In this document: positions 1-64,000 of the stretch, one piece after another
Position numbering within the stretch: the stretch's first letter is position 1
Layout: each line of letters begins with the position of its first letter
Assembly (NCBI GenBank): GCA_964528395.1
Contig: CAZGTC010000004.1
Location: 26,840-90,839 of the forward strand
Reading direction: 5' to 3'
Length of the DNA: 64,000 nucleotides
Origin: an uncultured bacterium
GTDB taxonomy: Bacteria; Margulisbacteria; WOR-1; CAZGTC01
Translations under genes and position numbers: made by a program
The notes under the pieces: generated by a model
Seen by the model: the letters and a program-made list of their open reading frames with translations, nothing else
What the model was told of the DNA's origin: nothing
Database searches by the model: none

Positions 1-47
1 TGCCTAGTTTCCGCAATCTCAATATTGAGGATAAAATATATCATCTA

Positions 48-1079
48 TTGAGATGTTTAGACGTTAGGTTGGCAAATAACATTGGATATATGGCTTCAAA
101 AGAAGAAATTAAACAATTCATCGTAGAAAATCATCGAGTAGATTTAACCTTACAAGCTATTTTGGATCATAAAGTCAGGAGATATTTCCCCAGCCATCCT
201 ACCCCTCCTAATAATCCCAAAAAACGTGCGGGTCGAAAAGGATATTTTTATCCTACAATATTAAAATTTCATGAGAGAAAAAAAGAAGAAATAGCAACCT
301 TCTTATATATAATGGAAAAAATTATGGCTAGTTTTAGAAGAAATAATCTTAAGGATGCCTTGGTTTATGATTTAGCAGCTGGAACTTCAGATATTGGCCT
401 AGCAATCGCTTATGGCTTATCTCATCAAAAAATTAAACAGGTTATCGCTGTTGATAGAGATCCAAAACAAGAAGGAAGAGCAGAAGACTTAATTGCAAGT
501 CTCAATCAAAAAGAAAACATTACAACGAATAAAATTCCTTGGGCTTATATAACAGATGATCTTAGCAACTACCAATATGGGAATGGTTCTGCTACTCCAA
601 CAATATTTTTATCTAAACATGCTTGTGCTATTGCAACTGATTATATCATCGAAGAAGTAATTCAAAAAAAACCTGAAGTCTATATTGGGATGACCTGCTG
701 CTATCAAAAAATGGTTACAGAACAAAAGGATCCCTCTGGAGCTTTGGCTCTAGCTACTTTTGTAAGTTTAAATAAACTTCATGATCGGTTTTCTTTTTTA
801 AACGGGTCCGACATATATGAAGCTATTCATGATATCGCCCTTGCTACCCATGAGGAAGAACGCCCTCCAATTTCAAGCCACACTACTCCGGTACGGCTAT
901 CAATGATTCTGATAGATGTGATCAGAGCAAAAAAATTAAAAGATGCGGGATATAAAGTTGGTCTTGTAAAAGTCCCAGAAGAAATATCAAAAGCTAATCA
1001 CTTTTTAATTGCTATACAACCTGGGCTATCCCCAGAATTAGAAGAAATAATCGATAAATATAGCATTATTATTTTGTAA
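48..1079 (+). CDS. Hypothetical protein, possible class I SAM-dependent methyltransferase (start may be ATG at 90).
   Basis: ORF of 343 aa. VYDLAAGTSDIG resembles Rossmann-fold MTase motif I, followed by an acidic IAVDRD strand end. No other recognisable motifs. Confidence 0.35.
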   Translation: MRCLDVRLANNIGYMASKEEIKQFIVENHRVDLTLQAILDHKVRRYFPSHPTPPNNPKKRAGRKGYFYPTILKFHERKKEEIATFLYIMEKIMASFRRNNLKDALVYDLAAGTSDIGLAIAYGLSHQKIKQVIAVDRDPKQEGRAEDLIASLNQKENITTNKIPWAYITDDLSNYQYGNGSATPTIFLSKHACAIATDYIIEEVIQKKPEVYIGMTCCYQKMVTEQKDPSGALALATFVSLNKLHDRFSFLNGSDIYEAIHDIALATHEEERPPISSHTTPVRLSMILIDVIRAKKLKDAGYKVGLVKVPEEISKANHFLIAIQPGLSPELEEIIDKYSIIIL

Positions 1080-1189
1080 AACTTCCCCTCATTATTTAGT
1101 GCTCAAAAACCTCCATTCTAATGGCTCGCTTTACAAATTTTCGCAAAAAAAATGATATAATATATTTTCTTTTTTTAGGAGGCGCATGC

Positions 1190-2269
1190 ATGTCTTATAA
1201 TGTTACTTTGATCCGCGGAGATGGCGTAGGCCCGGAACTCGCTGAAGCTGCAAAAAGGGTTTTAGACGCAACCAAGATTAAATTTAATTGGGACATCGTG
1301 GATGCTGGGGTGGATATTATGGAAAAATACGGCACGCCCCTGCCCGATGAAGTGCTGCAATCCATCCGCAAAAATAAAGTTGCCATAAAAGCCCCGATCA
1401 CCACCCCGATTGGCACGGGTTTTCGCTCGGTAAATGTTGCTCTAAGAAAAGAACTCGATTTATACGCCTGCCTTCGGCCCGCCAAATATTTTCTCGGAGT
1501 CCGCACCCATTATACGAATGTTGATCTAGTAATTGTCCGAGAAAATACCGAAGACCTATATGCTGGCATTGAATTTGAGCAGGGAAAACCTGAAACCAAA
1601 AGAATTATTGAAGCCATAGAAAAAGAAGGCAAAAAAACGATCCGCAAAGATTCCGGGATCTCGATCAAGCCAATTTCTATCTCTGGGACTGAAAGGATCG
1701 TGCGCTTTGCTTTTGATTATGCTGTAAAAAATAACCGCAAAAAAGTAACTTCCATTACCAAAGCCAATATTATGAAGTTTACGGACGGCCTATTTATGGC
1801 AACTTCGCAAAAAGTCGCCAAAGATTATCCAAAAATTGAGTACGAGGACCGCTTAATTGATAATATGTGCATGCAGCTCGTACAAAAGCCCGAGCTCTAT
1901 GATGTTTTGGTGCTTCCTAATTTATACGGCGATATTATCTCTGATCTTTGCGCAGGCTTGGTAGGCGGCTTAGGAGTTGCGCCTGGCGCCAATATCGGTG
2001 ATAACTGCGCGGTATTTGAAGCAGTACACGGTTCTGCCCCAAAATACAAAGGACAAAACAAAGTTAATCCAACTGCCATGATTTTATCCGGGGTCATGAT
2101 GTTAAATTACCTTGGAGAAAAAACAGCAGCAGAAAAACTGGAAAAAGCCGTAGCTGATGTTATAAAAGAAGGCAAAAATGTAACTTATGACATGAAACCC
2201 AATCGAGATGATCCCGCGGCTATTGGCACGCAAGAAATGGCGGATGCAATCATAAAAAAGATAAACTAA
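1190..2269 (+). CDS. icd: Isocitrate dehydrogenase (isocitrate/isopropylmalate dehydrogenase family).
   Basis: [10 protein letters not shown] and [18 protein letters not shown] closely match the E. coli Icd motifs. AGGAGG lies 7 nt upstream of the in-frame ATG at 1190; the 1121 start adds a non-conserved leader. Confidence 0.8.
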
Positions 2270-2270
2270 T

Positions 2271-2852
2271 ATGCAGCAATTTTTTATTATTATTCTTAGC
2301 GCGGTTTTTATCAATAATTTTATCCTCTCTCGTTTTCTGGGAATTTGTCCTTTTTTGGGGGTATCTTCGCAGATAGAAGCATCAATCGGCATGGGATCTG
2401 CGGTTATATTTGTCATGACCATGGCTTCAGCTGCAGCATGGCTGATCCAGTCTTTTATTTTGAACCCCTTTGGCTTGGGATTTTTACAAACCATTTTTTT
2501 TATTTTAATTATTGCGGCTCTTGTCCAGCTAACTGAATTTGTTATCAATAAATACAGCCCCGCCCTAAAACAAGCATTGGGAATTTACCTGCCTTTAATT
2601 ACTACGAATTGCGCGGTTTTAGGAGTTTCTATCCTAAATATCATGAAAAATTACTCCTTTATTGAAAGCACCGTAAATGGCGCAGCTTCGGGCATTGGTT
2701 TTACCCTGGCACTGGTTTTGATGGCTGGGATAAGGGAGAGGCTGGATCTGGCCCCCATCCCCAAACCGCTTAAAGGCGTGCCCATTACCCTAATTACTGC
2801 GGCCTTGATGTCCATAGCATTTTTGGGATTTATCGGCTTAATTACAGAATAG
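2271..2852 (+). CDS. rnfA: Rnf electron-transport complex subunit A (RnfA/NqrE family).
   Basis: 193-aa polytopic membrane protein. Hallmark RFLGICPFLGVS motif. Adjacent to an RnfB-like gene. Confidence 0.8.
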   Translation: MQQFFIIILSAVFINNFILSRFLGICPFLGVSSQIEASIGMGSAVIFVMTMASAAAWLIQSFILNPFGLGFLQTIFFILIIAALVQLTEFVINKYSPALKQALGIYLPLITTNCAVLGVSILNIMKNYSFIESTVNGAASGIGFTLALVLMAGIRERLDLAPIPKPLKGVPITLITAALMSIAFLGFIGLITE

Positions 2853-2859
2853 GTTTTTT

Positions 2860-3669
2860 ATGGAAACTATTATTTTATCGATTCTATTTTTAACTGGCTT
2901 GGGCCTGCTCTCCGGCCTTGGCTTGGGCTATGCTTCAGAAAAATTCAAGGTAGAAATTGACCCTCGCGTTGCAGCAGTTTTAAAAGCTCTTCCGGGCAGC
3001 AATTGCGGTGCCTGCGGAAAAGCTGGCTGTATGGGGCTAGCTGAAGCGATCGTAAAAGGGGAAGCCGAGGCCAATGCCTGCCTAGCCGGGGGACAAGAAG
3101 TTGCAGAGGCTGTCTGCAAAGCCTTGGGCCAACAAACCCAGCCAGAAACGCGCTCTCCCCAAACTGCAGTTATAAAATGCGGATCTGGCCGTGCGATCTG
3201 CGCCTCTAAATTTGATTATATTGGGGAAGAAACCTGCAAAGATGCCGCGGCTATTGCCGGGGGATTCCTGGCCTGCTCAAAAGGCTGTTTGGGGTACAAT
3301 GATTGTATAAAAGTTTGCCCTTTTGATGCTATGTTCCCTAATCCTGAAAAAGGAAAACCTCCAATTATCGACCGGGAAAAATGCCGGGCCTGCGAGAAAT
3401 GCATTAAAGAATGCCCGCGCAATGTTATTATTCTAGAGCCTAAGAAGCGCGAAGTAACCATGCTCTGCGCCAGCATAGATAAAGGCGCGCAAACTAGAAA
3501 AGACTGCAAAATTGGCTGCATTGCCTGCCAAATTTGCGTAAAAAAATGCCCGGTTCAAGCCATCACGATGTTCGGCCGCATTCCTGTAGTAGATGAGGAA
3601 AAATGCACTTTGTGCGGAGAATGCATCAAAGCCTGCCCGACAAAAACCATTGTTAATTATAAAAGCTAA
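2860..3669 (+). CDS. rnfB: Rnf complex subunit B (polyferredoxin).
   Basis: N-terminal TM helix, a CGACGKAGC cluster, and three CxxCxxCxxxCP 4Fe-4S ferredoxin motifs. Confidence 0.8.
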   Translation: METIILSILFLTGLGLLSGLGLGYASEKFKVEIDPRVAAVLKALPGSNCGACGKAGCMGLAEAIVKGEAEANACLAGGQEVAEAVCKALGQQTQPETRSPQTAVIKCGSGRAICASKFDYIGEETCKDAAAIAGGFLACSKGCLGYNDCIKVCPFDAMFPNPEKGKPPIIDREKCRACEKCIKECPRNVIILEPKKREVTMLCASIDKGAQTRKDCKIGCIACQICVKKCPVQAITMFGRIPVVDEEKCTLCGECIKACPTKTIVNYKS

Positions 3670-3753
3670 GGATAAGCCCTTCGACTCCGCTCAGGGCACA
3701 ATACTGGACACCGAGCGCCGTGCCCGCCGGCAGGCAGGGAATCGAGGTGTCTT

Positions 3754-4617
3754 ATGAAAAAAAAGCCAAAAATCATCATTATTATCGGGCCAACTGCAGT
3801 AGGAAAAACCAAATACGCCATAAAACTTGCCGAAACCAAGAACGGGGAAATTATTTCCGCGGATTCCATGCAGGTTTATAAAAAAATGGATATTGGAACT
3901 GCCAAGCCAACAAAAAAAGAACAGCAAGGCATAAAACATTATCTTCTAAGCATAAAAAATCCGGATCAAAGCTGGACCGTTGCAGATTTTATTTTTGAAT
4001 GCAGAAAAAAAATCAAAGCTATCTTAAAAAAAGGCAAACTGCCGATTATTGTTGGCGGAACTGGCTTGTATATCAATGCCCTGCTCCAAGGATTCAGCTT
4101 CCCGATCATTGAAGCTGATTTAAAGTATCGGAAAAAGCTCTATAAACGCGCGGAAAAACAAGGATCCCCAAAACTGCATGAAGAACTCCAAAAAATTGAT
4201 CCTTATGCTGCCAAGAAAATCCATCCCCATGATCTAAAACGCATTATTCGCGCGCTGGAAGTTTTTCATAAGACCGGCCAAATGATTTCACAGGTACAAA
4301 CCAAAAATCCCCTATCCAATGAATATGATATCCAAATTAAATTCCTGGATATGCCAAGGGAAAAACTTTACGCGCGCATTAACCATAGGGTAGGCAACAT
4401 GATAAAAAAAGGGTTAATCAAAGAAGTAAAAAAATTAAAAGCCAAAGGATATGATAAAAATCTTCCCTCTATGCAAGGCCTTGGCTACAAAGAAATTTTT
4501 GATTACTTAGACAACAAAACTACCAAAGAAGCCGCCATTGATCTTATCAAACAAAAAACCCGCAACTTCGCCCGCCGCCAGCTTGTTTGGTTTAGGCGAA
4601 TTCTAAGAGAGCAATAG
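3754..4617 (+). CDS. miaA: tRNA dimethylallyltransferase.
   Basis: GPTAVGKT P-loop, ISADSMQVYKKMDIGTAKP and GGTGLY motifs typical of MiaA. Confidence 0.85.
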   Translation: MKKKPKIIIIIGPTAVGKTKYAIKLAETKNGEIISADSMQVYKKMDIGTAKPTKKEQQGIKHYLLSIKNPDQSWTVADFIFECRKKIKAILKKGKLPIIVGGTGLYINALLQGFSFPIIEADLKYRKKLYKRAEKQGSPKLHEELQKIDPYAAKKIHPHDLKRIIRALEVFHKTGQMISQVQTKNPLSNEYDIQIKFLDMPREKLYARINHRVGNMIKKGLIKEVKKLKAKGYDKNLPSMQGLGYKEIFDYLDNKTTKEAAIDLIKQKTRNFARRQLVWFRRILREQ

Positions 4618-5980
4618 TTTCAACATGATAGGTTTGGGGAAACATGTCCAGCGGGATAATCCTTTTGAGCTTGTAACTTGCCTCGCAAAATATTTTTAGA
4701 TCCCGCGCCAGGGTAGCTGGATTGCAGGAAACGTAAATAATCTTTCGCGGCTGGTTTTTTATAATCTCTCCGATAATAAAAGGAGAAATCCCCACGCGCG
4801 GCGGGTCAATAATAATTAGATCTTGTTTTTCCTCAAGAATGTTAATCGTTTTTTCTACTGGCCCAGCAATGAATGAAGTGTTTTTTATTCCATTTTGGCT
4901 GGCATTTTCCAGTGCATCCTCTATGGCAAAAGCATTTTCTTCTAGACCGATTACTTGCTTAGCTTTGCCCGCCAAAGACAGCCCCAGCCCCCCAACTCCG
5001 CAATATAAATCTGTGACTTTTTCTTGTCCGCTCAACTCCGCCAATTTTTCCACCAACATATAAAGCTTGGCGGTTGCCAAAGGATTGACCTGAAAAAAAG
5101 AAGGGAAAGAAAACCTTAGCTGCAATTGGTTTATCTTTTCTACTAAAAAAGACTCCCCAAATAAAAGGCTGTTAGCTTCCCCTAGAATCGTATTAGTTTG
5201 CTGGGTATTGATATTGATAAAAAAACCTTTGAGATTGATCTTTTTTTCTAGTTGTTCAACCAAGCGCTCGGCTTGCGGAAAAGTTTCCCCATTGATAGAA
5301 AATCCAGCAACCACAGCATCTTCTGTTAAACTGTGCCGGGCAATAAAATGCCGCGCCAGACCGGTATGTTTTTTTTCATCATAAACCGAAAACTCTATGT
5401 TTTTTAAAGCTTGAGCTGCCTGGTTGAGCATGGGATGGACGATCAAACAATTTTCAATGTCCACCACATCATGCGTCTCCTGCCGATAATACCCTAAGAT
5501 AATTTTTTCTCGCATACGGTTTGGATTTTGAAATTGGGATTTTATTTGGCTTTTGGCATTGGGATTTGGGATTTTTTTTATCGGGTAAGCGATTTTATTC
5601 CGATAATTCCACGGCTCTTCCATGCCCACAACATCTTCTACCAGATAAGAATCCATTTTACCGATTCTTTCCAAAGCTTCTTTAATCAAACTTTTTTTTG
5701 CTTTTAATTGGGCGGAATATTGTAAGTGCTGCCATTGGCAGGCTCCGCACAGCCCAAATACCGGGCAAGGAGGATCCGCCCGATCAAGAGACGGGGTTTT
5801 TAGTTTCGCGATCCGAGCCCGGGCGTAATTTTTCTTTTTTACTATAATTTTTAGATCTGCGATATCCCCTGGCGCGCCATAGTCTACAAACACTGGGAAA
5901 TTATCCAAGCGGCCAAAGCCCTGGCCTTCATTCACCAGTTTTTCTACCGTAAAATTTTCTATTACATCCCCTTGTAACAT
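4592..5980 (-). CDS. rlmD: 23S rRNA (uracil-5)-methyltransferase, RlmD/RumA family.
   Basis: N-terminal TRAM-like region. CGACQWQH Fe-S cysteine cluster. C-terminal SAM-MTase motifs (DLYCGVGG, IDPPR). Confidence 0.75.
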   Translation of the reverse strand: MLQGDVIENFTVEKLVNEGQGFGRLDNFPVFVDYGAPGDIADLKIIVKKKNYARARIAKLKTPSLDRADPPCPVFGLCGACQWQHLQYSAQLKAKKSLIKEALERIGKMDSYLVEDVVGMEEPWNYRNKIAYPIKKIPNPNAKSQIKSQFQNPNRMREKIILGYYRQETHDVVDIENCLIVHPMLNQAAQALKNIEFSVYDEKKHTGLARHFIARHSLTEDAVVAGFSINGETFPQAERLVEQLEKKINLKGFFININTQQTNTILGEANSLLFGESFLVEKINQLQLRFSFPSFFQVNPLATAKLYMLVEKLAELSGQEKVTDLYCGVGGLGLSLAGKAKQVIGLEENAFAIEDALENASQNGIKNTSFIAGPVEKTINILEEKQDLIIIDPPRVGISPFIIGEIIKNQPRKIIYVSCNPATLARDLKIFCEASYKLKRIIPLDMFPQTYHVETIALLEFA

Positions 5981-6008
5981 ATCTCCTCCAAAATGCTATA
6001 ATTCTAGC

Positions 6009-6677
6009 ATGGATATCGGACAGAGGATTGAATTCCATAGCCATTCTTTATTTTCCGACGGGATTTTGCTCCCAGCAGCCCTAGTTCGAGAAGCCGGGAT
6101 AAGAAATATAAAAGCCCTGGCCATTACTGACCATGCGGATGCTTCAAATATTGATACGGTTTTACAGCCTATCCTAAAATTTTTAAAAGCCGAGGAAAAA
6201 ACCCTAGAAGTAAAGCTTATCCCAGGCATTGAATTAAGTTATACCAAGCCCCAGGACATTGAAAAATATGCAAAACTCGCACGCAAACACGGGGCAAAAA
6301 TTGTTATTGTGCACGGGGAATCCCCAATTGAGCCGCTTTATCCTGGCACCAACCATTCTGCTGTCCAGCAAAAAGGCATTGTAGACATACTTGCCCATCC
6401 GGGCTTTATCACCAAAGAAGATGTGGAGCTGGCAAAAAAGAATAATATTTTTCTCGAGCTTTCTGCTAAAAACGGGCACAAAGACGGAAATAAGCATGTA
6501 GCAATTTTAGCTTTGGAAATTGGCGCAAAGATGCTGGTAGGATCCGACGCGCACAATGAAAATGGCTTAATTACCCAGGAACAAGCCCTGAATATCTGCC
6601 TCGAAGCCGGCCTCACCCAAGATCAAGCCCTCAAAGTTATCATCGACAATGCGGAAGAGTTGTTGAAAAGGGTTTAA
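6009..6677 (+). CDS. PHP-domain metal-dependent phosphoesterase.
   Basis: HSHSLFSDG and ITDHAD motifs of the PHP (polymerase/histidinol phosphatase) fold. 222 aa. Confidence 0.6.
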   Translation: MDIGQRIEFHSHSLFSDGILLPAALVREAGIRNIKALAITDHADASNIDTVLQPILKFLKAEEKTLEVKLIPGIELSYTKPQDIEKYAKLARKHGAKIVIVHGESPIEPLYPGTNHSAVQQKGIVDILAHPGFITKEDVELAKKNNIFLELSAKNGHKDGNKHVAILALEIGAKMLVGSDAHNENGLITQEQALNICLEAGLTQDQALKVIIDNAEELLKRV

Positions 6678-7909
6678 GCGAAAAAACGCGAAGCAGAAAC
6701 TATATACATGCCCTTTGTTTTTGCGCTTAAGATATTAGGTTCTTTAATAATTTGTACAAAGGGAACATTGTTTAAAAACTCCCTATGGCGATAGTGGTGT
6801 TGGGCTATCTCTTTGTCAGAAAGCTTGGCCTCACAGAGAAGAAAGGGTTGTTTATTCTTCGTAATCAAAAAATCCGATTCCCCGCCATCGCGAGAACGAA
6901 CAAAAAACAACTCATAATTCTCAACCAACAAATCATTCCATAAATCTACTCGGCTTTTAAGCTCAAAAGCCACATAATTTTCAAAACGTTTTGCTTCATC
7001 TGTTAAATCAAGCCAATTATAAAAGTAAACCTTTTTCTCTTTCTTCACTAATCGGCTTTTCTTTTGATAATACGGAGAAATTTCAAAAAGAACGTAAGAT
7101 AAAACTAGATAACGGATATAGTTTTTTATAGTATTAACATGAACATCTAAATCTTGCCGAAGCGAATTAAGTGATAAAGGAGATCCTATTTTGATCGGCA
7201 ATAAATATAATAAATCCAGAACTTTTTCCAGCATATGGATATGAGAAATATCGCGCAAATCCTCTTTTATAATCCTCTCAAAATAATCTTGCTGCCACTT
7301 TTTAGCAAATAAAGCATTATTGCTTAAAAAAGGCTCTGGAAAGCCGCTAAAATGCAATAGTTGTTCTAGTTCTGTTTGGTAGTAGTTCGGAAAAGAAATA
7401 AATTTTTCGATAGTAAGCTGGCCATCTTTTTCTGGAAGAATGTTTTTAACTGGTTTTTTTAAGATTTCGGACAGGATAAAAGGATTAAGCCTAAAAAGAA
7501 AATATCTTCCTGCCAAGCTATCTCCAGCTCTTCGAAATAGATCTAGCCGCGCACTTCCAGTAACAATGTAAGTAACTTTATTTTCATAGGTATCAAAAAA
7601 ATCTTTAAGAATATTTTTCCAACGGGGCATTTTATGTATTTCATCAAAACAAACCCAATAATGGTTTTTACTTCCCATATTAATAAGATCATTTTCTAAA
7701 AAAGAAGACTCTTCTCTAAACCGTTTTCGAACCGATTTTTTATCCCAATTATAGTAGAGCAAAGATGAATTAACTTTTTCTAATTGATGTTTTGCAATAG
7801 TCGTTTTACCGCATTGGCGGGGTCCAGCAATAAACCTCATTTGCCGGCCCATTTCAGGAGAAAAAGCCGCTTCTTCTAAAAATCTAGGGTAAATTTTATC
7901 TTCAGACAT
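6674..7909 (-). CDS. AAA-family ATPase (DUF4143/COG1373-type ATP-binding protein).
   Basis: Walker A GPRQCGKTT near the N-terminus. Overall architecture of the widespread archaeo-bacterial DUF4143 ATPases. Confidence 0.55.
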   Translation of the reverse strand: MSEDKIYPRFLEEAAFSPEMGRQMRFIAGPRQCGKTTIAKHQLEKVNSSLLYYNWDKKSVRKRFREESSFLENDLINMGSKNHYWVCFDEIHKMPRWKNILKDFFDTYENKVTYIVTGSARLDLFRRAGDSLAGRYFLFRLNPFILSEILKKPVKNILPEKDGQLTIEKFISFPNYYQTELEQLLHFSGFPEPFLSNNALFAKKWQQDYFERIIKEDLRDISHIHMLEKVLDLLYLLPIKIGSPLSLNSLRQDLDVHVNTIKNYIRYLVLSYVLFEISPYYQKKSRLVKKEKKVYFYNWLDLTDEAKRFENYVAFELKSRVDLWNDLLVENYELFFVRSRDGGESDFLITKNKQPFLLCEAKLSDKEIAQHHYRHREFLNNVPFVQIIKEPNILSAKTKGMYIVSASRFFA

Positions 7910-8027
7910 ACAAGATAATTATACATACTTATGCAAAAAAGTCAAGACTAAATTATATGATTATATAAATTAGTCAAGACCAGAACAGAATCTGTTTCAT
8001 TTTGGTCAGAAAAATAACAAACTAAGA

Positions 8028-8058
8028 GAGAGCTTATCTTTTTATCGACCTGCCTACC
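8028..8058. repeat. About 30-nt repeat AGAGCTTATCTTTTTATCGACCTGCCTACCC 3' of paralogue A, overlapping the hairpin 8049-8082.
   Basis: Near-identical copy at 9656-9686, 3' of the TA pair and of paralogue B. The hairpin is CCTGCCTACCCGGCC...GGCAGGCAGG. Confidence 0.6.
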
Positions 8059-8117
8059 CGGCCTACCGGACAGGCAGGCAGGTAAGCCCTCTTAGAAAAA
8101 ACTTTAATCTGCAATAA

Positions 8118-8981
8118 CTACATATTTGTATCGTATAAAATTCTTTTGCTTTGCTGTATTATTAGAGGTGCGATTTTAAAAGTTTGAGTTATATATGTCA
8201 TAGTAGGTTCCGCATAGAATTGTCCTTGTTCAATTGCAGCACCAGATATAGTATAAGTATTATTATAATAATTCACAATTCCTTCGGCATCTAGTTTCAT
8301 AAGGGCAGGATCTGTTTGTTTCGCAATTAAACGAATTATTCCGATACGATTATCAAAATCCATCTGAGAATTATCCCCAATCATTCCTTTTATAAAACTA
8401 ACATAATCACCTTTCCCTGGCCCACCAGGAACATCTTCTGCCATCTTAAATTTCCTCACTGGCTGTTGAAAAGGATCTAGGCCTTTTCCAATATAAACCA
8501 AATATGGAGAAGCAAAACCATTTACTTGATCAATTTTTTGTTTGGTTGACCAAGCATATAAATCAAATTTTCCCTTTGGATAAGTTCCACTGCTAACAAC
8601 GTCCTCAAAAACAATTTCAATTTCGATTTCGCCCTCATTAAAAACTACGGTCCTTTTATTCTGCATAACAGGAACCAGTGCTCGTTGAGCGAGATCCTTT
8701 AATGTATTTTGTAACCTAACCTTAAACTGTGTCTCATCTATTTGAATCTCATTTTTCTGTGTTTTCTTCATCTGATAAGTTTTTGGAGGAGCTCCATCTC
8801 TTCCCATCGCAGGCTTAACCTCTTCTACAACAATTTTTTTTGTGCCTTCTATACTCGAAACACCAGCCCCTTGGGATTGCTTCTCCTGCGGAATATCTGG
8901 TATAAGCTCAAAATCCTCCGCAATAGCCACTAGACCCAAAACCAAACTCAACCCCAAAAATAACATCAAAAACCTTTTCAT
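8118..8981 (-). CDS. Secreted hypothetical protein, paralogue A.
   Basis: Signal peptide MKRFLMLFLGLSLVLGLVAIAEDFE is nearly identical to that of the 9959..11263 ORF. GAAGGGGG RBS. Upstream and downstream flanks are shared with the paralogue. Confidence 0.5.
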   Translation of the reverse strand: MKRFLMLFLGLSLVLGLVAIAEDFELIPDIPQEKQSQGAGVSSIEGTKKIVVEEVKPAMGRDGAPPKTYQMKKTQKNEIQIDETQFKVRLQNTLKDLAQRALVPVMQNKRTVVFNEGEIEIEIVFEDVVSSGTYPKGKFDLYAWSTKQKIDQVNGFASPYLVYIGKGLDPFQQPVRKFKMAEDVPGGPGKGDYVSFIKGMIGDNSQMDFDNRIGIIRLIAKQTDPALMKLDAEGIVNYYNNTYTISGAAIEQGQFYAEPTMTYITQTFKIAPLIIQQSKRILYDTNM

Positions 8982-9023
8982 AAAAACCCCCTTCTTTTTT
9001 TTATTTACCTAAATCTTAACACG

Positions 9024-9055
9024 AGCATAATAATAATAATAATAATCAATGTCAA
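9024..9055 (-). promoter_or_regulatory. Putative sigma70-like promoter of paralogue A: TTGACA (9050-9055, minus), 20-nt spacer containing (ATT)6, TATGCT -10 (9024-9029).
   Basis: Hexamers read on the minus strand. Spacing is 20 nt, against 17 nt for the paralogue. Confidence 0.4.
9029..9046 (-). repeat. (AAT)6 trinucleotide tract inside the promoter spacer of secreted paralogue A.
   Basis: Direct read. Flanked by the conserved context AACACGAGCAT(AAT)nC, which is also present upstream of paralogue B with n=4. Confidence 0.8.
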
Positions 9056-9080
9056 TCTGGTTTTGGGGCATAAGTAAAAT

Positions 9081-9127
9081 TTGACATATAGTACGTAATA
9101 TGGTACGCTTTGGTCGAGGTGATAATA
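9081..9127 (+). promoter_or_regulatory. Putative promoter/operator region of the yefM-yoeB operon (TTGACA at 9081-9086; GTAC-containing inverted repeat AGTACGTAATATGGTACG; GAGGTGA RBS).
   Basis: Read from sequence. The -10 element is not confidently placed. Confidence 0.3.
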
Positions 9128-9370
9128 ATGACAACTTTAACTGCTAGCGAAGCAAGAACTCGGCTCTTTAAATTATTGGATGAAACCGCCTCCTCTCATG
9201 AACCCATTCAAATCAAAGGCAAAAGACATAGTGCGGTTTTAATTCCTTCAGAAGATTGGGAATCTATACAAGAGACGCTTTATCTACTTTCTATACCTAA
9301 AATGAGACAGTCAATCCAAAAGGGACTGGCTGTCCCTCTAGAAAAATGCAAAAAGAAGTTAAAATGGTAG
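9128..9370 (+). CDS. yefM: Type II antitoxin, Phd/YefM family.
   Basis: MTTLTASEARTRLFKLLDE N-terminus typical of YefM. GAGGTGA RBS 6 nt upstream. 4-nt overlap with the downstream YoeB-like toxin. The ORF track began at an upstream TTG. Confidence 0.7.
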   Translation: MTTLTASEARTRLFKLLDETASSHEPIQIKGKRHSAVLIPSEDWESIQETLYLLSIPKMRQSIQKGLAVPLEKCKKKLKW

Positions 9371-9630
9371 ATTGGCAATTAGTTTATACCGCTCAAGCTC
9401 AAAAAGATGCAAAAAAACTCTCACAAAAAGGGCTGCGTATAAAGGCAGAAAAAATTCTGACTATTTTAAAAGCTAATCCCTTTCAAAATCCTCCGACTTT
9501 TGAAAAATTAGTTGGGGATTTAGATGGAGCCTATTCACGACGCATAAACATCCAGCATCGGATTGTTTATCAAGTTTATAAGGTTTCAAAAACCGTCAAA
9601 ATTATCCGCATGTGGACGCATTACGAGTAA
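9364..9630 (+). CDS. yoeB: Type II toxin, YoeB/Txe family mRNA interferase.
   Basis: C-terminal SRRINIQHRIVYQV ... IIRMWTHYE matches the YoeB catalytic region (RRI..HRLVY..RYHY). Translationally coupled to the antitoxin. Confidence 0.75.
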   Translation: MVDWQLVYTAQAQKDAKKLSQKGLRIKAEKILTILKANPFQNPPTFEKLVGDLDGAYSRRINIQHRIVYQVYKVSKTVKIIRMWTHYE

Positions 9631-9655
9631 ATGTGTGTGTAAAAATAAAAACAAA

Positions 9656-9686
9656 AGAGCTTATCTTTTTATCAACCTGCCTGCCC
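9656..9686. repeat. Second copy of the 30-nt repeat (AGAGCTTATCTTTTTATCAACCTGCCTGCCC).
   Basis: 29/31 identical to the copy at 8028-8058. Confidence 0.6.
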
Positions 9687-9738
9687 CTCCTGACTTTCTC
9701 TTTTGTGTATCACAAGCAAAATTCAATATTTTGAAACC

Positions 9739-9760
9739 GATATCATAGGGACAAGTCGCG
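9739..9760. other. Perfect 22-bp palindrome GGGACAAGTCGCGACTTGTCCC between the TA operon and paralogue B; possible bidirectional terminator hairpin or protein-binding site.
   Basis: Direct read. No flanking U-tract. Confidence 0.3.
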
Positions 9761-9958
9761 ACTTGTCCCTAAAGAAGGCTACAAACGTAAAAAGTTGCGA
9801 TTTGGGTGTTGCAAAGTTAAAATTACAGCATGTTTGCAAGAAAAATCCGTAATTACAGCGGTTCATTTAGTGTTCAAATTATTTCCAAAACTGGAGGCAA
9901 GTACCGCGTTATTGAAATAGCGGGAACCTCAAACGATCCCTAGATAAATAAAAATTTA

Positions 9959-11263
9959 TTAAGGGGTAACACGTATTATAAAAGTCTTTTCAATCCTCCA
10001 ATCAAGATGCTTATTATAATTATCAACATTTGGATATCGTTGTTTAATTTCTTCCCTCACTTTATTATAGTGAACAAGCATATCCTTTAAGTTAATCGTA
10101 TAGACATAATCACTTATTAGCTTATCTTTTTCCAAATCAAAAAGCACAAAATGAATTTTCGCATTTGAAAGCTCTTGATAAACTTTACCCTTGGCATCCG
10201 TCATATCATAAGGAACTACCACCCAATTCCCAATGATTGAAGAATAAGCTTGCTTTTGAATATCTTCTATTAAACGAAGCCCATACTTACGCACATCGCG
10301 TGGAGCTGTATTTTCTCCTTCTCGATGTTTTTCACCGACTCCTTGATAATATTTATCAGAGTGAGGATCCATTCTTTTATCTTTTGGGTGAAGTATCGCC
10401 AATAAATTAATTGCCTGGTATTCATAATAAACTAAACATCCTACATTCACCCAATCTTTCATTATCTCCAAATTAACGGGTAAATTCATTGCATTATCAA
10501 ACCTTATTTCGAAATCTAGAAATAAAGTAAAAATGGGTTTTTGGGCTCCATTAGGAAAAATATAATCATTGGCAGGAAAAGTCCTATAAGTACAGGTTGT
10601 ATTACCCTTATTCACGCTACTAATATCCTCAAAAACATATTGCATTGTCATATTCGACGGCATAATTTGATCTTTTACAACTAACCCTTTCATTGGAATC
10701 CCTGTCCCTCCAGTTTGAGGAGAAAACTGCTTCATATCTTCTGCTTTCTGTGCCCCTGTCTTAAATTTAGGAATCCCTCCCAATCTATTAAAAAAATCTT
10801 TTTGTGGAACCATATTAATAATTCCTGTTGTCCCAAATATTTTCAGATCCGATACAAAATTAAGAGAATTTCCCTCGCCATCGCCAAACGGATCATTATT
10901 TATTAATTGAGGTTTTGCTTCTATAGGCTGGGTCCCTGAAGCCTTTGGCATTATTTGTAAAGATTCAGTACCTGGAATCGTTGGTTTTATTTGTACCGGT
11001 TGAGCCCCTGGACTGGTTGGCCCCATTTGTAAGGGCGGGGCTCCCTGATTTACAGGTTTCACTTGTATGATTTCGGCTTCTTTTGTTATTATTTTTTCTT
11101 CATATTCATCCCTAAGCTGGAATTGTTGTTGTGGAGGGAGTTTTTGTTGTTCTTTTGGAGCTGGGGGTAGAACTTGTTTTTGGAGTATCTCAAAATCCTC
11201 TGCAATTGCAGCAAAGCCCAAAAACAAGCACATTCCTAAAAACAAAATAAAAATTTTCTTCAT
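9959..11263 (-). CDS. Secreted hypothetical protein, paralogue B (Pro/Gln-rich linker).
   Basis: Signal peptide MKKIFILFLGMCLFLGFAAIAEDFE shared with the 8118..8981 ORF. AAGGGGG RBS. Same 5'UTR and 3' repeat. Confidence 0.5.
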   Translation of the reverse strand: MKKIFILFLGMCLFLGFAAIAEDFEILQKQVLPPAPKEQQKLPPQQQFQLRDEYEEKIITKEAEIIQVKPVNQGAPPLQMGPTSPGAQPVQIKPTIPGTESLQIMPKASGTQPIEAKPQLINNDPFGDGEGNSLNFVSDLKIFGTTGIINMVPQKDFFNRLGGIPKFKTGAQKAEDMKQFSPQTGGTGIPMKGLVVKDQIMPSNMTMQYVFEDISSVNKGNTTCTYRTFPANDYIFPNGAQKPIFTLFLDFEIRFDNAMNLPVNLEIMKDWVNVGCLVYYEYQAINLLAILHPKDKRMDPHSDKYYQGVGEKHREGENTAPRDVRKYGLRLIEDIQKQAYSSIIGNWVVVPYDMTDAKGKVYQELSNAKIHFVLFDLEKDKLISDYVYTINLKDMLVHYNKVREEIKQRYPNVDNYNKHLDWRIEKTFIIRVTP

Positions 11264-11296
11264 AAATGCCCCCTTATTTTTCTTAAACTAAACACG

Positions 11297-11325
11297 AGCA
11301 TAATAATAATAATCGAGGTTGTCAA
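11297..11325 (-). promoter_or_regulatory. Putative sigma70-like promoter of paralogue B: TTGACA (11320-11325, minus), 17-nt spacer containing (ATT)4, TATGCT -10 (11297-11302).
   Basis: Hexamers read on the minus strand. Optimal 17-nt spacer. The shared 5'UTR continues to a GAAGGGGG/AAGGGGG RBS. Confidence 0.45.
11302..11313 (-). repeat. (AAT)4 trinucleotide tract inside the promoter spacer of secreted paralogue B.
   Basis: Direct read. Same flanking context as at 9029-9046. Confidence 0.8.
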
Positions 11326-11349
11326 TTAGCCTTTAACTATCTTCTACTA

Positions 11350-13092
11350 TTATCGAAAAACCGCGAATTTATCTTTGCCCATTATCTTTCCATTGGCAAC
11401 AAGGGTAAAAACATAGATCCCATTCGGAACTTCCCCCTCTGTAACACTCTGGCCATTCCAATTTATGCGGTTCAAGCCTTTTTTGCCTCCTTCTTGGCCA
11501 GACTCAAATTGTTTTTTCCAAACAATCTGTCCGCTAATATCAAAAACATAAAATTCCAGGCGCAAATCTTCGGGTAAAACATATTCAAAATTTATTTTTC
11601 CATGCACGGCTGGATTAAAAGGGCTCGGCCCGGCTTTTATTGCTGTGGCTTTATCCTTTTCAATTTTTTGAGCCTTGATCGTTACTTCTCCATACACGTT
11701 TTTATCGCTCAATGAAGTAATTCTAATTTTTACATCTCCGTCCAAATGCGGAGAAATCGTCCAATTATATTCAATATAATCAGAACTATTAGTTACATTA
11801 GAAATAATAAGGTTGCAGTCCTTGGAAAAATTATCCAAAGAATATTCCAATTTTACTTTTTCAATGGAACTATCCGCAAGCGCCTTGATCAGCACCACAT
11901 CTCCCCCCATAAACTCCTGGCCATAAGAAGGAGAAAGCATCTCAATTCCGGGAGTAACAAAGGCAAAAAATGGATCAGAAATATCTTCTAACTTGTTGTC
12001 TTCTGAATAAACCTTTAGTTGGACATTGCGCATATTTTTGTTTGGGATGTCTAACAATATATACCCGCTATTTAAATTGCCGCTACCCAAAACCACTTTT
12101 TTCTCCTCGATCCGGCCTTCTACCACATAGCGCGCGCTCCTATCCTTGGCACGGATCCACAATTCGCTTTTTTCCCCGGCTTTCATGTTTTTATTTATAC
12201 TTTCAAAATCCGCCTTGAGCAAAGGAGGATCTTCAATTTTGATCGACTCGATATTAGATATAACTTTTTTATCTTCCTCCCCAATCAGCTTAAAAGAAAT
12301 GGTTTTTCCTAATATCTGGGAAGTGGCTTTAATTCCCAAAAAATTCGTGTCCGCAGAAACAACTTTTATATCCTTGGAGGTTTTTTCAAAATTATCATAA
12401 GAATAAGTTATTTTTAAGTTTTCAACATTTTCAGCCGCCTTCCATTGGACAAAAATCTTATCTCCTGGCGCGGAAAAACGCGGCTTAAAAGGAAAAAGCC
12501 GAATAGTACTAGGAGGAATATCTTCCTCGCCTTGAGCTTTTATTGATTGAGCTGATAACATCGGTTTTTCTTCTTCTGGAGGATTAGAAGTTTGTGAAGA
12601 TGGCATGCTCGAAGCTGCACTTGCAGGCCCGGCTTGAGAAGAAGGGGAAGAAGCAATATCGAAAATGTTTAAGCTAATTGCTTCGCTTTGGATAAAAATT
12701 TTGGGGGAAGATGCGTTCCTTACAATAAATTCTACAAATCCGCTTGATATTTTTCCCGGCAGGTTAAAATCAAGCTGGTTTTTCCCTGAAACAACTTTTA
12801 CTTCTTTTGAAATACAATAGGTGTTTTTATCCTGCAAACTATAGGCTTCGATCGAAACCACTTCCGCGGAAATAGAACTTTTTTCCCAAACAATTGAATA
12901 GGTTTTGTTCTTTTCTGACATCTGGCTAAAAGAAGGCTTAATAACTTTTACTTTTTCATTTTTTGAAGAAGGCTTTTCTTTGTCTACTTCAAAATCTGCA
13001 GGAGGAGGAAAAGAAAAAGCTAGTAAAAATATCATCGATAGAAAAAAAAGAATAAAAAAAACGGTTAATGCAATCAGCAATTTTTTTTTCAT
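11350..13092 (-). CDS. Secreted protein with T9SS-type (Por_Secre_tail/FlgD-Ig-like) C-terminal sorting domain.
   Basis: N-terminal TM/signal segment MKKKLLIALTVFFILFFL. C-terminal FNPA...LEFYVFDISGQIV...NGIYVFTLVANGK...KFAVFR pattern. Start chosen at the internal ATG at 13090-13092 to avoid overlap with hisD. Confidence 0.5.
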   Translation of the reverse strand: MKKKLLIALTVFFILFFLSMIFLLAFSFPPPADFEVDKEKPSSKNEKVKVIKPSFSQMSEKNKTYSIVWEKSSISAEVVSIEAYSLQDKNTYCISKEVKVVSGKNQLDFNLPGKISSGFVEFIVRNASSPKIFIQSEAISLNIFDIASSPSSQAGPASAASSMPSSQTSNPPEEEKPMLSAQSIKAQGEEDIPPSTIRLFPFKPRFSAPGDKIFVQWKAAENVENLKITYSYDNFEKTSKDIKVVSADTNFLGIKATSQILGKTISFKLIGEEDKKVISNIESIKIEDPPLLKADFESINKNMKAGEKSELWIRAKDRSARYVVEGRIEEKKVVLGSGNLNSGYILLDIPNKNMRNVQLKVYSEDNKLEDISDPFFAFVTPGIEMLSPSYGQEFMGGDVVLIKALADSSIEKVKLEYSLDNFSKDCNLIISNVTNSSDYIEYNWTISPHLDGDVKIRITSLSDKNVYGEVTIKAQKIEKDKATAIKAGPSPFNPAVHGKINFEYVLPEDLRLEFYVFDISGQIVWKKQFESGQEGGKKGLNRINWNGQSVTEGEVPNGIYVFTLVANGKIMGKDKFAVFR

Positions 13093-13111
13093 AGGCGAAA
13101 TATTCTGTTTT

Positions 13112-14395
13112 TTATTTAAAACGAATGCTGATCGAATGCGCGTGCGCATCCAAGCCTTCAATGTTTGCCAATTTCTCAATCGCCAAGCGGTTTTCCTTGA
13201 GCGCAGACTTGGTATACCCCAAAAAACTTTGGTATTTTATAAAATCATAAACCCCCAGAGGAGAAGAAAACCGCGCCCCGCCCTCGGTGGGCAAGACATG
13301 GTTGGGCCCTGCCATATAATCCCCCACTGTTACCGGGGAATACGGCCCCATAAAAACTGCACCCGCATGTTTTATTTTTTCCAGGATCGACTGCGGGTTA
13401 TCCAGCATAATTTCTAAATGTTCCGGCGCTACTAAATTGGCAATTGCAACCATTTCATCCACAGTTGAAACAAAGAAAATTCGGCCGCGCTTTTTTAAGC
13501 TTTGCTGGATAATATTTCTGCGCTTTAAGCCCTTAAGCTGTTTTACGATTTCTTTTTGTAAAGCATTGATAAAATCTAAGGAATTTGATACCGCAAAAAC
13601 TGAAGCATTCGCATCGTGTTCTGCCTGCGCCAAAAGATCCGCAGCCGCAAAAGCCGGGTTGCTCTCGCAATCCGCCAGGATCAAAACATCCGAAGGCCCG
13701 GCAAACTTGTCAATACCCACAACCTTGCTTAAAAGAAGCTTGGCAATATTTACAAAAACATTGCCCGGCCCCGCAATTTTATCAACTTTTGGGATGCTTT
13801 CTGTACCAAAAGCCATGGCTGCAATGGCCTGCGCCCCGCCCACTTTATAAATCTCCCGCACTCCCAGCTGGTCTGCTGCTACCAAAATAAGCGGATGCAA
13901 AGTTTTGTTTTTATTCGGCGGGGAGCAAAGGCAAACCTTGCCCACCCCGGCAACCAAAGCTGGGATAACATTCATCAAAACCGAAGAAGGGTAAACCGCG
14001 CTTCCGCCCGGCACATACACCCCGACCCGGTCAATCGGAACTGCCCTTAAGCCCAAAACTACATCGTTTTTTGCTGTATCAAAAAAAATATCCGGTTTTT
14101 GCTTATCGTGGAAGGAGCGGATATTTTCAATTGCACAATTTAAAGCGCTTAATGTTGCTTTATCCACTTTTTTATAAGCTGCTTTTATCTCTTCTTCTTT
14201 TACCTGCAAGCCGCAGGCAGAAAGGTCTGCTTTATCGTATTTTTTGGTTAGCTTAAAAAGCGCGCGGTCCTTGCCTTTCAAGACTTGGGAAATAATTTTT
14301 TTTACTGCGTTTTCTTCCGGGAGGAAATAAAAGCCTTTGCGCAAGGACTCGATCTCGGCTTTTATCTTTTCGCTGCCTTTTACTACTTTTAGCAT
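13112..14395 (-). CDS. hisD: Histidinol dehydrogenase.
   Basis: GGAQAIAAMAFGTESIPKVDKIAGPGNVFV and the HisD Zn-ligand region. Full length, 427 aa. Confidence 0.85.
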   Translation of the reverse strand: MLKVVKGSEKIKAEIESLRKGFYFLPEENAVKKIISQVLKGKDRALFKLTKKYDKADLSACGLQVKEEEIKAAYKKVDKATLSALNCAIENIRSFHDKQKPDIFFDTAKNDVVLGLRAVPIDRVGVYVPGGSAVYPSSVLMNVIPALVAGVGKVCLCSPPNKNKTLHPLILVAADQLGVREIYKVGGAQAIAAMAFGTESIPKVDKIAGPGNVFVNIAKLLLSKVVGIDKFAGPSDVLILADCESNPAFAAADLLAQAEHDANASVFAVSNSLDFINALQKEIVKQLKGLKRRNIIQQSLKKRGRIFFVSTVDEMVAIANLVAPEHLEIMLDNPQSILEKIKHAGAVFMGPYSPVTVGDYMAGPNHVLPTEGGARFSSPLGVYDFIKYQSFLGYTKSALKENRLAIEKLANIEGLDAHAHSISIRFK

Positions 14396-14408
14396 AATGC
14401 GTAAATCC

Positions 14409-15467
14409 TCAACGGGAAAGTTCGCGCTTTAGCTTGGTAATTGCTTCAATTAAAGAAGGATCCTTTTCCTCGGCCAAAGCTACGTAATAAGAAAGATAGT
14501 CCCCGGCATAAACCAAATACAGCATCCGCTCTAAAAGGGAATGGCCTTCTGCAGCTATTTCAATGATCCCGCCAAAATGCGGGCTAATAAGGGATTTGAC
14601 AATATCCATGCTCTTATTCACCCGCTCTTCCCTTATTTCAGAGCGCAAAATAATTAGGGCAAAATCGTGTTCCCCGCGCTTCAAATCCCCCAGAGCAGCT
14701 AATTCGTTATGGTTGAGCTCTGGGAAAATTCCGTGCAGGGCCAATTTTTTGGCATTTTCATTGAATTGGGACTTCATGCGGTAAGCTACGCTCCTGATTT
14801 CTGCCGGAGAATAAATCAAGGGTAGCTTGCCTTTTATTTTTTGCGCCATTTGCTTGATAAAGTTCTTCAGCAAAGGCACTTCCAGGGAAATTTTATTCCT
14901 TAATTTTTTCAAGGTTGCAACGGACTGGGAAACATCCGCTGCAAAAGATAAATTGCTCCAATTTTTTTCAAAAATAGTTAAAAGTGCTGCCAAAATCACC
15001 GGAAAAGCTGCGCGCGGCTGGAAGTCTTTGGGCAATTCGATGTAAGCCCATTTTTTATCCTGGGCTAGCTTGAGAATTTTGCCCCCCGAAGCCACCACCA
15101 CCGGAGAAATGCCTTTTTTTTCTGCATCGCGGCAAGAAGAAAGGGTTTCTTCGGTTTCTCCGGAATAGCTGACCAAAATAACTAAAGTATTTTTATTCGC
15201 GTAAGCCGGCAAAGTGTAGCCGCGGGAAACAAAAATATTTACCGGCAAAACATGGGTTAAAAGGTTGGAAATAACATCTCCGGAAATCGCAGACCCGCCC
15301 ATGCCGCAAATAATAACGTTTTGGAAGCTGCGGGGAGAAAAAGAAAATCCGGAGCGAAAAAGCGGATAATTCTCTTCCAAAAAATTCGGGAACTTTTGGA
15401 GAAAAAGCCCAAAATCGCTTTTGTCCAAAGCCTTTATTTGTTTGCTGTCATCTAAAATATCCGGCAT
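14409..15467 (-). CDS. Bifunctional phosphoglucose/phosphomannose isomerase (double SIS domain).
   Basis: ICGMGGSAISGDV and LVILVSYSGETEET SIS motifs. About 350 aa, typical of archaeal-type PGI/PMI. Confidence 0.6.
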   Translation of the reverse strand: MPDILDDSKQIKALDKSDFGLFLQKFPNFLEENYPLFRSGFSFSPRSFQNVIICGMGGSAISGDVISNLLTHVLPVNIFVSRGYTLPAYANKNTLVILVSYSGETEETLSSCRDAEKKGISPVVVASGGKILKLAQDKKWAYIELPKDFQPRAAFPVILAALLTIFEKNWSNLSFAADVSQSVATLKKLRNKISLEVPLLKNFIKQMAQKIKGKLPLIYSPAEIRSVAYRMKSQFNENAKKLALHGIFPELNHNELAALGDLKRGEHDFALIILRSEIREERVNKSMDIVKSLISPHFGGIIEIAAEGHSLLERMLYLVYAGDYLSYYVALAEEKDPSLIEAITKLKRELSR

Positions 15468-15469
15468 TT

Positions 15470-16693
15470 TTAAAAAGCTTCCGCAGAAATAATCATTTTA
15501 TCCAAAACTTTTATGGCTTCCTGCAGCTGGATATCCTTTTCCAAATCTTTGGGAGGCGGGATCATTTCCTTGTCATCGCCATTGGCTTCGGCTGAAGGCA
15601 AATTTACCACTACATCCGGCTGGATGCCTTTTTTGCTGATATCATCCCCATTTGGAGTTAAATATTTGGCCACAGTTACCAATAAAGCTGATCCATCGCT
15701 TAAATTGCGCACGCTCTGTACCGAAGCCTTGCCAAAAGTTTTTGTACCCACTAATTTGGCTTTGCCGGTATCTTTGAGCGCTCCGGCCAAAATTTCTGAA
15801 GCTGAGGCCGAGGCCCCGTTAATTAAAACAACCACCGGCTTATTCCAGATTAAGCGGCCATTCGCATCCAAAGATTCGCGGCGCTTATCGCGGTCAACCG
15901 TATAAACAATCGGGCCTTCTGCAATAAACATCGAGCCAATTTCAACCGCATTATGCAAGAGCCCTCCTCCGTTGTTGCGCATGTCTAGGACCAGCCCTTT
16001 ATTAACATTTGATTTTTGCCCTTTTTGTAAAACCGCAGCTACTTCATCTGCCGCGCTCTGGTTCTCAAAAGTATTTAATTTAAGATAAAGAATATCCGAT
16101 CTTTTCAAAGCCGGGGTTTCAACGCTTTTTATGACAATCTTGTCCCTTTCAATCACAAAATCTTTGGGTTCTTTCCATTTGCCGCGCAGGATGCCTAAAG
16201 TAACAGGAGTGCCCTTAGGGCCGCGGATTAAGCTGACGGCTTCTTCAAGCGCCATATGTAAAGTAGTTTTCCCATCAATTTTAATGATTTTATCCCCGGC
16301 CAAAAGCCCGGCCTTATCTGCAGGGGTCGAGGCAATCGGAGAAATAACTACCAGCTGTTCATCTTTCATTCCAATATAAATGCCAATCCCAAAATAAGAA
16401 CCCGACAAGCGGATTTTCATTTCTTTAAAAGCTTTGGGCTCCATAAAGCGGGTATATGGATCGCCTAATCCGGTTAATAAGCCTTTTATTGATCCGTAAA
16501 CTAGCTGCGTATTGTCTAGTTTTTTATCTACATAATCATTGCGGATAATATCCAAAACTTGAAGAAAGACCTCGAGCTTGCTCTCTAAGTCTTCCCCGGC
16601 CCGCACAGACTGAAAACCCATCCCAAAAAGAAACGAAGCCAGCATAAGAAAGAAAATCAGCCCAGTACGCGCGTTCATTTTTGGCATAATCAA
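15470..16693 (-). CDS. Carboxyl-terminal processing protease (S41 family).
   Basis: Signal peptide, a PDZ region, and S41 catalytic motifs (GGGLL, INGASASASEI). Confidence 0.8.
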   Translation of the reverse strand: MIMPKMNARTGLIFFLMLASFLFGMGFQSVRAGEDLESKLEVFLQVLDIIRNDYVDKKLDNTQLVYGSIKGLLTGLGDPYTRFMEPKAFKEMKIRLSGSYFGIGIYIGMKDEQLVVISPIASTPADKAGLLAGDKIIKIDGKTTLHMALEEAVSLIRGPKGTPVTLGILRGKWKEPKDFVIERDKIVIKSVETPALKRSDILYLKLNTFENQSAADEVAAVLQKGQKSNVNKGLVLDMRNNGGGLLHNAVEIGSMFIAEGPIVYTVDRDKRRESLDANGRLIWNKPVVVLINGASASASEILAGALKDTGKAKLVGTKTFGKASVQSVRNLSDGSALLVTVAKYLTPNGDDISKKGIQPDVVVNLPSAEANGDDKEMIPPPKDLEKDIQLQEAIKVLDKMIISAEAF

Positions 16694-16713
16694 GGAACTC
16701 CTTTTGTTTTAAA

Positions 16714-17892
16714 TTATGGGAGATATTCCATAGGATTAACCGGCTTACCATTCACGCGGATTTCAAAATGCAAATGCGGCCCAGTTGACCACCCGGTACT
16801 GCCGACTAATCCGATGCTTTTTCCTTTGGCGATTATATCACCCGCTTGCACATAAAGTCGAGACAAATGCGCGTACACCGTAGAATATTTATTCCCATGG
16901 CTGATAATAATGCATTTGCCATAGCCTCTTTTCCAACCAGCAAAAATTACTTCGCCGGAATCCGCAGCCAGAATCGGGGAACCATAAGGGGCAGCAACAT
17001 CTTGTCCGGTATGGAAATCGCGGCTGCGCCACAAAGGATGGCGGCGCCAGCCAAAAGAAGAAGTCAAGCGGCCTTTTAGCGGCCACATAAATATTCCGGA
17101 GCCGCTGGCCCGCACTTGGCCCTGGGCTTGCTGCTTTTGGATAAAGGCCTCTAATTCTTGGGAAGATTTTTCCAATTCCCGGACATTTTTTTCGTACTCT
17201 TCGCGCCGCGTTTTTAACAAAGAATATAAATGCTGCTCGGCCTGTTCTTTCTGGGAAATTAATTCCTTGTCTTTTTTTATATCATCAACCTGTTCTTTAA
17301 TTTTGCCTACGGTTTGCTCCAAATTCCCTTTTTTACGCTGGAAAGCCCGGTAATCACCTACAATTTCATTGATAATACGGGCATCTTTTTCTAAAACTTT
17401 TCCAAAATAATAGCTGCGCGTCAAAAAATCGGACATGGAAGTAGAAGAAAATAAAATTTCCAGGAAATTAATATGGTTGCCTTTATAAATCTCTTGGATT
17501 TTTTCGGATAAGGTGCTGGATTTTTTCCGGATAGTTCTTTGCGTCTCATCAATTTCCACCACCAGGCTAGAGATCTGGTTCTGGTTATAATTTAATTCTT
17601 TTTGCGTCTTATGCAGGTTCTTTTTTGTGCTTTCTAGTTCCTGGCGCGTCCGGGCCAAGCGGATCATGGTTTCCCGCTCTTTGGCCTTGGTTTTTTCTAG
17701 TTTTTCTTTTTCTGCCTTTAACTGCGCTTGGATTTTTTCCAGCTTTTCTTCTTCATTCGCATAAGCTGTAGAAAATAAAAAGCAAAAATGCAGGACAAAA
17801 AACCAAACAATTATTTTTTTCAGCTTGGGCAAAGTTTTATGCTTCTTTCCACAAAGATTTTTTTCTGCGGGCGCGGTGGAAGCCAATGGCAA
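16714..17892 (-). CDS. M23 family metallopeptidase with N-terminal coiled coil (EnvC/NlpD-like).
   Basis: HTGQD, HLHFEIR and GSTGWSTGPHLH LytM motifs. Long coiled coil. The 5' end overlaps the uvrC stop by about 56 nt, so the start is uncertain. Confidence 0.7.
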   Translation of the reverse strand: MPLASTAPAEKNLCGKKHKTLPKLKKIIVWFFVLHFCFLFSTAYANEEEKLEKIQAQLKAEKEKLEKTKAKERETMIRLARTRQELESTKKNLHKTQKELNYNQNQISSLVVEIDETQRTIRKKSSTLSEKIQEIYKGNHINFLEILFSSTSMSDFLTRSYYFGKVLEKDARIINEIVGDYRAFQRKKGNLEQTVGKIKEQVDDIKKDKELISQKEQAEQHLYSLLKTRREEYEKNVRELEKSSQELEAFIQKQQAQGQVRASGSGIFMWPLKGRLTSSFGWRRHPLWRSRDFHTGQDVAAPYGSPILAADSGEVIFAGWKRGYGKCIIISHGNKYSTVYAHLSRLYVQAGDIIAKGKSIGLVGSTGWSTGPHLHFEIRVNGKPVNPMEYLP

Positions 17893-19090
17893 AGCGATGG
17901 GCTTCGTCGCGGACTCTTTGCAAAAGTTTCAGCCCCGCATGTTCCCTAGGCAATATTATAGGGGCATTTTGGCGGTTTACAAAAAGCTCTTCATTTTTTT
18001 TTGCCAAGGCCGCGGCTTCAATTTCTAAGCCTGCTTTTTTCAAGGCTTTATGGGCAGCTTGCAGCTGGCCTTTGCCGCCATCGATCAAAAGCAGCTGGGG
18101 ATGAGGCAAATCTTTTTGCGTGCCCAAAAACCGGCGTTCAATAACTTCTTGCATGGATAAGCAGTCGTCCGATTGTCCAGATACACGGTGGATATTAAAC
18201 TTGCGGTAGTCTTTTTTCAGCGGTTTTCCTCCCTCAAAAGCCACCATCACCCCTACAATTTCCGCGCCTTGGATATGCGAAATGTCATAGCCTTCAATGC
18301 GCCACGGTTTTTGGGGAAGGGATAAAGCTTCTTGTAAAGCCTCTAGGCTTTGGCCGGATAAATTATTTTGGGGCCTCTTCAAACTGGGTTTCTGAAAAAA
18401 ATCCTCTAATGCCCTTAAGCGGTCGCGCAACTGGGCCGCACGCTCAAAATCTTTTTTTTCTCCGGCTTCCAGCATTTGGGAAAGCAAATTTTTTTTCACT
18501 TCTAAATAGCGGCCTTTGAGGAAAAGCTTAAGGCTTTGGCAGATTTTCAAATACTCTTTCCGGGTAATTTTGGAAACACACGGCCCCAAACAATAATGCA
18601 AATGAAACTCCAAGCAAGGAAACTTGCGGTTTTTAAATTTTGCAGAAGAACATTTCCTCAAAGGAAAAATCCGCTGGGCCAATTTTAGGATCGTGCGGGT
18701 AGTTTTGGCTGGAAATGGCCCAAAATAAATATCTTTACCCGGTTGTTTTTTCCTGACCAAAATCAAGCGCGGCCATTTTTCCGAAAGGGTTAATTTCAAT
18801 AAAGGGTAGCGCTTATCGTCTTTTAGCTGGATATTGTAATAAGGCTTATAAGTCTTGATGAGATCGCTTTCCAGGAGCAGGGCTTCGATCTCGTTTTGTG
18901 TTTCTATATAATCTACTGTAGCTGCTTTTTGCCGCATGGCCAGGGTTTTGGAGTCGCTTAAGTGCGGGTTAAAATATTGCTGGATGCGGTTTTTTAGGGA
19001 TTTGGCCTTGCCCACGTAAATAACTTTGCGCAAATTGTCGCGGAACAAATAAACGCCGCTTGCAGAGGGAATATCTCCGGGTTTTTCCAT
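17837..19090 (-). CDS. uvrC: Excinuclease ABC subunit C, short form lacking the C-terminal (HhH)2 domain.
   Basis: GIY-YIG N-terminus (GVYLFRD...VIYVGKAKSLKNR), a Cys-rich CLGPC region, a UvrB-interaction helix (AAQLRDRLRALE), and an RNase-H-like endonuclease domain ending in DEAHRFAIGFHR. Only 417 aa. Confidence 0.75.
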   Translation of the reverse strand: MEKPGDIPSASGVYLFRDNLRKVIYVGKAKSLKNRIQQYFNPHLSDSKTLAMRQKAATVDYIETQNEIEALLLESDLIKTYKPYYNIQLKDDKRYPLLKLTLSEKWPRLILVRKKQPGKDIYFGPFPAKTTRTILKLAQRIFPLRKCSSAKFKNRKFPCLEFHLHYCLGPCVSKITRKEYLKICQSLKLFLKGRYLEVKKNLLSQMLEAGEKKDFERAAQLRDRLRALEDFFQKPSLKRPQNNLSGQSLEALQEALSLPQKPWRIEGYDISHIQGAEIVGVMVAFEGGKPLKKDYRKFNIHRVSGQSDDCLSMQEVIERRFLGTQKDLPHPQLLLIDGGKGQLQAAHKALKKAGLEIEAAALAKKNEELFVNRQNAPIILPREHAGLKLLQRVRDEAHRFAIGFHRARRKKSLWKEA

Positions 19091-19112
19091 GAGGCAAATT
19101 ATAGCGGGAGAA

Positions 19113-19559
19113 TTACTTCCTGGCTACTTCAACTTTTATCTCAACAAAAACTCCCTTGAAAATGACCAGCTTGGCGCTGAAGGAGCCAAGATTTTTTATG
19201 GGTTCGCATTCAATCTGCTTTTTATCAAATGTGCGGCTGTATTTTTCGTTTAAAGCTTCGGCAATGTCTGCATGCGAAATAGAGCCGAAAAGCTTGCCTT
19301 TTTCCTCATCGGCCTGGGCAGATATTGTAATTTCTAAAATTCCCAGTTCTTTTTTAAGGGTTTCCGCGTCTTGTTTAAGCTTGTCTTTGCGCAAGACAAC
19401 TTTTTTCTTCTGCCTTTCCCATTCTTTTAGGTTGTTTAAGGTTGCTTCAATCGCAAAATTGCGGGGAAAAAGATAATTGCGGGCATAACCTTTGGCTACA
19501 TTGACCTTTTCCCATTTATGTCCGAGTTTTTCTACGTCTTTTACCAAAATTACTTCCAC
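19113..19559 (-). CDS. rplI: 50S ribosomal protein L9.
   Basis: MEVILVKDVEKLG...YARNYLFP N-terminus typical of L9. 148 aa. Confidence 0.85.
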   Translation of the reverse strand: MEVILVKDVEKLGHKWEKVNVAKGYARNYLFPRNFAIEATLNNLKEWERQKKKVVLRKDKLKQDAETLKKELGILEITISAQADEEKGKLFGSISHADIAEALNEKYSRTFDKKQIECEPIKNLGSFSAKLVIFKGVFVEIKVEVARK

Positions 19560-19571
19560 AGCAAAAACCTC

Positions 19572-19835
19572 CTATTCAACCACATGCGGATAAATGCCCA
19601 GGTTGCGGCCGCATTTTATCGCTCGCGCTACCATGCGCTGGTGCTTGGCGCAGCATCCGGTCATGCGGCGCGGGGCAATCTTTCCGCGATCCGTGATAAA
19701 ACTTTGCATTAAGTCCGTATTTTTATAATCGATCGGGGCTTTGTTGGCACAATACCAGCAAACGCGCTTTTTTCTTTTTTTAAAAAATTTTTTCGGCTCT
19801 CTTTTTTTATTATTGTTTCTTTTCTTATCTGACAT
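19572..19835 (-). CDS. rpsR: 30S ribosomal protein S18.
   Basis: [14 protein letters not shown]...[15 protein letters not shown] matches the S18 core. GGAGGA RBS 5 nt upstream of the ATG for MSDKK. Confidence 0.85.
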
Positions 19836-19855
19836 TTTTTCCTCCATTTACCAAA

Positions 19856-20248
19856 CTAAAAAGGAATTTCATCCTCATTGGCAGCAGCTTCTTTGGCCGG
19901 CTCTTTTGCAGAATAACCCGGAGCTGCATTTTCATCTTTTCTGCCCAACATCTGGATATTGTCTGCTACAACTTCGGCATAAACTTTTTTTACCCCGTTT
20001 TTTTCATAACTGCGCACTTCTAAGCGGCCTTCAACTGCCACGGGCCGGCCTTTTTTCAAAAACTCCCCGCAAATTTCTGCTAAACGGCGCCAAGCCGCGA
20101 CATTTATAAAATCTGCTTCATTATCTGCGCCTTTACGGGAAAAACGGTTGACTGCTACTACCAAGCGCGCCACCGGCAATCCATTGGGAGTAAACCTTAC
20201 TTCTGGATCCCGAGCCAAATTTCCAATCAAAAATACTTTATTGTACAT
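19856..20248 (-). CDS. ssb: Single-stranded DNA-binding protein.
   Basis: OB-fold N-terminus (VFLIGNLARDPEVRFTPNG). Acidic C-terminal tail ending in DEIPF. Confidence 0.8.
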   Translation of the reverse strand: MYNKVFLIGNLARDPEVRFTPNGLPVARLVVAVNRFSRKGADNEADFINVAAWRRLAEICGEFLKKGRPVAVEGRLEVRSYEKNGVKKVYAEVVADNIQMLGRKDENAAPGYSAKEPAKEAAANEDEIPF

Positions 20249-20260
20249 GGCTTATCCTTT

Positions 20261-20644
20261 TTAAAAAGGTAAATCATCTGGTGCATCAAATGGGTTTTCA
20301 GCCTGACTGCTTGCTATCCCCGCAGCCTTATCCATATTGCGGAAACTCCGGGCAACCACTTCAGTTACCCAGCGTTTTTCCCCGTTTTCAGCATCAAAAG
20401 AACGGTTTTGAATCCGTCCTTCAACCAAAATTGTGTTGCCATCTTTTAAAGATTCGGTAGCAAGTTCTGCCAAGCGCTCCCAGGCAACAATATCAATATA
20501 ATCAAAAGTAGGATTTTGGCCTTCTTTTATAAACCGCTGAACTGCCAAGCGGAACTTGGTCATGGGAGATCCGCCTTCAGTATAACGGCTTTCCGGATTG
20601 CCGGAAACTTTGCCGATTAGGATGATGCGGTTCAAGCTCGCCAT
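20261..20644 (-). CDS. Single-stranded DNA-binding protein, second tandem paralogue.
   Basis: LNRIILIGKVSGNPESRYTEGG OB-fold. Tail ending in DDLPF. Confidence 0.75.
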   Translation of the reverse strand: MASLNRIILIGKVSGNPESRYTEGGSPMTKFRLAVQRFIKEGQNPTFDYIDIVAWERLAELATESLKDGNTILVEGRIQNRSFDAENGEKRWVTEVVARSFRNMDKAAGIASSQAENPFDAPDDLPF

Positions 20645-20646
20645 TT

Positions 20647-21057
20647 TTAAGCATTGCCTTCTGGAAAGGATTCCAACATTTCAGGCGCAATTTCCACTTG
20701 GTCAGAGCCTTTTTCCTTGTCCACACTCTGCGCTTCAGGAGAAGCCACTGGAGCCGAGGGCACGGAATGCGTAATCACAAAACGGATAACGCTCTCTGTA
20801 ACCCGTAAAAGCTCGCTTAGGATCGGGGGAACAGTTGAAGGCCCAGAAAAAGATGTTTGCACAAAAATTGCTTCTCTTAATTTTTTGTCTTTTTTGTAGT
20901 TGCAGTAGATCGAGCGGCGCATAGGAGAGGAAATTTTTTCGATTTGCCCCCCATTTTGGGTAATACGGTCGGAAAAGCGCGTCATGAGATTGTTGCGCTC
21001 TTCCTCTGTAACCTTGGGATCAAAAAAACACAAAAAATCGTACTTTCTGCTGTGCAC
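20647..21057 (-). CDS. rpsF: 30S ribosomal protein S6 (GTG start).
   Basis: S6-like core (RKYDFLCFFDP ... ELLRVTESVIRFV). AGGAGGA RBS 7 nt upstream of an in-frame GTG at 21055-21057. The longer ORF-track N-terminus is not conserved. Confidence 0.65.
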   Translation of the reverse strand: MHSRKYDFLCFFDPKVTEEERNNLMTRFSDRITQNGGQIEKISSPMRRSIYCNYKKDKKLREAIFVQTSFSGPSTVPPILSELLRVTESVIRFVITHSVPSAPVASPEAQSVDKEKGSDQVEIAPEMLESFPEGNA

Positions 21058-21093
21058 CGAAAATCCTCCTCTATAATAGTTAAGCCAATCAAG

Positions 21094-21157
21094 CCAGAGA
21101 CTAAACGTCTCGGCTTCCCTAATATTTTTGGCAACCGCGACGTTCAGTCGCAGGTTC
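21094..21157. ncRNA. Conserved ~64-nt two-hairpin element, copy A, lying 37-100 nt upstream of rpsF (minus-strand operon).
   Basis: About 85% identical to 26008-26069. Hairpin 1 is GAGAC-TAAAC-GTCTC. Hairpin 2 is AACCGCGAC-GTTCA-GTCGCAGGTT. Confidence 0.45.
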
Positions 21158-21194
21158 AAAAGAAGGGAAATTGTAGCATAGAACCTTTGGTTTT

Positions 21195-22280
21195 TCAAAC
21201 ATTAAAGCGGAAAATAACTACATCGCCTTCGCGCATAGCGTAAGACTTTCCTTCGGTCCGCAGCCGGCCTTTTTCGCGCGCTTTGGCCCAAGATCCGCAG
21301 GCCACAAAATCATCAAAAGACACAACTTCTGCGGCAATAAAACCCCGCTGGATATCTGAATGGATTTTGCCCGCGCCCTCTGGAGCCATGGCCCCTTTTT
21401 GCACGGTCCAGGCCCGGGCCTCTTTTTCTCCTGCAGTAAAAAAAGTTATCAAATCCAGCAGCTGGTAGCTGGCGCGGATAAATTGGTTTAGGCCCCGCTC
21501 CCCGATTCCCAGCTGGCAATAATATTCCTGGGCTTCTTTTTCCGGCAGGTCCTTTAATTCCCCTTCTAATTTGGCGCAAATGGCAATGGCCTGGGATTTT
21601 TCTTTTTGCGCATATTGGGATATTTTTTTAAATTCCTCAACATTCCCGCTTTCATCTACATTGGCTACATATAAAACCGGCTTAAAAGTAAGGAATCCCC
21701 AGGGAGCCAGCAATTCTTTTTCTTCTTTGGATAAAACTAAGTTCCTAATCGGCTCCCCGGAAGCTAGGCTTGGCTTAATTTTTTTCAGGAGCTCCCATTC
21801 CTGTAAAGCTTTTTTGTCTTGGGATTTTACGGTTTTTTCTTGTTTTTCCAAACGGCGCTCCGCGGAATAAAGATCCGCTAAAAGCAATTCTGAATTGATC
21901 ACTTCTATATCGCGGATCGGGTCAAGGGAAGCATCCACATGCACGATATTCTCGTCTTTAAAGCAGCGCACTAAGTGGACAATTGCATCTACGCTGCGGA
22001 TATGCGAAAGAAACTGGTTTCCAAGGCCTTCGCCCTTATGCGCGCCCTTGACCAGGCCGGCAATATCATTGAACTCAACAATCGTGGGCGTAATTTTTTT
22101 GGATTTTTCCAGTTGCGCCAGCACTTGCAGGCGCTCGTCCGGGACTTTTACAATGGCCACATTGGGATCAATCGTGCAAAATGGATAGTTGGAAGCCTCG
22201 GCCTTGGCTTCTGACAAAGAATTGAAAAGCGTGGACTTGCCGACATTGGGCAAACCAACAATGCCAACCGAAAAACTCAT
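21195..22280 (-). CDS. ychF: Ribosome-binding ATPase YchF (Obg-family GTPase).
   Basis: GIVGLPNVGKSTLFN G1 motif and C-terminal TGS domain. 361 aa. Confidence 0.85.
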   Translation of the reverse strand: MSFSVGIVGLPNVGKSTLFNSLSEAKAEASNYPFCTIDPNVAIVKVPDERLQVLAQLEKSKKITPTIVEFNDIAGLVKGAHKGEGLGNQFLSHIRSVDAIVHLVRCFKDENIVHVDASLDPIRDIEVINSELLLADLYSAERRLEKQEKTVKSQDKKALQEWELLKKIKPSLASGEPIRNLVLSKEEKELLAPWGFLTFKPVLYVANVDESGNVEEFKKISQYAQKEKSQAIAICAKLEGELKDLPEKEAQEYYCQLGIGERGLNQFIRASYQLLDLITFFTAGEKEARAWTVQKGAMAPEGAGKIHSDIQRGFIAAEVVSFDDFVACGSWAKAREKGRLRTEGKSYAMREGDVVIFRFNV

Positions 22281-23137
22281 TTTACATCTACTACTTTCAG
22301 GCTCATATCCAAGCTTTTAACGGAATGGGTCAAGGCGCCGATGGAAATATAGTTGATGCCGCATTTAGCGTAAGCTACTATGTTTTTTTCATTAATGCCG
22401 CCCGAAGCTTCAACTTCTAAATTGGATTTGGCATCCTTGATCAATTTAATGGCTTGTTTCACTTGGCTGGGATTCATATTATCCAATAAAACCTTGTTTA
22501 TCCCTTCCAAAGCCAAGACTTCTTTTATTTCCTGCAGGGATGAAACCTCTACCTGTACCGAATATTTGCCTTTGTATTTTGTTGCAACTTTTTTCACTGC
22601 TGCAGTAATGGAACCCGCAACTTTTATATGGTTGTCTTTGATCAAAATCGCATCAAACAAGCCAAAGCGGTGGTTTTCTCCCCCGCCCAATTTCACGGCA
22701 TATTTTTCCAAAACCCTTAAGCCCGGAGTGGTTTTGCGCGTATCCAAAACATCTACATTGTGCACATAAACTAAATCTTCAAACTGGCGGGCTGCAGTTG
22801 CAATGCCCGAAAGCCTTTGTAAAAAATTGAGCGCCACCCTTTCCCCTTCTAAAATCGCCTTAGCGCTGCCTTCAACTTCTGCAATCACAATCCCAGCGCG
22901 CGCTTTGATGCCTTCTTGCACTTTGGGGCGGAAATGGACTCTTTTATCCAGCATAAAAAATACTTCGCGCGCTACCGGCAGCCCAGCCACCACCCCTTTT
23001 TCTTTGAGCTCAATATAGGCCTTGGCCCAGCGCCGCGGCTCAACAATAGCTTCGGTTGTAATATCTCCCTTGCCCAAATCTTCTTCCAGCGCCTGCTTGA
23101 CCACAGGCTTGATATCCTTAACTTCTAAACGATGCAT
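22277..23137 (-). CDS. nadC: Nicotinate-nucleotide pyrophosphorylase (carboxylating).
   Basis: QPRTase motifs (RVALNFLQRLSGIAT, LDNM). Confidence 0.8.
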   Translation of the reverse strand: MHRLEVKDIKPVVKQALEEDLGKGDITTEAIVEPRRWAKAYIELKEKGVVAGLPVAREVFFMLDKRVHFRPKVQEGIKARAGIVIAEVEGSAKAILEGERVALNFLQRLSGIATAARQFEDLVYVHNVDVLDTRKTTPGLRVLEKYAVKLGGGENHRFGLFDAILIKDNHIKVAGSITAAVKKVATKYKGKYSVQVEVSSLQEIKEVLALEGINKVLLDNMNPSQVKQAIKLIKDAKSNLEVEASGGINEKNIVAYAKCGINYISIGALTHSVKSLDMSLKVVDVK

Positions 23138-23152
23138 AAAAACATCCCCCTT

Positions 23153-23971
23153 TTATTTTAGAATAACCCAAACCGCATAGTAATAAACCACTGGCGCTGC
23201 CAGGATAAAACTGTCCAAACGGTCGAGAACTCCGCCATGCCCGGGAATTAAATTGCCTGAATCTTTTACTCCGGCATCACGCTTGATCAGGGATTCAACT
23301 AAATCCGAAATTACGGCCAAAACCCCGATAATCAATCCCAAAATTGCCGCATGCCAAAGGTTCATATTCATAAAATAATAGCCCCAGGCTACGGCTGAAA
23401 TAATACAAAAAATAATTCCTGCCAAAGCCCCTTCAATAGTTTTTTTGGGGGAAATGCTTTTTGAGAGGGCATGCCGGCCAAAAAATTTGCCAAAAAAATA
23501 AGCAATAATATCATTGGACCAAACCGAAAACATAAGGAAAAAAATATAGGCGCCATGGTCCGTCAAAGCCCTAAGAAAAAGAAAATAGCTGAAAAACCAG
23601 CCGATATAAATCATGCCCAAAAGCGTTACTGCAATATCCACAATGGCTTCTTCTGCGCGTTTAATAAAAACCGCGGCGGACAAAGTCAACATGCAGGCTA
23701 AGGTCAAAATAAAAGAATGCCCGGGCTCCCAGTTTTTTTTCAGGGCATAGTAGGCGGCAAAAATAAAAAAGATCACCACCAAGTTCCCCAGGTAAACTGC
23801 GGGATGGTAGTCTTTGCGCCGCATTAAATTGTAAAATTCATTTACTCCGGCTAAGGCCAAAGCCAGGATCAAAACCAAAAAAGCAAATCCCCCCCAATAA
23901 GTGCAAGCCACAATAATTGGGGCAGCAATCAAGCCGGTTAGCGTCCGGGCAAAAAATTTAGACCCGACCAA
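23153..23971 (-). CDS. cdsA: Phosphatidate cytidylyltransferase.
   Basis: Polytopic membrane protein with the C-terminal CdsA signature (GHGGVLDRLDS). Confidence 0.75.
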   Translation of the reverse strand: MVGSKFFARTLTGLIAAPIIVACTYWGGFAFLVLILALALAGVNEFYNLMRRKDYHPAVYLGNLVVIFFIFAAYYALKKNWEPGHSFILTLACMLTLSAAVFIKRAEEAIVDIAVTLLGMIYIGWFFSYFLFLRALTDHGAYIFFLMFSVWSNDIIAYFFGKFFGRHALSKSISPKKTIEGALAGIIFCIISAVAWGYYFMNMNLWHAAILGLIIGVLAVISDLVESLIKRDAGVKDSGNLIPGHGGVLDRLDSFILAAPVVYYYAVWVILK

Positions 23972-24707
23972 AGCGTCTCTCCCTTTTTTGGTAATCTAAT
24001 AAGGCTTTGGCCATTTCTTCGCGGTTGAAATCCGGCCAGCATTTGTCAGTAACGTAAATTTCGGCATAAGCCAGCTGCCATAAGAGAAAGTTGGAAATGC
24101 GCATTTCACTGGCCGTGCGGATTAGGAGGTCCGGATCCGGGATTTCAGCCGTGTATAAATATCGGGAAAAAAGTTTTTCATCTATGGACGAATTTTTTCC
24201 TTCGCTTAAAATACGGTTAACCGCATCCACGATTTCTGCCCGGCTGCCGTAATTAAGCATAATATTTAAATTTAAGCCTTGATTGTTTTTGGTGGCGTCT
24301 TCTGCGCGCTTGATTTTTTCCTGCAGGGCGCTGGATAACTGGGAAGTTCGGCCAAAAAAACGGATGCGCACTTTATTTTCAATCAAAGAAGAAAGTTCTT
24401 TATCTATGGTATTGGATAAGAGCTCCATCAGGGAAGAAACTTCTTCTTTGGGCCTTTGCCAGTTTTCCGTTGAAAAGGCATAGAGCGTCAAATATTTTAT
24501 TTTGAATTCCCCGCAGGCCTTTACTGCTGCGCGGACAGATTCTGCGCCCATATGATGGCCGGCCGCGCGCGGCAAGCCCCTTTTCTTTGCCCAGCGGCCG
24601 TTGCCGTCCATGATAATAGCAATATGCTGCGGTAATTTTTCTATTTTGGCCGGCCCTAAGTTAGCGGGGAAAAAAGGCTCTAAAATTTTCTTGAGTAATT
24701 CCCTCAT
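23958..24707 (-). CDS. uppS: Undecaprenyl-diphosphate synthase (cis-prenyltransferase).
   Basis: HIAIIMDGNGRWA, and the ENWQRP, IRTSGEMRISNFLLWQ-type motifs. Confidence 0.85.
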   Translation of the reverse strand: MRELLKKILEPFFPANLGPAKIEKLPQHIAIIMDGNGRWAKKRGLPRAAGHHMGAESVRAAVKACGEFKIKYLTLYAFSTENWQRPKEEVSSLMELLSNTIDKELSSLIENKVRIRFFGRTSQLSSALQEKIKRAEDATKNNQGLNLNIMLNYGSRAEIVDAVNRILSEGKNSSIDEKLFSRYLYTAEIPDPDLLIRTASEMRISNFLLWQLAYAEIYVTDKCWPDFNREEMAKALLDYQKRERRFGRV

Positions 24708-25261
24708 TAAACTTCCATTATTTCGGCTTCTTTGTTTTTTTGCAGCTTGTCGATTTCTGCGGAAAATTTATCCGTTACTTTTTGGATTTTTTCTTCAGAA
24801 GACTTGGCTGCATCCTCGGATATTTCCTTATTTTCTTTTTGCTTCTTTAAGGCATCTATAACTTCGCGGCGGATATTTCGCAAGCTGACTTTGCTTTTTT
24901 CTGCTTCGGTCTTTATGAGCTTGACCAAATCCCTGCGGCGTTCTTCCGTGAGCTGGGGAAGAATCAGGCGCACAACCCCGGCTTCGATAACCGGATTAAG
25001 GCCTAAATCGGATTTTTGGATGGCTTTTTCTATATCTTTCAGCGAATTTTTATCATAAGCCTGGATAACCATCATCCTCGGTTCTGGCACCGCGATTTGC
25101 GCCAGCTGCTTTAAAGGCGTAGTTGCCCCATAATATTCAACTACAATGTTATCCAGCAAAGCTGGGGAGGCCCTCCCGGTCCTTACCCCGGCAAAAGTTT
25201 TTGCTGCAGCTTCGATCGTTTTTTTCATCTTGATTTCAGTTTCTTGTACGATGTCAGGCAT
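24707..25261 (-). CDS. frr: Ribosome recycling factor.
   Basis: [12 protein letters not shown] motif. AAGGAGGAG RBS upstream of MPDIV. 184 aa. Confidence 0.85.
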
Positions 25262-25997
25262 GGCTTTTTTCTCCTCCTTGTCGCGTTTCAATCAGGGTCC
25301 CGACCTTGCGGCCGAGCACTGCTTTTTCGATATTGCCGGTTAAATTAAGATCCAAAACTAAAATCGGAATATTATTATCCATACAAAGCGATGCTGCAGT
25401 TGAATCCATTACTTTTAGCCTGCGCTTTAAAATATTCATATGCGACATGCGCTTGAATTTGCGCGCATCCTTATGCAAAAATGGGTCCTTGTCATAGACC
25501 CCGTCCACTTTGGTAGCTTTGAAAATAATGTCTACGCTCAATTCCGCGGCGCGCAGCGAAGCCGTGGTATCCGTTGTAAAATAGGGGTTTCCCGTGCCCC
25601 CGGCCAAAATAACGATCCGGCCTTTTTCCATGTGGCGGATGGCGCGGCGCCGAATAAAAGGTTCGGCAATCTGGCGCATTTCAATCGCGGATAAAACCCG
25701 GCTGGCCAAGCCTTCTTTTTCCAAGGCGTCCTGCAAAGCTAAAGAATTTATAACGGTTGCGAGCATGCCCATATAATCGCCGGTGGCGCGCTCAATGCCG
25801 GATGCTTCGCCGGATAATCCGCGGAAGATGTTCCCCCCGCCAATAACAATCGCAATATCCACTTCGTGTTTTTTGACTTTTTTCAGCTCGCGGGCTATAA
25901 CCTGTAAAACCGAAGGGTCAATGCCGGATTTTTTGCTGCCCCCCAAAACCTCCCCGGACAACTTCAACAGAATCCTTTTATATTTTGGCTTGCCCAT
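25254..25997 (-). CDS. pyrH: UMP kinase.
   Basis: [18 protein letters not shown] and amino-acid kinase fold motifs. Confidence 0.9.
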
Positions 25998-26007
25998 AAA
26001 TGACTGC

Positions 26008-26069
26008 CTTTATGTAACCAGAGGCTAAACGCCTCGGTTTCCATACTATTTGGTAACCGCGACGTTCAG
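26008..26069. ncRNA. Conserved ~64-nt two-hairpin element, copy B, lying 11-72 nt upstream of pyrH (minus-strand operon), in the pyrH/mnmG divergent region.
   Basis: Hairpin 1 is GAGGC-TAAAC-GCCTC, a compensatory A:T to G:C change relative to copy A. Hairpin 2 is identical. Confidence 0.45.
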
Positions 26070-26150
26070 TCGCAGGTTCTATAGGGTAAAACTGGGTAAT
26101 TATATCATCTCTAGAGGGAAGGTGTCAAAGTATGCTAGAATCTATCGCTT

Positions 26151-27938
26151 ATGCCAGAGATAAAGTTTTATAAGAAATACGATGTGATTGTCATTGGCGC
26201 AGGCCATGCCGGGTGCGAGGCAGCACTGGCCAGCAGCCGCCTCGGTTGCAAAACCCTGCTTTTGACCATGAACCTGGACACCATTGCTTTTATGTCCTGC
26301 AACCCGGCTATGGGCGGCCCAGCCAAGAGCCAGTTGATCAAAGAAGTTGATGCTTTGGGCGGAGAGATCGGGCTGGCAACGGATAACACTTTTCTGCAAA
26401 TGAAAACTTTGAATAAGAGCAAAGGCCCGGCAGTGTGGGCCCTGCGCGCTCAATCTGACCGCAAACAATATCATCGCTACATGGTAAAAGTTTTAGAAAA
26501 ACAGCCTAATTTAGATTTAAAGCAAGGCTTGGTTACAGAAATTTTGGTGGATGAAAAAAAGCAAATTACTGGGATAAAAACCAAGCTGGGAATTACCTAT
26601 TCCGCAAAAACTGCCGTTATCACTGCTGGAACTTTTTTGAATGGGAAAATCCATGTTGGGTTAAATTCCATGGAAGCTGGCCGAGCCGGAGAATTTGCTG
26701 CCAAAGAATTGTCAAAAAGCTTGGCCAAGCTCGGGTTAAAGCTGGGGCGCTTAAAAACCGGAACCACCCCGCGCCTAAACTCCCGCAGCATTGATTTTGC
26801 AAAAACTATTCTCCAGCCCGGCGACCATCCCCCGGCTTTATTTTCTTTTAATTGGGAATACCGTGACTTTGGATTAAGATTCCCTAAAAACTCTTTGCTT
26901 AAATCAAAACAAATCCCATGCCACCTAACCCATACGAATGAAAAAACTCATCGTATTATCAAGGCAAACCTTGACCGCTCTCCTCTTTACCAAGGAGTAA
27001 TTAAAGGCATTGGGCCGCGCTACTGCCCTTCAATTGAGGATAAAGTGGTGCGCTTTCCAGAGAAAAAAAGCCACCAGGCTTTTCTCGAGCCCCAGGGCCG
27101 GGACACCATGGAAATTTATGTCCAAGGCATGGCCACTTCCCTGCCGGAGGACGTACAATGGAAATTCATCCGCACTATGGCTGGACTGGAAAAAGCCGAG
27201 ATCCTGCGGCCAGGTTATGCGGTTGAATATGACTATGTTTTGCCTTCGCAGTTAAAACATTCTTTGGAAACCTTAGCTATTTCCGGCTTATTCTGCGCTG
27301 GCCAAATCAATGGGACTTCGGGCTACGAAGAAGCTGCTGCCCAAGGCCTGATTGCAGGAATCAATGCCTCGCGCAAAGTAAAAAAATTAAAGCCTTTTAT
27401 CACCTCGCGCGACCAAAGCTACATCGGCACCCTGATTGATGACTTAATTACAAAGGAAATTAATGAGCCTTACCGCATGCTGACTTCGCGCTCTGAATAC
27501 CGCTTGACCCTGCGCCAGGATAATGCAGATTTAAGGCTGACCGGAAAAGGCTATGAAATCGGGCTGATATCGCAGGAAAGATACGCCAGCTTAAAGAAAA
27601 AAGAAGCTGAAATAAAAATTTATCAAAGCTACCTGAAAGGCCAAGCCAAAATCAAGCCGCGCGTAAAAAAAAGCGCGCGCTGGCAGGCGGAAATTTATAT
27701 GAAATATGAGGGATATATCCAGCGCCAGCTCAAGGAAATAGAGCGGTTCCGCGATTTGGAACACAAAAAGATCCCGTTGGGAGTGGACTTTCTTAAGTTG
27801 CACGGTCTTTCGCTGGAAGCCCGTCAAAAATTAAAATCCCATCAGCCAGAATCAATCGGAAGAGCCAGCCGCATTGCCGGGATCTCCCCTGCTGATATTT
27901 CGGTACTGCTGATGTATTTAAAAAAAGTTGGAAATTAA
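26151..27938 (+). CDS. mnmG: tRNA uridine-5-carboxymethylaminomethyl modification enzyme MnmG (GidA).
   Basis: [19 protein letters not shown]-binding site. Full-length GidA architecture, 595 aa. Confidence 0.9.
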
Positions 27939-27984
27939 AAACCCTCACCCAAATTTTTCTAAGATGCCTACTATTCTAATGCTA

Positions 27985-28013
27985 CCCTCTCCCGCGCTAA
28001 CGCTGGGAGAGGG
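27985..28013 (+). terminator. GC-rich hairpin CCCTCTCCC-GCGCTAACGCT-GGGAGAGGG, 47 nt downstream of the mnmG stop.
   Basis: 9-bp perfect stem. No clear U-tract, so assignment as an intrinsic terminator is tentative. Confidence 0.35.
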
Positions 28014-28093
28014 ATTAATTGGGAGAAGGTGGCATGCGAAAAGTTTCCAACTCTTGAAAAATTTAGGATGAGGGTGGTGTTGTTTTTCTTTTG

Positions 28094-28102
28094 TGATATA
28101 AT
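28094..28102 (+). promoter_or_regulatory. Extended -10 element TGATATAAT upstream of skp.
   Basis: TGnTATAAT consensus match 41 nt upstream of the skp ATG. Confidence 0.4.
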
Positions 28103-28142
28103 GCCCCAGAGTATTTTTTGAAATTTTAAAGGAGGAAAAAAT

Positions 28143-28604
28143 ATGCGTTTTACTAGAGTCTTGGCAATGGTTTTGTTTGTCGTGTTTTTAGCCTCGGTTT
28201 CTTTGGCAGAAACAGCTTCGAGCATCGGATCAATTGATGTCCAAAAAGTATTCAAGGGCTATAAGGAAACTGTAAAAGCCCAGGAACAAATCGACACAAA
28301 GCAAAGCGAATTCAAAAAAGAATTTGAAAAGAGCCAGGAAAAACTGCAAAAAGCGCAAAAAGACGGCAAAGCCGTAGAAGAAATCGATAAAATGCGCAAA
28401 GACCTGGAAGAAAAGCTAGAACCAAAAAGAAAAGAAATCCTGCGCTTAAACGAAGAGCTGACTGTCCGCCTCCAGCAAAAAATCTTGGTAGCCGTAGAAG
28501 CCGTCAGCAAAAAAATGGGCGTAGATGTAGTATTTGACAAGCAAGTCATTATTACCGGCGGAGTGGACCTGACTGACATGGTGATCCGCGAGCTCAATAA
28601 ATAA
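28143..28604 (+). CDS. skp: Periplasmic chaperone Skp/OmpH family.
   Basis: Signal peptide plus coiled-coil 150-aa protein immediately upstream of lpxD. AGGAGG RBS. Confidence 0.65.
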   Translation: MRFTRVLAMVLFVVFLASVSLAETASSIGSIDVQKVFKGYKETVKAQEQIDTKQSEFKKEFEKSQEKLQKAQKDGKAVEEIDKMRKDLEEKLEPKRKEILRLNEELTVRLQQKILVAVEAVSKKMGVDVVFDKQVIITGGVDLTDMVIRELNK

Positions 28605-28610
28605 AAAAAC

Positions 28611-29540
28611 ATGCCTTTTTCCCTTGCAGAAATTGCCCAAGCTGTTAATGGCCGAACAGTTAACGGAAAAGATATTCCTATTTCTTCTGTAAACCAATTG
28701 GCCTTTGTCTTGTCTCCGCACTCTTTGGAAAAAGCGCTGGCCTCTCCGGCAGCAGCCATTGTTATAAAGGAAACCACGAAAGCTCTGTCCAAACCAGCGA
28801 TTCTGGTAAAAGACCCGCGCTTGGCCATGGCAAAAATCCTGCTGCTGTTTGCCCCTATCCCAAAGCCCGGAAAAATCCATAAGACCGCAATCATTGATAA
28901 GACTGCAAAAATCGGGAAACATACTGCTATTGGCGCATATTCCGTAATCGGTGCAAATTGCCGGATCGGCGCAAATTGCATAATCCACAGCGGAGTTAAT
29001 CTTTATCCAAAAACCGAAATCGGGAATAATGTTATCCTGCATTCTGGGTGCGTGATTGGAGTAGACGGGTTTGGCTTTGCGCAGGATGAAAATAAAAAGC
29101 ATGTAAAAATCCCGCAAATCGGAAAAGTAGTCATAGAAGATGATGTAGAAATATTTGCCAATTGCACAGTTGCCCGAGCCACGCTCAATGAAACCCGCAT
29201 AAAAAAAGGCACAAAAATCGACTGCCTCTGCCATATTGCCCATAATTGTGAGGTTGGCGAAAATTGCGCTTTTGCTTCCGGGGTTGGGGTTTCGGGATCT
29301 GTTACCATAAAAGACCGGGTGCTGGTCGGCGGGCAGGTGGGATTTAACAATCATATTACGGTTGGCAATGACAGCTTATTGATGGGCCGCGCCGGCATAA
29401 CTAAAGATGTGCCGGAAAAAACCGTGGTTTCGGGATTTCCTGCCCAAGAACACCAAAAAGAACTCAAGCAGCAGGCCTTGGTCTCCAAGCTGCCGGAAAT
29501 CTATCAGCGCTTAAAAGCCCTGGAAGAAAAAAATAAATAA
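28611..29540 (+). CDS. lpxD: UDP-3-O-acylglucosamine N-acyltransferase.
   Basis: [15 protein letters not shown]-terminus, left-handed beta-helix hexapeptide repeats, HIAHNC catalytic His region. Confidence 0.8.
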
Positions 29541-30658
29541 TGCGGATCGTGCATTTTGCCGAATCTTCGCTCCCCTACATTTCTGGCATAACCATTGCCC
29601 TGAACCATTTAATTAAAGAGCAAAAAAAACAGGGGCATGAAGTTTTGCTGTTTGCCCCGCATTATCCCGAAGTGCAGGAAGAAGAAAATATTATCCGCTT
29701 GCTATCAATTGCCAGCCACTACCCCAAGCACCGCGTTCCCCTGCCTTTTGGCATGAAAAAAGACCTGGAAAAATTCCAGCCAGAAGTGATTCATGTGCAC
29801 GCGCCTTTTGTTACAGGAATCGCGGCACTTTATCATGCCAAAAGGTTAAAGATCCCGGTGGTTTATACTTTTCATACCCAGTTTGACAAGTATTTGCACC
29901 ATGTTCCACTGGTCCCGCATTTCTTTATAAAACAGCCGCTTCGCAAGTATTTGCGCTGGTTTGGAAACCGGGTTAATTCTGTGATTGCACCAACCTCTAC
30001 CATGAAAGATTATTTATTGCAGCTAAAAATTAAAAAACCGATTGCAGTTATTCCAAATGGATTGAGTTTCCCAGAGATAAATGAAGATAAATCTGCCTTG
30101 AGAAAAAAACTGGGACTGCCCCAGGACAAAAAACTGCTCATATATTTGGGGAGATTGTCCAAAGAAAAAAATTTGAACTTTTTACTAAAAGCCTTTAGTC
30201 TGATTCTCAAGGCTGACCCAAAAATCCTTTTGATACTTGTAGCCCATGGTCCACAAAAAAATCAATTAGAAAAACTCAGTCATTCTCTTAATATATATAA
30301 TAATGTAATGTTCGTAGGCGAAGTTAGCAACCTCGAAGCCTACTCTTACCTAAAAGCCTGTGACCTTTTTGTGTTTGCCTCAAAAACTGAGACCCAGGGA
30401 TTAGTGGTAGCTGAAGCCGCATCCCAAGGCTTACCTGTGGTTGCAATAGATGCAGACGGGGTTTGCGAAGGAGTCATAAATAACCAAACGGGTTTTCTCG
30501 TAGAAGAAAAAGAAATTATATTTAGAGACTCTGTATTAAAATTATTACGAAATGCCTCCCTTTCTCAAGATTTTTCCCAAGCTGGAGAAAAATTTGTAAG
30601 GGCAAAATTTGGCATTAAAAAAACCGCGCAAGCTATAAGCCTCCTATACTGCCCCTAA
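29540..30658 (+). CDS. Glycosyltransferase family 4.
   Basis: GT-B fold. E-x7-E-like C-terminal motif (FVFASKTETQGLVVAEAASQGLPVVA). Confidence 0.7.
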   Translation: MRIVHFAESSLPYISGITIALNHLIKEQKKQGHEVLLFAPHYPEVQEEENIIRLLSIASHYPKHRVPLPFGMKKDLEKFQPEVIHVHAPFVTGIAALYHAKRLKIPVVYTFHTQFDKYLHHVPLVPHFFIKQPLRKYLRWFGNRVNSVIAPTSTMKDYLLQLKIKKPIAVIPNGLSFPEINEDKSALRKKLGLPQDKKLLIYLGRLSKEKNLNFLLKAFSLILKADPKILLILVAHGPQKNQLEKLSHSLNIYNNVMFVGEVSNLEAYSYLKACDLFVFASKTETQGLVVAEAASQGLPVVAIDADGVCEGVINNQTGFLVEEKEIIFRDSVLKLLRNASLSQDFSQAGEKFVRAKFGIKKTAQAISLLYCP

Positions 30659-30699
30659 AAAAATCTTTTTTCAAAAATGAAATTTTATCTTGTTTTGCA

Positions 30700-30718
30700 C
30701 GATATATATATGGGAAGA
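30700..30718 (+). promoter_or_regulatory. Locus motif instance 1: CGATATATATATGGGAAGA upstream of the 385-aa gene.
   Basis: One of five copies of CGATATATATAT, here 37 nt upstream of the ATG, with an AGGGGA RBS closer to the start. Confidence 0.5.
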
Positions 30719-30749
30719 CAAAATCCTTTGATAAAACAGGGGAAAAAAT

Positions 30750-31907
30750 ATGAGCATAAATCCAATAGGTTCAACATATACAATCCCTAGAAATCTCCAA
30801 GCTCCTTTGGAACGTATACAAAGGCGCACTAATCTTCAAAGAACTTTAATATTAAAAAATGTTTTGCCCCAAGCAATTCAAGCCGCGGTTTTGACTTCTG
30901 CTGGATATATTGGATTTGGAGAAACACTCTTTACTATTGGACTCGGAAGTGCTGCCACCCTAGCCATTGCAACCCGCTGGATAAGATGGGGCCTTCATAG
31001 CATTGATAGATGGTTAATCGGAAAAAGGCTGGCCAAAGAAATTACCAGAACAGAAGAAGCTGGGATTTTTTCCGAAGCCCGTCCAATTCTATCTCAATAC
31101 ATTTTTAGTTTTGATGATTTATCTTTTCCCAAATATTTGGGCACTAAACCCTATGATTACTTAGCCAAGCGGGGAATAACTGCCAAGATAAGAGAATCTC
31201 AAGCTATAGATTTTAACGACTCGCCTCCCCCACAACTGACTGACATTTCCAAAACAGAGGAAAAAACTATTCCTGGCGCAAATTTAATCAAGCTTTTACA
31301 AGGGTCCCCATCCCAAAAAATTCTTGCGTTAAAAAGCCTTATCCGCGGAAGTTCTTTTGGCCTGCATGAGCTTTTAGATGAATTTGCCATAAAACTCGCT
31401 TCTTTCTTAGAAAACACTGATAATGAAATACAAATACAATCCGTCGAAGAACTTACTGTAAAGGATAAGCCCCTTATTCTCCAACAATTGGGATTGTTGA
31501 TCCAAGGCATAGAACAACGCAAGCTAAAAGAGGGGATCAGCGAAGCAGAAGATCAAAAGCGGCAAGCACTATGCGCACTACAAAATGAAATTAATGCACT
31601 AAAAGATGGAACTCCTTTTGAAACAATCTATCGATTATATTCTAATATCCTAATTTTAAACCAGGGGATCAAAATGGGTACTCCTTATGAAATAGACGGC
31701 AAAACACTTATTTCCATAGAAGATATAGTTACAGAACTTGAAAAAAATCCTACTTTGTATAATCCAACTATGGTAAAGGACGCAAAACAAGCTTTTTTTG
31801 AACTTAAAAAGATCGTGCCCAAAGGAGCAGCTCCTGCTGCAACAGGGACTCCAGAGGCTGCTTCAGGGGGAGCTCCAGCTGCTCCTAAAAAAGCCGGGGG
31901 TAAATAA
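30750..31907 (+). CDS. Hypothetical membrane-associated protein with Ala/Pro-rich C-terminus; first gene of the giant-protein locus.
   Basis: One hydrophobic segment (AVLTSAGYIGFGETLFTIGLGSAATLAIA). C-terminus PKGAAPAATGTPEAASGGAPAAPKK. Preceded by the locus motif. Confidence 0.4.
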   Translation: MSINPIGSTYTIPRNLQAPLERIQRRTNLQRTLILKNVLPQAIQAAVLTSAGYIGFGETLFTIGLGSAATLAIATRWIRWGLHSIDRWLIGKRLAKEITRTEEAGIFSEARPILSQYIFSFDDLSFPKYLGTKPYDYLAKRGITAKIRESQAIDFNDSPPPQLTDISKTEEKTIPGANLIKLLQGSPSQKILALKSLIRGSSFGLHELLDEFAIKLASFLENTDNEIQIQSVEELTVKDKPLILQQLGLLIQGIEQRKLKEGISEAEDQKRQALCALQNEINALKDGTPFETIYRLYSNILILNQGIKMGTPYEIDGKTLISIEDIVTELEKNPTLYNPTMVKDAKQAFFELKKIVPKGAAPAATGTPEAASGGAPAAPKKAGGK

Positions 31908-31909
31908 AA

Positions 31910-34900
31910 ATGAGACCTTTCTTTAATCAATTTACTAGGCCAAACCTTTTTAATCCATATGGTTTAGGATCACATAACATTGGGGAAGGGATTGGACGGC
32001 TAGGGAGAACCCTTTTATTTCCACGTGTACATTGTAAAGGAGAAGGCGGCCCCCCCAGTGCCCCTTCTGCCCCAGCTGCCGGAGTTTCTACCGCCCCTGC
32101 GCAAGCCGCTGCTGGCAAAGTCATTCAGAGCGCCTTATTCATTGAACGAGCTCGGTTGTTTAGCCTCTTAGATCCTACAAATAAAGACTTAACCCAACAA
32201 ACCAGAATTTTAGAAGGTTATGCTCATGGGCAATATCCAATATTCGACAATGTCTTAGCCGGAAACACATTTCAAACGCTTATTTCTCACAACAGCCCGC
32301 TAAATCAATCTGGTTTGGCTGAAAAAGCACTAGATCGATTAGGCGGACTAAATCTTAGGAACAGGGAAATTAATCCTGCGGATGCTTATATGCAAATGAA
32401 AAGCATTGAAAGGATCTTAAATGAAACCCTTTATAATCGCTTGCTCATGTTTTTAGAAAATGGTACTCTCGCAACCCAAAGAGGCCTTCTCTTGTTTTTT
32501 TATCAATATGCCCTTATTACCAAGGGGGAAGAAAATGTAAAAATTAATGTCCCCCCAGAGCTAAAAACCGCTCTTGATAATGCAAAAAAAACCATGGCCG
32601 CAGAATGGGCACAAGAAAATGAACGCCTAAAAGCCATGGGCCAGGCTCCTGCCACACAAACTGATTTTGCACGTTTGATCTACGATGAAGGGAAGTTATC
32701 TCTTGCCAATATTATGGCAAAGCCCGGCGAAGCTGGAAGAGAAATGAGGACCATTGACCTTGAAACTGTTCTGGACGCCTTTAGAAATGAAAAAAGCAGC
32801 GACTTAATTCGCTCGGCCTTAAGGCATGCCCTGGCCAGTATTTTTGCCGGCCAAGAAAAAGATATGTTTCTCCAAATAACTACATCCCTTGAAGCCAATC
32901 AATTAGAGCAGCTTCCGCTTACCTTAAAAATAGCTCGTATTCTGTTTCAAACTCTTAATTCGCCAGAAAAAAAATCAAGACTCTACTCTCTTATATTTAA
33001 TTTTTATAGGGATAATCCTAACTCCCCCCTGAAAGAAGAAATACTAGATACCTTGGTCACTTTTAAATATGACGCCTTTGTCCATCCTAGCCGAAAATAT
33101 GCCGAGGACATGATCCAGCAAGAACTAGATCCTAATTCTCAAACTCCGCTGCGCAAAGCTGCAGGATCCAAGGCCGCAGAACCAATCGTCCTTCCCAAAA
33201 ATCGCGACCTTATGCTATATGTAGAAAAAATCTGTAAGGAATTAGGCGGGGAGCTTGTCAGCGCTATTTGCACTTTGGTAAAAGAAAAAAACATGCCAAA
33301 ATCACTTAGGGCAACTAATGGAAAAGCCGTAGAATCAACGGATATTTATAATAAATCCCAAGATGAGCTAAGCCAAAGGATTAGGGCTTTGAGCCAAACC
33401 GCGCAAAGGGTTTTTTGGGCTGCAGCTGATACCAGCGATCCGGATAAATTGCCAAACGAAGTATCTATGATCGGGAATTTGGATGCTTTTATTGAACTTA
33501 TCCAATTTATGATAAAAGAATTCAAGTTTGACCCCAGCTTACCAGGAAAAGTCATGTTGAGTAAGGCTGGCGCTGGAAGCCGCAGCGGCTTATTGGGCCT
33601 AGCTGAGGCCATTGACAAAGGCACAATTCGCTTAGGAAGAACTGCTTTTGAAACTATTTCCACTTTTGCTGCGGTCATTGTTTTATCACAACTGCCTGAC
33701 CATGGCAAAGGCTGGATCGTATTTACAGGCTGCGACCAGATGCTGATTCCTTATGGAGGAGACAATTTAACAATTGGAAGACATAAGGTTGTTGATTATG
33801 AAAAAAACACGGGCACAAAACTTCCGGGATTAATTATTACAACCGTTAGAGCTGAAGTCGAAGGATCTACCAATGCTGATGATTATAAATATTTATGCGG
33901 ATTAGGCAATGTTATTATTACTTCCAAGGACCTGCGCACAGATGTTGATGAAAAATCCAAAACTCCCGAAGGCCTGCGCCTAGCTTTTGTAGAAAAACCC
34001 AAAACCGTAGAACTTTTAAGGGAACAATTAAGAAAAGCCACTCTCTTTTCTGTTTTGGGAAAAGAAAACAATTGGGGTTCCAACTTAAAAAATTTTCTTA
34101 AGGGTAAAAACTTAGGGGGGGTTCCAGTAGAAGATTTATTTCTTGCCTGCGCTCAAGATTTAAACGTTACGCTCACATATTCCGGAAGTTTGAGAGATTA
34201 TTTTCTTGAAGTAGCTCGCGGGGAAAAAACCTTAGGCAATCCTAAACTGAATGCATTGGCTAAAGGCTTTATGTACACTTATATTAATACCTTTGTTATG
34301 TCCGCACGAGTAGAGATTGCAAAAATGCTTACCGAAGTATATGAAATGCCAACCGAAACAGATTCCTCCAGCATTTTAAGAAAAATATTTACCCAAGATC
34401 CTTATTTTGATTGGTCTCAATTGCTTATGGAAGCCATGGTCATTGGAAAAGACGAGCACCGCTATAAACCCGCAGCTAAAATACAAGGGGAATGGGAAAA
34501 TTTAAGGAAATGCAGCCAAAGATATGCCCGTATTTTATCTGAAATAGATGCTGATTTTGCAACAAGCCTTAATTTGCCCGCAAATTTTGATCTACCAGAA
34601 AATATGCCAACATCAATAAGCCCAGAACTAAACCAAAAGATAGAAGCTTTGGTTTGTCTAAGAGCCTGGGAAATTCGCAAAAGAAAAACCGAGGGATGGC
34701 AAAAGGTTGAACTAAATGACTGGATGCGGCTCTGGTGGGCAGCGCGAAAAATAGAACATTCCGCCAACGGACTAGGCGTAGCAGTAGCAGATTATTTTTC
34801 TGATACTGGAACCGTGGTAGAAGTTTTTAAGGTTTATTTTCAGATATTTTTTGATGAAAATAGAGCTGATCCTTATTTGAATAAAGACTATGCAGAAATC

Positions 34901-35548
34901 CAGCGCTTTTCACAAGGGCTTAGTACAACCCCAATACAAGGGCAAAATCGCTTTGTAAACTTTGAAAAAGGCATAAAATTTGGAGGAGAATCTCTAAATG
35001 AAGAACAGCTTTCACGCTTAAATACCTCAACTGATCCAATAACCATAAATGGGGTAACAATCCAAAATCCTAGATTTACTTATATTGGAGAAGGAACCGA
35101 GCTTGCGCAGGGTACAACCGTAGAACCATGGTCCATTCTTTTGCAAGCTAAATTGGGACAATCTACCCATATCCCTTCTTACTGTATTATAAATGGCGCT
35201 AATATCCCAAAAGCTCAAGTGGTATTTCCTGAACAAGAGCTTCCAAAAATTAAAGGGAAAAATGAGCAGGAACGAATTGCGCGGCCAGATGAAATAAAAC
35301 CCGGACACATGAGAATTATCTATGACCAGACATATGAAGGAGAAAAAACTCTGGTAATTGAGCCAAGTACTTTACATGGAAGCATTGAATTAATGGATAG
35401 CTTAAGGGCTCAAGCTTTGCAAGACATTAACGACGCAAAAATAAAAGGCCAAGTCCCCGGAGTTGGCATTGGTTTTGACCATTTAGCCAGCGCAGTACAA
35501 GCCTTTCCTAGGAGATTGCCCAGGGCAATTGATGGGGGGAAAAAATAA
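31910..35548 (+). CDS. Giant hypothetical protein (1212 aa), Ala/Pro-rich N-terminus, possible nucleotidyltransferase-like glycine loop.
   Basis: Long uninterrupted ORF starting 2 nt after the previous stop. KAGAGSRSGLLG resembles the G-x-G-(T/S)-R loop of sugar nucleotidyltransferases, a weak match. Confidence 0.45.
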   Translation: MRPFFNQFTRPNLFNPYGLGSHNIGEGIGRLGRTLLFPRVHCKGEGGPPSAPSAPAAGVSTAPAQAAAGKVIQSALFIERARLFSLLDPTNKDLTQQTRILEGYAHGQYPIFDNVLAGNTFQTLISHNSPLNQSGLAEKALDRLGGLNLRNREINPADAYMQMKSIERILNETLYNRLLMFLENGTLATQRGLLLFFYQYALITKGEENVKINVPPELKTALDNAKKTMAAEWAQENERLKAMGQAPATQTDFARLIYDEGKLSLANIMAKPGEAGREMRTIDLETVLDAFRNEKSSDLIRSALRHALASIFAGQEKDMFLQITTSLEANQLEQLPLTLKIARILFQTLNSPEKKSRLYSLIFNFYRDNPNSPLKEEILDTLVTFKYDAFVHPSRKYAEDMIQQELDPNSQTPLRKAAGSKAAEPIVLPKNRDLMLYVEKICKELGGELVSAICTLVKEKNMPKSLRATNGKAVESTDIYNKSQDELSQRIRALSQTAQRVFWAAADTSDPDKLPNEVSMIGNLDAFIELIQFMIKEFKFDPSLPGKVMLSKAGAGSRSGLLGLAEAIDKGTIRLGRTAFETISTFAAVIVLSQLPDHGKGWIVFTGCDQMLIPYGGDNLTIGRHKVVDYEKNTGTKLPGLIITTVRAEVEGSTNADDYKYLCGLGNVIITSKDLRTDVDEKSKTPEGLRLAFVEKPKTVELLREQLRKATLFSVLGKENNWGSNLKNFLKGKNLGGVPVEDLFLACAQDLNVTLTYSGSLRDYFLEVARGEKTLGNPKLNALAKGFMYTYINTFVMSARVEIAKMLTEVYEMPTETDSSSILRKIFTQDPYFDWSQLLMEAMVIGKDEHRYKPAAKIQGEWENLRKCSQRYARILSEIDADFATSLNLPANFDLPENMPTSISPELNQKIEALVCLRAWEIRKRKTEGWQKVELNDWMRLWWAARKIEHSANGLGVAVADYFSDTGTVVEVFKVYFQIFFDENRADPYLNKDYAEIQRFSQGLSTTPIQGQNRFVNFEKGIKFGGESLNEEQLSRLNTSTDPITINGVTIQNPRFTYIGEGTELAQGTTVEPWSILLQAKLGQSTHIPSYCIINGANIPKAQVVFPEQELPKIKGKNEQERIARPDEIKPGHMRIIYDQTYEGEKTLVIEPSTLHGSIELMDSLRAQALQDINDAKIKGQVPGVGIGFDHLASAVQAFPRRLPRAIDGGKK

Positions 35549-38500
35549 TGAGTATTATTAATAAAATAACCAGACTTTTTAAATCTACTTCTTCAGTGAC
35601 CAGCCCAAATACTATGGGGCCAAGAACCCAGCTAGCACTGGTTATGCTAAAACCCGGGGCCTTGGTAGCCTCACAATTTGTAGCCCAAGAACTAATCTCA
35701 AAGCTAGAGAAAATCCAAGGGGTATCCTCTATCCAAATAATCTGCCCTGAAATTTTTCCTTTTACTCCAGAAAAAGCGGATGCCTTTTATAAAAAACCTT
35801 TGGAAGGCAAACCTCCTGCATTAAAAAAAGAAATTGTTTCCCGCATGTCTGCAACTTCCGAAAACCCGGGTGAAGCCCAAACCCCGGTGATTGCTTTTAT
35901 TGTACGAGCAACTGTCGCCGGAGAAAAATCCCTTTATGAAATATTAAGGCAGCCAGATGTTATTGGCCCAACCTGGCCCATGGTTGGAGCTGGCGAAGGG
36001 AATATCGAAGTGGATGGGAAAACCATCCCAGCTTCTTTGGAAAAAATCAATGAGAGCTTGCGCCGCCAAGTTGAAGCGAGGTTTGGATTTAGCCCAACTA
36101 TTCGAGGCAATCCTAAAAATGCTTTTAATTTTATCCATTGTTCAGATAGCGAAAGAAATGCCTGGGAAGAAATCTCCCATCTTTTTAATCGTTCCGACCT
36201 GGAAAAATGGGGAATAGACAAAAAAACCCTGGATGCTATTTATCCAACCCCTCAAAACCCTAACCCTGTCAGCTACCCTTTCTTTAATTTAAACGGGCAA
36301 ATAACCATAAGCCAGTTTGCTTCGCCTCCAACTGATTTAGCTTTATTTATGCATGCTCAAAAGATTCTAGATAGAATAAATGCCCAACGCCAACAAACTG
36401 GACTAGCGACTTATCGAGATTTTAGTGCCCAAGCTCTTGAGCATATCTTATTGGATTGGGCAAGATGGTATCAAGTTCAAAACATTCCTTCCCAGCCCTT
36501 GGATAAAAATATTGCTACTTTAATCGGGCCAAGCGGATCCGGAAAAACATCCGTGGCTATGGCCTTATCCCAAGGCTTAGTAAACCTGGACGCTCTTAGT
36601 CCCAAAGGGCAAATTGTTCTTTATAATTTTCTACTTAAACATAAGCTTATTGATAAATTAGGAATAGTGTCAAAATATTTTATAGAGAATTTTGCTGGCA
36701 ACAAAGAAGAAGCATTTTTAAAATTAGTTGAGGGAGACAATACCCTGCAGCTAAACTGGAAAAAACATCTCTATTCTTATTTAAATAAAACAACTCAAGA
36801 AGCTGCGCAAGACTTTCAATTGGTTACACTTTCTACCAGCCGGGAGGGAGGAATTGAACCTGGAGAAGAAAGCCTAGGCACTAGATTTGAACACCTTATA
36901 AACATGGGCAGCTTCAAAGCGGTAGAACATTTTAGCGATGCAACCGGCAATATAGGCTATGGCATAAAAAAAGAACCCCTTCGCACTGCCCAAGAAAGAA
37001 ATTCCGGAATGATACTTATTGTAGCTGGGCCAGAAATAGCCAGACAACTAAATAGTTATACACTTTATATACAACCAGCTACAAACATTCAAGAATTTGA
37101 AGAAGCCACTTTTGAACGCTTAAAACAACGCGAACAAACCACGGGTCGCAAAGCCAAGGATAGGATTGCAGCTTCGGTTGCTCAATATAAAAATCTCGAA
37201 AGATTAGACTACGATTTTACAATAAACAATCCCTTAACTACAGAAGAACAACAAAAAAATCCTGATCCAGTTCAAATTAACCGTGATTTTTGCGCACTCG
37301 TACAACAAGCTAAAACAACATTACAAAATTTATCTGGAGCTCCCCAAGGGCTAGGAAGCGTAGCTGTTGATGCCGGAGCTTTTCCTCCTCGCGCCGCTCT
37401 CTTGCGCAATTCCCTGTCTGGGCTTTTGGATAAAGTTCAAAAAACTGCAACTGCAACCTTATTTAATCCTGAAGGCGAACCATTCAAGGTTTTACGAGCT
37501 TTCTTGCTTGAATGTTTCCAAATGAATGAATCTCGAACCATCATGAGCAAAAAAGAAAAAAGCGATGGGACAAAACCGCTCGAAAGCAATATGACTGCGG
37601 AGCAAAATCTCGTAGAATCTACAACTGGCCATATCCTAGGGGTAGTTGGCATGGCAAAAGCGGTTGCCACTTTGCCAGAAGTTAATTTATATGCAGCCAA
37701 AGGCCCTGGGTTTGCCAGCCTTTGCTTAGGAACCGAAGATCTTCATCGCGAACGCGAGCGAAATAATCTTCAAGCAATTAATAATCTTCTGGCCGCGAAG
37801 GCCGTTACCCTCGCCTATTTTTCAGAGTTTGGCTCAATAAAGGCAAAAGAATATTGGAACATGCTTATCAAGGAGAAACAGATTAAACCAAATGGCCAAA
37901 TTTCAAAATTTGAAGGAAAGTTAGAAGCGTTTAAATTACCAAAAGACATTTCTGAAGAGATAAGAATTAAACTTTTCAATATTTTACTACGCGCTCAAAT
38001 CATAAAAGAAGAAACCCTTTTGCGTTTAGCCCTCCTACATGACATCGGAAAAATGCAAGAACCGGATAAGCTCTATGGCCATGATCGCCAAAGCGCACAG
38101 CTTATTGCTGATTGCCGTTTGTTAAAAAATATTCCTTTTGATCCAGCTAATCCAAAAAAAGTAGATGACTTAAAAAGCAAATTAGAAAAAGCTCAAGCCG
38201 AGGGTAAAAGCCCAGAAGAAATCGATGATATAGAACGTGAATTCTATGCTGTCCAAAGCGATGAAATAGAAGCTAACCGCACAATTTTTACCTTGGCGAT
38301 TAAACACCACCATGCAATTGGCGGGACCTTTGAAGGCGGGGTTTCAACCCATCATTTTGGGGAAATTTTCCGCGATTCAGAAGTAAAGGGAATTTTAGAG
38401 GAGCCGGGTTGCGATTCTATTGGGCGAGCAACCTTGCTTATCAACTACCTTGCTGCTATAACTCTGTTGGATATAGGCGGGCATGGCCTGCTTTCAAACT

Positions 38501-39231
38501 TAAGGGCGGAACATTATCTGGCTATGAGAGAAAGATTAATTGCAACCGTATCAAAAACACAACCATTTTCAGCAGATCAAGTAGCTCAAGCTTTGGAAAA
38601 ACTTGCTGTTGCTGAAGATGCCCTAAAAAGATTAGGCGCCATCTTGGTTCCCAACCATCAACAAGGGGGATATTCTATCGCGGATAAAAGCCATAAAACA
38701 CTCGAGGATTATGGGGCTCAAGCCCGTCAGGATATAGACACAGCTCTACAAAATAACGTCATAAGCTCAAATGATTCTGATAATATTATTAAATATTTCC
38801 AATTTGTTGCCCTACGCTACTTTCCGCTCTGGCAATTGGCTGGAATAGAAGGGGAAAAATCAACAGTTGATAATCTTCCGCATATGCATCCAAGTGCTAT
38901 GCGCTTTATCTCATTACTAGTTAACATCGCCCGAAAGGTAAAAGACAAAATTGAAGTTGTTGTTGTAGATAAAAACAACCACCTTGTGGTAGCTTCTGAC
39001 CAAGCAACTGCCAGCCAAAAAATCCATGAAATACTCTCCAAAAATATTGCAGGGGATGTTAATTCTAAAATTACGGGCGATATTTCTACTGGATTATCTA
39101 TAAGCGGGGCCGAACAAAAAATAGAAATACAGATACAAATGCCTAGCAATAATGGCGAGCCAGCTAAGGTAAGCATAAAACTTATGGAGCTTGAAAACCA
39201 AGTCTTAAGAAAAAACGGAGATGGAAAATAA
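35548..39231 (+). CDS. Giant multidomain protein (1227 aa): NDK-like domain, P-loop (nucleotide-kinase-like) domain and HD phosphohydrolase domain.
   Basis: aa ~25-215 align with NDK (LKPG, FY, TIRGN, NFIHCSDSERNAWEEISHLF versus NxxHGSDSxxxAxxEIxxWF). Walker A LIGPSGSGKTS at aa ~327. HD motifs LALLHDIGK and KHHHAIGG at aa ~830-900. Confidence 0.55.
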   Translation: MSIINKITRLFKSTSSVTSPNTMGPRTQLALVMLKPGALVASQFVAQELISKLEKIQGVSSIQIICPEIFPFTPEKADAFYKKPLEGKPPALKKEIVSRMSATSENPGEAQTPVIAFIVRATVAGEKSLYEILRQPDVIGPTWPMVGAGEGNIEVDGKTIPASLEKINESLRRQVEARFGFSPTIRGNPKNAFNFIHCSDSERNAWEEISHLFNRSDLEKWGIDKKTLDAIYPTPQNPNPVSYPFFNLNGQITISQFASPPTDLALFMHAQKILDRINAQRQQTGLATYRDFSAQALEHILLDWARWYQVQNIPSQPLDKNIATLIGPSGSGKTSVAMALSQGLVNLDALSPKGQIVLYNFLLKHKLIDKLGIVSKYFIENFAGNKEEAFLKLVEGDNTLQLNWKKHLYSYLNKTTQEAAQDFQLVTLSTSREGGIEPGEESLGTRFEHLINMGSFKAVEHFSDATGNIGYGIKKEPLRTAQERNSGMILIVAGPEIARQLNSYTLYIQPATNIQEFEEATFERLKQREQTTGRKAKDRIAASVAQYKNLERLDYDFTINNPLTTEEQQKNPDPVQINRDFCALVQQAKTTLQNLSGAPQGLGSVAVDAGAFPPRAALLRNSLSGLLDKVQKTATATLFNPEGEPFKVLRAFLLECFQMNESRTIMSKKEKSDGTKPLESNMTAEQNLVESTTGHILGVVGMAKAVATLPEVNLYAAKGPGFASLCLGTEDLHRERERNNLQAINNLLAAKAVTLAYFSEFGSIKAKEYWNMLIKEKQIKPNGQISKFEGKLEAFKLPKDISEEIRIKLFNILLRAQIIKEETLLRLALLHDIGKMQEPDKLYGHDRQSAQLIADCRLLKNIPFDPANPKKVDDLKSKLEKAQAEGKSPEEIDDIEREFYAVQSDEIEANRTIFTLAIKHHHAIGGTFEGGVSTHHFGEIFRDSEVKGILEEPGCDSIGRATLLINYLAAITLLDIGGHGLLSNLRAEHYLAMRERLIATVSKTQPFSADQVAQALEKLAVAEDALKRLGAILVPNHQQGGYSIADKSHKTLEDYGAQARQDIDTALQNNVISSNDSDNIIKYFQFVALRYFPLWQLAGIEGEKSTVDNLPHMHPSAMRFISLLVNIARKVKDKIEVVVVDKNNHLVVASDQATASQKIHEILSKNIAGDVNSKITGDISTGLSISGAEQKIEIQIQMPSNNGEPAKVSIKLMELENQVLRKNGDGK

Positions 39232-39249
39232 GACAAAACTGAAGTTTTT

Positions 39250-40743
39250 TTAATCTCGTATAATTATCTGATCAATCCCCGCCCCCACCCCAATCCCATA
39301 AACATCTACTTCTAATTGCTTTTGAATAAACCAGATCAGTTCTTTTGCTTCTCGCGGCAAACCATCAAAAGAATTTATCTGGCCAATTTCTCTTTGCCAT
39401 CCGGGAAATTCTCTATAGATAGGAGTAGCCTGTCTTAATATATCAGTTAAAGTCGTATCTCTTTCTGTTTGATTAATCCCCTGAAGGCTTCTTCCTTCAT
39501 ACCTTTGGGCAATCTTGACCTGGCTTAAGCTATCCAAGCGGTCTAGACAACTAATAAATAACCCTTGTATTTCAGGGTTAAGCCTTAGGGAATATTTTAG
39601 CAATTCGAGGTCCAGCCAGCCGATCCTAAAAATCTGCTGCAAAGGAGAATTATCTCCTCGCACATCATCTCTCAAAGGATTATGTTCTTTTCCTGGTTTA
39701 ATAATTTCTGTAGGCAACGGGGCATTCCCCAGGTCCCAACGGTGCATATAAGGGCGAAATACCCCAATTGCTTCAAATTTATCCATTGGCAGACTGGTAG
39801 ATACATTTAAGGCTGAAGCCATGGCATGGGTCGGGCTATTATAGGGGTATGTTCCATTAACACGGTCAAGCAATACCCCTTGAGACCCTTCTGCAACAAT
39901 AGAGGCCCCGGCTTCGTATTGTTCTTTTATATAACTTAACCCCTGGCTTTCATCAACAATCTTTTCGCTAAAAACTGATCTCCAAGCCCGGCATAAATTA
40001 TAGAGATACTGCAGTTCAAAATGTTCTGGATTATAATGCCTTGAAACTAAGCCCGCAGAACAACTTAAAATCCCCTGTGCTTTAGTACAATTGAATTGTA
40101 GGAGAATTTCTATTTTTTGCTTTAATTCTTCCTCTGATAAAAACAAATCCCTTACTTGCAGGCCGCGGCCTTCTTGTTGGTCTAAGTAAGCAGGAAAGAT
40201 TCCTCGGCCAATAGTACTATGCCCAGCTTGCCCTTGATAAGCTGCCTGCATACGGTTTATATCAATGTGAAAAGGAAGAACCAAAAAAGCTGCATTGCTG
40301 ACAAACACCCGGTTTTTTACGTCAAAACCATGGTTTATCTTAAGGCTATCAAATTCTGCTTGCAGGCGAGAAAGGTCTACCAGCATCCCGGCCCCCAAAA
40401 AACCCTTGTTATTAGGGTGCGCCAAAGTTGCCATAGGCACTTGGTTAACTACAACTTTACAATCCGGGGCATATTCAATCCCATGCCCTGCTTGCGGCCC
40501 TCCATTATAGCGAAAGCCTATAATTGCGGCATTAGGTCTATCGCTGCGCAAGGTATCCGCCATACGAAAAGCCAAGGCTCCTTTGCCCCCATCGCCAAAT
40601 CCCAAGTCAACGATTAAATGCGCTGTGCCTTTTTTTTCTAAGGCTCCCCTAAAAGGCCAATGCTGACGGAAAAAAGATGGCTTATGGCCAATAAAAATAG
40701 TCCTTTGACCCTTATGAATACGAAGAGATGAATGTGATTTCAT
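39250..40743 (-). CDS. Divergent adenylosuccinate synthetase (PurA)-family protein with N-terminal extension and altered aspartate loop.
   Basis: PurA motifs in order: GFGDGGKGA (QWGDEGKGK), GGPQAGHG (GGHNAGHT), STIGRGIFPAYLDQQEGRGLQVRDLF ([25 protein letters not shown]), EGSQGVLLDRVNGTYPYNS ([21 protein letters not shown]), IGWLDL (TGWLD), CLDRLDS (TKLDVLDG), GAGIDQIIIRD (GPDRTETMILRD). The GATTGRRRR Asp-binding loop is replaced. Confidence 0.65.
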   Translation of the reverse strand: MKSHSSLRIHKGQRTIFIGHKPSFFRQHWPFRGALEKKGTAHLIVDLGFGDGGKGALAFRMADTLRSDRPNAAIIGFRYNGGPQAGHGIEYAPDCKVVVNQVPMATLAHPNNKGFLGAGMLVDLSRLQAEFDSLKINHGFDVKNRVFVSNAAFLVLPFHIDINRMQAAYQGQAGHSTIGRGIFPAYLDQQEGRGLQVRDLFLSEEELKQKIEILLQFNCTKAQGILSCSAGLVSRHYNPEHFELQYLYNLCRAWRSVFSEKIVDESQGLSYIKEQYEAGASIVAEGSQGVLLDRVNGTYPYNSPTHAMASALNVSTSLPMDKFEAIGVFRPYMHRWDLGNAPLPTEIIKPGKEHNPLRDDVRGDNSPLQQIFRIGWLDLELLKYSLRLNPEIQGLFISCLDRLDSLSQVKIAQRYEGRSLQGINQTERDTTLTDILRQATPIYREFPGWQREIGQINSFDGLPREAKELIWFIQKQLEVDVYGIGVGAGIDQIIIRD

Positions 40744-40767
40744 GACTATCCCTCTAATTATATATCG
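40744..40767 (-). promoter_or_regulatory. Locus motif instance 2 (minus strand): CGATATATAATTAGAGGGATAGTC immediately before the ATG of the PurA-like gene.
   Basis: Reverse complement of 40744-40767. GAGGGA RBS 5 nt before the ATG. Confidence 0.55.
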
Positions 40768-40855
40768 GTATTTTTAGCCAATAATTTCAAGCTTAAATAT
40801 TTATTTTTCATTTAAAAAAAATATATGCTGCTCTGAAATTTTCGGCCTTTTTTGT

Positions 40856-40880
40856 CGATATATATATGAGAGGGAAATTT
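40856..40880 (+). promoter_or_regulatory. Locus motif instance 3: CGATATATATATGAGAGGGAAATTT immediately before ATG 40881 of the 2168-aa gene.
   Basis: Same architecture as instances 2 and 5. The divergent intergenic region 40744-40880 carries one copy for each direction. Confidence 0.55.
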
Positions 40881-43800
40881 ATGGCAACGAATAGAATGGC
40901 AGTTTCACCCATTAGATTTTCAAACCGGTCTTCTCTGGCCGTGGAATTTACCCGTTGTTTAAAAGATTTTTCTACCCTTGAACAAAAAAGAAATTTTATT
41001 GCCTGTATGGCCAGTTACGGCGTAATCAAAGAAAAATACGCCCCCCAACTTGTGGAAAGCGCCTCCCCAAGCGCAGTTGAACGCACGCATCTTTCTATGA
41101 TGCTTACCCAGGAAAGATTAGATAGCGCAATGGATATCTGGGGAAAAATATCTGCGGAAAATCCTAGCCCATTAAGCGCAGCCACTTCTCCTTCAACACT
41201 AAAAAGCAAAATCCTAAATATTATCTGGGACATCCGGGATGGGCTTTTGCCTTTGCTGTATTCTAAAAGAGATATCATCAGTGCCAAGCATCGTTCCTTG
41301 CTAACCCTTACCCTTATCCGACAGGCTGCCAAAGCCTACTCCGGATTAAGTGACCTGGCAGAATCTGCAGAGATCAACTGGTCTTCTGACGGGAATTTTG
41401 CCAATCCGCGCGAAGCACAGCTGGTCCACCAAGCCCTGCTTGAAAACCAAAAAGACCTGGCCCAAAAAATGTCTCAAGATTCTTTGGCAGTTATCAAATA
41501 TCTTGTTGAAAAAGGCCATTACATTAACCAAAGAAGGATTTCCCCGAAAGAAAGGGATCTTTATGTTCGCATTTCAGAAACTTTAAGAAAAATAAGCTCT
41601 GGCCAGGAATCTGCAGAAGCGTTAGCCGGAGAAATTAACGGGCTAATTGAAGCATATGAAAAAACCTTGGTCTTGAGTTTTTATGCTGCGGTCAGCGATC
41701 GCCTCCGCCCACAAAAAAAAGGGCTGACAAAAATAACCAACAGCTTAAGGGAAATAGCAAGGGATGCCCAGGCAGTCGTACAAGCACAAAAAAATCTAGA
41801 AGAAGCACGAAAAATAAAAGATGAGAACTTCAATCCCGAAACTAATAAAGATTTCGAAAATAAAAAAACCCTTCTCGAAGGTGCGCAGCAAGAGTTTGCT
41901 GACGCAATTAGAGAATCGATCCTGCATATCAATGACCTGCTCACCTCAAACGAAGATAAAAATTTCCTTCTAAAAATAATCGCTGGAAGCGCAATCTTTT
42001 TTTCTATTATTTTTCTGTTCTACCGCTGGTATATGGGAATTGCAACTAACGCAGGAACTGGCCTCTTAAAAACTGCTAGCCTTTCTTTGGTTGTTGCGGA
42101 AACTTTTTATAATGGTTTAGCCATTATCTACCAACTAGGGGTCATCCGCAGCAGTGCCCATGCCAATGGAGAAGGCTATCTTCCTCTTATGCGCAAAGGA
42201 TTGGACCCGGATAAAGATAAAAGACCCCCTTATGCTTTTGTCTTGACCATGGTAGAAGAATCTGTGGGAGCTATTTTTGAGAACATTCGCAGCCATACTC
42301 GCTCGGCTTGGGAATATGGGAAAAAATGCCATGTTTTGGTCTGCGATATGTCCTCCCTCCTGTTTAATAAGATTGGGGCATTGGCTGCTACAACCCTCTC
42401 CCAAAAAATGACTGCCCGTAAATTAATCGTTAAATCTGTGGCCATTTCCAAGGGGATAAGTTCCGCCAAAGCAGAAGAGCTTTCTTCGGTCATAGCCTCA
42501 CAATTTACCGAAGTAGACGACAAAGAATGCCGCTTCTGGTGCATTGCCCGTGTGGCTGAAATTGGCCGAAAATTTTATCTTCCTGAAGCCCGAGTAAAAG
42601 AATTAGGGAAAAAGCTCGCGAAATTATTCGAACAGCGCAACCAGGATAAAAGTCCCTTAGACCATCTGGAAGTTCCTGTAACTTTAAAATGGATAACCGA
42701 CCAGCTCATTGCTATGGGGGGACAGGGAGAAAAAATCCCGCTAATCGCTGAATTGATTGAAAAAGAACTTCATTCCCTGGTAAGACGCTCTAGTATTTCG
42801 CGCGTTTTTCATTTGGTTTTTTGCGGAAAAAATCTTTCTTTAGCAGAAAGAAAAAATTTGGAAAACAATCTCTGCCTTGAATTCAAGATTACCCCCAACC
42901 AAGCCCAACTTTTAACTGGCGAAATCATGGAAAATGTTGCACAAATTGAAAAGATCGCATCTGAAGCAGTTGGAGAGCAGGATTTCTTTTCATACCCATC
43001 TGCCCTTAGGCTTTATAATGGGTTAAGGGCTGTCATGGGACAGTTTATGATCAATGATAAACGCACTGCCCTTATCTCTGAAAGCCTTTTTGAAAAAATT
43101 CAAAAGATCGTTCAGAATGAACTCTACATGGGCAAAGAAGCTACCCGTTTATCCTTGGGTCAGGGCCCTCAAGTCTGGAAAAATTCTAACGAAATAGGAA
43201 CTGCCATTGCCCAAGGCATTGATAAGCTAAGAAATTATTCTTTAATGATCGAGGACCAAATAAAAACCATTCCTAATCCTTCTTTCAAAGATATTGAAAA
43301 CGCCCGTGAAAAAGCTTGGGAAGAATATAGTCGAAAAGTGAAAAACACGGTTTTTAGAATAGGAAAAAAACACGGCTTAACTACTAAAGAAAATGAAAAA
43401 ATCGCCAAGGCTATCTTGGAAAATTTTGAAGAAAACAAAAAAGTTCGCGACCTTGCCAGCCATGAATTTGCCAACCAAGTCATAAAATTTGCCCGGGCAA
43501 TTGTACAAAACAACCAAAAAATTTCGGATGAAGAATTATTAAATGACCTGCTAACTAACCTAAGGATCAAACCAACCGGAGATCAAAAAGGCGGAGTAGG
43601 CTTGGCAGTAAGCTTGCTTTTAAAAGATATGCAAGTTGCTGCAACCGAAGCGCAAAAAAAGTTTGCCACCCAAGCTTTTGACGCAACCTTGGATCCTGAA
43701 AAAGATCGCCAAGAATTGATCAATAAATTACAGGGTAAAGATAAAGACGGCAAACCTATCCCAAAAACCGAATTACCCGAAGGGTTTTTCCCTTTTTCTC

Positions 43801-46800
43801 AAGAAAGAGCCACAGAATTTGTAGATGCTTATATAAAAATGTATAAACGCCAAGTCGGCTTGCTAAAAGAATTGGTCCCTAGCCTTCGGAGCCTTGTTAT
43901 GGGCGGACCAGAAGATTCTGTCGCTGGTATTGAGGGGGGATTGATTTCTCCCATCCAGGCCAAACGCACAGATGGCGGGAATATTATGGTTGGAGAAACT
44001 CTTATAGATTTAGAAGAAATAAAAAAAGATATTGGGGAAAGAATCCGTAAAGTTGATGTTGACTACCGTGGAGGAGCCAAGGCTGGAGTTATCTGCTCTG
44101 CTATTCTTGGAGGCACGATCCCACAATATATTGGGGAACAACAACGCTGGACACTCCATCAAATGATTGAAGAAAGAATCTTTAACCGCCGCCGCGTTCC
44201 TCAACAGATTATTACTAGAATTGATACTCAAATTTCTGGTCAAAGAGGTGTATTGCCACGTTCCCTGGATGAAAAATTATGCGATGCGGATTTTATTGCC
44301 ACAATCATTGTTAATGCCTTGGAACAAGGCAAAAAAACCGATGAAATTCTTGATCTGCTCATCAATGAAAAATGGAAGCTGGGCAAAGATATTGCTCCCA
44401 GCCTGCTGCTTAATCTAAGAGAAATAATTGCTGAAATCAATTGGAATCTTGTTTTTGGCCACTTGATCAATCGCATAGGACAAGAAACATCTGGAGAAAA
44501 AAGGCAACGTCTTGTCAGCAATATTCCCGAATTAGTAGAAGCGGTAGCAAAAAATCGCGGCTTATCCAAAAAAGAAAAAACCCTTATGGCAAAATGGGGA
44601 GAAAAAATTAAAGCTAACATAAATCAGGGACTATTTGTAATTGCTGGCAATGGGGACAACTATTATCTTAGGTTGCATGAAAACGCTGCGCGCAATAATC
44701 GCGTTGAAGAGGCTCTTTTTGAGCATTACCACGAGACCCTCCGCAGCTATTACCAAAACTTTATTTTTGGGTCTCCTACTGCAGAAAATGATATTTATGT
44801 ACAAGCCCATAACAGCTATATAAAAAAGTATGATATTCAAGGGGATGAAAGTTGCAGCGCCAAAAGTTTGGTTAATATAATCATAGAATTAACCCGCGCA
44901 GGAAAAGGTGCTGATACTATTCTTGAGACAGTTCAAGACCAATGGCAGGCTCAAAACAACAAAGAACGTCAAGCTGGATTGAAAAAAGTTGTCCTAGAAG
45001 TACGAAAACGCATTGTCCTGGGAGAACTCCTTCCTTCAATAATAGCTAGCCCTCAAAGCGAAGAAGGCTTTGTAATTAACCTTAATGCCCTCAAAGAGCT
45101 CTATGGTATTTCTGACCCGGAATTAACAATATTAAAACCAGAAGCAAACAAAATTCAAGAACTAATCAAAGATATTTTTACTTCTGCCTCCATAGGGAGC
45201 CTAAAAACAGAAATTGACCCCCATAATAATCGATTAAGAATTACTCTTGCAGATAAAGAAAATAGCGTGGCAGTTGCCCGGCATCGCCAAATAACAAAAG
45301 AATTAGAATTTTATCAGGCCCATATTCTATCTCCAAAACAACCAACTGCCGAGCAGATCGCCCAAGAGCTTATTATTCGCGGCCGCCTTCCGCTTACTAC
45401 CTATAGGCGCGAGGCCTTTGCATCCGAAATCCAAAAGACCGCTCCTCTTTTAGAAACTGCTTATAAAGCCGTAGAACCGCAGGTCCAAGAAATCAAAAAA
45501 AAGAAAGAAGCCGAAGGCTTATCTACAGATGAAGCCTTAAGGCAAACCACCTTAGAAGCTCTTGACCTAATAAAAGCGCAGATGGAAAACCTAGTTAAAT
45601 CTTCGGGCATGAAAAATTATTTGAACGAAAATATTCCCGAAGCTTCTACCCTGAAATATACCGGCTTTCACTGCGATGACGCAGATTATCGCGCCCATCG
45701 TACCGCAGCCACGGATCAGGCTCCTTACTTGCAAGAAAGAAAAGGCCTTGTCATGACCGGCCAAAGGCAATTCGGAAGAGACCGCGGAAAACCCATGGCT
45801 GACGCCTTTCAAAGCGGAGGCAACGCTTACTGGGGATTTACCAATATCAGTGCTTCACTTTTGGGAATTACTCCTTCTTGGGGATCTTGTGTTTCTTACT
45901 CTTCCAGATCTTATCGCCACAGCGCTTTTTGGATCGGAGCCATTCCTTACGAAGGCACAGTAGCTAAATATTTTGGTTATACTGGGAAATTCCAGCTTAA
46001 AAAGCTCTTAAATATTACCTCTGATTATTTATATGAACTATATATCAATTCCTCTTTTTATAAAGAGAGAGAGATGGTCTGGCCTTTGGTTATGGGGCGC
46101 TTAGCCAAAAAAATTGCCGGGGCCGGCGCTTTTTGCTTTGATTTAGCTTATGCTTTTTCTTTTCTTATTGCGCGGGATAGCTTGAATTATCTGTCTTCTC
46201 ACGGTTTTATGCCCGGGTGGCTGCCAGACAGCATAACCAATATTATTGAACGCCCGATTGACAAGAAAAAGCTTTTGGAAAAAAGCCCAGCCTCTGGGCC
46301 AATGGAGCTTTTTGCGATTCAAGACTGCACAACCGAATCTGAAGATATTGCTTCAGGAATCCACTTTTTTAGGGAGATCCGCTTTGCCACCGAATTAGCT
46401 AATCCTTGGTGGGAAAGATGGTTAACCAGCTTAACCAGAGCTCCAGAAGGCTTATGGAATGCCCTTTTTATTGAAGGAATCGGGTCTTTAGGGGCCCATT
46501 CAGATGGTATCAATAGTGCTAATGTTACTTTTTATGCACGTTGGGCTCGCGGCAATGAAGCCATTATTTGGGATATATTATCCACCCCCATGGGATTTTC
46601 CAGAAAACTTCATTTTGCGGCACTTTCATTATTTTGGAATACCGGCTTGTTCAGGCCAATGTTGATCCTTTCTCCTATGGCTTTTATGGGATTGGGCATT
46701 TCTACGGTTTTAATGGGGGCTAATCCTTTGGGCTTCTTATCTCTTTTAGTTCTTTGTTTTGGATTTAACATGACTGCTTTCTTATACTCTATGCGCAAAC

Positions 46801-47372
46801 GCGGATTTTTTAGATGGGACAACATGAAAGAAACCTTGGCTTGCATGTATTTAGATTTTGGCGGATTAAACCGCATGCTCAAATCTTTTTATCAAGGCAC
46901 GATCTGGGGGGAAAGGCCGCCCTTTGAACCTTCTCCTAAAGAAAGTGTAGTTATTGAAAAAGTCCCGCTACGCAAGCTCTGGATGGAATATGGCCTGCTG
47001 GCTGGTAATGCCACTGCCCTAGGCTATACCATGCTTTATGGTTTTAGCCCGCAAATTAAACAAGCTGTAGCCCTGCTTTCGCAACAAGCTGCGGATTATA
47101 TACCGCTTATGGGAGGAACCCCAGAAATGCTGCTTGCTGGAGTTTGGACTGCTTTTCATGGGGTATTGATCGGCACTGCCCTGAAAAAATTTAATAAAGG
47201 GGTGTATACCGAAAGGCCTTATGTGGGAACCCTAAAGGCGATCTGGAAAGATTTATCCCCTGGGCCAAATACGCATATAAATAAAGGCACCAACTATGAT
47301 AATAATCTTCTCCTTCTCAAAGAAGAAGGCAATGGAGGGCTAACCTACGGCTATTTAGCTATGCCTAATTAG
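40881..47372 (+). CDS. Giant membrane protein (~2163 aa) with a central TM hairpin and a C-terminal polytopic membrane domain.
   Basis: Uninterrupted ORF. Hydrophobic segments at aa ~370-420 and multiple near the C-terminus (LILSPMAFMGLGISTVLMGANPLGFLSLLVLCFGF...). Start set to the ATG at 40881, which aligns with the conserved motif/RBS; the track start 40866 lies inside the motif. Confidence 0.5.
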   Translation: MATNRMAVSPIRFSNRSSLAVEFTRCLKDFSTLEQKRNFIACMASYGVIKEKYAPQLVESASPSAVERTHLSMMLTQERLDSAMDIWGKISAENPSPLSAATSPSTLKSKILNIIWDIRDGLLPLLYSKRDIISAKHRSLLTLTLIRQAAKAYSGLSDLAESAEINWSSDGNFANPREAQLVHQALLENQKDLAQKMSQDSLAVIKYLVEKGHYINQRRISPKERDLYVRISETLRKISSGQESAEALAGEINGLIEAYEKTLVLSFYAAVSDRLRPQKKGLTKITNSLREIARDAQAVVQAQKNLEEARKIKDENFNPETNKDFENKKTLLEGAQQEFADAIRESILHINDLLTSNEDKNFLLKIIAGSAIFFSIIFLFYRWYMGIATNAGTGLLKTASLSLVVAETFYNGLAIIYQLGVIRSSAHANGEGYLPLMRKGLDPDKDKRPPYAFVLTMVEESVGAIFENIRSHTRSAWEYGKKCHVLVCDMSSLLFNKIGALAATTLSQKMTARKLIVKSVAISKGISSAKAEELSSVIASQFTEVDDKECRFWCIARVAEIGRKFYLPEARVKELGKKLAKLFEQRNQDKSPLDHLEVPVTLKWITDQLIAMGGQGEKIPLIAELIEKELHSLVRRSSISRVFHLVFCGKNLSLAERKNLENNLCLEFKITPNQAQLLTGEIMENVAQIEKIASEAVGEQDFFSYPSALRLYNGLRAVMGQFMINDKRTALISESLFEKIQKIVQNELYMGKEATRLSLGQGPQVWKNSNEIGTAIAQGIDKLRNYSLMIEDQIKTIPNPSFKDIENAREKAWEEYSRKVKNTVFRIGKKHGLTTKENEKIAKAILENFEENKKVRDLASHEFANQVIKFARAIVQNNQKISDEELLNDLLTNLRIKPTGDQKGGVGLAVSLLLKDMQVAATEAQKKFATQAFDATLDPEKDRQELINKLQGKDKDGKPIPKTELPEGFFPFSQERATEFVDAYIKMYKRQVGLLKELVPSLRSLVMGGPEDSVAGIEGGLISPIQAKRTDGGNIMVGETLIDLEEIKKDIGERIRKVDVDYRGGAKAGVICSAILGGTIPQYIGEQQRWTLHQMIEERIFNRRRVPQQIITRIDTQISGQRGVLPRSLDEKLCDADFIATIIVNALEQGKKTDEILDLLINEKWKLGKDIAPSLLLNLREIIAEINWNLVFGHLINRIGQETSGEKRQRLVSNIPELVEAVAKNRGLSKKEKTLMAKWGEKIKANINQGLFVIAGNGDNYYLRLHENAARNNRVEEALFEHYHETLRSYYQNFIFGSPTAENDIYVQAHNSYIKKYDIQGDESCSAKSLVNIIIELTRAGKGADTILETVQDQWQAQNNKERQAGLKKVVLEVRKRIVLGELLPSIIASPQSEEGFVINLNALKELYGISDPELTILKPEANKIQELIKDIFTSASIGSLKTEIDPHNNRLRITLADKENSVAVARHRQITKELEFYQAHILSPKQPTAEQIAQELIIRGRLPLTTYRREAFASEIQKTAPLLETAYKAVEPQVQEIKKKKEAEGLSTDEALRQTTLEALDLIKAQMENLVKSSGMKNYLNENIPEASTLKYTGFHCDDADYRAHRTAATDQAPYLQERKGLVMTGQRQFGRDRGKPMADAFQSGGNAYWGFTNISASLLGITPSWGSCVSYSSRSYRHSAFWIGAIPYEGTVAKYFGYTGKFQLKKLLNITSDYLYELYINSSFYKEREMVWPLVMGRLAKKIAGAGAFCFDLAYAFSFLIARDSLNYLSSHGFMPGWLPDSITNIIERPIDKKKLLEKSPASGPMELFAIQDCTTESEDIASGIHFFREIRFATELANPWWERWLTSLTRAPEGLWNALFIEGIGSLGAHSDGINSANVTFYARWARGNEAIIWDILSTPMGFSRKLHFAALSLFWNTGLFRPMLILSPMAFMGLGISTVLMGANPLGFLSLLVLCFGFNMTAFLYSMRKRGFFRWDNMKETLACMYLDFGGLNRMLKSFYQGTIWGERPPFEPSPKESVVIEKVPLRKLWMEYGLLAGNATALGYTMLYGFSPQIKQAVALLSQQAADYIPLMGGTPEMLLAGVWTAFHGVLIGTALKKFNKGVYTERPYVGTLKAIWKDLSPGPNTHINKGTNYDNNLLLLKEEGNGGLTYGYLAMPN

Positions 47373-47385
47373 GTTAGAAAAATTT

Positions 47386-50300
47386 ATGGGAGTTTTAACA
47401 AGAATATTTAATTATTTTAGAAAACCAGCTATTCAACGGCCCGCGGCTCCTCCACCTCCGGTCAATGCTTCTAGCTGGAATCCAACCATGTCGCGCCGGG
47501 CTTTTTTGGCTGGATCAGCAACTGTTGTGGGTTTGGGCTTAACTGCTTATGGAGGAAAAAGGATTTCAAACTGGCTCGGTTCTCCCCATCCTCAACCAAT
47601 AGAACCTATGTCGTCATCCCCTTTAAGCCAGAGCCAGCTTTCTCTCATTAAAACCTGGTGGAAAACTCATGTGCAAACTGTTCCTGTAAAGGGACAAAAT
47701 AATCCTATTTCTTTTGTCATACAAGAAACAGATAAAAATACAGGCGGACTCAAAGTTGTTTCTGAAGGCATTCCTTGGGGATTAGCCTCTGCTCGACACT
47801 TAAATAGCCAAGATAGATTTGACCAGGTTTTGCGTGGCCTAAGACTGATGATGAGAGACGGGTTACCTTCTTGGAATAATCTTCTGAAAAAAGAACCAGC
47901 CCAAAATAGTTTTTCCTTTGAAACCGTTGATTCCAATCCTGCCATGGACGCAGACCTGCAAATCGTAGCCGAGTTAATTCAAGCCGCACGCCTGCAAGAT
48001 AAAAAGATTTGGGGAAATGGAGAATTTGACTATGCCAAAATCGCCCAGCATATGCTGAATATGCTTTATGATAGCTATGTTTCTTATGACGGGGCTTTTG
48101 CTAGCCTTGCCCCCAACCCTCACGAAAAAGGCGGAGCCCAAGGGTATGTCAAAAATTTAAGCTATATTTCTATTGCTATCCTAGAAGTAATTCGCGATTT
48201 TGATGCCAATACCTCGCACCAATGGAATGACATAATTAATTTTGAACAAATTAGCCGAAATAAAATTATCTCTGCCAAAGAATATCATCAAGGCGAAACT
48301 GCTGCGGTTAATGCTCCTATCACCCGCTTGCCAGATTGGGTACGTTTAGGAGTAGAACAAAAATATGATAATGGGAGCTATTCTAATGAATATAAAATTT
48401 TTATTGATGCAAAACGTTCCAGCAATTTTGGCTATGAAGCGATCCGTTGTTTATGGCTGATTGCCCAAGACGGGCTATATGCAAGGGATCCGGAAATCCA
48501 AAAACAAAACCAAGAACTAGCCAAATTTCTCATTGGCCAAATATTAGCGCTGGCCAAATCGCAAAATAAACCCCCAGAAGAATTTATCGCTGAAATTGAA
48601 GTTGGCTCTGAAAAAAATAAAGAACCAAAAACTCTTTATGCTGGCTACGCGGCTTTGGCTTATGCCGCTAGTTTTTTGCCGCAAAAAGACCAAGCCGCGG
48701 ATTATGCCGCACTTTCTAAAAATTTAGCCCAAAAAGCCCAAGAAGGGGGAACTTTCCACGGGCGCTATTATCAAGATAGTTTAATTTTGTTCTCCTCTCT
48801 TATGCTTAAACAAGCCTTTCATTGGCAGCCGCAACAGCCTTATGTTAATGGGGAAAGCAAGGACTCGCAAAATATTTTGCGTAAATATTGGCCTTATCCA
48901 TTTTTCCATCTTAAGTTTACTTATTACCTAACTGCCCATCAAAGGGCTTTGCTTGGATTAGCCAATGCCCGGGCCGCGGTTTATAACTCTTATGCCTGGG
49001 CTGGCAACTGGAGAAGAAGCCGGGTGACCAACCATTTCCGCAATCGCATTACTTATGGACAACAGCTCGCACTCTTTGGCATGGTAGAGGGCGCCATAGA
49101 ACAGTTTACCTATATTTTAAAACACGCAGACCCTGGCAGAAACTTAAGAGAAATTCGGGAAGCTGCTTATGGCTTAGAAGGCAGCTTGCGCAGGGGCGGA
49201 ATCCCGGCTTTTAAAGCTGTGCGCATATACGAACAAATTATTGAAGAAAGAAGCCAAAACAAACGTTCTTCTTTGGCTTATTTATACGTGGGCTTAGCTC
49301 AAGCCTATTTAGAAACTTATAGTCAAAAATTTCTGTTTCTAGCCCTAGCTAATGCAAGAATTGCTAGGAACCTAAGCAATGCACCCTACGATAATGAAGC
49401 TTATGTAAAAGCCTGTTTCTTATTCGCTGTAGCCCATCAGCGTAAAGGCGAACATCTTCTCAACAACATAGGAAAAGAAGTTTCTATAGAACGAGTTAAG
49501 ACTTTTATTGATGCAAACAAAATTATCGCAGAATTTGATCAAGCCCGCCAAGCCCTGATAAAGGCTTTGGAAATAATCAACACTGTTTTTACAGAACAAA
49601 ACAAACTTTCTTTGTTGGGCTATTTTGATCATTATCTTTCCATTGATGCGGATTTGTATAAAGACCTTCGAAGATGCGGTTCTTTTAGGGCTGCGTTGTT
49701 CTTTCAAATCGCAGAACTAGACAAACAAAAAGCAGATGCTTTTTCTCAAATTGTTGGGCTTACCGATCAACAAAAAATCGATCAGAAAAATGCTTATAAA
49801 AGCGCGCGTGAGTATTATTGCAAAGCTCTGGAAGATAAAGATATTACTCCTAATTTATGCCTTAGCTCAATTAGTAAGATCATTGATACTTACCGTGAAG
49901 AAGCGGATTATGCCATTAAAAATAGCCACGGCATACCAAAAGGCCGGCCCCTTACAGAACCTGCACACCTGCGTGAGTTAAACGCGCATCCTGCTTTTAG
50001 AGAAGCTCAAAGACTCATGACTTTTGCCTTAACGAGCTTTCAAAATCCTCCGGCCAAAAAACCAGAAAAAATAGACAGGGACACCCCGTGGATTTCACCA
50101 GAAGAACAAGCCATTACCATTGGAACCTGCGTTATTAAAGACGGGACTCCCCAACCCAAATGGTATGACCAGCTCTTACGCGAAACAAACCTACAAGATA
50201 AAAAACGCGCTTATGAATTAAGGTTAGCCGAGCTTACACTAAGAAATACGCTTCTTGGCATTGTTGCTGAATCCGCTCAACCACAAGAAGCCATGAGAAT

Positions 50301-51357
50301 AACCTTGAACGAAGTAAATAAAATTATTCGGCTTTCTCCTTTGGCAAGGGTTCGATCACATTATGAAAGACTTGCTTTTTATTTAGGCCGCGGACAAATT
50401 TTAAGGGTAAAAAAAGAGCTTGAAAGCATCTTAACGATTGCAACTATCCTGGAAGCTGGGCTCAATTCCCTACCCGCTCAAATTTTTGATGAAAAAACCG
50501 AGGACTTCTTAAAAACCTTAAGTTTTACCAGTCGCGCATTTTTGGCCACAGGGAATGCAATCCTCCCAGAACTAAAAAAACATTTAGCCCATTTAGGCCT
50601 AACCGGAATTAGTGATCTTCCAGATGAAGAAGTAAAGCCAGCAGCGATTAAGTTATTGTTGAAAAAAATGCACCAATTAAAAGTCGCTGTTCCTAATGCG
50701 CGCGTCCGAACCCTATTAGATAAAACAATAAGTTTGCTTAATGAGGCGAGCAAAAACCCTGAAGGTTTTGAGCTTATTGCCATTGCCTCTGAACTAGCGG
50801 TAGAAGAAAATGTTATTTTAAAACATTACAAAAATAAAACCGCACAAGAAATCGCGCTAGAAGCAGTTGAGCTTAAAAAAGCCAAAGGGCTTCTTGCTTC
50901 CCTAGAAAAGGAATTTCTTTCTCTAGAAAAAACCTTGCAAGGCTTACAGTCTAAGGTTGCTGATCTAGAAGCTCGAGGAGAAATCCCCTATACTGCAGAT
51001 TGGTTCGAAAGGATCCTGGGAGTTTATATTTCAACCTCCTGGTCTATTTATAAAAGTGAGCCTACAATTGCTATTGCTACCATGTTAGAGGTTTTAAACC
51101 AAGACCATGTCCCAATCAAATCTTCCGAGAAAACTGCCCGCACCCTGATAAATTTTATGCGCGACAAAGAAGTCCGCGGATTTATGAACATCCTTATGCA
51201 ATCACCCTATTACCAGCTCTTGGCCTTGTCAACTGTTGCTCAAATGCTTTTTTATTCTGGTTCAGAAACAGAGGCAAAAGAAATTTACGATAAGATGAAA
51301 GCCCTTGATCCAAACAATGCACAAACACAAAAAATTAAGGCCCTTATAGAGAAATAA
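47386..51357 (+). CDS. Giant helical-repeat (TPR-like) protein (1323 aa) with a putative twin-arginine (Tat) signal.
   Basis: MSRRAFLAGSATVVGLGLTAYGG matches the S-R-R-x-F-L consensus followed by an h-region. The rest is predominantly alpha-helical repeat sequence. Confidence 0.5.
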   Translation: MGVLTRIFNYFRKPAIQRPAAPPPPVNASSWNPTMSRRAFLAGSATVVGLGLTAYGGKRISNWLGSPHPQPIEPMSSSPLSQSQLSLIKTWWKTHVQTVPVKGQNNPISFVIQETDKNTGGLKVVSEGIPWGLASARHLNSQDRFDQVLRGLRLMMRDGLPSWNNLLKKEPAQNSFSFETVDSNPAMDADLQIVAELIQAARLQDKKIWGNGEFDYAKIAQHMLNMLYDSYVSYDGAFASLAPNPHEKGGAQGYVKNLSYISIAILEVIRDFDANTSHQWNDIINFEQISRNKIISAKEYHQGETAAVNAPITRLPDWVRLGVEQKYDNGSYSNEYKIFIDAKRSSNFGYEAIRCLWLIAQDGLYARDPEIQKQNQELAKFLIGQILALAKSQNKPPEEFIAEIEVGSEKNKEPKTLYAGYAALAYAASFLPQKDQAADYAALSKNLAQKAQEGGTFHGRYYQDSLILFSSLMLKQAFHWQPQQPYVNGESKDSQNILRKYWPYPFFHLKFTYYLTAHQRALLGLANARAAVYNSYAWAGNWRRSRVTNHFRNRITYGQQLALFGMVEGAIEQFTYILKHADPGRNLREIREAAYGLEGSLRRGGIPAFKAVRIYEQIIEERSQNKRSSLAYLYVGLAQAYLETYSQKFLFLALANARIARNLSNAPYDNEAYVKACFLFAVAHQRKGEHLLNNIGKEVSIERVKTFIDANKIIAEFDQARQALIKALEIINTVFTEQNKLSLLGYFDHYLSIDADLYKDLRRCGSFRAALFFQIAELDKQKADAFSQIVGLTDQQKIDQKNAYKSAREYYCKALEDKDITPNLCLSSISKIIDTYREEADYAIKNSHGIPKGRPLTEPAHLRELNAHPAFREAQRLMTFALTSFQNPPAKKPEKIDRDTPWISPEEQAITIGTCVIKDGTPQPKWYDQLLRETNLQDKKRAYELRLAELTLRNTLLGIVAESAQPQEAMRITLNEVNKIIRLSPLARVRSHYERLAFYLGRGQILRVKKELESILTIATILEAGLNSLPAQIFDEKTEDFLKTLSFTSRAFLATGNAILPELKKHLAHLGLTGISDLPDEEVKPAAIKLLLKKMHQLKVAVPNARVRTLLDKTISLLNEASKNPEGFELIAIASELAVEENVILKHYKNKTAQEIALEAVELKKAKGLLASLEKEFLSLEKTLQGLQSKVADLEARGEIPYTADWFERILGVYISTSWSIYKSEPTIAIATMLEVLNQDHVPIKSSEKTARTLINFMRDKEVRGFMNILMQSPYYQLLALSTVAQMLFYSGSETEAKEIYDKMKALDPNNAQTQKIKALIEK

Positions 51358-51381
51358 GTGCAAGTTATAGAGATACCGTAT

Positions 51382-51404
51382 CGAATATATATATACTTAA
51401 GGAG
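51382..51404 (+). promoter_or_regulatory. Locus motif instance 4: CGAATATATATATACTTAAGGAG upstream of the 1881-aa gene.
   Basis: TATATATAT core followed by an AAGGAG RBS, 11 nt before ATG 51416. Confidence 0.5.
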
Positions 51405-51415
51405 ATGAAAAGTTT

Positions 51416-54400
51416 ATGCCAGTACCAGCACCAATAACCGGAAGTAGTTCTTCCCATGATATTTGTAAAAAAGTCTATCTTGGGAATGTATACGAAGAAA
51501 TAGGAAATATTGATTCTCGCGCTTTTAGAAGCTCTGCAACCGACGTGGACAATCAATATAATACGCAACAAAACATTGCAGGCATTGAACTCCAAATATC
51601 AAAATTAAATTGTAAAAGAAACCTAAATGATATTGCCTACAAAAAAAATGCTTTTCTTGCTTTTATGGTGCTTATCCAGTTGCTCGATCGCTTGGCAAAT
51701 CTAACCACAGATACAAAAGAAAAAAAAGCCCTGTACGCAAAATGCGCGGCTTTGTCCGCGGTTTTCTGTCGCAAAAGCATTCCAGCCGGCATTGTGGCAG
51801 ATCAAGCCACCCAAAAGAACCTAATTCCTCTTCTTCGCTTGTTAATTAATAAGGGGTATAAAGAACCAGAAAACAAAGTTCGAGAAGAAATAGAGTTTAT
51901 TTATAAACAAGCGCTTTCATATCTTGGTTCTGATAATGAAATGATCAAGTCCGGAGAAAACTGGTTTGCAAAAAGAAGTGGGGCTTCAAAAACTGCTCCC
52001 AAGCTTAAAAGATATACCTATGATTACACCGTAGGATACCGTACACGTTGGATGGAAATTCTAGCCCAAAAACCTGCTCAAGCGCATCTACTGCTCACAA
52101 AAGACCCTGCCCAGTATAAGCAAGTCCTATTGGATTACCTTGTTTATTTAAAGAGAGTAGCTACTCCTTCCCCCACAATAGCACAAAGATTAAACGAGCT
52201 TTATACGCGGATGGTTTCTGCCATAATAAACGCATACACAAACACTACAAGTACAACTTATGCCGCAAAAAAGAAAGAAATTTTAGCCATTCTTGGCAAA
52301 GACATAAAAAATCGAACAGCAGAGGAAAAAACCACTCTTCTACATATATTTAACCCGGGGCTTATTGGAGGATTCAAATTAAAATATATTGAAGATCAAG
52401 ATGGATTAACCCAATATGACGCAAAAGTCAATCGAGGATGGGTATTGGCAAAATCGCGCAGCGAAGAAGACCTAAACTTAGCCGTAAAACTAGCTATTGA
52501 AAATTTAAATACCGGTCATATTGAAAGAAAAACGCATGATTTTATAAAGATCCTTATCGAAGCTTTAAATAATCTCATCTTAATAAAAGGCAAAACCAGC
52601 CCCAAGTCTCTAGAATTAAGACAAATTTTAGCCTTGGTTCTAAAGCTCTCGGCAAATTCTATTCCCAACTTACCCGCCTGGGTAACTATGCTAGCAAATG
52701 TAGCCAAAAAAAATGGATCAAACAATTATTATATTATGGTTGCTCAAACCCGCCTTGACCTTAACCGTATTCCGGCTTATTTTTCTGATTTAGACCCTGA
52801 CCGCAAGCCAGATGAAATCGTCAAGCAGGGCCTCTGGATTGCCGGCCTTTTATCTTCTATTGCTGATACGCTTAAAAAAGCCGGGAGAGAAAAGGATATT
52901 TATGACCCTTTCTTTTTTGCCGCAGTTAGGGAATATCTCAATTGCCAAATTCCCCTTATCCGGGAAATACAAAAATATCCGCAAAAAGCATCTTTATACT
53001 TAAGCTTGGCTTCGGCCTACCATGCCATGGGAGACCAGCACGAAAAAGATGGGGACAAAGAAACTGCCCGCTTATGCTGGAAAAGAGCCAAAGCCATTTG
53101 CCAGGCTCTTTGGGATGGAATACAAATATCTTCTTCTTTATTTACAGCCCAAGGAGATATTTTACCAGATATTTCTGCGCTTATGCGAGGAATAATCATC
53201 CATCGGAACGCCTTATTAAAATCTTTAAAAAATGGTAATTCCTCAAGCAGCGCCCCGGGAAAAGTCCCGGGAAAAATTATTTACGAATTCTTTCATAGTT
53301 TTGCCGAAGCCATCCGAAAAGTTGATCTAGTCTACGACAGAGAAAAATCTAAAAAGAAAAACTTAAAGTTTATTGATACGTCTTTTCAGACGGCTAAAGG
53401 GTTTTATTCGCTAGCTAAAAAATCGATAGATCCAGATGTTATTTCTCGAGCTAACGCTGGCGAAAAAGAAGCTTTTCGCGCCCGTATTCGCGCTTATATT
53501 TTAGCGGGAAAATTTGAAGAAGCCATAAAATTATATCCTCCAGAAATTATCAAAACCTTTACCCACCTATCAGCCGGAGGGACCCCTAGTTTTGAAAACC
53601 TTACTCTGGCCTTGGGAAATATTACAGAACTCGCCTGGGCCTATGCTGAAAAAGGCCAGTACGACAGCCGTTATCTAGGAAAAGAACATCAAAAAACCAG
53701 TTATGTAAACTTCTTAAAATCTGCGGCTATTTATCATGCCCTCTTATATGGCAAACAATTATTACCGAAGATCAACGATCAATCTTTTAAAGAGATTATT
53801 AAATTAATTATAAAATTCAAAGCTCATTTTGATAATCCTCTTTTGCTTCTAACTCTAAAAATCTCAAAAGAAGAACTTTATATGCGATTAGGCGATTTAA
53901 CCCGCGATGCTGCCCAGAAAACCCTTGCTTTTAATATGGCTAATAAATTATATGTTTTTGCAGGTAAACAATACCAAGCTGCTTTAGCCCTGCTCCAAAC
54001 TAGTAATGGAAATGGCCTTTCAAAAGTAAAAATCGCGGCCGCCCAAACCGGCTTGGCAAAAACTTATATTTTAAGGTCGGAATTATCCCTTAAATTAGGG
54101 CAACCCAAAATAGCAAAAAAATATTTAGCATTTGCCAGGCATTTCGCTAAAAAGGGCCTTTTAGCTCTTACCCATAAAGATATAGACACTCGAAAAGAAG
54201 GAAAGCTTATCTTGGATGCTTTTTCTACCTATAGCTGGGCACTCGGAAAAAGCGGCGGGTTCGCAGAAAAACAAGGGGATATTTCAGGCGCGCACAAATA
54301 TTTTAAACTTGCACGCACCTTAAATAATGCTTTTGTCCATAATCTTAAAAGTCAGAGCCTCCCCAAAGAAACTAAAGTTTTAGCACAAATTGCTTCTACC

Positions 54401-57061
54401 CTCAAAGAACAGCTTCCTTTTAGGCAAACCCTTATCCACGATCAGCCGCAGGAATATTTTTCTCTAGACTTGGCCAAGCTTTATAAAGCTTCCAGTAAAG
54501 GTTACAAAAACCCGCAGGAAAAAATAAGGGCTCTAAGCCGAGCGATTTATATATTTGAAACTATTATTTCACAATCCAAAGACATCCTTTTTGCTTATAA
54601 AATAAAAGAAGCACAAGTAGAATTGGCCGAAGCCTTAACTCTGCGGGGCAAATACTATGAAGATACCCGGCGCGATGATCTAGCAGAAAAAGACTATCAA
54701 ACTGCCCTGCAAATTTGCCTTGCATCAATTAAAGACCAAAAACCTATCAAAACATTGGCCCAATCCACGGTTTATCTAAAAGGCATATCGGCTTTAATTT
54801 GGGCACTTAAGCACTATATGGACCTAAAAAAATATACTGATGTTGCTTATTCTGACATTGGCAGCCTTTTGCCTATCGCGCTTTTTAACTGTTTAACTAC
54901 TGGCAATATTTCTCTTAGCCCAGAATTACGTACATTTATTATTGCCAAACTAAACATAGCTGAAGCAGAGATAAACAGTCTTTTTGGTTTTTTAAAAACT
55001 TATGCTCAAACCTTTGCCCAAAATAAGGCCCGCATCCTAGAAGCTGCGGATTTAACTGAAAACAATCTAAAACTCGGGTTTATTGGCTTGCTGATTTCCG
55101 CAAAAAAATATTCGGATGCAGCCAACATGTATAAAGACTATGTCATTCCACAATTAAAAGAATTAGCTAAAATCCCTCCGGCAGAGTTTGAGATTATTCT
55201 TGAGATCACTTCCGCCCTGGGGGATATCTATTGCTATAAATTTGAAGATTTCAAAAAAGCCAAAGAATATTATCTTAAGACTTTAGAAATTTTTACTTCT
55301 TATAAAAAGAAATATACTGATCTACCAGAAGAAATAAAACTTGTAGAACAAAAAGCTATTCTTGGCCTGGCCAAAATAGATATAGAAAATAACAATTACA
55401 AAGCCGCAGAAAAAAAATATTGGAAGGGCATTAATCACTCTAATTTTAACCAAACATCAGGCAGCCTTCCCTTGAAAGCACAAGAGGTCCTTATTCGGGC
55501 TTATTTAGGTTTAGGCGGCTTATATTTACACCTTAAGCCAAATCATACCAAAGCCCTAGAAATGTATAAAAAAGCGCGTCAGTTGATCTCTTTGCTTTCG
55601 ATCAAAAAGGCCTACCGCTATTTGGTCCAGGCTTTTCTTGAAAGTGGAGATGTTTATAGGCTATTGAACCAGCCAAAGCAAGCCATTAACTTTTATCAAG
55701 ATGGGCTAAAACTATTAACCGGGCAAGGCATCAATGAAGAAGAAGATATTGAATTAGAAACCCTTATTAGGGCTGCACTGTCCCAAGCTTTGGCACAAGA
55801 AGGAAAAGTTGATTTAGCCTTGCAAGAAAACAAAAAAGCCAGAGAGCTTATACAAAAACTCCTAAGCAGACCGTATGGAAAAAAATATCAAAAGACTTTC
55901 CGTCGTATTATTGGGGATACCTCAAATATTTGGGATGAAGCTTCGCGCTGTCCCGGTTCGTTTAGAATTGGCGGGGCTTTTAGCTATAATCAGAGCAATC
56001 GCCTTTCGATCTTGGGAAATGCCTTTCAGGGCCAAGCAGGGCCATCTGGTGAAGGCTTTATCTCTTATCAAATCTCTAGAAGATTTAGCCTTGCCCTAAA
56101 TTATCAGCCGGATATTCCTCAAGCTTTTAATATCTTTAATCCTGGTTCCAGTGCCGGCTCTCCACAAAATCTAGCAAGAATGGAAAGCAACTACAACCAT
56201 TCCATAGGATTATCCTTAAACTACAAATTAGAAACCCCTTCTTATAACCTAAGCTTGAATCCTTTTATCCAAAGCCATATATTTTCTTATAGAATTTATG
56301 AGCATAGTTTTTCACAGGATTATCGCTTTGTTGATCAGCTTCCTGGCTATCCGTTGGAACATCCTAATACCCTGCTTAGCTTTAGCTTGGGCGGGATTAT
56401 TAGTGGGGATTGGAAGCTTAAGCTTCCTAATCAATTTTTGTTATTGATCGGGGGACAAGCCAAAATCGCTGGATCTTTTGTTTCTGGGCCAGGCATAGGC
56501 AATGAAAGTTATTTAATCTCCCAACTAGAAAATGCTAAAACTAAAAATCCTCAAGCAACTAAAGAAGCTTTGCCCGGGCCAGCCTATGCCACTGCTAGCC
56601 GATTAAAAAATACTCATCTTTTTACCTGGAACCTAAATCCCGGAGTTAATCTGGTTTTCCCAGCTTGGGTTGGTCCTATGGGAATTTGGAAAAACTCCAG
56701 CCTAAGACTAGGCTTTTCTTTTGGAGAAGACCCGATTGCCGCTACGCTTAATAACTTTTATCCTATGCGCAATTTACAAAAAGATGCTTCTGGTAAAACT
56801 TGGTTCAAAGACTTGGATAGCTTTCGTATTTCTGGAACAATTTCTGCCAGAACCGACATAACTTTTGGACTGGATTCAAGAATGCGCATTCCAATTGAAT
56901 TTTTGCTTGAAGGCGGAAATTATCTTTATCTGCAGATAACCACAGGTTTTAAATATTATGGGGATATGTGGAATATTTTCCCCTTTATAAGGTATGAACA
57001 GTTTGAGGGGCCGACCGATAGATCTCAGCGTTTTAAAATTGGGGTTGAATTCGGCTTTTAA
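51416..57061 (+). CDS. Giant TPR-rich protein (1881 aa) with a C-terminal beta-barrel-like domain ending in an OMP-type beta-signal.
   Basis: AAGGAG RBS. Long helical-repeat N-terminal 1450 aa. Last ~400 aa are rich in alternating hydrophobic/Gly/Asn/Ser beta-strands. C-terminus is KIGVEFGF, an alternating hydrophobic pattern with terminal Phe. Confidence 0.5.
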   Translation: MPVPAPITGSSSSHDICKKVYLGNVYEEIGNIDSRAFRSSATDVDNQYNTQQNIAGIELQISKLNCKRNLNDIAYKKNAFLAFMVLIQLLDRLANLTTDTKEKKALYAKCAALSAVFCRKSIPAGIVADQATQKNLIPLLRLLINKGYKEPENKVREEIEFIYKQALSYLGSDNEMIKSGENWFAKRSGASKTAPKLKRYTYDYTVGYRTRWMEILAQKPAQAHLLLTKDPAQYKQVLLDYLVYLKRVATPSPTIAQRLNELYTRMVSAIINAYTNTTSTTYAAKKKEILAILGKDIKNRTAEEKTTLLHIFNPGLIGGFKLKYIEDQDGLTQYDAKVNRGWVLAKSRSEEDLNLAVKLAIENLNTGHIERKTHDFIKILIEALNNLILIKGKTSPKSLELRQILALVLKLSANSIPNLPAWVTMLANVAKKNGSNNYYIMVAQTRLDLNRIPAYFSDLDPDRKPDEIVKQGLWIAGLLSSIADTLKKAGREKDIYDPFFFAAVREYLNCQIPLIREIQKYPQKASLYLSLASAYHAMGDQHEKDGDKETARLCWKRAKAICQALWDGIQISSSLFTAQGDILPDISALMRGIIIHRNALLKSLKNGNSSSSAPGKVPGKIIYEFFHSFAEAIRKVDLVYDREKSKKKNLKFIDTSFQTAKGFYSLAKKSIDPDVISRANAGEKEAFRARIRAYILAGKFEEAIKLYPPEIIKTFTHLSAGGTPSFENLTLALGNITELAWAYAEKGQYDSRYLGKEHQKTSYVNFLKSAAIYHALLYGKQLLPKINDQSFKEIIKLIIKFKAHFDNPLLLLTLKISKEELYMRLGDLTRDAAQKTLAFNMANKLYVFAGKQYQAALALLQTSNGNGLSKVKIAAAQTGLAKTYILRSELSLKLGQPKIAKKYLAFARHFAKKGLLALTHKDIDTRKEGKLILDAFSTYSWALGKSGGFAEKQGDISGAHKYFKLARTLNNAFVHNLKSQSLPKETKVLAQIASTLKEQLPFRQTLIHDQPQEYFSLDLAKLYKASSKGYKNPQEKIRALSRAIYIFETIISQSKDILFAYKIKEAQVELAEALTLRGKYYEDTRRDDLAEKDYQTALQICLASIKDQKPIKTLAQSTVYLKGISALIWALKHYMDLKKYTDVAYSDIGSLLPIALFNCLTTGNISLSPELRTFIIAKLNIAEAEINSLFGFLKTYAQTFAQNKARILEAADLTENNLKLGFIGLLISAKKYSDAANMYKDYVIPQLKELAKIPPAEFEIILEITSALGDIYCYKFEDFKKAKEYYLKTLEIFTSYKKKYTDLPEEIKLVEQKAILGLAKIDIENNNYKAAEKKYWKGINHSNFNQTSGSLPLKAQEVLIRAYLGLGGLYLHLKPNHTKALEMYKKARQLISLLSIKKAYRYLVQAFLESGDVYRLLNQPKQAINFYQDGLKLLTGQGINEEEDIELETLIRAALSQALAQEGKVDLALQENKKARELIQKLLSRPYGKKYQKTFRRIIGDTSNIWDEASRCPGSFRIGGAFSYNQSNRLSILGNAFQGQAGPSGEGFISYQISRRFSLALNYQPDIPQAFNIFNPGSSAGSPQNLARMESNYNHSIGLSLNYKLETPSYNLSLNPFIQSHIFSYRIYEHSFSQDYRFVDQLPGYPLEHPNTLLSFSLGGIISGDWKLKLPNQFLLLIGGQAKIAGSFVSGPGIGNESYLISQLENAKTKNPQATKEALPGPAYATASRLKNTHLFTWNLNPGVNLVFPAWVGPMGIWKNSSLRLGFSFGEDPIAATLNNFYPMRNLQKDASGKTWFKDLDSFRISGTISARTDITFGLDSRMRIPIEFLLEGGNYLYLQITTGFKYYGDMWNIFPFIRYEQFEGPTDRSQRFKIGVEFGF

Positions 57062-59230
57062 TTAAAGGCTCTCAAGCCAATTTTGGATGGCTTTTGCAGA
57101 AATTATTTGGCCAGCACACAAAGCCATTAATATATTGATCCCGGCTCTGTCAATCTTTTTCAAGCTCTGGATTGCTTGGACATTCGCAGGGGATAAACCC
57201 TCGACTGTAGATAATTTCCATAGGATAATCGCCCGCATAGCTGGCCCAATCACATAAGCCTTAAATTCTTGTTTTAAGTGTTTTATAAAGTTATCCGAGG
57301 ATTTATCGCTTGAAGCAAAAAACTTTAATAAAGAAGGAAGCTTCTTATGGCTATGGGTAAAATAACTAACTCCCCGCCCTACAATAACCCGTACCAAATT
57401 AAAAGCTTGTTCCGTTAGCTTTGTGGCTTGTTTAGGTTCTTTTATTGCCACTCCTTGCTTAACCAATTCCTCTCGCGCAGAAAGGGCGGATAAAATCCTT
57501 CTTTTGTCGGTAAAAATCGGAACCACTTCTGCTGGCCCTTGTAAATCAACTTGCAACCCTTGTTTTTCAGCCCCTTGCTTGGCTAAAAAGCCTGATATTT
57601 GGGTATTATGGTAATGGACCTCTGGGGAACCTAAGCTAGCTGGACCATAAATTAACCGGCTTCTTTTTGCTATTGGCTGAAAGGCAGGCTCTCCTTGAGT
57701 AGCAATTTCTGTTAAGCGGGCATTTGCTTGCACCGTTCGTGTTTCAAGGTCAATTGGCAGAGTTTCACTTCCTGCAAAAGAAATAGAAAAAACTATCCCT
57801 ATCTGGCCGCTAGCTCTATCCGGCAAACCAAAGCGTTTTTCATATCTCTCATCTTGCCAGCTTGCCACAAACTTAGCATTAAATAGATTAAAAATATTTT
57901 GCAATCCTATCCACCCCATAATTTGATGGTTTTCTCCAACTAATAAACGATTCCATTGATATTGCATGCCTACATCCAAAATAAGCCGTTGATCAATCCT
58001 CCATAACCAAGAAGCTCCTATTTCGAATGGAGTATTAGTTTTTTCCAGCTGTAATGGAACATGGAGGGAAACATATAAATCATGGCGCGTAGCCAAAGGA
58101 TAAAACAATTTTGCATACAAACCATGAGAAAGATCAAAATTAAGAGCCTGGTTTTGGCCGCTTAAATCGCTAACCACGCGGCTAGAAGCCCTTAACTGCC
58201 ACCCCAGCTGTGCGATAGCTGAACCCAAAGTTAATCTTAACCCAAGATCAGCCTTAAATTCTAGGTATTCTTTGTTCTTTTCAAAACTGCCAACCCTAGT
58301 TTCAAACCCTCCCGCTATTCCTAGGTTGCGTAAAACTTTTATAGAGCTAAAAGGCGCCCATCCAGCATTGAGGCGTACTTCACCATAGCCCCCGACCCCT
58401 AACCCCAGCCTCTCACCCCCGTTATAACTCAAACTCAGGCCAAAAGAAGGGTCTCCGCTAAAAAGCTTATTGGGTAAGCCATACAGGGCAAGCCCAATCG
58501 AACCATCGGTTACTGGCTGAGCCTTGAAACGATGCGCAACATCCCCCAAAAAGCGCAAGGTCAAACTATAATTCTGGGTTTGTGCTATTCTCCAATCAAA
58601 AGTTGTGTTCCCTCCAATAAAAATACTTGCCGGATTATCCGAAAGAATAACTCCCCCTTGCAGCTCTAAGTCTAGATTAAGTCCTTTACCACGCAAAAAA
58701 TCGTGAGCCTTAGTAAAAGGGTCTGTTGTAGGCATTCCCCCAGCCTGACTAAGAAGGTTTGCAAATAAATCTTTATATTTTTTTTCAAAATTAAAAATAA
58801 AGGCTTTTTTCTCTCCGCACAAAAGCTGAAGAATTCTATCTGGTTTTATCGGGACGTTTGGGGATGCAGGATTAAAACCTATTTGAGACTGTGTTGGAAG
58901 AGACAATTGCCTTGCCAGAACAACCAACAAATCCTGTAATTTTTGTTTAAAAGTAAGGTTAAAAGCCCCAAGTTTTTGTCTAAATAATCTTTGGATGCTT
59001 TGATCCTTTATCAAATGAGAAAATAATTTTAAAATTTTTCCCTGTAATTGAGAATTACGTTGTATATCGGTATCTTCATGAGATCCCAATAATTCTAAAG
59101 CTTTGACAACCAAAAATAAGCTCTTTAAAAGATTTGCCTGCGCTGGAGCTGTGGCCGGCAAAGTCGTCGCTAGCCGGATAGGTTTAAATCCTTCTAGATC
59201 ACAGCTTTCATTCCAAAATGTAGTACTCAT
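57062..59230 (-). CDS. Hypothetical protein (722 aa) with a central beta-barrel-like region and a helical C-terminal region.
   Basis: aa ~180-480 show amphipathic beta-strand periodicity similar to the C-terminal domain of the 1881-aa protein. No obvious signal peptide. Likely co-transcribed with the upstream 596-aa gene. Confidence 0.45.
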   Translation of the reverse strand: MSTTFWNESCDLEGFKPIRLATTLPATAPAQANLLKSLFLVVKALELLGSHEDTDIQRNSQLQGKILKLFSHLIKDQSIQRLFRQKLGAFNLTFKQKLQDLLVVLARQLSLPTQSQIGFNPASPNVPIKPDRILQLLCGEKKAFIFNFEKKYKDLFANLLSQAGGMPTTDPFTKAHDFLRGKGLNLDLELQGGVILSDNPASIFIGGNTTFDWRIAQTQNYSLTLRFLGDVAHRFKAQPVTDGSIGLALYGLPNKLFSGDPSFGLSLSYNGGERLGLGVGGYGEVRLNAGWAPFSSIKVLRNLGIAGGFETRVGSFEKNKEYLEFKADLGLRLTLGSAIAQLGWQLRASSRVVSDLSGQNQALNFDLSHGLYAKLFYPLATRHDLYVSLHVPLQLEKTNTPFEIGASWLWRIDQRLILDVGMQYQWNRLLVGENHQIMGWIGLQNIFNLFNAKFVASWQDERYEKRFGLPDRASGQIGIVFSISFAGSETLPIDLETRTVQANARLTEIATQGEPAFQPIAKRSRLIYGPASLGSPEVHYHNTQISGFLAKQGAEKQGLQVDLQGPAEVVPIFTDKRRILSALSAREELVKQGVAIKEPKQATKLTEQAFNLVRVIVGRGVSYFTHSHKKLPSLLKFFASSDKSSDNFIKHLKQEFKAYVIGPAMRAIILWKLSTVEGLSPANVQAIQSLKKIDRAGINILMALCAGQIISAKAIQNWLESL

Positions 59231-59231
59231 A

Positions 59232-61022
59232 TTAAATCCTTTTCCATCCCAGCATAGCCAGCAAAGTTAAGAATTGATTGTAGTATCTATTAGCATCTTG
59301 ATACTCCCCTCCGCAATAGGCTGGAAGTCCTCTCCGACAAAGAGCGCTAAGGCGTACATGGAATTTTACCGCTAAGCGTTGTGCAGTTTTTTTGGGCCCC
59401 TCAGTCAAAACTTTGGCTAAAGCCTTAGCTCCTGCATAATACATAGCCACCGCCACTTGGTTATTCCAGCTTGCCATAATAACATTGTGAGGCTCTTTGC
59501 CTTGCATAACCAAGTTTAAAGCTTGGATCGCTTTTTGCCTCAAGGCTTGGTTCCCTTTTTGAGAAAGTACATCTTGAGCCAAGCGCCAAGGCACGCGAAT
59601 TGATTCTTTGCCGTTATTCCAAGTGCGGCTATATTTATTTGTCCATCCTGGCCTATGTTGGTCTTTGGGGATTGCAAAACTTAGGGTCCCATTTGGGTTT
59701 ACAGTTACCACAATCCAGTCTGGGATAATCTTGGGCCCCGTTTGATTTTGATAAAGAGGAGATTTTAATACTTGCGTGATTAAGGTATAAGCATCTTGTG
59801 CCAATTTGCTCCAAGAATTTCCCCAAGCCCGATAATATCCTGTAGCCAAATAAGAAAGATTAACGAGATAAGTATTGAGCTGATTAGCTTTTGCCAAAGA
59901 AAAGTGATATGGCGTAAGAAGGTGAAAAGTGTTTCCATTTGATAGTTTAATTTTTACAACTGCATCATGCCATAGGTCGTTTTTCATTTTATTTAAAAGC
60001 TGGGTACATAAGTGGCTTAGTAAAATTTTAGAGCTTGGATTACGCGGGTCTTTCACCATTGCGTCCGTCCATATTTTAGTTGTTTGCAGATTATGTAAAG
60101 CTATCTGCAGTGCAAAAACCATGTCTTGGTTTGCGTCGGTTGCGAAGTTTTTATTTGCCGCTGTCTCCCTTCTTGGTTGAGCAGGATTTGAGACAAGCCA
60201 AGCTGGCCTTCCATTCTTTCCTGCAGCGATAAAGATCTTTACCAAGCTGACTAAAGATTGATAAAACAACTCTTGTGGAGCAAAAGTAATAATAGAACTA
60301 TCCCTAAGCCGTTTTTTATAGTTTTTCCGCCCTCTCATAGCTAAGAAAAGCATTAAATAAGCTAAGCCTTCGGTATGGTTTTGGCCTTGTCCTTCTGATG
60401 GGTCATTTATGTAGACTCCTTGTAATCCTCCAGCAAATGAACTCAGTTTTAAATATTGGCGTAAAACGGTCTGGCTAAAGATGGGATCAATCAATGTTTG
60501 AAAATCGCGACTTACACTCCCCAGCATATGGACCTTTCCCTGTGCTTTAAGCAGAGGCCGAGCATCTAAGGAGATTGGCGCTGGCGGATTTAAAGGCGTA
60601 ACTATATCAAGGAGAGTTTGCGCTCTTTTCTCTGGATTGGCTTTTTTCCAGGCTAAAATTAGGGCGCGAACAACCCAAGCTTGATTATATAAAAAAATTC
60701 TTTTTGGGTTTTGTTTTGTTATGTTTCTTAGAATTACATAATATTGTTTTCTGATATCCTCTAAAGAAACTGAATTAAATTTTATCTTGTATTTTTCAAG
60801 AATTTTCAAAATTAGATACGACAAATGCTGATATGGCCCGATTGGTTCGTCTAAACTAGCTAATATTTTTTGTTTTTGTTCTTCTGTACATAATGTAATA
60901 TTATGTTTTCTAAGCATATTTGAAATTTGCTGCGGGGTTTTTTCCCTTATATCTACAGAGGAAGAAAGAGTACCCTCGCTTAAAAACAAAGAAGACATTG
61001 CAGCTAAATGGTTTATATACAT
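59232..61022 (-). CDS. Glycoside hydrolase family 8-like protein with an N-terminal extension.
   Basis: HTEGLAYLM matches the GH8 TSEGQSYGM proton-donor motif. FATDANQDMVFALQIA resembles the GH8 PROSITE signature A-[ST]-D-[AG]-D-x2-[IM]-A-x-[SA]-[LIVM]. Preceded by the locus motif and a GAGGGA RBS. Confidence 0.45.
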   Translation of the reverse strand: MYINHLAAMSSLFLSEGTLSSSVDIREKTPQQISNMLRKHNITLCTEEQKQKILASLDEPIGPYQHLSYLILKILEKYKIKFNSVSLEDIRKQYYVILRNITKQNPKRIFLYNQAWVVRALILAWKKANPEKRAQTLLDIVTPLNPPAPISLDARPLLKAQGKVHMLGSVSRDFQTLIDPIFSQTVLRQYLKLSSFAGGLQGVYINDPSEGQGQNHTEGLAYLMLFLAMRGRKNYKKRLRDSSIITFAPQELFYQSLVSLVKIFIAAGKNGRPAWLVSNPAQPRRETAANKNFATDANQDMVFALQIALHNLQTTKIWTDAMVKDPRNPSSKILLSHLCTQLLNKMKNDLWHDAVVKIKLSNGNTFHLLTPYHFSLAKANQLNTYLVNLSYLATGYYRAWGNSWSKLAQDAYTLITQVLKSPLYQNQTGPKIIPDWIVVTVNPNGTLSFAIPKDQHRPGWTNKYSRTWNNGKESIRVPWRLAQDVLSQKGNQALRQKAIQALNLVMQGKEPHNVIMASWNNQVAVAMYYAGAKALAKVLTEGPKKTAQRLAVKFHVRLSALCRRGLPAYCGGEYQDANRYYNQFLTLLAMLGWKRI

Positions 61023-61047
61023 ACATTATCCCTCTATATATATATCG
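61023..61047 (-). promoter_or_regulatory. Locus motif instance 5 (minus strand): CGATATATATATAGAGGGATAATGT immediately before the ATG of the GH8-like gene.
   Basis: Reverse complement of 61023-61047. Almost identical to instance 3. Confidence 0.55.
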
Positions 61048-61120
61048 TAATTTTTGGGGTAAAATTTCACCTTTTACACAGAATTTATCCGCGGACAGGG
61101 GTAAAATTTTGCTTGTTTTT

Positions 61121-62908
61121 TTATTGCCAGGATAACTTTTCTTCTGTTTGTTTATTGGCCAAGGCAGTGTGCGAAAACATTTCTACTACCTCAGCACGCG
61201 TTACGTTCTTATTCGGTTGTAAAGCTTTATCCTCAATATATTCTAATAGGCCGGCTTTTTTGGCAGCTTCTACGTATTTTGCCCCCCAATGGTCTGCCCC
61301 CACATCTACAAATGAAGGCTGCTCTGTAGCAGAGAATTCTAATAGGTCAAACCTTGCCAGCACTGCAATTGCCTCGGCTCGAGTTACTGGTTTATTTGGT
61401 TTGAACTGGTTTTTTGGATAGCCTTGAATGAGTCCTAGCTCCTGTGCTTTTTCAACATATCCGGCTGCCCAATGCCCTTTTTGGACATCCTTAAAAGTTG
61501 CCTTATATTTATTTTCTTTGGAAACATCCAAGCCCTTAGCCCTTATCAAAAGAGCAGCTAATTCTGCTCGGGTTAGAGAGCGCTGGGGCCGGAAAGTACC
61601 ATCTGGATACCCCTTGATTAAGCCTAATGTCCCCATATTTTCAATGGGTTCTTTGGCCCAATACCCTCCCTTAACATCACTATAATTAACTAAGCGTAAT
61701 ATCGCTCGCTCAATTTTTTCTTCTCCTGCCCGCACAACAATAATATTTTTACCTAAATCAGGCACTGTCATTATAGTTGAAAAAGTCTTATCTTTTGCAT
61801 TAACTTCTATGGTTTTATCATTCACAAAAACTTGATTCAATTCACTTACAACACGGCCAGTTACTTCCACTTTGTCCCCATAAATAATTGCCTTTTCTAG
61901 CGGCGCAGATAAAACAATCTGTGTTCCTGACGCTTTTTCCGCTGCCGGAATTTTCTTTTCCTGCCCTACATAACTGATCGAAAAGAAATGGGTTCCATTT
62001 TCCGGAGCTAAATTATAAGGATGGTAAGCATAGTTAAATTCCATCCCCCCTAGCCGCAAGCCCACTCCCGCTGTAGGATTGGTCTCATCCTCAATTTTGT
62101 TAATATCTTTTTCCAAGCCCAAGCGCAAAGCCAAGTTTTTCAAGGGGAAATATTCAGCTCCCACATGCCAAACCTGCGCCCCGCCAGAAAGAAGGTCTGC
62201 ATCCAAAACCAAGGTCAATTTTTGACCGCCAAAAGGATATAAGTTCAATTTTGAACCAACTTTAAGCACCTGGTTTATCGTCTGTTCTGTTCCCTTAGAA
62301 TTTTTTAACTTTGCCCCTCCCACATTTTGCACTGCCAAACCTAAAGAAAGGTCATCAGAAAAAGAATAAATTAGCCCTAAGTCCATCCCTAAACCAGAAG
62401 AAATTGCCTCACTAATATTCGAATTGCCATCTCCTCCTTGAGAATAGTATTTAAGGTTTGCTCCGATTTTGGTACGTATATTTTCCAAATTCAATCCATA
62501 CCCGACAAAAATTACACTTTTTTTCCAGGTTCCGGTTCCATTGGCAACCCCGGCACTGGTTCGAAGATCAATGCCCCCAGCATTCATCATAACCGCACCC
62601 AATCCAAAAGCAGAATTAGAAGTAATGGGATAGCCCCCTCCAAAAACCGTATAATCGACATCTCCCATTAGATTGGCAAACATACTAGTTAAACAAGGCT
62701 GGCGCATGCCCCCCAAGCCCGCAGGATTGATAAAAATAGCATCTCCCCCTTCAGCCAAAGCCACATAGGCCTTGCCCATGCCTAAGGGTCGCGCTCCGAC
62801 CCCAATATACATAGGATCTGCTAGGACCAAGCCATCAGCAAAAGCTGGGTTAGTAAAAAAGACCACGCCGAGGCTTAAAATCAAAAATAACTGTATTAGC
62901 CTTCTCAT
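61121..62908 (-). CDS. Outer-membrane protein: N-terminal PorV/FadL-like beta-barrel-type domain plus three C-terminal S-layer homology (SLH) domains.
   Basis: Signal peptide MRRLIQLFLILSLGVVFFTNPAFA. ARPLGMGKAYVALAEGGDAIFINPAGLGG motif. Three repeats of the GYPDGTFRPxxxVTRAE type SLH consensus. Confidence 0.55.
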   Translation of the reverse strand: MRRLIQLFLILSLGVVFFTNPAFADGLVLADPMYIGVGARPLGMGKAYVALAEGGDAIFINPAGLGGMRQPCLTSMFANLMGDVDYTVFGGGYPITSNSAFGLGAVMMNAGGIDLRTSAGVANGTGTWKKSVIFVGYGLNLENIRTKIGANLKYYSQGGDGNSNISEAISSGLGMDLGLIYSFSDDLSLGLAVQNVGGAKLKNSKGTEQTINQVLKVGSKLNLYPFGGQKLTLVLDADLLSGGAQVWHVGAEYFPLKNLALRLGLEKDINKIEDETNPTAGVGLRLGGMEFNYAYHPYNLAPENGTHFFSISYVGQEKKIPAAEKASGTQIVLSAPLEKAIIYGDKVEVTGRVVSELNQVFVNDKTIEVNAKDKTFSTIMTVPDLGKNIIVVRAGEEKIERAILRLVNYSDVKGGYWAKEPIENMGTLGLIKGYPDGTFRPQRSLTRAELAALLIRAKGLDVSKENKYKATFKDVQKGHWAAGYVEKAQELGLIQGYPKNQFKPNKPVTRAEAIAVLARFDLLEFSATEQPSFVDVGADHWGAKYVEAAKKAGLLEYIEDKALQPNKNVTRAEVVEMFSHTALANKQTEEKLSWQ

Positions 62909-62925
62909 ATCGATCGCCCCTTTCT

Positions 62926-64000
62926 CTACTGATGAATAATTAAAATTTTACCTTTGCCTAGTTGCGATTTGCCTTCGTTGTTTATTACTCGATATAGATA
63001 AACCCCGTCTCCCAGCACTTCGCCAAAACCATTTTTCCCGTCCCACGTTACGGTCCCGGCCCCACCAGCCCAATCAATTTTTTTCACCAAACGGGCAGAG
63101 ATATCAAAGATATAGACTGAAATATTCTTGGCTGAACCTGCATCAAAAACAATGGTAGTCTTATTTTCCACAGGGTTGCTGCTAGAAGGATTGAATGGAT
63201 TCGGATAATTATAAGAAGAACCGCCAGCAGAAGAACCGCCTATTCCTTCAACTTCAAATATAGCTGTATTGCTTTCTTTATTATCGCTTCTTACAATGCG
63301 CACCCTTTTAGTCCCAACGGTCAAACTTGGAACCTTTAATTCTATGCGGCTTGCTTCCCATGTAACAATCAAGGATCCAGGATCATTGCTCTTAATTGAC
63401 AAGGTTTGGTTATCTCCTTCAAAAATAACACTTCCGGAAGTCCCAAATTCTTTCCCAGAAATTACGATAACCACATCTTTTTTGGCTTTATCCGGAGAAA
63501 TGCTATTAATAACTGGAAATCCTGCCGGTTGGATACTTCCGGCTTTCACCAATTTAATATCATCGATAAGAATAGGAGTTTTTGAAGCCGCTTTCCCCAC
63601 AAAGACAATTTGATAGTGTGCAATTTTGCCTAAATCCAGATTTTGAGCTCCTTCTACTCTCTTAGACAAGGCTGCCAAAGGAATAGAATATTCCTTCCAA
63701 TTCGTATCTGACAAAACAATTAAATTCTGTGTATCATTGTCCGCCACTGCATAAGCATTGCCCGCTGCATCTTTTAGCTGTAATTTAATTTTATTTTGTC
63801 CCCCATCCCCTTTTATCCGGATAGAAACTGTATCAAATTTAGAAACATCCACAACATTATTTAGCTCGGCCCCAAATCCTCTCCACCCCGCCGGAGCTTC
63901 TGTAAAATTAATGCTTATTGCATAAACCTCGGTTGCTCCAGCATCTTTTTGCTGCTTAAGCACAGGATAGGATTTTTGCTCTGGGCCAAAAGAATAATAT
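62926..64000 (-). CDS. Secreted carbohydrate-binding protein (CBM-like, IPT/TIG, T9SS-type C-terminal sorting domain); 5' end lies beyond the window.
   Basis: The reading frame stays open upstream of the track GTG start to position 64000. CBM-like beta-sandwich segment (ILIDDIKLV), IPT/TIG segment (PVINSISPDKAKKDVVIVISGKEFG), and C-terminus PNPFNP...NISVYIFDISARLV...GDGVYLYRV...KILIIHQ. Confidence 0.5.
   Translation of the reverse strand, partial: YYSFGPEQKSYPVLKQQKDAGATEVYAISINFTEAPAGWRGFGAELNNVVDVSKFDTVSIRIKGDGGQNKIKLQLKDAAGNAYAVADNDTQNLIVLSDTNWKEYSIPLAALSKRVEGAQNLDLGKIAHYQIVFVGKAASKTPILIDDIKLVKAGSIQPAGFPVINSISPDKAKKDVVIVISGKEFGTSGSVIFEGDNQTLSIKSNDPGSLIVTWEASRIELKVPSLTVGTKRVRIVRSDNKESNTAIFEVEGIGGSSAGGSSYNYPNPFNPSSSNPVENKTTIVFDAGSAKNISVYIFDISARLVKKIDWAGGAGTVTWDGKNGFGEVLGDGVYLYRVINNEGKSQLGKGKILIIHQ

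Follow-up and report, generated by a model that had tools for sequence, protein, structure and literature searches.

A repeated promoter and signal-peptide cassette with an embedded (ATT)n tract, upstream of two unrelated orphan genes: a modest phase-variation candidate

In the chromosome of an uncultured bacterium, two nearby genes for predicted secreted proteins are each preceded by a promoter-like sequence that contains a short (ATT)n tract, which raises the question of whether changes in repeat number switch the two products on and off. The original prediction described the genes as paralogous and the arrangement as classic slipped-strand phase variation. The locus was analysed within a 64-kb window (the whole stretch of DNA under study), together with other assemblies of the same clone and a sister genome.

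The two genes and their common 5′ cassette

Genes A and B lie on the minus strand, each with a copy of the cassette at its 5′ end:

8118..8981, minus strand: gene A (287 aa), a signal peptide followed by an orphan body for which one homologue is known (31% identity)
8982..9023, minus strand: leader of A, with the conserved CGTGTT, an A8 run (T8 on the plus strand, 8995-9002) and a GGGGG RBS (8987-8991)
9024..9032, minus strand: a pair of overlapping candidate −10 boxes in cassette A, TATTAT (9027-9032; 17-nt spacer, 11/12) and TATGCT (9024-9029; 20-nt spacer)
9029..9046, minus strand: cassette A tract, (ATT)6, after a 3-nt pre-tract (TTG)
9050..9055, minus strand: −35 hexamer TTGACA of cassette A
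9959..11263, minus strand: gene B (434 aa), in which a signal peptide made up of residues 1-21 and EDFE (coded by 11186-11263) precedes the linker and the orphan body
11264..11296, minus strand: leader of B, with the conserved CGTGTT and a GGGGG RBS (11269-11273)
11297..11302, minus strand: cassette B −10 hexamer, TATGCT (10/12 matches), with a 17-nt spacer to the −35
11302..11313, minus strand: cassette B tract, (ATT)4, after a 6-nt pre-tract (ACCTCG)
11320..11325, minus strand: −35 hexamer TTGACA of cassette B, at which the similarity among three known cassettes begins

Inspection of the sequence bore out the shared elements on which the original prediction was built (TTGACA, (ATT)n with n=6 in A and n=4 in B, TATGCT, leader and GGGGG RBS). 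The block upstream of A reads TTGACA, TTG, (ATT)6 and ATGCTCGTGTT, and that of B reads TTGACA, ACCTCG, (ATT)4 and ATGCTCGTGTT, each followed by the GGGGG RBS. The 20-mer ATTATTATTATGCTCGTGTT was found at cassettes A and B only (chance expectation, 0). Moreover, the two tracts are the only trinucleotide repeats of at least four units in the 64 kb, for which a first-order Markov simulation yielded a mean of 0.21 repeats with n≥4, with n≥6 arising in 0 of 150 runs. The tract is also pure and uninterrupted in all three cassettes, which are otherwise only ~78–92% identical; the 11-nt block directly after it is almost invariant in 3/3, yet the pre-tract spacer is not conserved.

The similarity between the two proteins ends soon after the signal peptide. 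Residues 1-27 are common to A and B (BLASTP E=1e-9), and a profile comparison with hhalign confined the alignment to these same residues, in agreement with the earlier description of nearly identical signal peptides ahead of differing mature parts. BLASTP also returned a second, weak segment (E=0.005), which was considered as a trace of remote homology between the mature parts but was unsupported by the profile comparison and was discarded. As the mature parts show no relationship, paralogy is limited to the 5′ cassette; the term ‘paralogous secreted proteins' is thus apt for promoter, leader and signal peptide, but not for anything beyond residues 1-27. The pair therefore shows the make-up of Vlp-like genes or of ‘upstream homology box' genes, that is, a conserved promoter, leader and signal peptide joined to dissimilar mature parts.

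The signal peptides of A, B and A277 all end in AIA↓EDFE, an SPase-I-type site. The lipobox cysteine of Vlp-like lipoproteins is missing: A and A277 are without Cys in residues 1-27, and Cys12 of B stands in an atypical LGMC context and is not conserved. Both proteins are probably exported. In B, a degenerate P/Q-rich 12-aa unit, present four times, links the signal peptide to the orphan body. Protein B had no homologue among 1.84 billion representative proteins, and neither protein had a match in sequence searches of Pfam, NCBIfam, PHROGs, PADLOC and PDB. An alignment of the N-termini, used as query for further family members, returned nothing and also missed the query proteins themselves. 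AlphaFold models of A and B were unusable (pLDDT 32.5 and 30.7, respectively). A and B are orphans without an assignable fold.

The cassettes are set among the following features:

8022..8095, minus strand: terminator-like hairpin after A (−43.7 kcal/mol, z = −4.75), with a U-rich tail, (CAGG)3 in the stem and a 3′ arm that is the first copy of the ‘3′ repeat'
9128..9630, plus strand: YefM antitoxin (9128-9370; PF02604, E=2e-17) and YoeB toxin (9346-9630; PF06769, E=2e-9), divergent from cassette A
9656..9691, minus strand: second copy of the ‘3′ repeat', the terminator 3′ arm only, then a T-run, with no significant folding (z = +0.6)
9746..9771, no strand: 26-nt perfect palindrome adjoining the IS remnant
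9830..9943, plus strand: remains of a transposase gene of the IS1634 family, 37 codons from its 5′ end (best tblastn match to annotated IS1634 transposases 62.5% over 32 aa, E=1e-4)

The toxin-antitoxin pair expected between A and B is indeed there: it is a type II YefM/YoeB pair (PF02604, 62.9 bits against a cut-off of 29.8; PF06769, 37.6 bits against a cut-off of 27), the two genes of which overlap at 9346-9370. The supposed 30-nt 3′ repeat common to both genes proved to be a 36-nt direct repeat (8029-8064 and 9656-9691; 89% identical), but with unequal copies: a terminator arm after A, and near B a non-folding half-hairpin located 268 nt past the B stop and behind the IS remnant. Logan contigs end at 9759 and 9888, near that remnant, and the layout of the locus differs in three genomes. 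With its YefM/YoeB pair, IS1634 remnant and varying layout, the locus is rearrangement-prone. The islet also holds a candidate defence ATPase.

Predicted effect of tract length on the promoters

In a promoter scan, which reports consensus fit only, A was read as TTGACA-17-TATTAT (11/12; top-scoring in the region) and B as TTGACA-17-TATGCT (10/12). By consensus, the repeat thus lies between or overlaps the −35 and −10 boxes in both copies. Of the spacers first proposed, 17 nt is right for B, but the 20 nt given for A overlooked a better TATTAT box inside the tract at exactly 17 nt. This box recurs every 3 nt within ATT repeats, and when n was swept a promoter persisted in A-type cassettes from n=5 upwards and in B-type cassettes from n=4 upwards, the −10 box changing from TATGCT (4/6) to TATTAT (5/6) above the threshold and the leader growing by 3 nt per unit.

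Because the ATT unit regenerates TATTAT in phase, expansion would leave either promoter intact. Both copies in the window are in the 17-nt configuration and are predicted to be ON. Switching off is predicted upon contraction only, as A-type tracts with n≤4 and B-type tracts with n≤3 would lose the 16–18-nt spacing; with expansion buffered in this way, A would need two successive contractions to reach OFF. The proposed toggling between functional and non-functional spacing, in the ‘classic' manner, is therefore not what the two copies display: both are 17-nt-spaced, and the gain or loss of a single unit is not predicted to act as a toggle each time.

It could be argued that the tract has no part in expression, either because the promoters are elsewhere or because B is cotranscribed with hisD and p609, with TTGACA and the tract being fortuitous and duplicated along. 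Promoter-like matches are indeed not enriched in the region (16, versus 12.4 ± 4.3 in shuffles), and there is no terminator from the p609 stop (11350) to B. However, the A and B sites rank at or near the top in the region (11/12 and 10/12), the similarity of the three cassettes starts precisely at TTGACA, A lies opposite a divergent operon and so needs a promoter of its own, and neighbouring genes have the same canonical promoter type (TTGACT-16-TATAAT at 7945-7918 and TTGACA-17-TATAAT in locus L020). An absence of any role thus seems very improbable, and TTGACA plus the tract is probably a real promoter. Since B and the gene in the sister genome follow an upstream gene without a terminator between, read-through could bypass this promoter.

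The same sweep bears on the idea of a tuning or binding element, whose length or AT-rich geometry would grade expression in a rheostat-like manner via RNA polymerase or a ATGCTCGTGTT-binding regulator. The change from TATGCT to TATTAT, the 3 nt added to the leader by each unit and the near-invariance of the 11-nt post-tract block (but not of the pre-tract spacer) would suit such an element, for which the sabA T-tract, a promoter-proximal tract with multiphasic output, is a precedent (PMC4081817). Yet neither a regulator nor a palindromic operator could be identified, the leader had no family match in Rfam, and conservation of the 11 nt may reflect shared ancestry because only three sequences are compared. 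Tuning is considered improbable.

Tract length within the clone and in a sister genome

Among assemblies of the clone to which the window belongs, n=6 was read for copy A in four and n=4 for copy B in two, all of them 100% identical to the window; as these are consensus sequences, which cannot reveal minority length variants, and as all six represent one clone with possibly shared reads, this invariance is a weak test. Length heterogeneity, which the original prediction proposed to look for in raw reads or metagenome populations, was not seen among the 4+2 clone assemblies, but a related genome does differ. At the sister locus (L006), the A-type cassette is 92% identical at the nucleotide level, with an A7 run in its leader, and has n=4 as against n=6 in the window, a single comparison across ~8–10% background divergence. 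The three known cassettes thus have tract lengths of 6, 4 and 4. With n=4, the L006 spacer is 14 nt and its TTGACA is without a 16–18-spaced −10 box; this copy is predicted to be OFF. The difference between the two A-type tracts indicates that tract length changes over evolutionary time.

Between L006 and the window, the neighbouring proteins (hisD, YefM, YoeB, AAA14 and PHP) are 90–96% identical, whereas identity falls to 55% for p609, the surface protein encoded upstream, and to 31% for the homologue of gene A. The lineage was seen in only three genomes or fragments (90% clusters of hisD, AAA14, YefM and p609, and a p609 homologue search). Scans with ATTATTATGCTYGTGTTWAG for related loci gave four matches in GTDB genomes and nine in JGI metagenomes, all of them chance matches in unrelated contexts, and zero matches in viral contigs.

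Published cut-offs for phase variation are at least 10–11 nt for poly-A/T and at least five copies for units longer than dinucleotides, or at least six to eight for di- or trinucleotides (PMC6321876, PMC5953494). By these, n=6 in A is borderline, n=4 in B and in the sister copy is below every cut-off, and so is the homopolymer in the 5′-UTR of A, which is T8 (8995-9002) rather than the T10 initially reported. This run was rejected as a second switch, since it falls short of the cut-offs and the window has 33 A/T stretches at least 8 nt long.

If the tract were a true slipped-strand switch with a threshold, units would be gained and lost frequently, and cells that display each protein would be mixed with cells that do not; contraction under n=5 (A-type) or n=4 (B-type) would silence the promoter and re-expansion would restore it. 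Such switching could account for a non-random repeat (by Markov simulation) inside a canonical promoter, for B exactly at its threshold and the sister A-type copy one unit under its own, for n differing between orthologous cassettes with 92% identical flanks, and for products with signal peptides whose divergence far outpaces that of their neighbours; spacer-length switching has precedents in vlp, maa2 and vmm (PMC2268961). It is at odds with the constant lengths in the 4+2 consensus assemblies, with copy numbers under (n=4) or at the edge of (n=6) the published cut-offs (PMC6321876, PMC5953494), with buffered expansion and the two successive contractions needed for A, and with possible read-through into B and the sister gene, with no terminator between. 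Furthermore, the difference of six versus four spans ~8–10% divergence, over which ordinary indels are common (for example, A8 versus A7 in the leader). On balance, rapid phase variation of this kind is rather unlikely. A one-sided threshold switch, in which (ATT)n forms a train of overlapping −10 boxes that controls mosaic, hyper-diverging secreted proteins in an apparently environmental lineage, is similarly unlikely.

The repeat is real and its length differs between related genomes, but rapid on/off switching is not supported by present evidence; changes in tract length are probably slow instead of high-frequency. Our preferred reading, with a probability of roughly 0.55, is a duplicated cassette with a core-promoter (ATT)n, slow length drift, buffered expansion and two unrelated secreted bodies. 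A single expression cassette is present twice in a small chromosomal islet that is prone to rearrangement. It joins a probable sigma-70-type promoter, via a short leader that carries the GGGGG RBS, to a signal peptide of the Sec/SPase-I kind (AIA↓EDFE), and its two copies lead into protein bodies that are unrelated, lineage-restricted and rapidly diverging. The (ATT)n would serve as core-promoter material, both filling the −10-proximal spacer and supplying the −10 box, because ATT repeats read TATTAT every 3 nt. Slippage would shift its length over evolutionary time, and contraction under the threshold would lose the proper spacing, as may have happened in the sister genome. Several observations are counterpoints to slow drift: the purity of the tract across three cassettes and an (ATT)6 not expected by chance (0/150 simulations), a sister copy exactly one unit under the ON threshold, as expected of a contingency locus caught OFF, and secreted, hyper-divergent products, the kind of gene that phase-varies.

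Known systems and implications

The vlp genes form a small family with a conserved promoter/leader/signal-peptide 5′ block and divergent mature parts. In Mycoplasma hyorhinis vlp (poly(A)), M. arthritidis maa2 and M. mycoides vmm (TA repeats), for which spacer-length switching is established, a simple repeat between −35 and −10 sets their spacing, as in the present cassettes (PMC2268961). Unlike these systems, the present locus has a trinucleotide unit in only four to six copies, a unit that itself encodes −10 hexamers, so that expansions are predicted to leave the promoter active, SPase-I-type signal peptides without a lipobox, and no within-clone variation among the 4+2 consensus assemblies. 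In Mycoplasma gallisepticum vlhA (pMGA), the (GAA)n count governs expression of a variable surface protein, and the likeness extends to a trinucleotide number in the promoter region that varies among orthologues between conserved flanks (PMC6258824). However, the GAA tract is ~40 nt upstream of the transcription start, outside the spacer and −10; activity is confined to n=12, most tracts have 6–12 or more units, and family members number in the dozens.

In the ‘upstream homology box' genes of Borrelia burgdorferi (Erp/OspE/OspF), the leader peptide is also shared. A passage in PMC7002432, citing Marconi 1996, describes dissimilar surface proteins with a common promoter/upstream region, and to that extent the design, a conserved 5′ expression cassette with unrelated bodies, is the one seen here. 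The Borrelia genes encode lipoproteins on prophage plasmids and have no repeat-based switch, whereas the present locus has two chromosomal copies with an embedded microsatellite. The vpma T-tract of M. agalactiae likewise lies immediately upstream of a surface-protein −10 box and looks like a slippage switch, yet it was shown experimentally to be without ON/OFF variation (PMC2268961); the present locus is known from sequence alone.

The locus is thus a modest phase-variation candidate. If the tract switches, repeat-driven phase variation would extend beyond the well-studied host-associated pathogens, and would gain a variant logic, as a −10 box provided by the repeat itself makes for a threshold instead of a periodic switch. 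Even if nothing switches, the locus clearly illustrates the reuse of a promoter/signal-peptide cassette for unrelated orphan secreted proteins, with bodies that diverge to 31–55% identity while flanking genes stay at 90–96%.

The duplicated cassette and the genes behind it

The two genes A and B, which encode predicted secreted proteins, and the ATT tracts preceding them (n, number of ATT units) are positioned as follows.

8118-8981, minus strand: gene A, ORF of 287 aa
9029-9046, minus strand: pure ATT repeat of cassette A, n=6
9959-11263, minus strand: gene B, ORF of 434 aa
about 10900-11050, minus strand: P/Q-rich repeats of B (residues about 73-120), GAPPLQMGPTSP / GAQPVQIKPTIP / GTESLQIMPKAS / GTQPIEAKPQLI
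11302-11313, minus strand: pure ATT repeat of cassette B, n=4

The upstream block common to A and B consists, in order, of TTGACA, a pre-tract, the ATT repeat, ATGCTCGTGTT, a short leader, GGGGG and ATG. The pre-tract is unconserved (TTG in A vs ACCTCG in B); ATGCTCGTGTT, directly after the tract, is invariant between the two. A 20-mer across tract and invariant block was found at two sites only in 64 kb (those of A and B; chance expectation, none), and the two tracts are the only trinucleotide repeats of n≥4 within the window, while first-order Markov simulation yielded a mean of 0.21 tracts with n≥4, and n≥6 in 0 of 150 runs. The cassette and its tract are real and non-random. The homopolymer in the A leader, originally read as T10, is actually T8 (8995-9002), one of 33 A/T runs of at least 8 in the window.

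Residues 1-27 (MK..LFLG..L.LG..AIAEDFE) are the sole region common to the two proteins (E=1e-9; BLASTP) and have the typical layout of a Sec signal, with basic n-region, hydrophobic core and AIA/ED site; a conserved lipobox is absent from both signal peptides. As a profile of A plus its single homologue aligned to B along these residues alone, their description as paralogous secreted proteins holds for the signal peptide but not beyond it. Neither protein has a match in Pfam, NCBIfam, PHROGs, PADLOC or PDB sequences, and structure predictions (pLDDT about 31-33) gave no usable model. After its signal peptide, B carries a P/Q-rich stretch of four degenerate 12-residue repeats, recognised by eye only and absent from TRF output, which look like a stalk or linker. 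A 25-nt tandem repeat reported by TRF at 5520-5575 (1.9 copies, TTTGGATTTTGAAATTGGGATTTTA, 86% match) falls within a called 462-aa methyltransferase gene (4592-5980, minus strand).

Predicted promoters and tract length

Consensus scans gave TTGACA-17-TATTAT for A (11/12; top site of 3.6 kb scanned) and TTGACA-17-TATGCT for B (10/12). The 20-nt spacer first assigned to A pairs TTGACA with TATGCT and misses the TATTAT within the repeat exactly 17 nt from the -35 box; ATT repeats read TATTAT at every 3 nt. Canonical promoters, which the organism clearly uses, precede the neighbouring AAA14 gene (TTGACT-16-TATAAT) and occur in L020, a fragment of a third related genome (TTGACA-17-TATAAT). Together with the similarity among cassettes, whose exact starting point is TTGACA, they support TTGACA plus tract as the predicted promoter of A and B.

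When n was swept from 1 to 10 in silico, A-type cassettes (3-nt pre-tract) retained a 17-nt-spaced -10 box at all n≥5 (TATGCT at n=5, TATTAT from n=6 up) and B-type cassettes (6-nt pre-tract) at all n≥4; proper spacing was lost by contraction only (A-type n=2-4, B-type n≤3). As the box is kept at all n from the threshold upwards, A and B are both predicted ON with expansion buffered, and any tract switch would be a one-sided threshold, not a periodic toggle. Genuine high-frequency phase variation, unlikely on our assessment, would thus take that form rather than a classic spacing toggle. A role of the tract as rheostat or regulator element is considerably less probable.

Exact-protein look-up retrieved five further assemblies of the locus, 100% identical to the window across 1.3-7.3 kb (0 SNPs, 0 indels), with n=6 for A (ERZ27284374, ERZ27284381, SRR8863431 and SRR8863436), n=4 for B (ERZ27284374 and SRR8863440) and no contig end at a tract. 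All are consensus sequences that evidently represent a single clone and whose read sets may overlap, so their invariance argues only weakly against rapid switching. Against published cut-offs for phase-variable repeats (poly-A/T ≥10-11, dinucleotides ≥6, longer units ≥5, or di/tri-nucleotides ≥6-8; PMC6321876, PMC5953494), (ATT)6 is a borderline case, whereas (ATT)4 and T8 fall short. The Mycoplasma agalactiae vpma promoter is a cautionary case: the T-tract beside its -10 box looks switch-like, yet phase-locked mutants gave no ON/OFF variants (PMC2268961).

The cassette in a sister genome

The lineage is rare: a search of 5.8 billion protein clusters gave a single homologue of A (31% identity), one of 1.84 billion representative proteins gave none for B, and scans for the cassette motif returned chance matches or nothing in GTDB genomes, JGI metagenomes and viral contigs. 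The homologue, A277, lies on a syntenic sister-genome contig, L006 (SRR22387926), in the order hisD, p579, cassette, A277, yoeB/yefM, AAA14, PHP. Its p579 is the counterpart of the surface protein p609 upstream of B.

11350-13179, minus strand: p609, 599/609-aa protein, 5′ end overlapping hisD

Protein identity between window and L006 is 90-96% for hisD, YefM, YoeB, AAA14 and PHP, 55% for p609 vs p579 and 31% for A vs A277, whereas the 134-nt cassette shares 92% of nucleotides; the divergence of the cassette thus roughly matches the genomic background, and the protein bodies are hyper-divergent or replaced. With 22.5 bits against a cut-off of 23, the C-terminus of p609 narrowly misses TIGR04183 (T9SS type A sorting domain), and it gives an FlgD_ig match (E=8e-4).

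The L006 cassette is A-type: its pre-tract is TCA, its leader is the same, and A7 stands in place of the A8 run. Its tract of n=4 gives a 14-nt spacer without a 16-18-spaced -10 box for its TTGACA; its predicted state is therefore OFF or weak. Close relatives thus do differ in tract length (n=6 vs n=4), with a predicted functional consequence, but in a single comparison across about 8-10% nucleotide divergence. No terminator was found between the upstream gene and B, or the cassette gene of L006, and read-through may therefore make either promoter dispensable. That the tract is irrelevant to expression seems the least probable of the readings.

An unstable locus and possible exchange of gene bodies

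The A/B locus is unstable.

6674-7909, minus strand: AAA_14/DUF4143 ATPase (PADLOC candidate defence family PDC-S01, E=6e-45)
9746-9771: 26-nt perfect palindrome between yoeB and B, beside the IS1634 remnant
9830-9943, plus strand: 37-codon ORF between yoeB and B, 5′ remnant of an IS1634-family transposase gene

Its best match among the N-termini of annotated IS1634-family transposases reaches 62.5% over 32 aa (E=1e-4). In two runs, Logan contigs stop at 9759 and 9888, inside or beside remnant and palindrome, suggesting that this stretch has further genomic copies or is heterogeneous. The A unit (about 7979-9074) is missing from the matching L006 position, where an A-type unit fills B's slot. 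L020 (1-2522, SRR22388213) carries the same YefM/YoeB toxin-antitoxin module (88-90% nucleotide identity) among other neighbours. The module is followed there by an AAA_14 gene unlike that of the window (24% identity) and by a partial, unrelated ORF; a terminator-arm-like sequence, GGCAGGTTGATAAAACGATAAGCCCTCTC, lies between these two. The PDC-S01 match and the YefM/YoeB pair make the A/B locus look like an accessory or defence islet. The TTGACT-16-TATAAT promoter of AAA_14 ends only about 9 nt before ATG, so its mRNA may be leaderless. Elsewhere on the plus strand, three ORFs of 1212, 1227 and 2168 aa (31910-39231 and 40866-47372) are very large and lack any Pfam domain at E≤1e-5; they adjoin a 1323-aa ORF with a GH8-like segment and an 1881-aa ORF with TPR repeats.

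The 3′ repeat of the original prediction exists, but is 36 nt long, not 30, and 89% identical. One copy supplies the 3′ arm of the hairpin that follows A, a strong terminator-like structure (-43.7 kcal/mol, z=-4.75); the second, a non-folding half hairpin, lies 268 nt past the B stop, directly after yoeB on the opposite strand. A (CAGG)3 repeat (8071-8082) lies within the GC-rich stem of the post-A terminator, whose GC-rich insert is absent from the L006 terminator.

The phase-variation proposal is borne out in part: the tract in the predicted promoter is non-random and differs in length between relatives, but both copies are predicted ON and the consensus assemblies of the clone show no length change. 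The best-supported reading (probability about 0.55) is a duplicated cassette of promoter, leader and signal peptide that would serve both A and B, its embedded microsatellite being core-promoter material that would drift in length over evolutionary time. The architecture is comparable to Borrelia upstream-homology-box genes (PMC7002432) and Mycoplasma vlp 5′ blocks, and the conserved 5′ cassette and 3′ terminator arm may act as homology anchors for swapping gene bodies.

Follow-up and report, generated by a model that had tools for sequence, protein, structure and literature searches.

REP/BIME repeats and TnpA-REP (RAYT) REPtrons of Enterobacteria, and REPIN-RAYT systems of Pseudomonas, comprise singlets and inverted doublets able to fold into long hairpins (PMC3116915, PMC3333891, PMC5581495, PMC6006769). 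Their units lie inverted, and often in arrays, around a low-copy Y1 HUH gene whose housekeeping neighbourhood is conserved, and every transposase clade has a hairpin family of its own. Classical REPs are described as predominantly intergenic and carry a GTAG or CGTC foot (PMC3733652, PMC6006769). Intragenic REPs and Rickettsia palindromic elements (RPE-1, RPE-4/6) are in-frame inserts in housekeeping genes that add 8-30 residues (PMC3733652). Here we describe two related 64-nt elements in a 64-kb window of Margulisbacteria DNA, the window being the whole stretch analysed. We propose, with a probability of roughly 0.85, that they are non-autonomous mobile repeats of the REP/REPIN type that landed in two 5' UTRs, and not gene-specific leaders. 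A literature search found no published report of such elements in Margulisbacteria.

Inverted hairpin pairs in the rpsF and pyrH leaders

Each element is a doublet in sense orientation, preceded by a predicted sigma-70-like promoter and followed by the rpsF or pyrH start codon, and an earlier note had correctly placed the two on the minus strand upstream of rpsF-ssb-ssb-rpsR-rplI and pyrH-frr-uppS-cdsA-nadC-ychF. Operon gene identities were taken from the Pfam labels of syntenic loci (L115 for pyrH) and from the ORFs of the window.

21170..21198, minus strand: predicted sigma-70-type rpsF promoter, TTGAAA-17-TACAAT with TG extension, 10/12 consensus positions
21089..21157, minus strand: doublet A, REPIN-like inverted unit pair in the rpsF 5' leader (folding, alignment, empty-site comparison)
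21133..21156, minus strand: L-type unit of copy A (hairpin 2 of the earlier note), AACC-U-GCGAC-UGAAC-GUCGC-GGUU; 20-nt core 21135-21154
21091..21116, plus strand: R-type unit of copy A (hairpin 1 of the earlier note), an inverted copy of the unit, plus-strand reading AAGCC-A-GAGAC-TAAAC-GTCTC-GGCTT; core 21094-21113
21066-21070, minus strand: rpsF ribosome-binding site, GGAGG
20647..21057, minus strand: rpsF (ribosomal protein S6), GTG start at 21057; orthologues labelled PF01250
26099..26128, minus strand: predicted pyrH promoter, TTGACA-18-TATAAT, 12/12 consensus positions
26014..26085, minus strand: doublet B in the pyrH 5' leader (folding, alignment, empty-site comparison)
26055..26078, minus strand: L-type unit of copy B, identical to that of copy A; core 26057-26076
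26016..26039, plus strand: R-type unit of copy B, plus-strand reading AACC-A-GAGGC-TAAAC-GCCTC-GGTT; core 26018-26037
25254..25997, minus strand: pyrH (UMP kinase), ATG at 25997, first gene of its operon

The -35 box of the predicted rpsF promoter overlaps the ychF stop codon and its -10 box ends 12 nt before doublet A, while the pyrH -10 box ends 19 nt before doublet B; by consensus match, the rpsF promoter is conserved in the relatives L114, L115 and L116 and the pyrH promoter in L115. The two copies had been thought to sit at equal distance from their genes, but the core of the proximal unit lies 36 nt from the GTG at 21057 in A and 20 nt from the ATG at 25997 in B, and the spacing from the -10 box differs likewise (12 versus 19 nt). 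Copy A is indeed found at 21094-21157, whereas copy B, previously given as 26008-26069, occupies 26018-26079. Pairwise alignment gave 56/64 identical columns (87.5%, close to the earlier estimate of about 85%), with six substitutions and a 2-nt gap. Hairpin 2 is the same in both copies, as had been stated: its 24-mer, AACCGCGACGTTCAGTCGCAGGTT, is shared by A and B and had 0 occurrences in 100 dinucleotide shuffles. The compensatory change reported for hairpin 1 (GAGAC/GTCTC versus GAGGC/GCCTC) is real, and its outer stem adds a second such pair (AAGCC/GGCUU in A versus AAACC/GGUU in B); the reported lack of a U-tract 3' of either hairpin also holds. The two hairpins of each doublet are one unit repeated in inverted orientation with slight divergence, which also allows the 64 nt to form a single long hairpin or a four-way junction, and the folding stability of the doublet stretches corresponds to z of about -4.2 to -4.3.

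In the relative L115, where gene order is the same (RpsF 67%, YchF 84% identical), both promoters and ribosome-binding sites are retained and neither doublet is present, so that its leaders represent empty sites; no unit was found in 20 kb of this locus. Comparison with these sites delimits the inserts as ~21155 down to 21089 for doublet A and ~26085 down to 26014 for doublet B. In L114 (RpsF 88% identical) doublet A is present and the outer stem of its gene-proximal hairpin has decayed. As judged from these sequences, both window copies are insertions into the rpsF and pyrH 5' leaders.

A dispersed family of DNA palindromes

A degenerate core pattern search matched 106 stretches, about 99 of them with complementary free stem positions, placing the 20-nt hairpin core at ~99 sites in 26 MAG assemblies (Margulisiibacteriota, Saganbacteria, WOR-1 or unlabelled) with 2-17 strict copies per assembly. 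The L-type core of copy A matches the family consensus exactly (alignment A2), and the core is identical even in genomes whose YchF is only about 58-60% identical to that of the window, which itself holds two doublets only. The unit is a ~30-nt imperfect palindrome with a variable outer stem, AACC, one bulged base, a 5-bp stem and the loop T(G/A)AAC; the consensus alignment contains neither a GTAG nor a CGTC foot. In total, 214 units fall into 72 doublets and about 70 singlets, the doublets being oriented convergently (72:1), most often with 18 nt between the cores, and usually combining one TGAAC-loop with one TAAAC-loop unit.

Stem positions left free in the search covary: at pair 17-29, 73 sequences have C-G and 30 have A-T, outer pair 10-35 is A-T in 52, G-C in 39, T-A in 6 and C-G in 2, and outer pair 8-37 is G-C in 46, A-T in 15, T-A in 14 and C-G in 5. 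Overall, 78.5% of cells are paired; sliding the partner columns lowers this to 35-44%. R-type units were retrieved with no constraint on the stem, and their stems are 95-98% Watson-Crick, three positions having two alternative pairs. Hardly any G-T intermediates are seen in the unit stems, a pattern that fits a DNA palindrome, and Watson-Crick-only covariation without orientation bias fits recognition as a DNA hairpin. The covariation from which the earlier note had argued for selection on RNA structure is thus genuine, but it is of the kind expected in a DNA palindrome family and does not count as evidence that an RNA regulator controls the rpsF and pyrH operons.

Inside ORFs of at least 200 aa we located 56/142 elements (~39%). 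Pfam confirms the hosts, whose domains flank the insert on either side: LeuRS, ValRS, MutS, PolA, Lnt, HemN, an AMP-binding enzyme, a UvrD-like helicase, a MetH-like protein and a MiaB-like protein. These units are read in frame with the host ORF (e.g., as NRDVQSQV); among 81 intragenic units all five open frames are used and the single stop-containing frame has none. Between genes, copies are found in tandem, convergent and divergent settings alike, in either orientation.

Both window copies are in sense orientation directly after strong predicted promoters, and in L015, L076, L086 and L088 a family member likewise lies between a -10-like box and the ribosome-binding site. Since they are downstream of predicted promoters, the window copies probably form the 5' ends of the rpsF and pyrH transcripts, where they would most likely be neutral passengers and could at most act as generic 5' stem-loops affecting mRNA stability or translation. 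We consider it unlikely that the insertions are now in use, the first hairpins of the two mRNAs slowing 5'-end-dependent decay or tuning ribosome access, which would give rpsF and pyrH a common post-transcriptional feature. Their sense placement 12-19 nt past the -10 box of a promoter at or near consensus, its recurrence in the four loci named above, the stable fold and the reported effects of REPs on mRNA stability (PMC3733652) would favour such use. Against it stand the intergenic doublets in tandem settings, whose orientation shows no significant bias (18 sense versus 11 antisense), the decayed outer stem in the 88% relative and the absence of the element from both sites in the 67% relative.

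An IS200-like Y1 transposase beside the units

Units of the family lie on the flanks of a Y1 (HUH) transposase gene in L104, L065, L068, L016, L107, L109 (twice), L110 and L119, inverted relative to each other and often in arrays. An independent metagenome sample had adjacent units at 19/36 loci with a transposase at least 41% identical, about half of these closer homologues being without one, and zero adjacent units were found at the 39 most distant transposase loci (L161-L199, 122,578 bases) or at five others at <=39% identity. The protein matches PF01797 (8e-23) and the NCBIfam IS200 model (73.8 bits, cut-off 55), and scores 51 bits against the NCBIfam RAYT model, under its cut-off of 80. 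HVH, W and Y...Q are invariant among 18 homologues, Y...Q being the class-1 motif in the published classification (PMC6006769). Three metagenome contigs conserve the order ligA-(variable genes)-Tnp-SpoU methylase-pheS-pheT...mutS, and in three others the gene lies upstream of mutS. The protein clusters span 1-3 contigs each, no tnpB adjoins the transposase gene, and the 64-kb window contains no transposase gene. Gene order and unit placement show inverted units around a low-copy Y1 gene in a conserved neighbourhood, an arrangement like that of REPtrons and REPIN-RAYT systems.

We propose that the hairpin is recognised by the transposase in single-stranded form, through its bulge, loop and inner stem; the enzyme would cut and rejoin the hairpin as TnpA-REP/RAYT and IS200/IS605 TnpA proteins do, and this activity would spread or maintain the units. 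As the family is scattered, often intragenic in frame, and flanks an IS200-like transposase gene, we regard the rpsF and pyrH doublets as insertions and not as a dedicated regulatory element.

It is also improbable that the units are the ends of ordinary autonomous IS200/IS605-type insertion sequences and the doublets their MITE derivatives (palindrome-associated transposable elements), as opposed to a domesticated REP-RAYT system. The protein scores as an IS200 equivalog with the class-1 motif, its nearest sequences and solved structures are IS200/IS605 TnpA proteins including that of ISDra2 (2FYX, 2XM3), and L109 carries two paralogues; as in IS608, ISDra2 and their MITEs, hairpins adjoin the gene, and a doublet has the layout of a left and a right hairpin without the gene. 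IS200/IS605 ends, however, sit on the same strand, whereas the flanking units here are mutually inverted and arrayed, the gene is syntenic, of low copy and without an adjacent tnpB, and lone singlet units are common and disperse by themselves.

Comparison with known systems

The earlier note had named first a cis-regulatory leader, such as an r-protein autoregulatory site, and then a small structured RNA. A dedicated leader of translation-related operons (an S6:S18 or other r-protein site, or a riboswitch) is now very unlikely and already contradicted. It would account for the 5' UTR position in two operons with translation-related genes and for the compensatory changes between hairpins, and the S6:S18 leader is likewise a structured element in the rpsF 5' UTR. 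The element, however, is not kept at either orthologous site in L115, recurs identically upstream, downstream and inside dozens of unrelated genes, flanks a transposase gene, has strand-independent covariation and matches no Rfam family at gathering or relaxed thresholds. The earlier note had itself named widely scattered further copies, some inside genes, as speaking against its leader, and this is what was found; its last-ranked alternative, a REP-like element, is the one backed by dispersal, intragenic copies, Y1 transposase association and empty sites. In the least probable reading of all, the palindromes would be DNA sites that serve a host protein, such as a dimeric regulator or a nucleoid protein, or act as a DNA-uptake signal, and would have been spread or kept for this purpose without a transposase. 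Although the core is unchanged across distant genomes and E. coli REPs bind IHF and gyrase, the variable but complementary stems point to recognition of a hairpin and not of duplex sequence, the association with one transposase clade is strong and specific, and intragenic copies speak against operator function.

Like intragenic REPs and RPEs, the repeats described here lie in housekeeping genes in frame, including PolA, UvrD-like helicases, other repair genes and aminoacyl-tRNA synthetases, as single units and as dimers (PMC3733652). They are unrelated in sequence to those elements, of which RPE-1 is longer than the Margulisbacteria unit, and, unlike CGTC-type repeats and RPEs, they have a dedicated transposase that they flank. 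With REPtrons and REPIN-RAYT systems they share the singlets and inverted doublets, the long-hairpin folding, the placement around the Y1 gene and a hairpin family specific to a transposase clade; they differ in lacking the GT(A/G)G foot, in a transposase above the IS200 and below the RAYT cut-off, in tens and not hundreds of copies per genome, and in an intragenic share much higher than in classical REPs. The Margulisbacteria family is best read as a new member of the known REPIN-RAYT kind, set apart by its IS200-class transposase, the missing GTAG foot and the many copies inside genes.

Inverted hairpin pairs in the rpsF and pyrH leaders

The rpsF and pyrH operons each carry one inverted hairpin pair (doublets A and B) made up of two imperfect palindromes of about 30 nt (units), and both copies are placed between the predicted promoter and the start codon in the following arrangement.

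21198-21170, minus strand: predicted sigma-70 promoter of rpsF, consensus-like (TTGAAA-17-TACAAT), then the GTG start at 21057
21094-21157: doublet A, in the rpsF 5' leader
26128-26099, minus strand: predicted sigma-70 promoter of pyrH, consensus-like (TTGACA-18-TATAAT), then the ATG start at 25997
26018-26079: doublet B, in the pyrH 5' leader

The earlier note had located doublet A correctly, and its coordinates for doublet B were wrong, the actual element lying ten bases rightward. Pairwise alignment of the two copies gave 56 identical columns out of 64 (87.5%), and the 24-mer AACCGCGACGTTCAGTCGCAGGTT is exact in both, with 0 occurrences in 100 shuffles. On the minus strand, which is sense for both operons, each copy reads AACC-U-GCGAC-UGAAC-GUCGC-GGUU and, after a spacer, AA(G/A)CC-GAG(A/G)C-GUUUA-G(U/C)CUC-U-GG(C/U)UU. 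The compensatory pair reported in the latter hairpin is real (A-U in copy A, G-C in copy B), and its outer stem contains a further one (G-C in copy A, A-U in copy B). The supposed equal distance to the gene did not hold, as the 20-nt core of the proximal unit lies 36 nt from the start codon in copy A versus 20 nt in copy B; the distances from the -10 box are 12 and 19 nt, respectively. The hairpins within each copy are inverted, diverged versions of one another, therefore the stretch can also form a single long hairpin or a four-way junction. The minimum free energy fold of the 69-71-nt stretch is the single long hairpin (-27 to -29 kcal/mol, z about -4.2 to -4.3). A search allowing up to 3 mismatches and a relaxed scoring scan revealed no units in the 64 kb beyond these four. 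The predicted rpsF promoter (21170-21198) also extends into the end of ychF, whose TGA stop falls within the -35 region, and this overlap is conserved in the retrieved loci L114, L115 and L116 (L-numbers denote loci from other genomes or metagenome contigs).

Relatives of the rpsF locus were sought by protein search, which gave three close RpsF homologues in the collection; the metagenome related-locus search returned no RpsF relatives. L116 and L117 have the same sequence as the window. In L114 (RpsF 88% identical) doublet A is kept, with the outer stem of its gene-proximal unit decayed. L115 (RpsF 67% and YchF 84% identical to the window) has the same gene order, mnmG and pyrH-frr-uppS-cdsA-nadC-ychF-rpsF-ssb-ssb-rpsR-rplI, and retains both promoters and both ribosome-binding sites; both doublets are absent, and no unit occurs in 20 kb of this locus. 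Relative to L115, the inserts span about 21155-21089 (A) and 26085-26014 (B). They are bounded by 4-nt direct repeats, TTGA at 21156-21159 and 21089-21092 for A and TTAC at 26086-26089 and 26014-26017 for B, which, with two cases and ambiguous alignment ends, could be coincidental, stem from duplication of the target or represent a cleavage motif.

The earlier note had raised the possibility of a cis-regulatory leader, an idea that is not supported, since the element is neither conserved at orthologous 5' UTRs nor operon-specific. An r-protein leader such as the S6:S18 leader was likewise rejected, because the element is absent at both L115 sites, is present at unrelated loci and has no Rfam match; with either gathering or relaxed thresholds, the Rfam search brought up nothing but chance matches resembling microRNAs. 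Copy B can also adopt a four-way junction resembling a tRNA cloverleaf, but ARAGORN found no tRNA or tmRNA gene in the whole 64 kb window, and copy A has a covarying outer pair that suits the two-hairpin doublet instead; no Rfam family reached the gathering threshold anywhere in the window. An intrinsic terminator was dismissed, as both hairpins lack a downstream U-tract and the terminator scan gave no prediction at these positions.

A dispersed palindrome family

Scanning 185,579 species genomes with the pattern AACCNNNACGTTCAGTNNNAGGTT yielded 106 stretches, and rpsF, pyrH, ychF and frr are absent from all of these pattern loci. Seven are chance matches from unrelated phyla with a non-complementary NNN (about 17 were expected by our own arithmetic), and the other approximately 99 come from 26 assemblies that are labelled Margulisiibacteriota, Saganbacteria or WOR-1, or are unlabelled. 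Individual MAGs, which are incomplete, hold 2-17 strict-pattern copies and more with relaxed detection, i.e., tens rather than hundreds, and the density in the window is only 2 doublets per 64 kb. Margulisiibacteriota and Saganbacteria supply the best named YchF matches, at only 58-60% identity, so the window derives from a divergent lineage that has the exact 20-nt core in common with them.

A hairpin scan of the family loci found 214 units of a single type, CC-T-[G(C/A)G(A/G)(C/A)]-[T(G/A)AAC]-stem'-GG, grouped as 72 doublets and about 70 singlets. Convergent doublets outnumber divergent ones 72:1, the core gap has a mode of 18 nt, and the typical doublet joins one TGAAC-loop unit (L-type) to one TAAAC-loop unit (R-type). 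Such inverted doublets, capable of forming a long hairpin, are a REPIN/BIME-like trait, and the two in the window are ordinary examples from this dispersed family. No GT(A/G)G or CGTC foot or terminal tag was found: the alignment columns flanking the stem are unconserved, and CGTC within units is confined to the junction of loop and 3' stem.

Covariation was assessed in a gapless alignment of 105 pattern matches with a 10-nt flank on each side (A2), and it is strong at the positions that the search pattern had left free. Pair 17-29 is C-G in 73 and A-T in 30 matches. Pair 10-35 is A-T in 52, G-C in 39, T-A in 6 and C-G in 2, and pair 8-37 is G-C in 46, A-T in 15, T-A in 14 and C-G in 5. Overall, 78.5% of cells are paired, and sliding the partner columns lowers this to 35-44%. 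The units thus have the form of REP sequences, imperfect palindromes of 20-40 nt with compensatory stem variation, several pairs showing two to four Watson-Crick types. In R-type units gathered without a stem constraint, 95-98% of the stem pairing is Watson-Crick, and three of the five positions alternate between two pairs, including the A-T/G-C switch spotted in the window. G-T intermediates are almost absent and the hairpin is equally good on both strands, a pattern more in keeping with a DNA palindrome recognised as a hairpin than with selection on an RNA in a single orientation. The covariation between copies A and B is the signature of a palindromic mobile repeat and not the marker of a translation-operon regulator, which removes a false lead.

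Many copies lie inside genes. With margins on both sides, 56 of 142 elements (approximately 39%) fall within ORFs of at least 200 aa; the remainder are intergenic, in tandem, convergent and divergent settings, and doublets in tandem settings are oriented 18 sense versus 11 antisense. Ten host genes were verified by Pfam domains flanking the insert on either side, namely LeuRS (two sites), ValRS, MutS, PolA, a UvrD-like helicase, MetH-like, MiaB-like, Lnt, an AMP-binding enzyme and HemN. The 81 intragenic units use five reading frames and never the sole stop-containing frame, the commonest encoded peptides being NRDVQSQ and P(A/E)T(E/K)R(R/L)G. Several genomes have units at the same LeuRS and ValRS sites, and the outer stems of these units vary by changes that keep them complementary. 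Family members elsewhere are thus RPE-like in being intragenic and in frame; both copies in the window lie between genes. Other REP families, too, have been described with intragenic members in repair genes and tRNA synthetases (PMC3733652); the present family departs from the classical description of REPs as predominantly extragenic.

Several other repeats were noticed. A second palindrome family, CCCTCTC(C/T)-N3-8-(A/G)GAGAGGG, has 21 matches at 13 loci (among them L107 6042, 11297, 11347 and 12458; L109 6310; L110 1719; L017 1921; L068 3951; L086 269, 1280 and 3992) and none in the window, and it also occurs in frame within genes, e.g., in L017 ('PLPLGEGERGGEG') and L068, where the ORFs are HemN-like. 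A third, GC-rich palindrome, CCTGCC(N3-6)GGCAGG, typically CCTGCCTGCCGGCAGGCAGG, has 25 matches at 21 loci (among them L018 about 7876, L039 about 1883, L048 about 2830, L101 2937/4654/6709 and L114 3507) and again none in the window; several copies are nested in the loop of R-type units, and one lies within the second ssb of L114, the 88% relative. In L066, oppositely oriented units at 2462-2485 (minus) and 4034-4057 (plus), about 1.5 kb apart, each stand beside GGAGGGTGTCCAACAACT, and an ORF starting MKFKEYSQGQQWLIPPNIEDEIPK follows on one side, which looks like an insertion sequence in or beside the hairpins. In the window, stretches of about 130 nt at 8907-9040 and 11189-11313, 2282 nt apart and 75-88% identical (repeat families D1, D6 and D11), probably comprise the beginnings of paralogous minus-strand genes and the sequence upstream of them.

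The transposase gene and its flanking units

At two loci, ORFs adjacent to the hairpins match PF01797 (8e-23 and 1e-20). Both score above the cut-off of 55 for NCBIfam IS200 (73.8 and 71.3 bits) and below the cut-off of 80 for NCBIfam RAYT (NF047646; 51 and 49 bits). Units flank the gene, the upstream one on its strand and the downstream one on the other, and frequently form arrays, at L104, L065, L068, L107, L109 (two genes), L110 and L119, with a variant layout at L016. A large protein collection holds 25 homologues, each on 1-3 contigs, which their sources name IS200/IS605 transposase or RayT. HVH, W and Y...Q show no variation across 18 homologues, and the motif is YIxxQ...G.DKR, not the YIxxNP of RAYTs. 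This set of residues corresponds to class 1 (IS200-like) and not to the REP-associated class 2 in a published scheme (PMC6006769), and the closest solved structures are IS200/IS605 TnpA proteins.

As an independent test, we retrieved 80 metagenome loci solely by protein profile. Adjoining units are carried by 19 of the 36 loci in this sample whose transposase is at least 41% identical, and none were found in the 39 most distant loci (L161-L199, 122,578 bases) or in five other loci with at most 39% identity. L125, L128 and L136 (transposase 41-57% identical, no adjacent units) showed no obvious alternative hairpin. L142, on the contig of L113, has a transposase of a more distant clade (44% identity) and no family units; just downstream of its transposase, at 2905-2928 and 2980-3003, are two copies of another hairpin, GAGCCGAC(G/A)CT..AG(C/T)GTCGGGTC, which hints that hairpin and transposase diversified together.

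Three metagenome contigs share the neighbourhood groEL-nusA-infB-rbfA-DHH-truB-ligA-(variable small genes)-Tnp-SpoU methylase-pheS-pheT...mutS. L109, L104 and L011 have a second paralogue directly upstream of mutS, and L109 has two paralogous transposase loci. The window itself gave no tblastn match to the transposase across its 64 kb and also lacks the neighbouring genes (ligA, pheST, mutS and others). No conserved partner gene was found beside the transposase, and the small ORFs between upstream units and gene are mutually unrelated, except for an 87-89-aa coiled-coil-like protein common to L107 and L109. One to three small genes separate the upstream array from the transposase (L107 8832-9996, L109 8882-9943 and 14543-15277, L110 9272-9997, L104 1903-2349), and this side looks like a variable hot spot. 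The transposase ORFs also run into the downstream units (L107 10397-10487, L109 10397-10538, L110 10397-10511; A3 columns about 150-200), so that many homologues have repeat-encoded tails, e.g., KPRRLVSGF and GSRDVQSQA.

Relation to known REP systems

The window elements belong to a REP-type family associated with a Y1 transposase, and their form, an inverted doublet, is REPIN-like; dispersal, doublet architecture, intragenic copies, transposase flanking and empty sites are established. The REP-like element that the earlier note had placed last among its alternatives is the correct reading, given a dispersed family with transposase flanking and empty sites. By analogy with TnpA-REP and IS200/IS605 TnpA, the transposase would recognise the single-stranded hairpin and move or maintain the units (PMC3333891, PMC3479197, PMC6006769). 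The window copies are presumably transcribed within the 5' UTRs of rpsF and pyrH, where they are probably passengers or, at most, generic 5' stem-loops.

A REP/REPIN-like system is now documented in Margulisbacteria, a little-studied sister group of Cyanobacteria. For research on REP-RAYT systems, its interest lies in the IS200-class transposase, the missing GTAG foot and the unusually many in-frame copies in essential genes (aminoacyl-tRNA synthetases, MutS, PolA), and annotators of MAGs gain a concrete pattern for spotting such insertions in genes and leaders. In the literature searched, pairing the phylum names with repeat or transposase terms brought up no account of such a family in Margulisbacteria. 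We tentatively raise the rather unlikely proposal that this is an ancient, previously undescribed REPtron built on an IS200-class (Y...Q) transposase and domesticated independently of the classical RAYT classes. It draws on a 20-nt core identical between the window and MAGs with YchF only about 58-60% identical, on compensatory stem upkeep even at apparently orthologous sites in essential genes such as LeuRS and ValRS, and on the predicted translated peptides that the family supplies to a sizeable set of core proteins. If true, such persistence would imply a host-level role of the transposase-hairpin pair, in ssDNA processing or in transcript 5'/3' structure, rather than plain parasitism.

With the REP/REPIN-RAYT system (REPtron), the family shares inverted units on either side of a Y1 (HUH) transposase gene, but its transposase falls outside the RAYT/TnpA-REP classes, a GTAG/CGTC foot is missing, copy number is modest and about 39% of the elements are intragenic. 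With IS200/IS605 insertion sequences or MITEs it has in common an IS200-type transposase with the HUH motif and catalytic Tyr. In contrast, IS200/IS605 elements have subterminal hairpins on the same strand and occur as multiple identical mobile copies, often with tnpB, whereas the units described here flank the gene in inverted orientation and the gene is syntenic in three contigs and appears to be low-copy, with no tnpB in its flanks. REP-type elements are a kind already known, and what is unusual is an IS200-class transposase in a REPtron-like setting, together with the missing foot, the modest copy number and the intragenic share.

Follow-up and report, generated by a model that had tools for sequence, protein, structure and literature searches.

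The locus examined here lies in a 64-kb stretch of DNA (below, the window) and encodes proteins of 1212–2163 aa without family assignment. It raises the question of what kind of sequence element stands at the heads of its transcription units, a promoter or a translational operator, and of whether that element serves this locus alone. The units of the locus are as follows:

30750 to 39231, plus strand: unit 1, encoding a 385-aa membrane orphan, a 1212-aa orphan and a 1227-aa protein
39250 to 40743, minus strand: unit 2, encoding a divergent PurA-family protein of 497 aa with a 43-aa N-terminal extension
40881 to 57061, plus strand: unit 3, encoding a 2163-aa orphan, a 1323-aa protein with a GH8/BcsZ-like domain and an 1881-aa TPR protein
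57062 to 61022, minus strand: unit 4, encoding orphans of 596 and 722 aa

The 1227-aa protein of unit 1 shows weak NDK-like, guanylate-kinase-like/P-loop and HD(IG) matches, and the 2163-aa protein has a single relative, at 35% identity and on a contig cut at its 5′ end. For the PurA-like protein, no relative was found at E ≤ 1e-40, a strict threshold at which weaker relatives would not be listed, and comparison of the locus proteins with 118 genome loci revealed no homologue except in one of them (L002). PHROG and PADLOC gave no prophage or defence-island signal, and an origin of either kind was rejected on that basis.

With up to one mismatch allowed, CGATATATATAT has six matches at four places in the 64-kb window, where shuffles predict 0.17. 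The element is longer than first described, consisting of two halves, TGAAATT(T/A)T and CGATATATA(T/A)AT, separated by 13 nt. The upstream half stands exactly 13 nt before CGAT at the sites that we call S1, S2, S3 and S5 alike, and TGAAATTNT, exactly 13 nt and CGAT are aimed at a gene start at all four. Scores in the following list are those of a weight matrix for which 95 sites from other genomes were used:

30678 to 30711, plus strand: putative promoter S1 (33.3 bits), with TGAAAT at 30678–30683, a T-tract to 30686, CGATAT at 30700–30705 and an AT tract to 30711
from approximately 30712 (predicted start), plus strand: 38-nt S1 leader, with AGGGGA at 30738–30743 and ATG at 30750
40756 to 40789, minus strand: putative promoter S2, of the PurA-like gene (34.1 bits), with TGAAAT at 40789–40784 and CGATAT at 40767–40762
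from approximately 40755 (predicted start), minus strand: downstream part of S2, with GAGGGA at 40754–40749 and ATG at 40743
40834 to 40867, plus strand: putative promoter S3, divergent from S2 (36.4 bits), with TGAAAT at 40834–40839 and CGATAT at 40856–40861
from approximately 40868 (predicted start), plus strand: downstream part of S3, with GAGGGA at 40870–40875 and ATG at 40881
51359 to 51415, plus strand: look-alike S4 (4.2 bits), with CGAATATATATAT at 51382–51394 and AAGGAG at 51399–51404
61036 to 61069, minus strand: putative promoter S5 (46.1 bits), with TGAAAT at 61069–61064 and CGATAT at 61047–61042
from approximately 61035 (predicted start), minus strand: downstream part of S5, with GAGGGA at 61034–61029 and ATG at 61022

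An earlier note on this DNA had counted five copies. Those at 30700 (plus strand), 40767 (minus strand, the C of CGAT in S2, which reads CGATATATAAT), 40856 (plus strand) and 61047 (minus strand) are real, whereas that at 51382 (plus strand) is only a look-alike: S4 occupies the 58-nt gap 5′ of the 1881-aa gene without a recognizable upstream half, and since its score of 4.2 bits stays low even when the spacing between the halves may vary, we count four copies rather than five. The 1881-aa gene is probably co-transcribed from S3, or else has at most a weak internal promoter of its own. At S2, S3 and S5, GAGGGA and ATG come immediately after the element, with the hexamer 5–6 nt ahead of the ATG as the earlier note described; at S1 the distance from C to ATG is 50 nt, and the leader has an AGGGGA of its own. 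One open reading frame (ORF) start, at 40866, falls within the S3 motif; the start after GAGGGA is 40881, where the public gene call for the 2163-aa protein also begins.

The element is sharply separated from background and from the other promoters of the window. The four sites score 33–46 bits, compared with 14.2 bits for the next-best site in the window and 16.7 bits for the best of 20 shuffles. The window has no further copy, in agreement with the earlier note. The housekeeping units of the window lack the motif and have ordinary leaders and canonical promoters (TTGACA-17-TATAAT for pyrH, and likewise for AAA_14, skp and others). A generic sigma-70 scan reported no site at S1, S2, S3 or S5; in place of a TTGACA-like hexamer followed 16–18 bp later by a −10 hexamer whose second base is A and whose sixth is T, these sites present CGATAT, with G at the position of the key A of sigma-70 promoters. 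The proposal of a dedicated promoter-type signal is supported, in that the element is distinct from the window's housekeeping promoters and heads units of large orphan genes, including that of the PurA-like gene. One might nevertheless suppose that it is a strong housekeeping promoter of the lineage, read by the primary sigma factor with the TATATAT tract as −10 box, given that a TG two bases 5′ of the −10 block and an A-rich upstream tract are reminiscent of strong sigma-70 promoters, that the sites are common, with about one for every 16 kb of sampled locus sequence, and that one preprint reports that canonical promoter prediction in Margulisbacteria often yields incomplete lists. We regard this as improbable: near-perfect TTGACA-17-TATAAT promoters, without the motif, stand before housekeeping units of this very window, a TATATA −10 box would sit approximately 20 bp from the TGAAA block, CGATAT carries G where sigma-70 needs A, and known families are depleted among the downstream genes (see below).

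Rather, we consider it likely that the motif is the bipartite promoter core for a candidate alternative (non-housekeeping) factor of the sigma-70 family, with a regulon that is lineage-wide rather than specific to the locus. RNA polymerase carrying such a factor would read TGAAAT, with its adjoining T-tract, as the −35 element, followed after a 16-bp spacer by a −10 element (T)GnCGATAT and an AT-rich stretch (ATATAT), and transcription would begin at a purine approximately 12 nt beyond the C of CGAT. Three of the window transcripts would then open almost at the ribosome-binding site GAGGGA and reach AUG after 12–13 nt, and the promoter class would head a large, mostly lineage-specific set of genes.

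The breadth of this class is apparent from a search for TGAAATTNT-N13-CGATATATA in a single genome of each species, which matched at least 118 stretches. Among the matches listed, 31 named assemblies of Margulisiibacteriota, Saganbacteria or WOR-1 account for 65 (and the true number of such assemblies is at least 31), other metagenome-assembled genomes with the same extended signature, whose taxonomy is judged by that signature only, for 26, and unrelated taxa for 27, approximately the number that chance predicts. The element also occurs in many metagenome contigs; the 11 matches in viral contigs are for the most part chance. Positions that the query left free are conserved, both upstream (an A-rich tract, AAA at −8 to −6, T at −3 in 74% and G at −2 in 57%) and downstream (TAT at +9 to +11 and a purine at +12 in 90%), and an independent second metagenome scan with nothing fixed after CGATA still gave (T/A)ATATAT-R-G among the matches listed. 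Within 655 kb of Margulis-type loci, 41 further non-exact sites score at least 18 bits, compared with none in shuffled sequence. The sites always point toward a gene start, with a median distance from C to ORF start of 33 nt at Margulis-type sites. The predicted promoter class is kept across Margulisiibacteriota and Saganbacteria, and the present locus is one island of it. A regulon confined to giant proteins or to this locus, as first envisaged, does not survive this comparison, since the element also precedes unrelated genes of all sizes and a small RNA. The earlier note had further held that occurrence before unrelated genes throughout the genome would indicate a generic AT-rich −10-like element; the motif is indeed widespread, but it is no such element, as the housekeeping units use TTGACA/TATAAT.

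Clustering of the copies in one island of orphan genes, and elsewhere (three sites inside 56 kb of MEUD01000001), could also be produced if the motif were the terminus of some mobile or repetitive element (a MITE, an IS or a cassette boundary) spread by duplication. We give this very little credence: in a repeat-family comparison, the window copies resemble each other over 28–43 nt only, ending with the motif, and their spacers differ; the copies invariably face a gene start; in at least 31 named assemblies the element is conserved before unrelated genes; and prophage and defence-island signals are absent, as noted above.

The position of the transcription start can be estimated from what follows the element. 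At 15 of 90 sites, an ORF of 100 aa or longer begins without a ribosome-binding site at an ATG no more than 17 nt past the C, most often at offset 12 or 16, and at 40 of the 90 a tetramer resembling a ribosome-binding site begins at offset 12–16. In nine loci, a conserved RNA of approximately 75 nt lies downstream of the motif and begins at offset 12; it ends in a 3′ hairpin, in which 6 of 11 stem pairs show compensatory changes, and a U-tract, and is usually followed by no ORF. From these leaderless ORFs, fixed-offset ribosome-binding sites and a small RNA with its own terminator, we infer a start approximately 12 nt past the C of CGAT. The predicted leaders of S2, S3 and S5 comprise 12–13 nt, just a ribosome-binding site and spacer, and such a start next to the ribosome-binding site would explain why promoter, GAGGGA and ATG appear as one motif in three window copies. 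Leaderless and minimal-leader mRNAs are common in Actinobacteria and Deinococcus; the likeness here is a start codon at or within a few nucleotides of the predicted start at those 15 of 90 sites, but in the present case it is tied to one promoter class and not to a whole genome.

These observations also bear on the suggestion of a translational operator, which is unlikely, given that the conserved block lies upstream of the predicted start, that the 5′ ends appear unstructured and that GAGGGA is an ordinary ribosome-binding site. An RNA-level operator in which TATATAT and GAGGGA act within the mRNA, by folding or by binding a regulator, would account for the fixed distances between AT tract, GAGGGA and ATG in three copies, yet the chance that it is correct seems to us minimal: ORFs in other genomes begin leaderless 12–16 nt past the C, leaving no room for an RNA element; the motif also precedes a non-coding RNA; and the predicted 5′ ends of the four sites show no significant structure relative to shuffles (z from −1.8 to +0.2), with the S1 leader different from the others.

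No Rfam family matches the small RNA of approximately 75 nt, and an Rfam scan of 18 loci found no family directly 3′ of motif sites. Rfam matches in these 18 loci comprise one 16S rRNA and four tRNAs only, and no site drives any of these. The invariant CCAUACCUUUCAC of the small RNA resembles the anti-Shine-Dalgarno end of 16S rRNA, and pairing with the purine-rich 5′ termini of mRNAs from the same programme is conceivable.

The genes downstream of the motif are mostly lineage-specific orphans: 91 of them yield 36 Pfam families, compared with 176 among 91 neighbouring controls. Most of the products are of ordinary size (median approximately 300 aa), with a modest enrichment of large products: 4 of 62 motif-driven genes encode 1000 aa or more, vs. 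4 of 408 (p = 0.013). Similarity comparison revealed no common N-terminal sequence motif among the downstream proteins; there is a compositional bias only, many N-termini being Arg-rich and acid-poor.

In its anatomy, the predicted promoter resembles both sigma-28 and extracytoplasmic-function (ECF) types. The sigma-28 (FliA/SigD/WhiG) promoter, TAAAGTTT-N11-GCCGATAA, shares with it the CGATA core and the geometry, in which the C of CGATA lies 21 nt beyond the first base of xAAAxTTT; T at −3 and G at −2 recall tGCCGATAA, and some non-exact Margulis sites read GCCGATAA(A). However, the Margulis −35 element is TGAAATTTT rather than TAAAGTTT, and a long AT tract follows CGATA. The E. coli FliA matrix lifts none of the window sites above chance, giving 14.4 bits at S3 and 11.9 at S2, within the shuffle maximum of 13.8 ± 2. 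The targets differ as well, as no flagellar or chemotaxis genes occur among motif targets in the sampled loci, the 25 Pfam families listed, out of 36 for the 91 downstream proteins, include no flagellar one, and tblastn found no flagellin in approximately 1.6 Mb of loci fetched from the genome and metagenome scans (approximately 0.65 Mb of it Margulis-type genome loci).

Promoters of the Bacillus ECF sigma-W/V type (tGAAACnTTTt ... CGTA; PMC5758882) share with it a TGAAA(C/T) −35 element with adjoining T-tract, a 16-bp spacer, a −10 element starting with CG and sites that keep closely to the consensus. They differ in having AAC where the present sites have AAT, and CGTA or CGTC where these have CGAT; all four window sites combine TGAAAT with CGAT, sharing the T-tract with ECF promoters but not AAC or a CGT-type −10 element. 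No autoregulated sigma/anti-sigma operon, as expected for an ECF factor, occurs downstream of the Margulis-type sites in the sampled part of each genome. The motif has a conserved TG upstream of the −10 block, which is not known as an ECF feature. The density of the motif suggests a regulon above the usual ECF size.

No sigma-factor gene was found in the window or adjoining any site sampled, and tblastn with E. coli RpoD, FliA and RpoE detected no sigma gene near Margulis-type sites in the sampled part of each genome. All that this search returned was, in one locus (L231), a convergent RpoD-like gene and, in another (L159), a helicase whose tail resembles sigma region 4. That the cognate sigma gene was not found in the sampled loci would fit a model without any special sigma factor, in which a lineage-specific transcription factor binds the upstream half and spacer over a weak promoter, and symmetric T-tracts and A-tracts in the spacer at many sites (e.g., TTTTCCnGGAAAA and ATTTTnnnnnAAAAT) point the same way. 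We nonetheless assign this model a low probability, as S1, S3 and many other sites lack the symmetry, conservation peaks in two blocks with sigma-like geometry (a 16-bp spacer and a predicted start approximately 7 nt past the −10 element), and the −10 block is unusable as a sigma-70 −10 box.

Margulisbacteria and Saganbacteria are uncultivated siblings of Cyanobacteria, and we know of no work on their gene regulation; literature searches brought up neither a description of the motif nor one of any promoter from these lineages. Surveys of giant genes report very large unannotated genes as frequent in Margulisbacteria (bioRxiv 10.1101/2023.11.21.568195; PMC11573180). The large orphans that they report are like those of this locus, but regulation is not described there. 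A sharply defined and easily scanned promoter class offers a first handle on a regulon in Margulisbacteria and Saganbacteria: it would mark which unannotated, sometimes giant, genes are expressed together, predicts transcript starts, corrects start-codon calls (40881 rather than 40866), and has exposed an undescribed small RNA, while its sites are candidate strong promoters for later genetic tools in the lineage. More tentatively, a single sigma factor may run a lineage-wide programme of fast-evolving, lineage-specific proteins (some giant), leaderless or minimal-leader mRNAs and a conserved small RNA. If so, it would amount to a self-contained expression system for an accessory proteome, possibly one of the cell surface or of host interaction.

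When the sites are aligned in gene orientation both halves can be made out, so the element is bipartite and spans about 34 nt; the earlier note had seen the downstream half and the ribosome-binding site and had missed the upstream half. Allowing up to one mismatch, the window contains CGATATATATAT at four positions, where shuffles would lead one to expect 0.17 matches. The five copies proposed in that note (S1 to S5) read as follows:

S1, 30700, plus strand: TGAAATTTT-atcttgttttgca-CGATATATATAT, 38 nt, ATG
S2, 40767, minus strand: TGAAATTAT-tggctaaaaatac-CGATATATAATT-AGAGGGA-tagtc-ATG
S3, 40856, plus strand: TGAAATTTT-cggccttttttgt-CGATATATATAT-GAGAGGGA-aattt-ATG
S4, 51382, plus strand: CGAATATATATAT, upstream half not recognisable
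S5, 61047, minus strand: TGAAATTTT-accccaaaaatta-CGATATATATAT-AGAGGGA-taatgt-ATG

A weight matrix built on sites from other genomes and then applied to the window gives 46 bits for S5, 36 for S3, 34 for S2 and 33 for S1; the next best window position reaches 14 bits and the top shuffled-sequence score is 16.7. Four of the five proposed copies are therefore real, and S4, at 4.2 bits even with variable spacing allowed, is a look-alike. The matrix finds no further copy across the 64 kb, in keeping with the proposal that within the window the motif is confined to this locus. The longest-ORF start at 40866 (window 40866-40883) falls within the promoter AT tract; the start behind GAGGGA is 40881, where the public gene call of the 2163-aa protein also begins.

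Scanning one genome per species (185,579 species) with the query TGAAATTNT-N13-CGATATATA returned at least 118 stretches. Among the 118 matches listed, 65 come from 31 assemblies labelled Candidatus Margulisiibacteriota, Saganbacteria or WOR-1, 26 (several per genome) come from further metagenome-assembled genomes that we assigned to the lineage by an extended signature, and 27 are single matches in unrelated, mostly AT-rich taxa; we estimate that a query with 17 fixed bases would match about 70 times by chance in 596 Gb. Well under 0.1% of species representatives are Margulisbacteria, and one preprint analysed a set with 38 of them. A locus (L118) from Saganbacteria, a lineage that NCBI classifies in the Cyanobacteriota/Melainabacteria group, shares about 69% identity with window 2289-6504, and the window very probably derives from that lineage.

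Counting from the C of CGAT, the free positions conserved in 95 sites of this lineage (Margulis-type sites) comprise an A-rich tract upstream with AAA at -8 to -6, T at -3 (74%), G at -2 (57%), and, downstream, TAT at +9 to +11, a purine at +12 (90%) and G at +13. Because an independent second scan, run on metagenome contigs with nothing fixed past CGATA (at least 120 stretches), again yielded (T/A)ATATAT-R-G at +5 to +13 among the matches listed, the AT tract spotted in the earlier note is a genuine conserved feature. In 655 kb of Margulis-type loci we found 41 more non-exact sites scoring 18 bits or higher, about 1 per 16 kb with seeds excluded, and none in shuffled sequence; their -10 core is CGATA(A/T), in several cases GCCGATAA. 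A mobile repeat is contradicted by this conservation across the lineage and by the likeness between copies, which is limited to 28-43 nt. Two mutually related IMG/VR viral contigs (L131:783-813 and L133:3832-3862) carry a Margulis-type copy, TGACGATATATAtaaATG, with ATG at offset 12, and may be phages of the lineage or misclassified contigs.

Of 90 Margulis-type sites, 15 have an ATG at an offset from the C of no more than 17 (the offsets peak at 12 and 16) that begins an ORF of 100 aa or longer without a ribosome-binding site, which points to leaderless or 4-nt-leader mRNAs, and 40 have a ribosome-binding-site-like tetramer starting at offset 12-16. Together with the 5' end of a small RNA at offset 12, these offsets would put CGATAT roughly at -12 to -7 and TGAAAT roughly at -34 to -29, the two separated by a 16-bp spacer; given such a start, the conserved TG would stand immediately upstream of the -10 block. 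Predicted starts in the window lie near 30712, 40755 (minus), 40868 and 61035 (minus), with predicted leaders of 38, 12, 13 and 13 nt for S1, S2, S3 and S5. The ribosome-binding site would then sit at the extreme 5' end of the transcript, which would explain the constant position of GAGGGA. An RNA operator, the translational alternative, is contradicted by the leaderless genes, by the small RNA behind the same motif and by 5' ends without structure: a search for unusual RNA structure at the predicted 5' ends of the window sites found none. Tandem AUCAGR(R)U-like repeats form leaders directly behind the inferred start in several genomes and metagenome contigs (L062, L117, L164, L186, L204, L205 and L221).

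The small RNA, conserved over about 75 nt in nine loci and absent from the window, is undescribed, and an Rfam search matched no family.

L198:6857-6946, minus strand: small RNA (others in L047, L063, L099, L149, L153, L187, L207 and L208)

Its 5' end is rich in purines, CCAUACCUUUCAC and UGUCGA are invariant in it, and it closes with a terminator hairpin and U-tract; compensatory changes affect 6 of the 11 pairs of the hairpin stem. Most of these loci have no ORF within 700 nt. The CCUUUC stretch of the RNA is similar to the anti-Shine-Dalgarno end of 16S rRNA.

Ordinary bacterial chromosome fills the window's left half (rnf, miaA, hisD, uvrC, rpsF-ssb-rpsR-rplI, pyrH-frr-uppS-cdsA, gidA, skp-lpxD). 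Its pyrH promoter is canonical (TTGACA-17-TATAAT), and canonical-like promoters also occur in the intergenic regions before AAA_14, skp, the toxin-antitoxin pair and two secreted orphans. A generic sigma-70 scan gave no match at any of the four motif sites, and in 30-50 kb such matches are no commoner than in shuffles (33 vs 41 ± 7). Since the left-half intergenic promoters are canonical and the scan is blank at the motif sites, two classes of promoter coexist in the window, and only the second serves the orphan-gene locus. Both the window's canonical promoters and the motif's G at the key -10 position contradict the idea that it is itself a strong housekeeping promoter. The two secreted orphans, which are paralogous (8118-8981 and 9959-11263, both minus), have promoters with (ATT)n repeats between TTGACA and TATGCT, with spacers of 20 bp (8982-9109) and 17 bp (11264-11349), a layout typical of repeat-length phase variation. 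The rpsF-ssb-rpsR-rplI operon holds two ssb genes in tandem (19856-20644, minus).

Geometry, the CGATA core and T and G at -3 and -2 are common to the motif and sigma-28 promoters (TAAAGTTT-N11-GCCGATAA). The window sites do not score above shuffles with an E. coli FliA matrix, and no flagellar targets were seen behind motif sites in the sampled loci. The motif also resembles the Bacillus ECF sigma-W/V type (tGAAACnTTTt...CGTA; PMC5758882) in its TGAAA plus T-tract, 16-bp spacer and CG-initial -10 element, but has AAT in place of the defining AAC; no autoregulated sigma operon was seen near motif sites in the sampled loci. A transcription-factor operator is possible and less economical: many spacers show partial T-tract/A-tract symmetry, which is missing from S1 and S3. 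We take the motif to be read, probably, by an alternative sigma-70-family factor, which we assign to neither type.

The units behind the four sites encode nine proteins:

30750-39231, 40743-39250, 40881-57061 and 61022-57062: motif-headed units
385-aa membrane orphan, and orphans of 1212, 2163, 722 and 596 aa
1323-aa protein: GH8/BcsZ-like domain
1881-aa protein: TPR
35548-39231, plus strand: 1227-aa protein with weak NDK-like (177-216), guanylate-kinase-like/P-loop (~447-561) and HD/HDIG (818-857) matches
39250-40743, minus strand: divergent PurA-family protein

The PurA-like protein scores 215 bits against an NCBIfam equivalog cut-off of 402, carries a 43-aa basic N-terminal extension, has no relative at E ≤ 1e-40 among 5.8 billion proteins, and shares about 29% identity with a PurA-family ORF, taken to be a putative housekeeping PurA, on a metagenome contig with its own motif site; it is unlikely to be the housekeeping adenylosuccinate synthase. 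PurZ was ruled out (49 vs 300 bits). The PurA-like gene adjoins that of the 1227-aa protein, and the two may form a nucleotide-handling module. The 2163-aa protein has one relative among the 5.8 billion. The motif-driven locus has no PADLOC matches, and its PHROG matches are limited to nucleotide metabolism (the PurA-like protein and, weakly, the guanylate-kinase-like part of the 1227-aa protein).

Across the lineage, the 91 first genes behind the motif represent 36 Pfam families, against 176 for 91 neighbours without a motif ahead. Radical SAM, protein kinase, TPR, FGE-sulfatase and GGDEF recur; no sigma factor or flagellar protein is among the recurrent families, and none of the 91 showed kinship to the window proteins. 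Motif-driven proteins from Margulis-type loci and from window 30750-61022 are Arg-rich and Asp/Glu-poor over their first 35 residues, with p about 1e-6 to 1e-9 against internal segments of the same proteins and about 1e-3 against N-termini of window housekeeping proteins; a search for a shared sequence motif there found none. A family of 62-64 aa (...GQFVRVFADMFLKKEAG...) lies right after perfect promoter copies in three genomes, and a second small family, of 94-102 aa, occurs in L079 and L092.

L032:6361-6546: 62-64-aa family
L061:2809-2997, minus strand: 62-64-aa family
L085:6742-6933: 62-64-aa family

A motif-driven 883-aa helicase-like protein (L159:2174-4825, plus) ends in a sigma-70 region-4-like helix-turn-helix, which shares about 40% identity with E. 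coli RpoD across 83 aa.

Surveys describe Margulisbacteria as rich in very large, unannotated genes (bioRxiv 10.1101/2023.11.21.568195; PMC11573180), and the earlier note had seen here a regulon of giant proteins. That reading of the regulon does not hold, because the median motif-driven product is about 300 aa despite a modest enrichment of products of at least 1000 aa (4/62 motif-driven vs 4/408, p = 0.013). The literature searched contained no description of promoters or sigma regulons of these lineages; the kind of signal is well known, and this element is new. The regulon comprises a large number of genes, most of them lineage-specific, and the island in the window is one instance of it.
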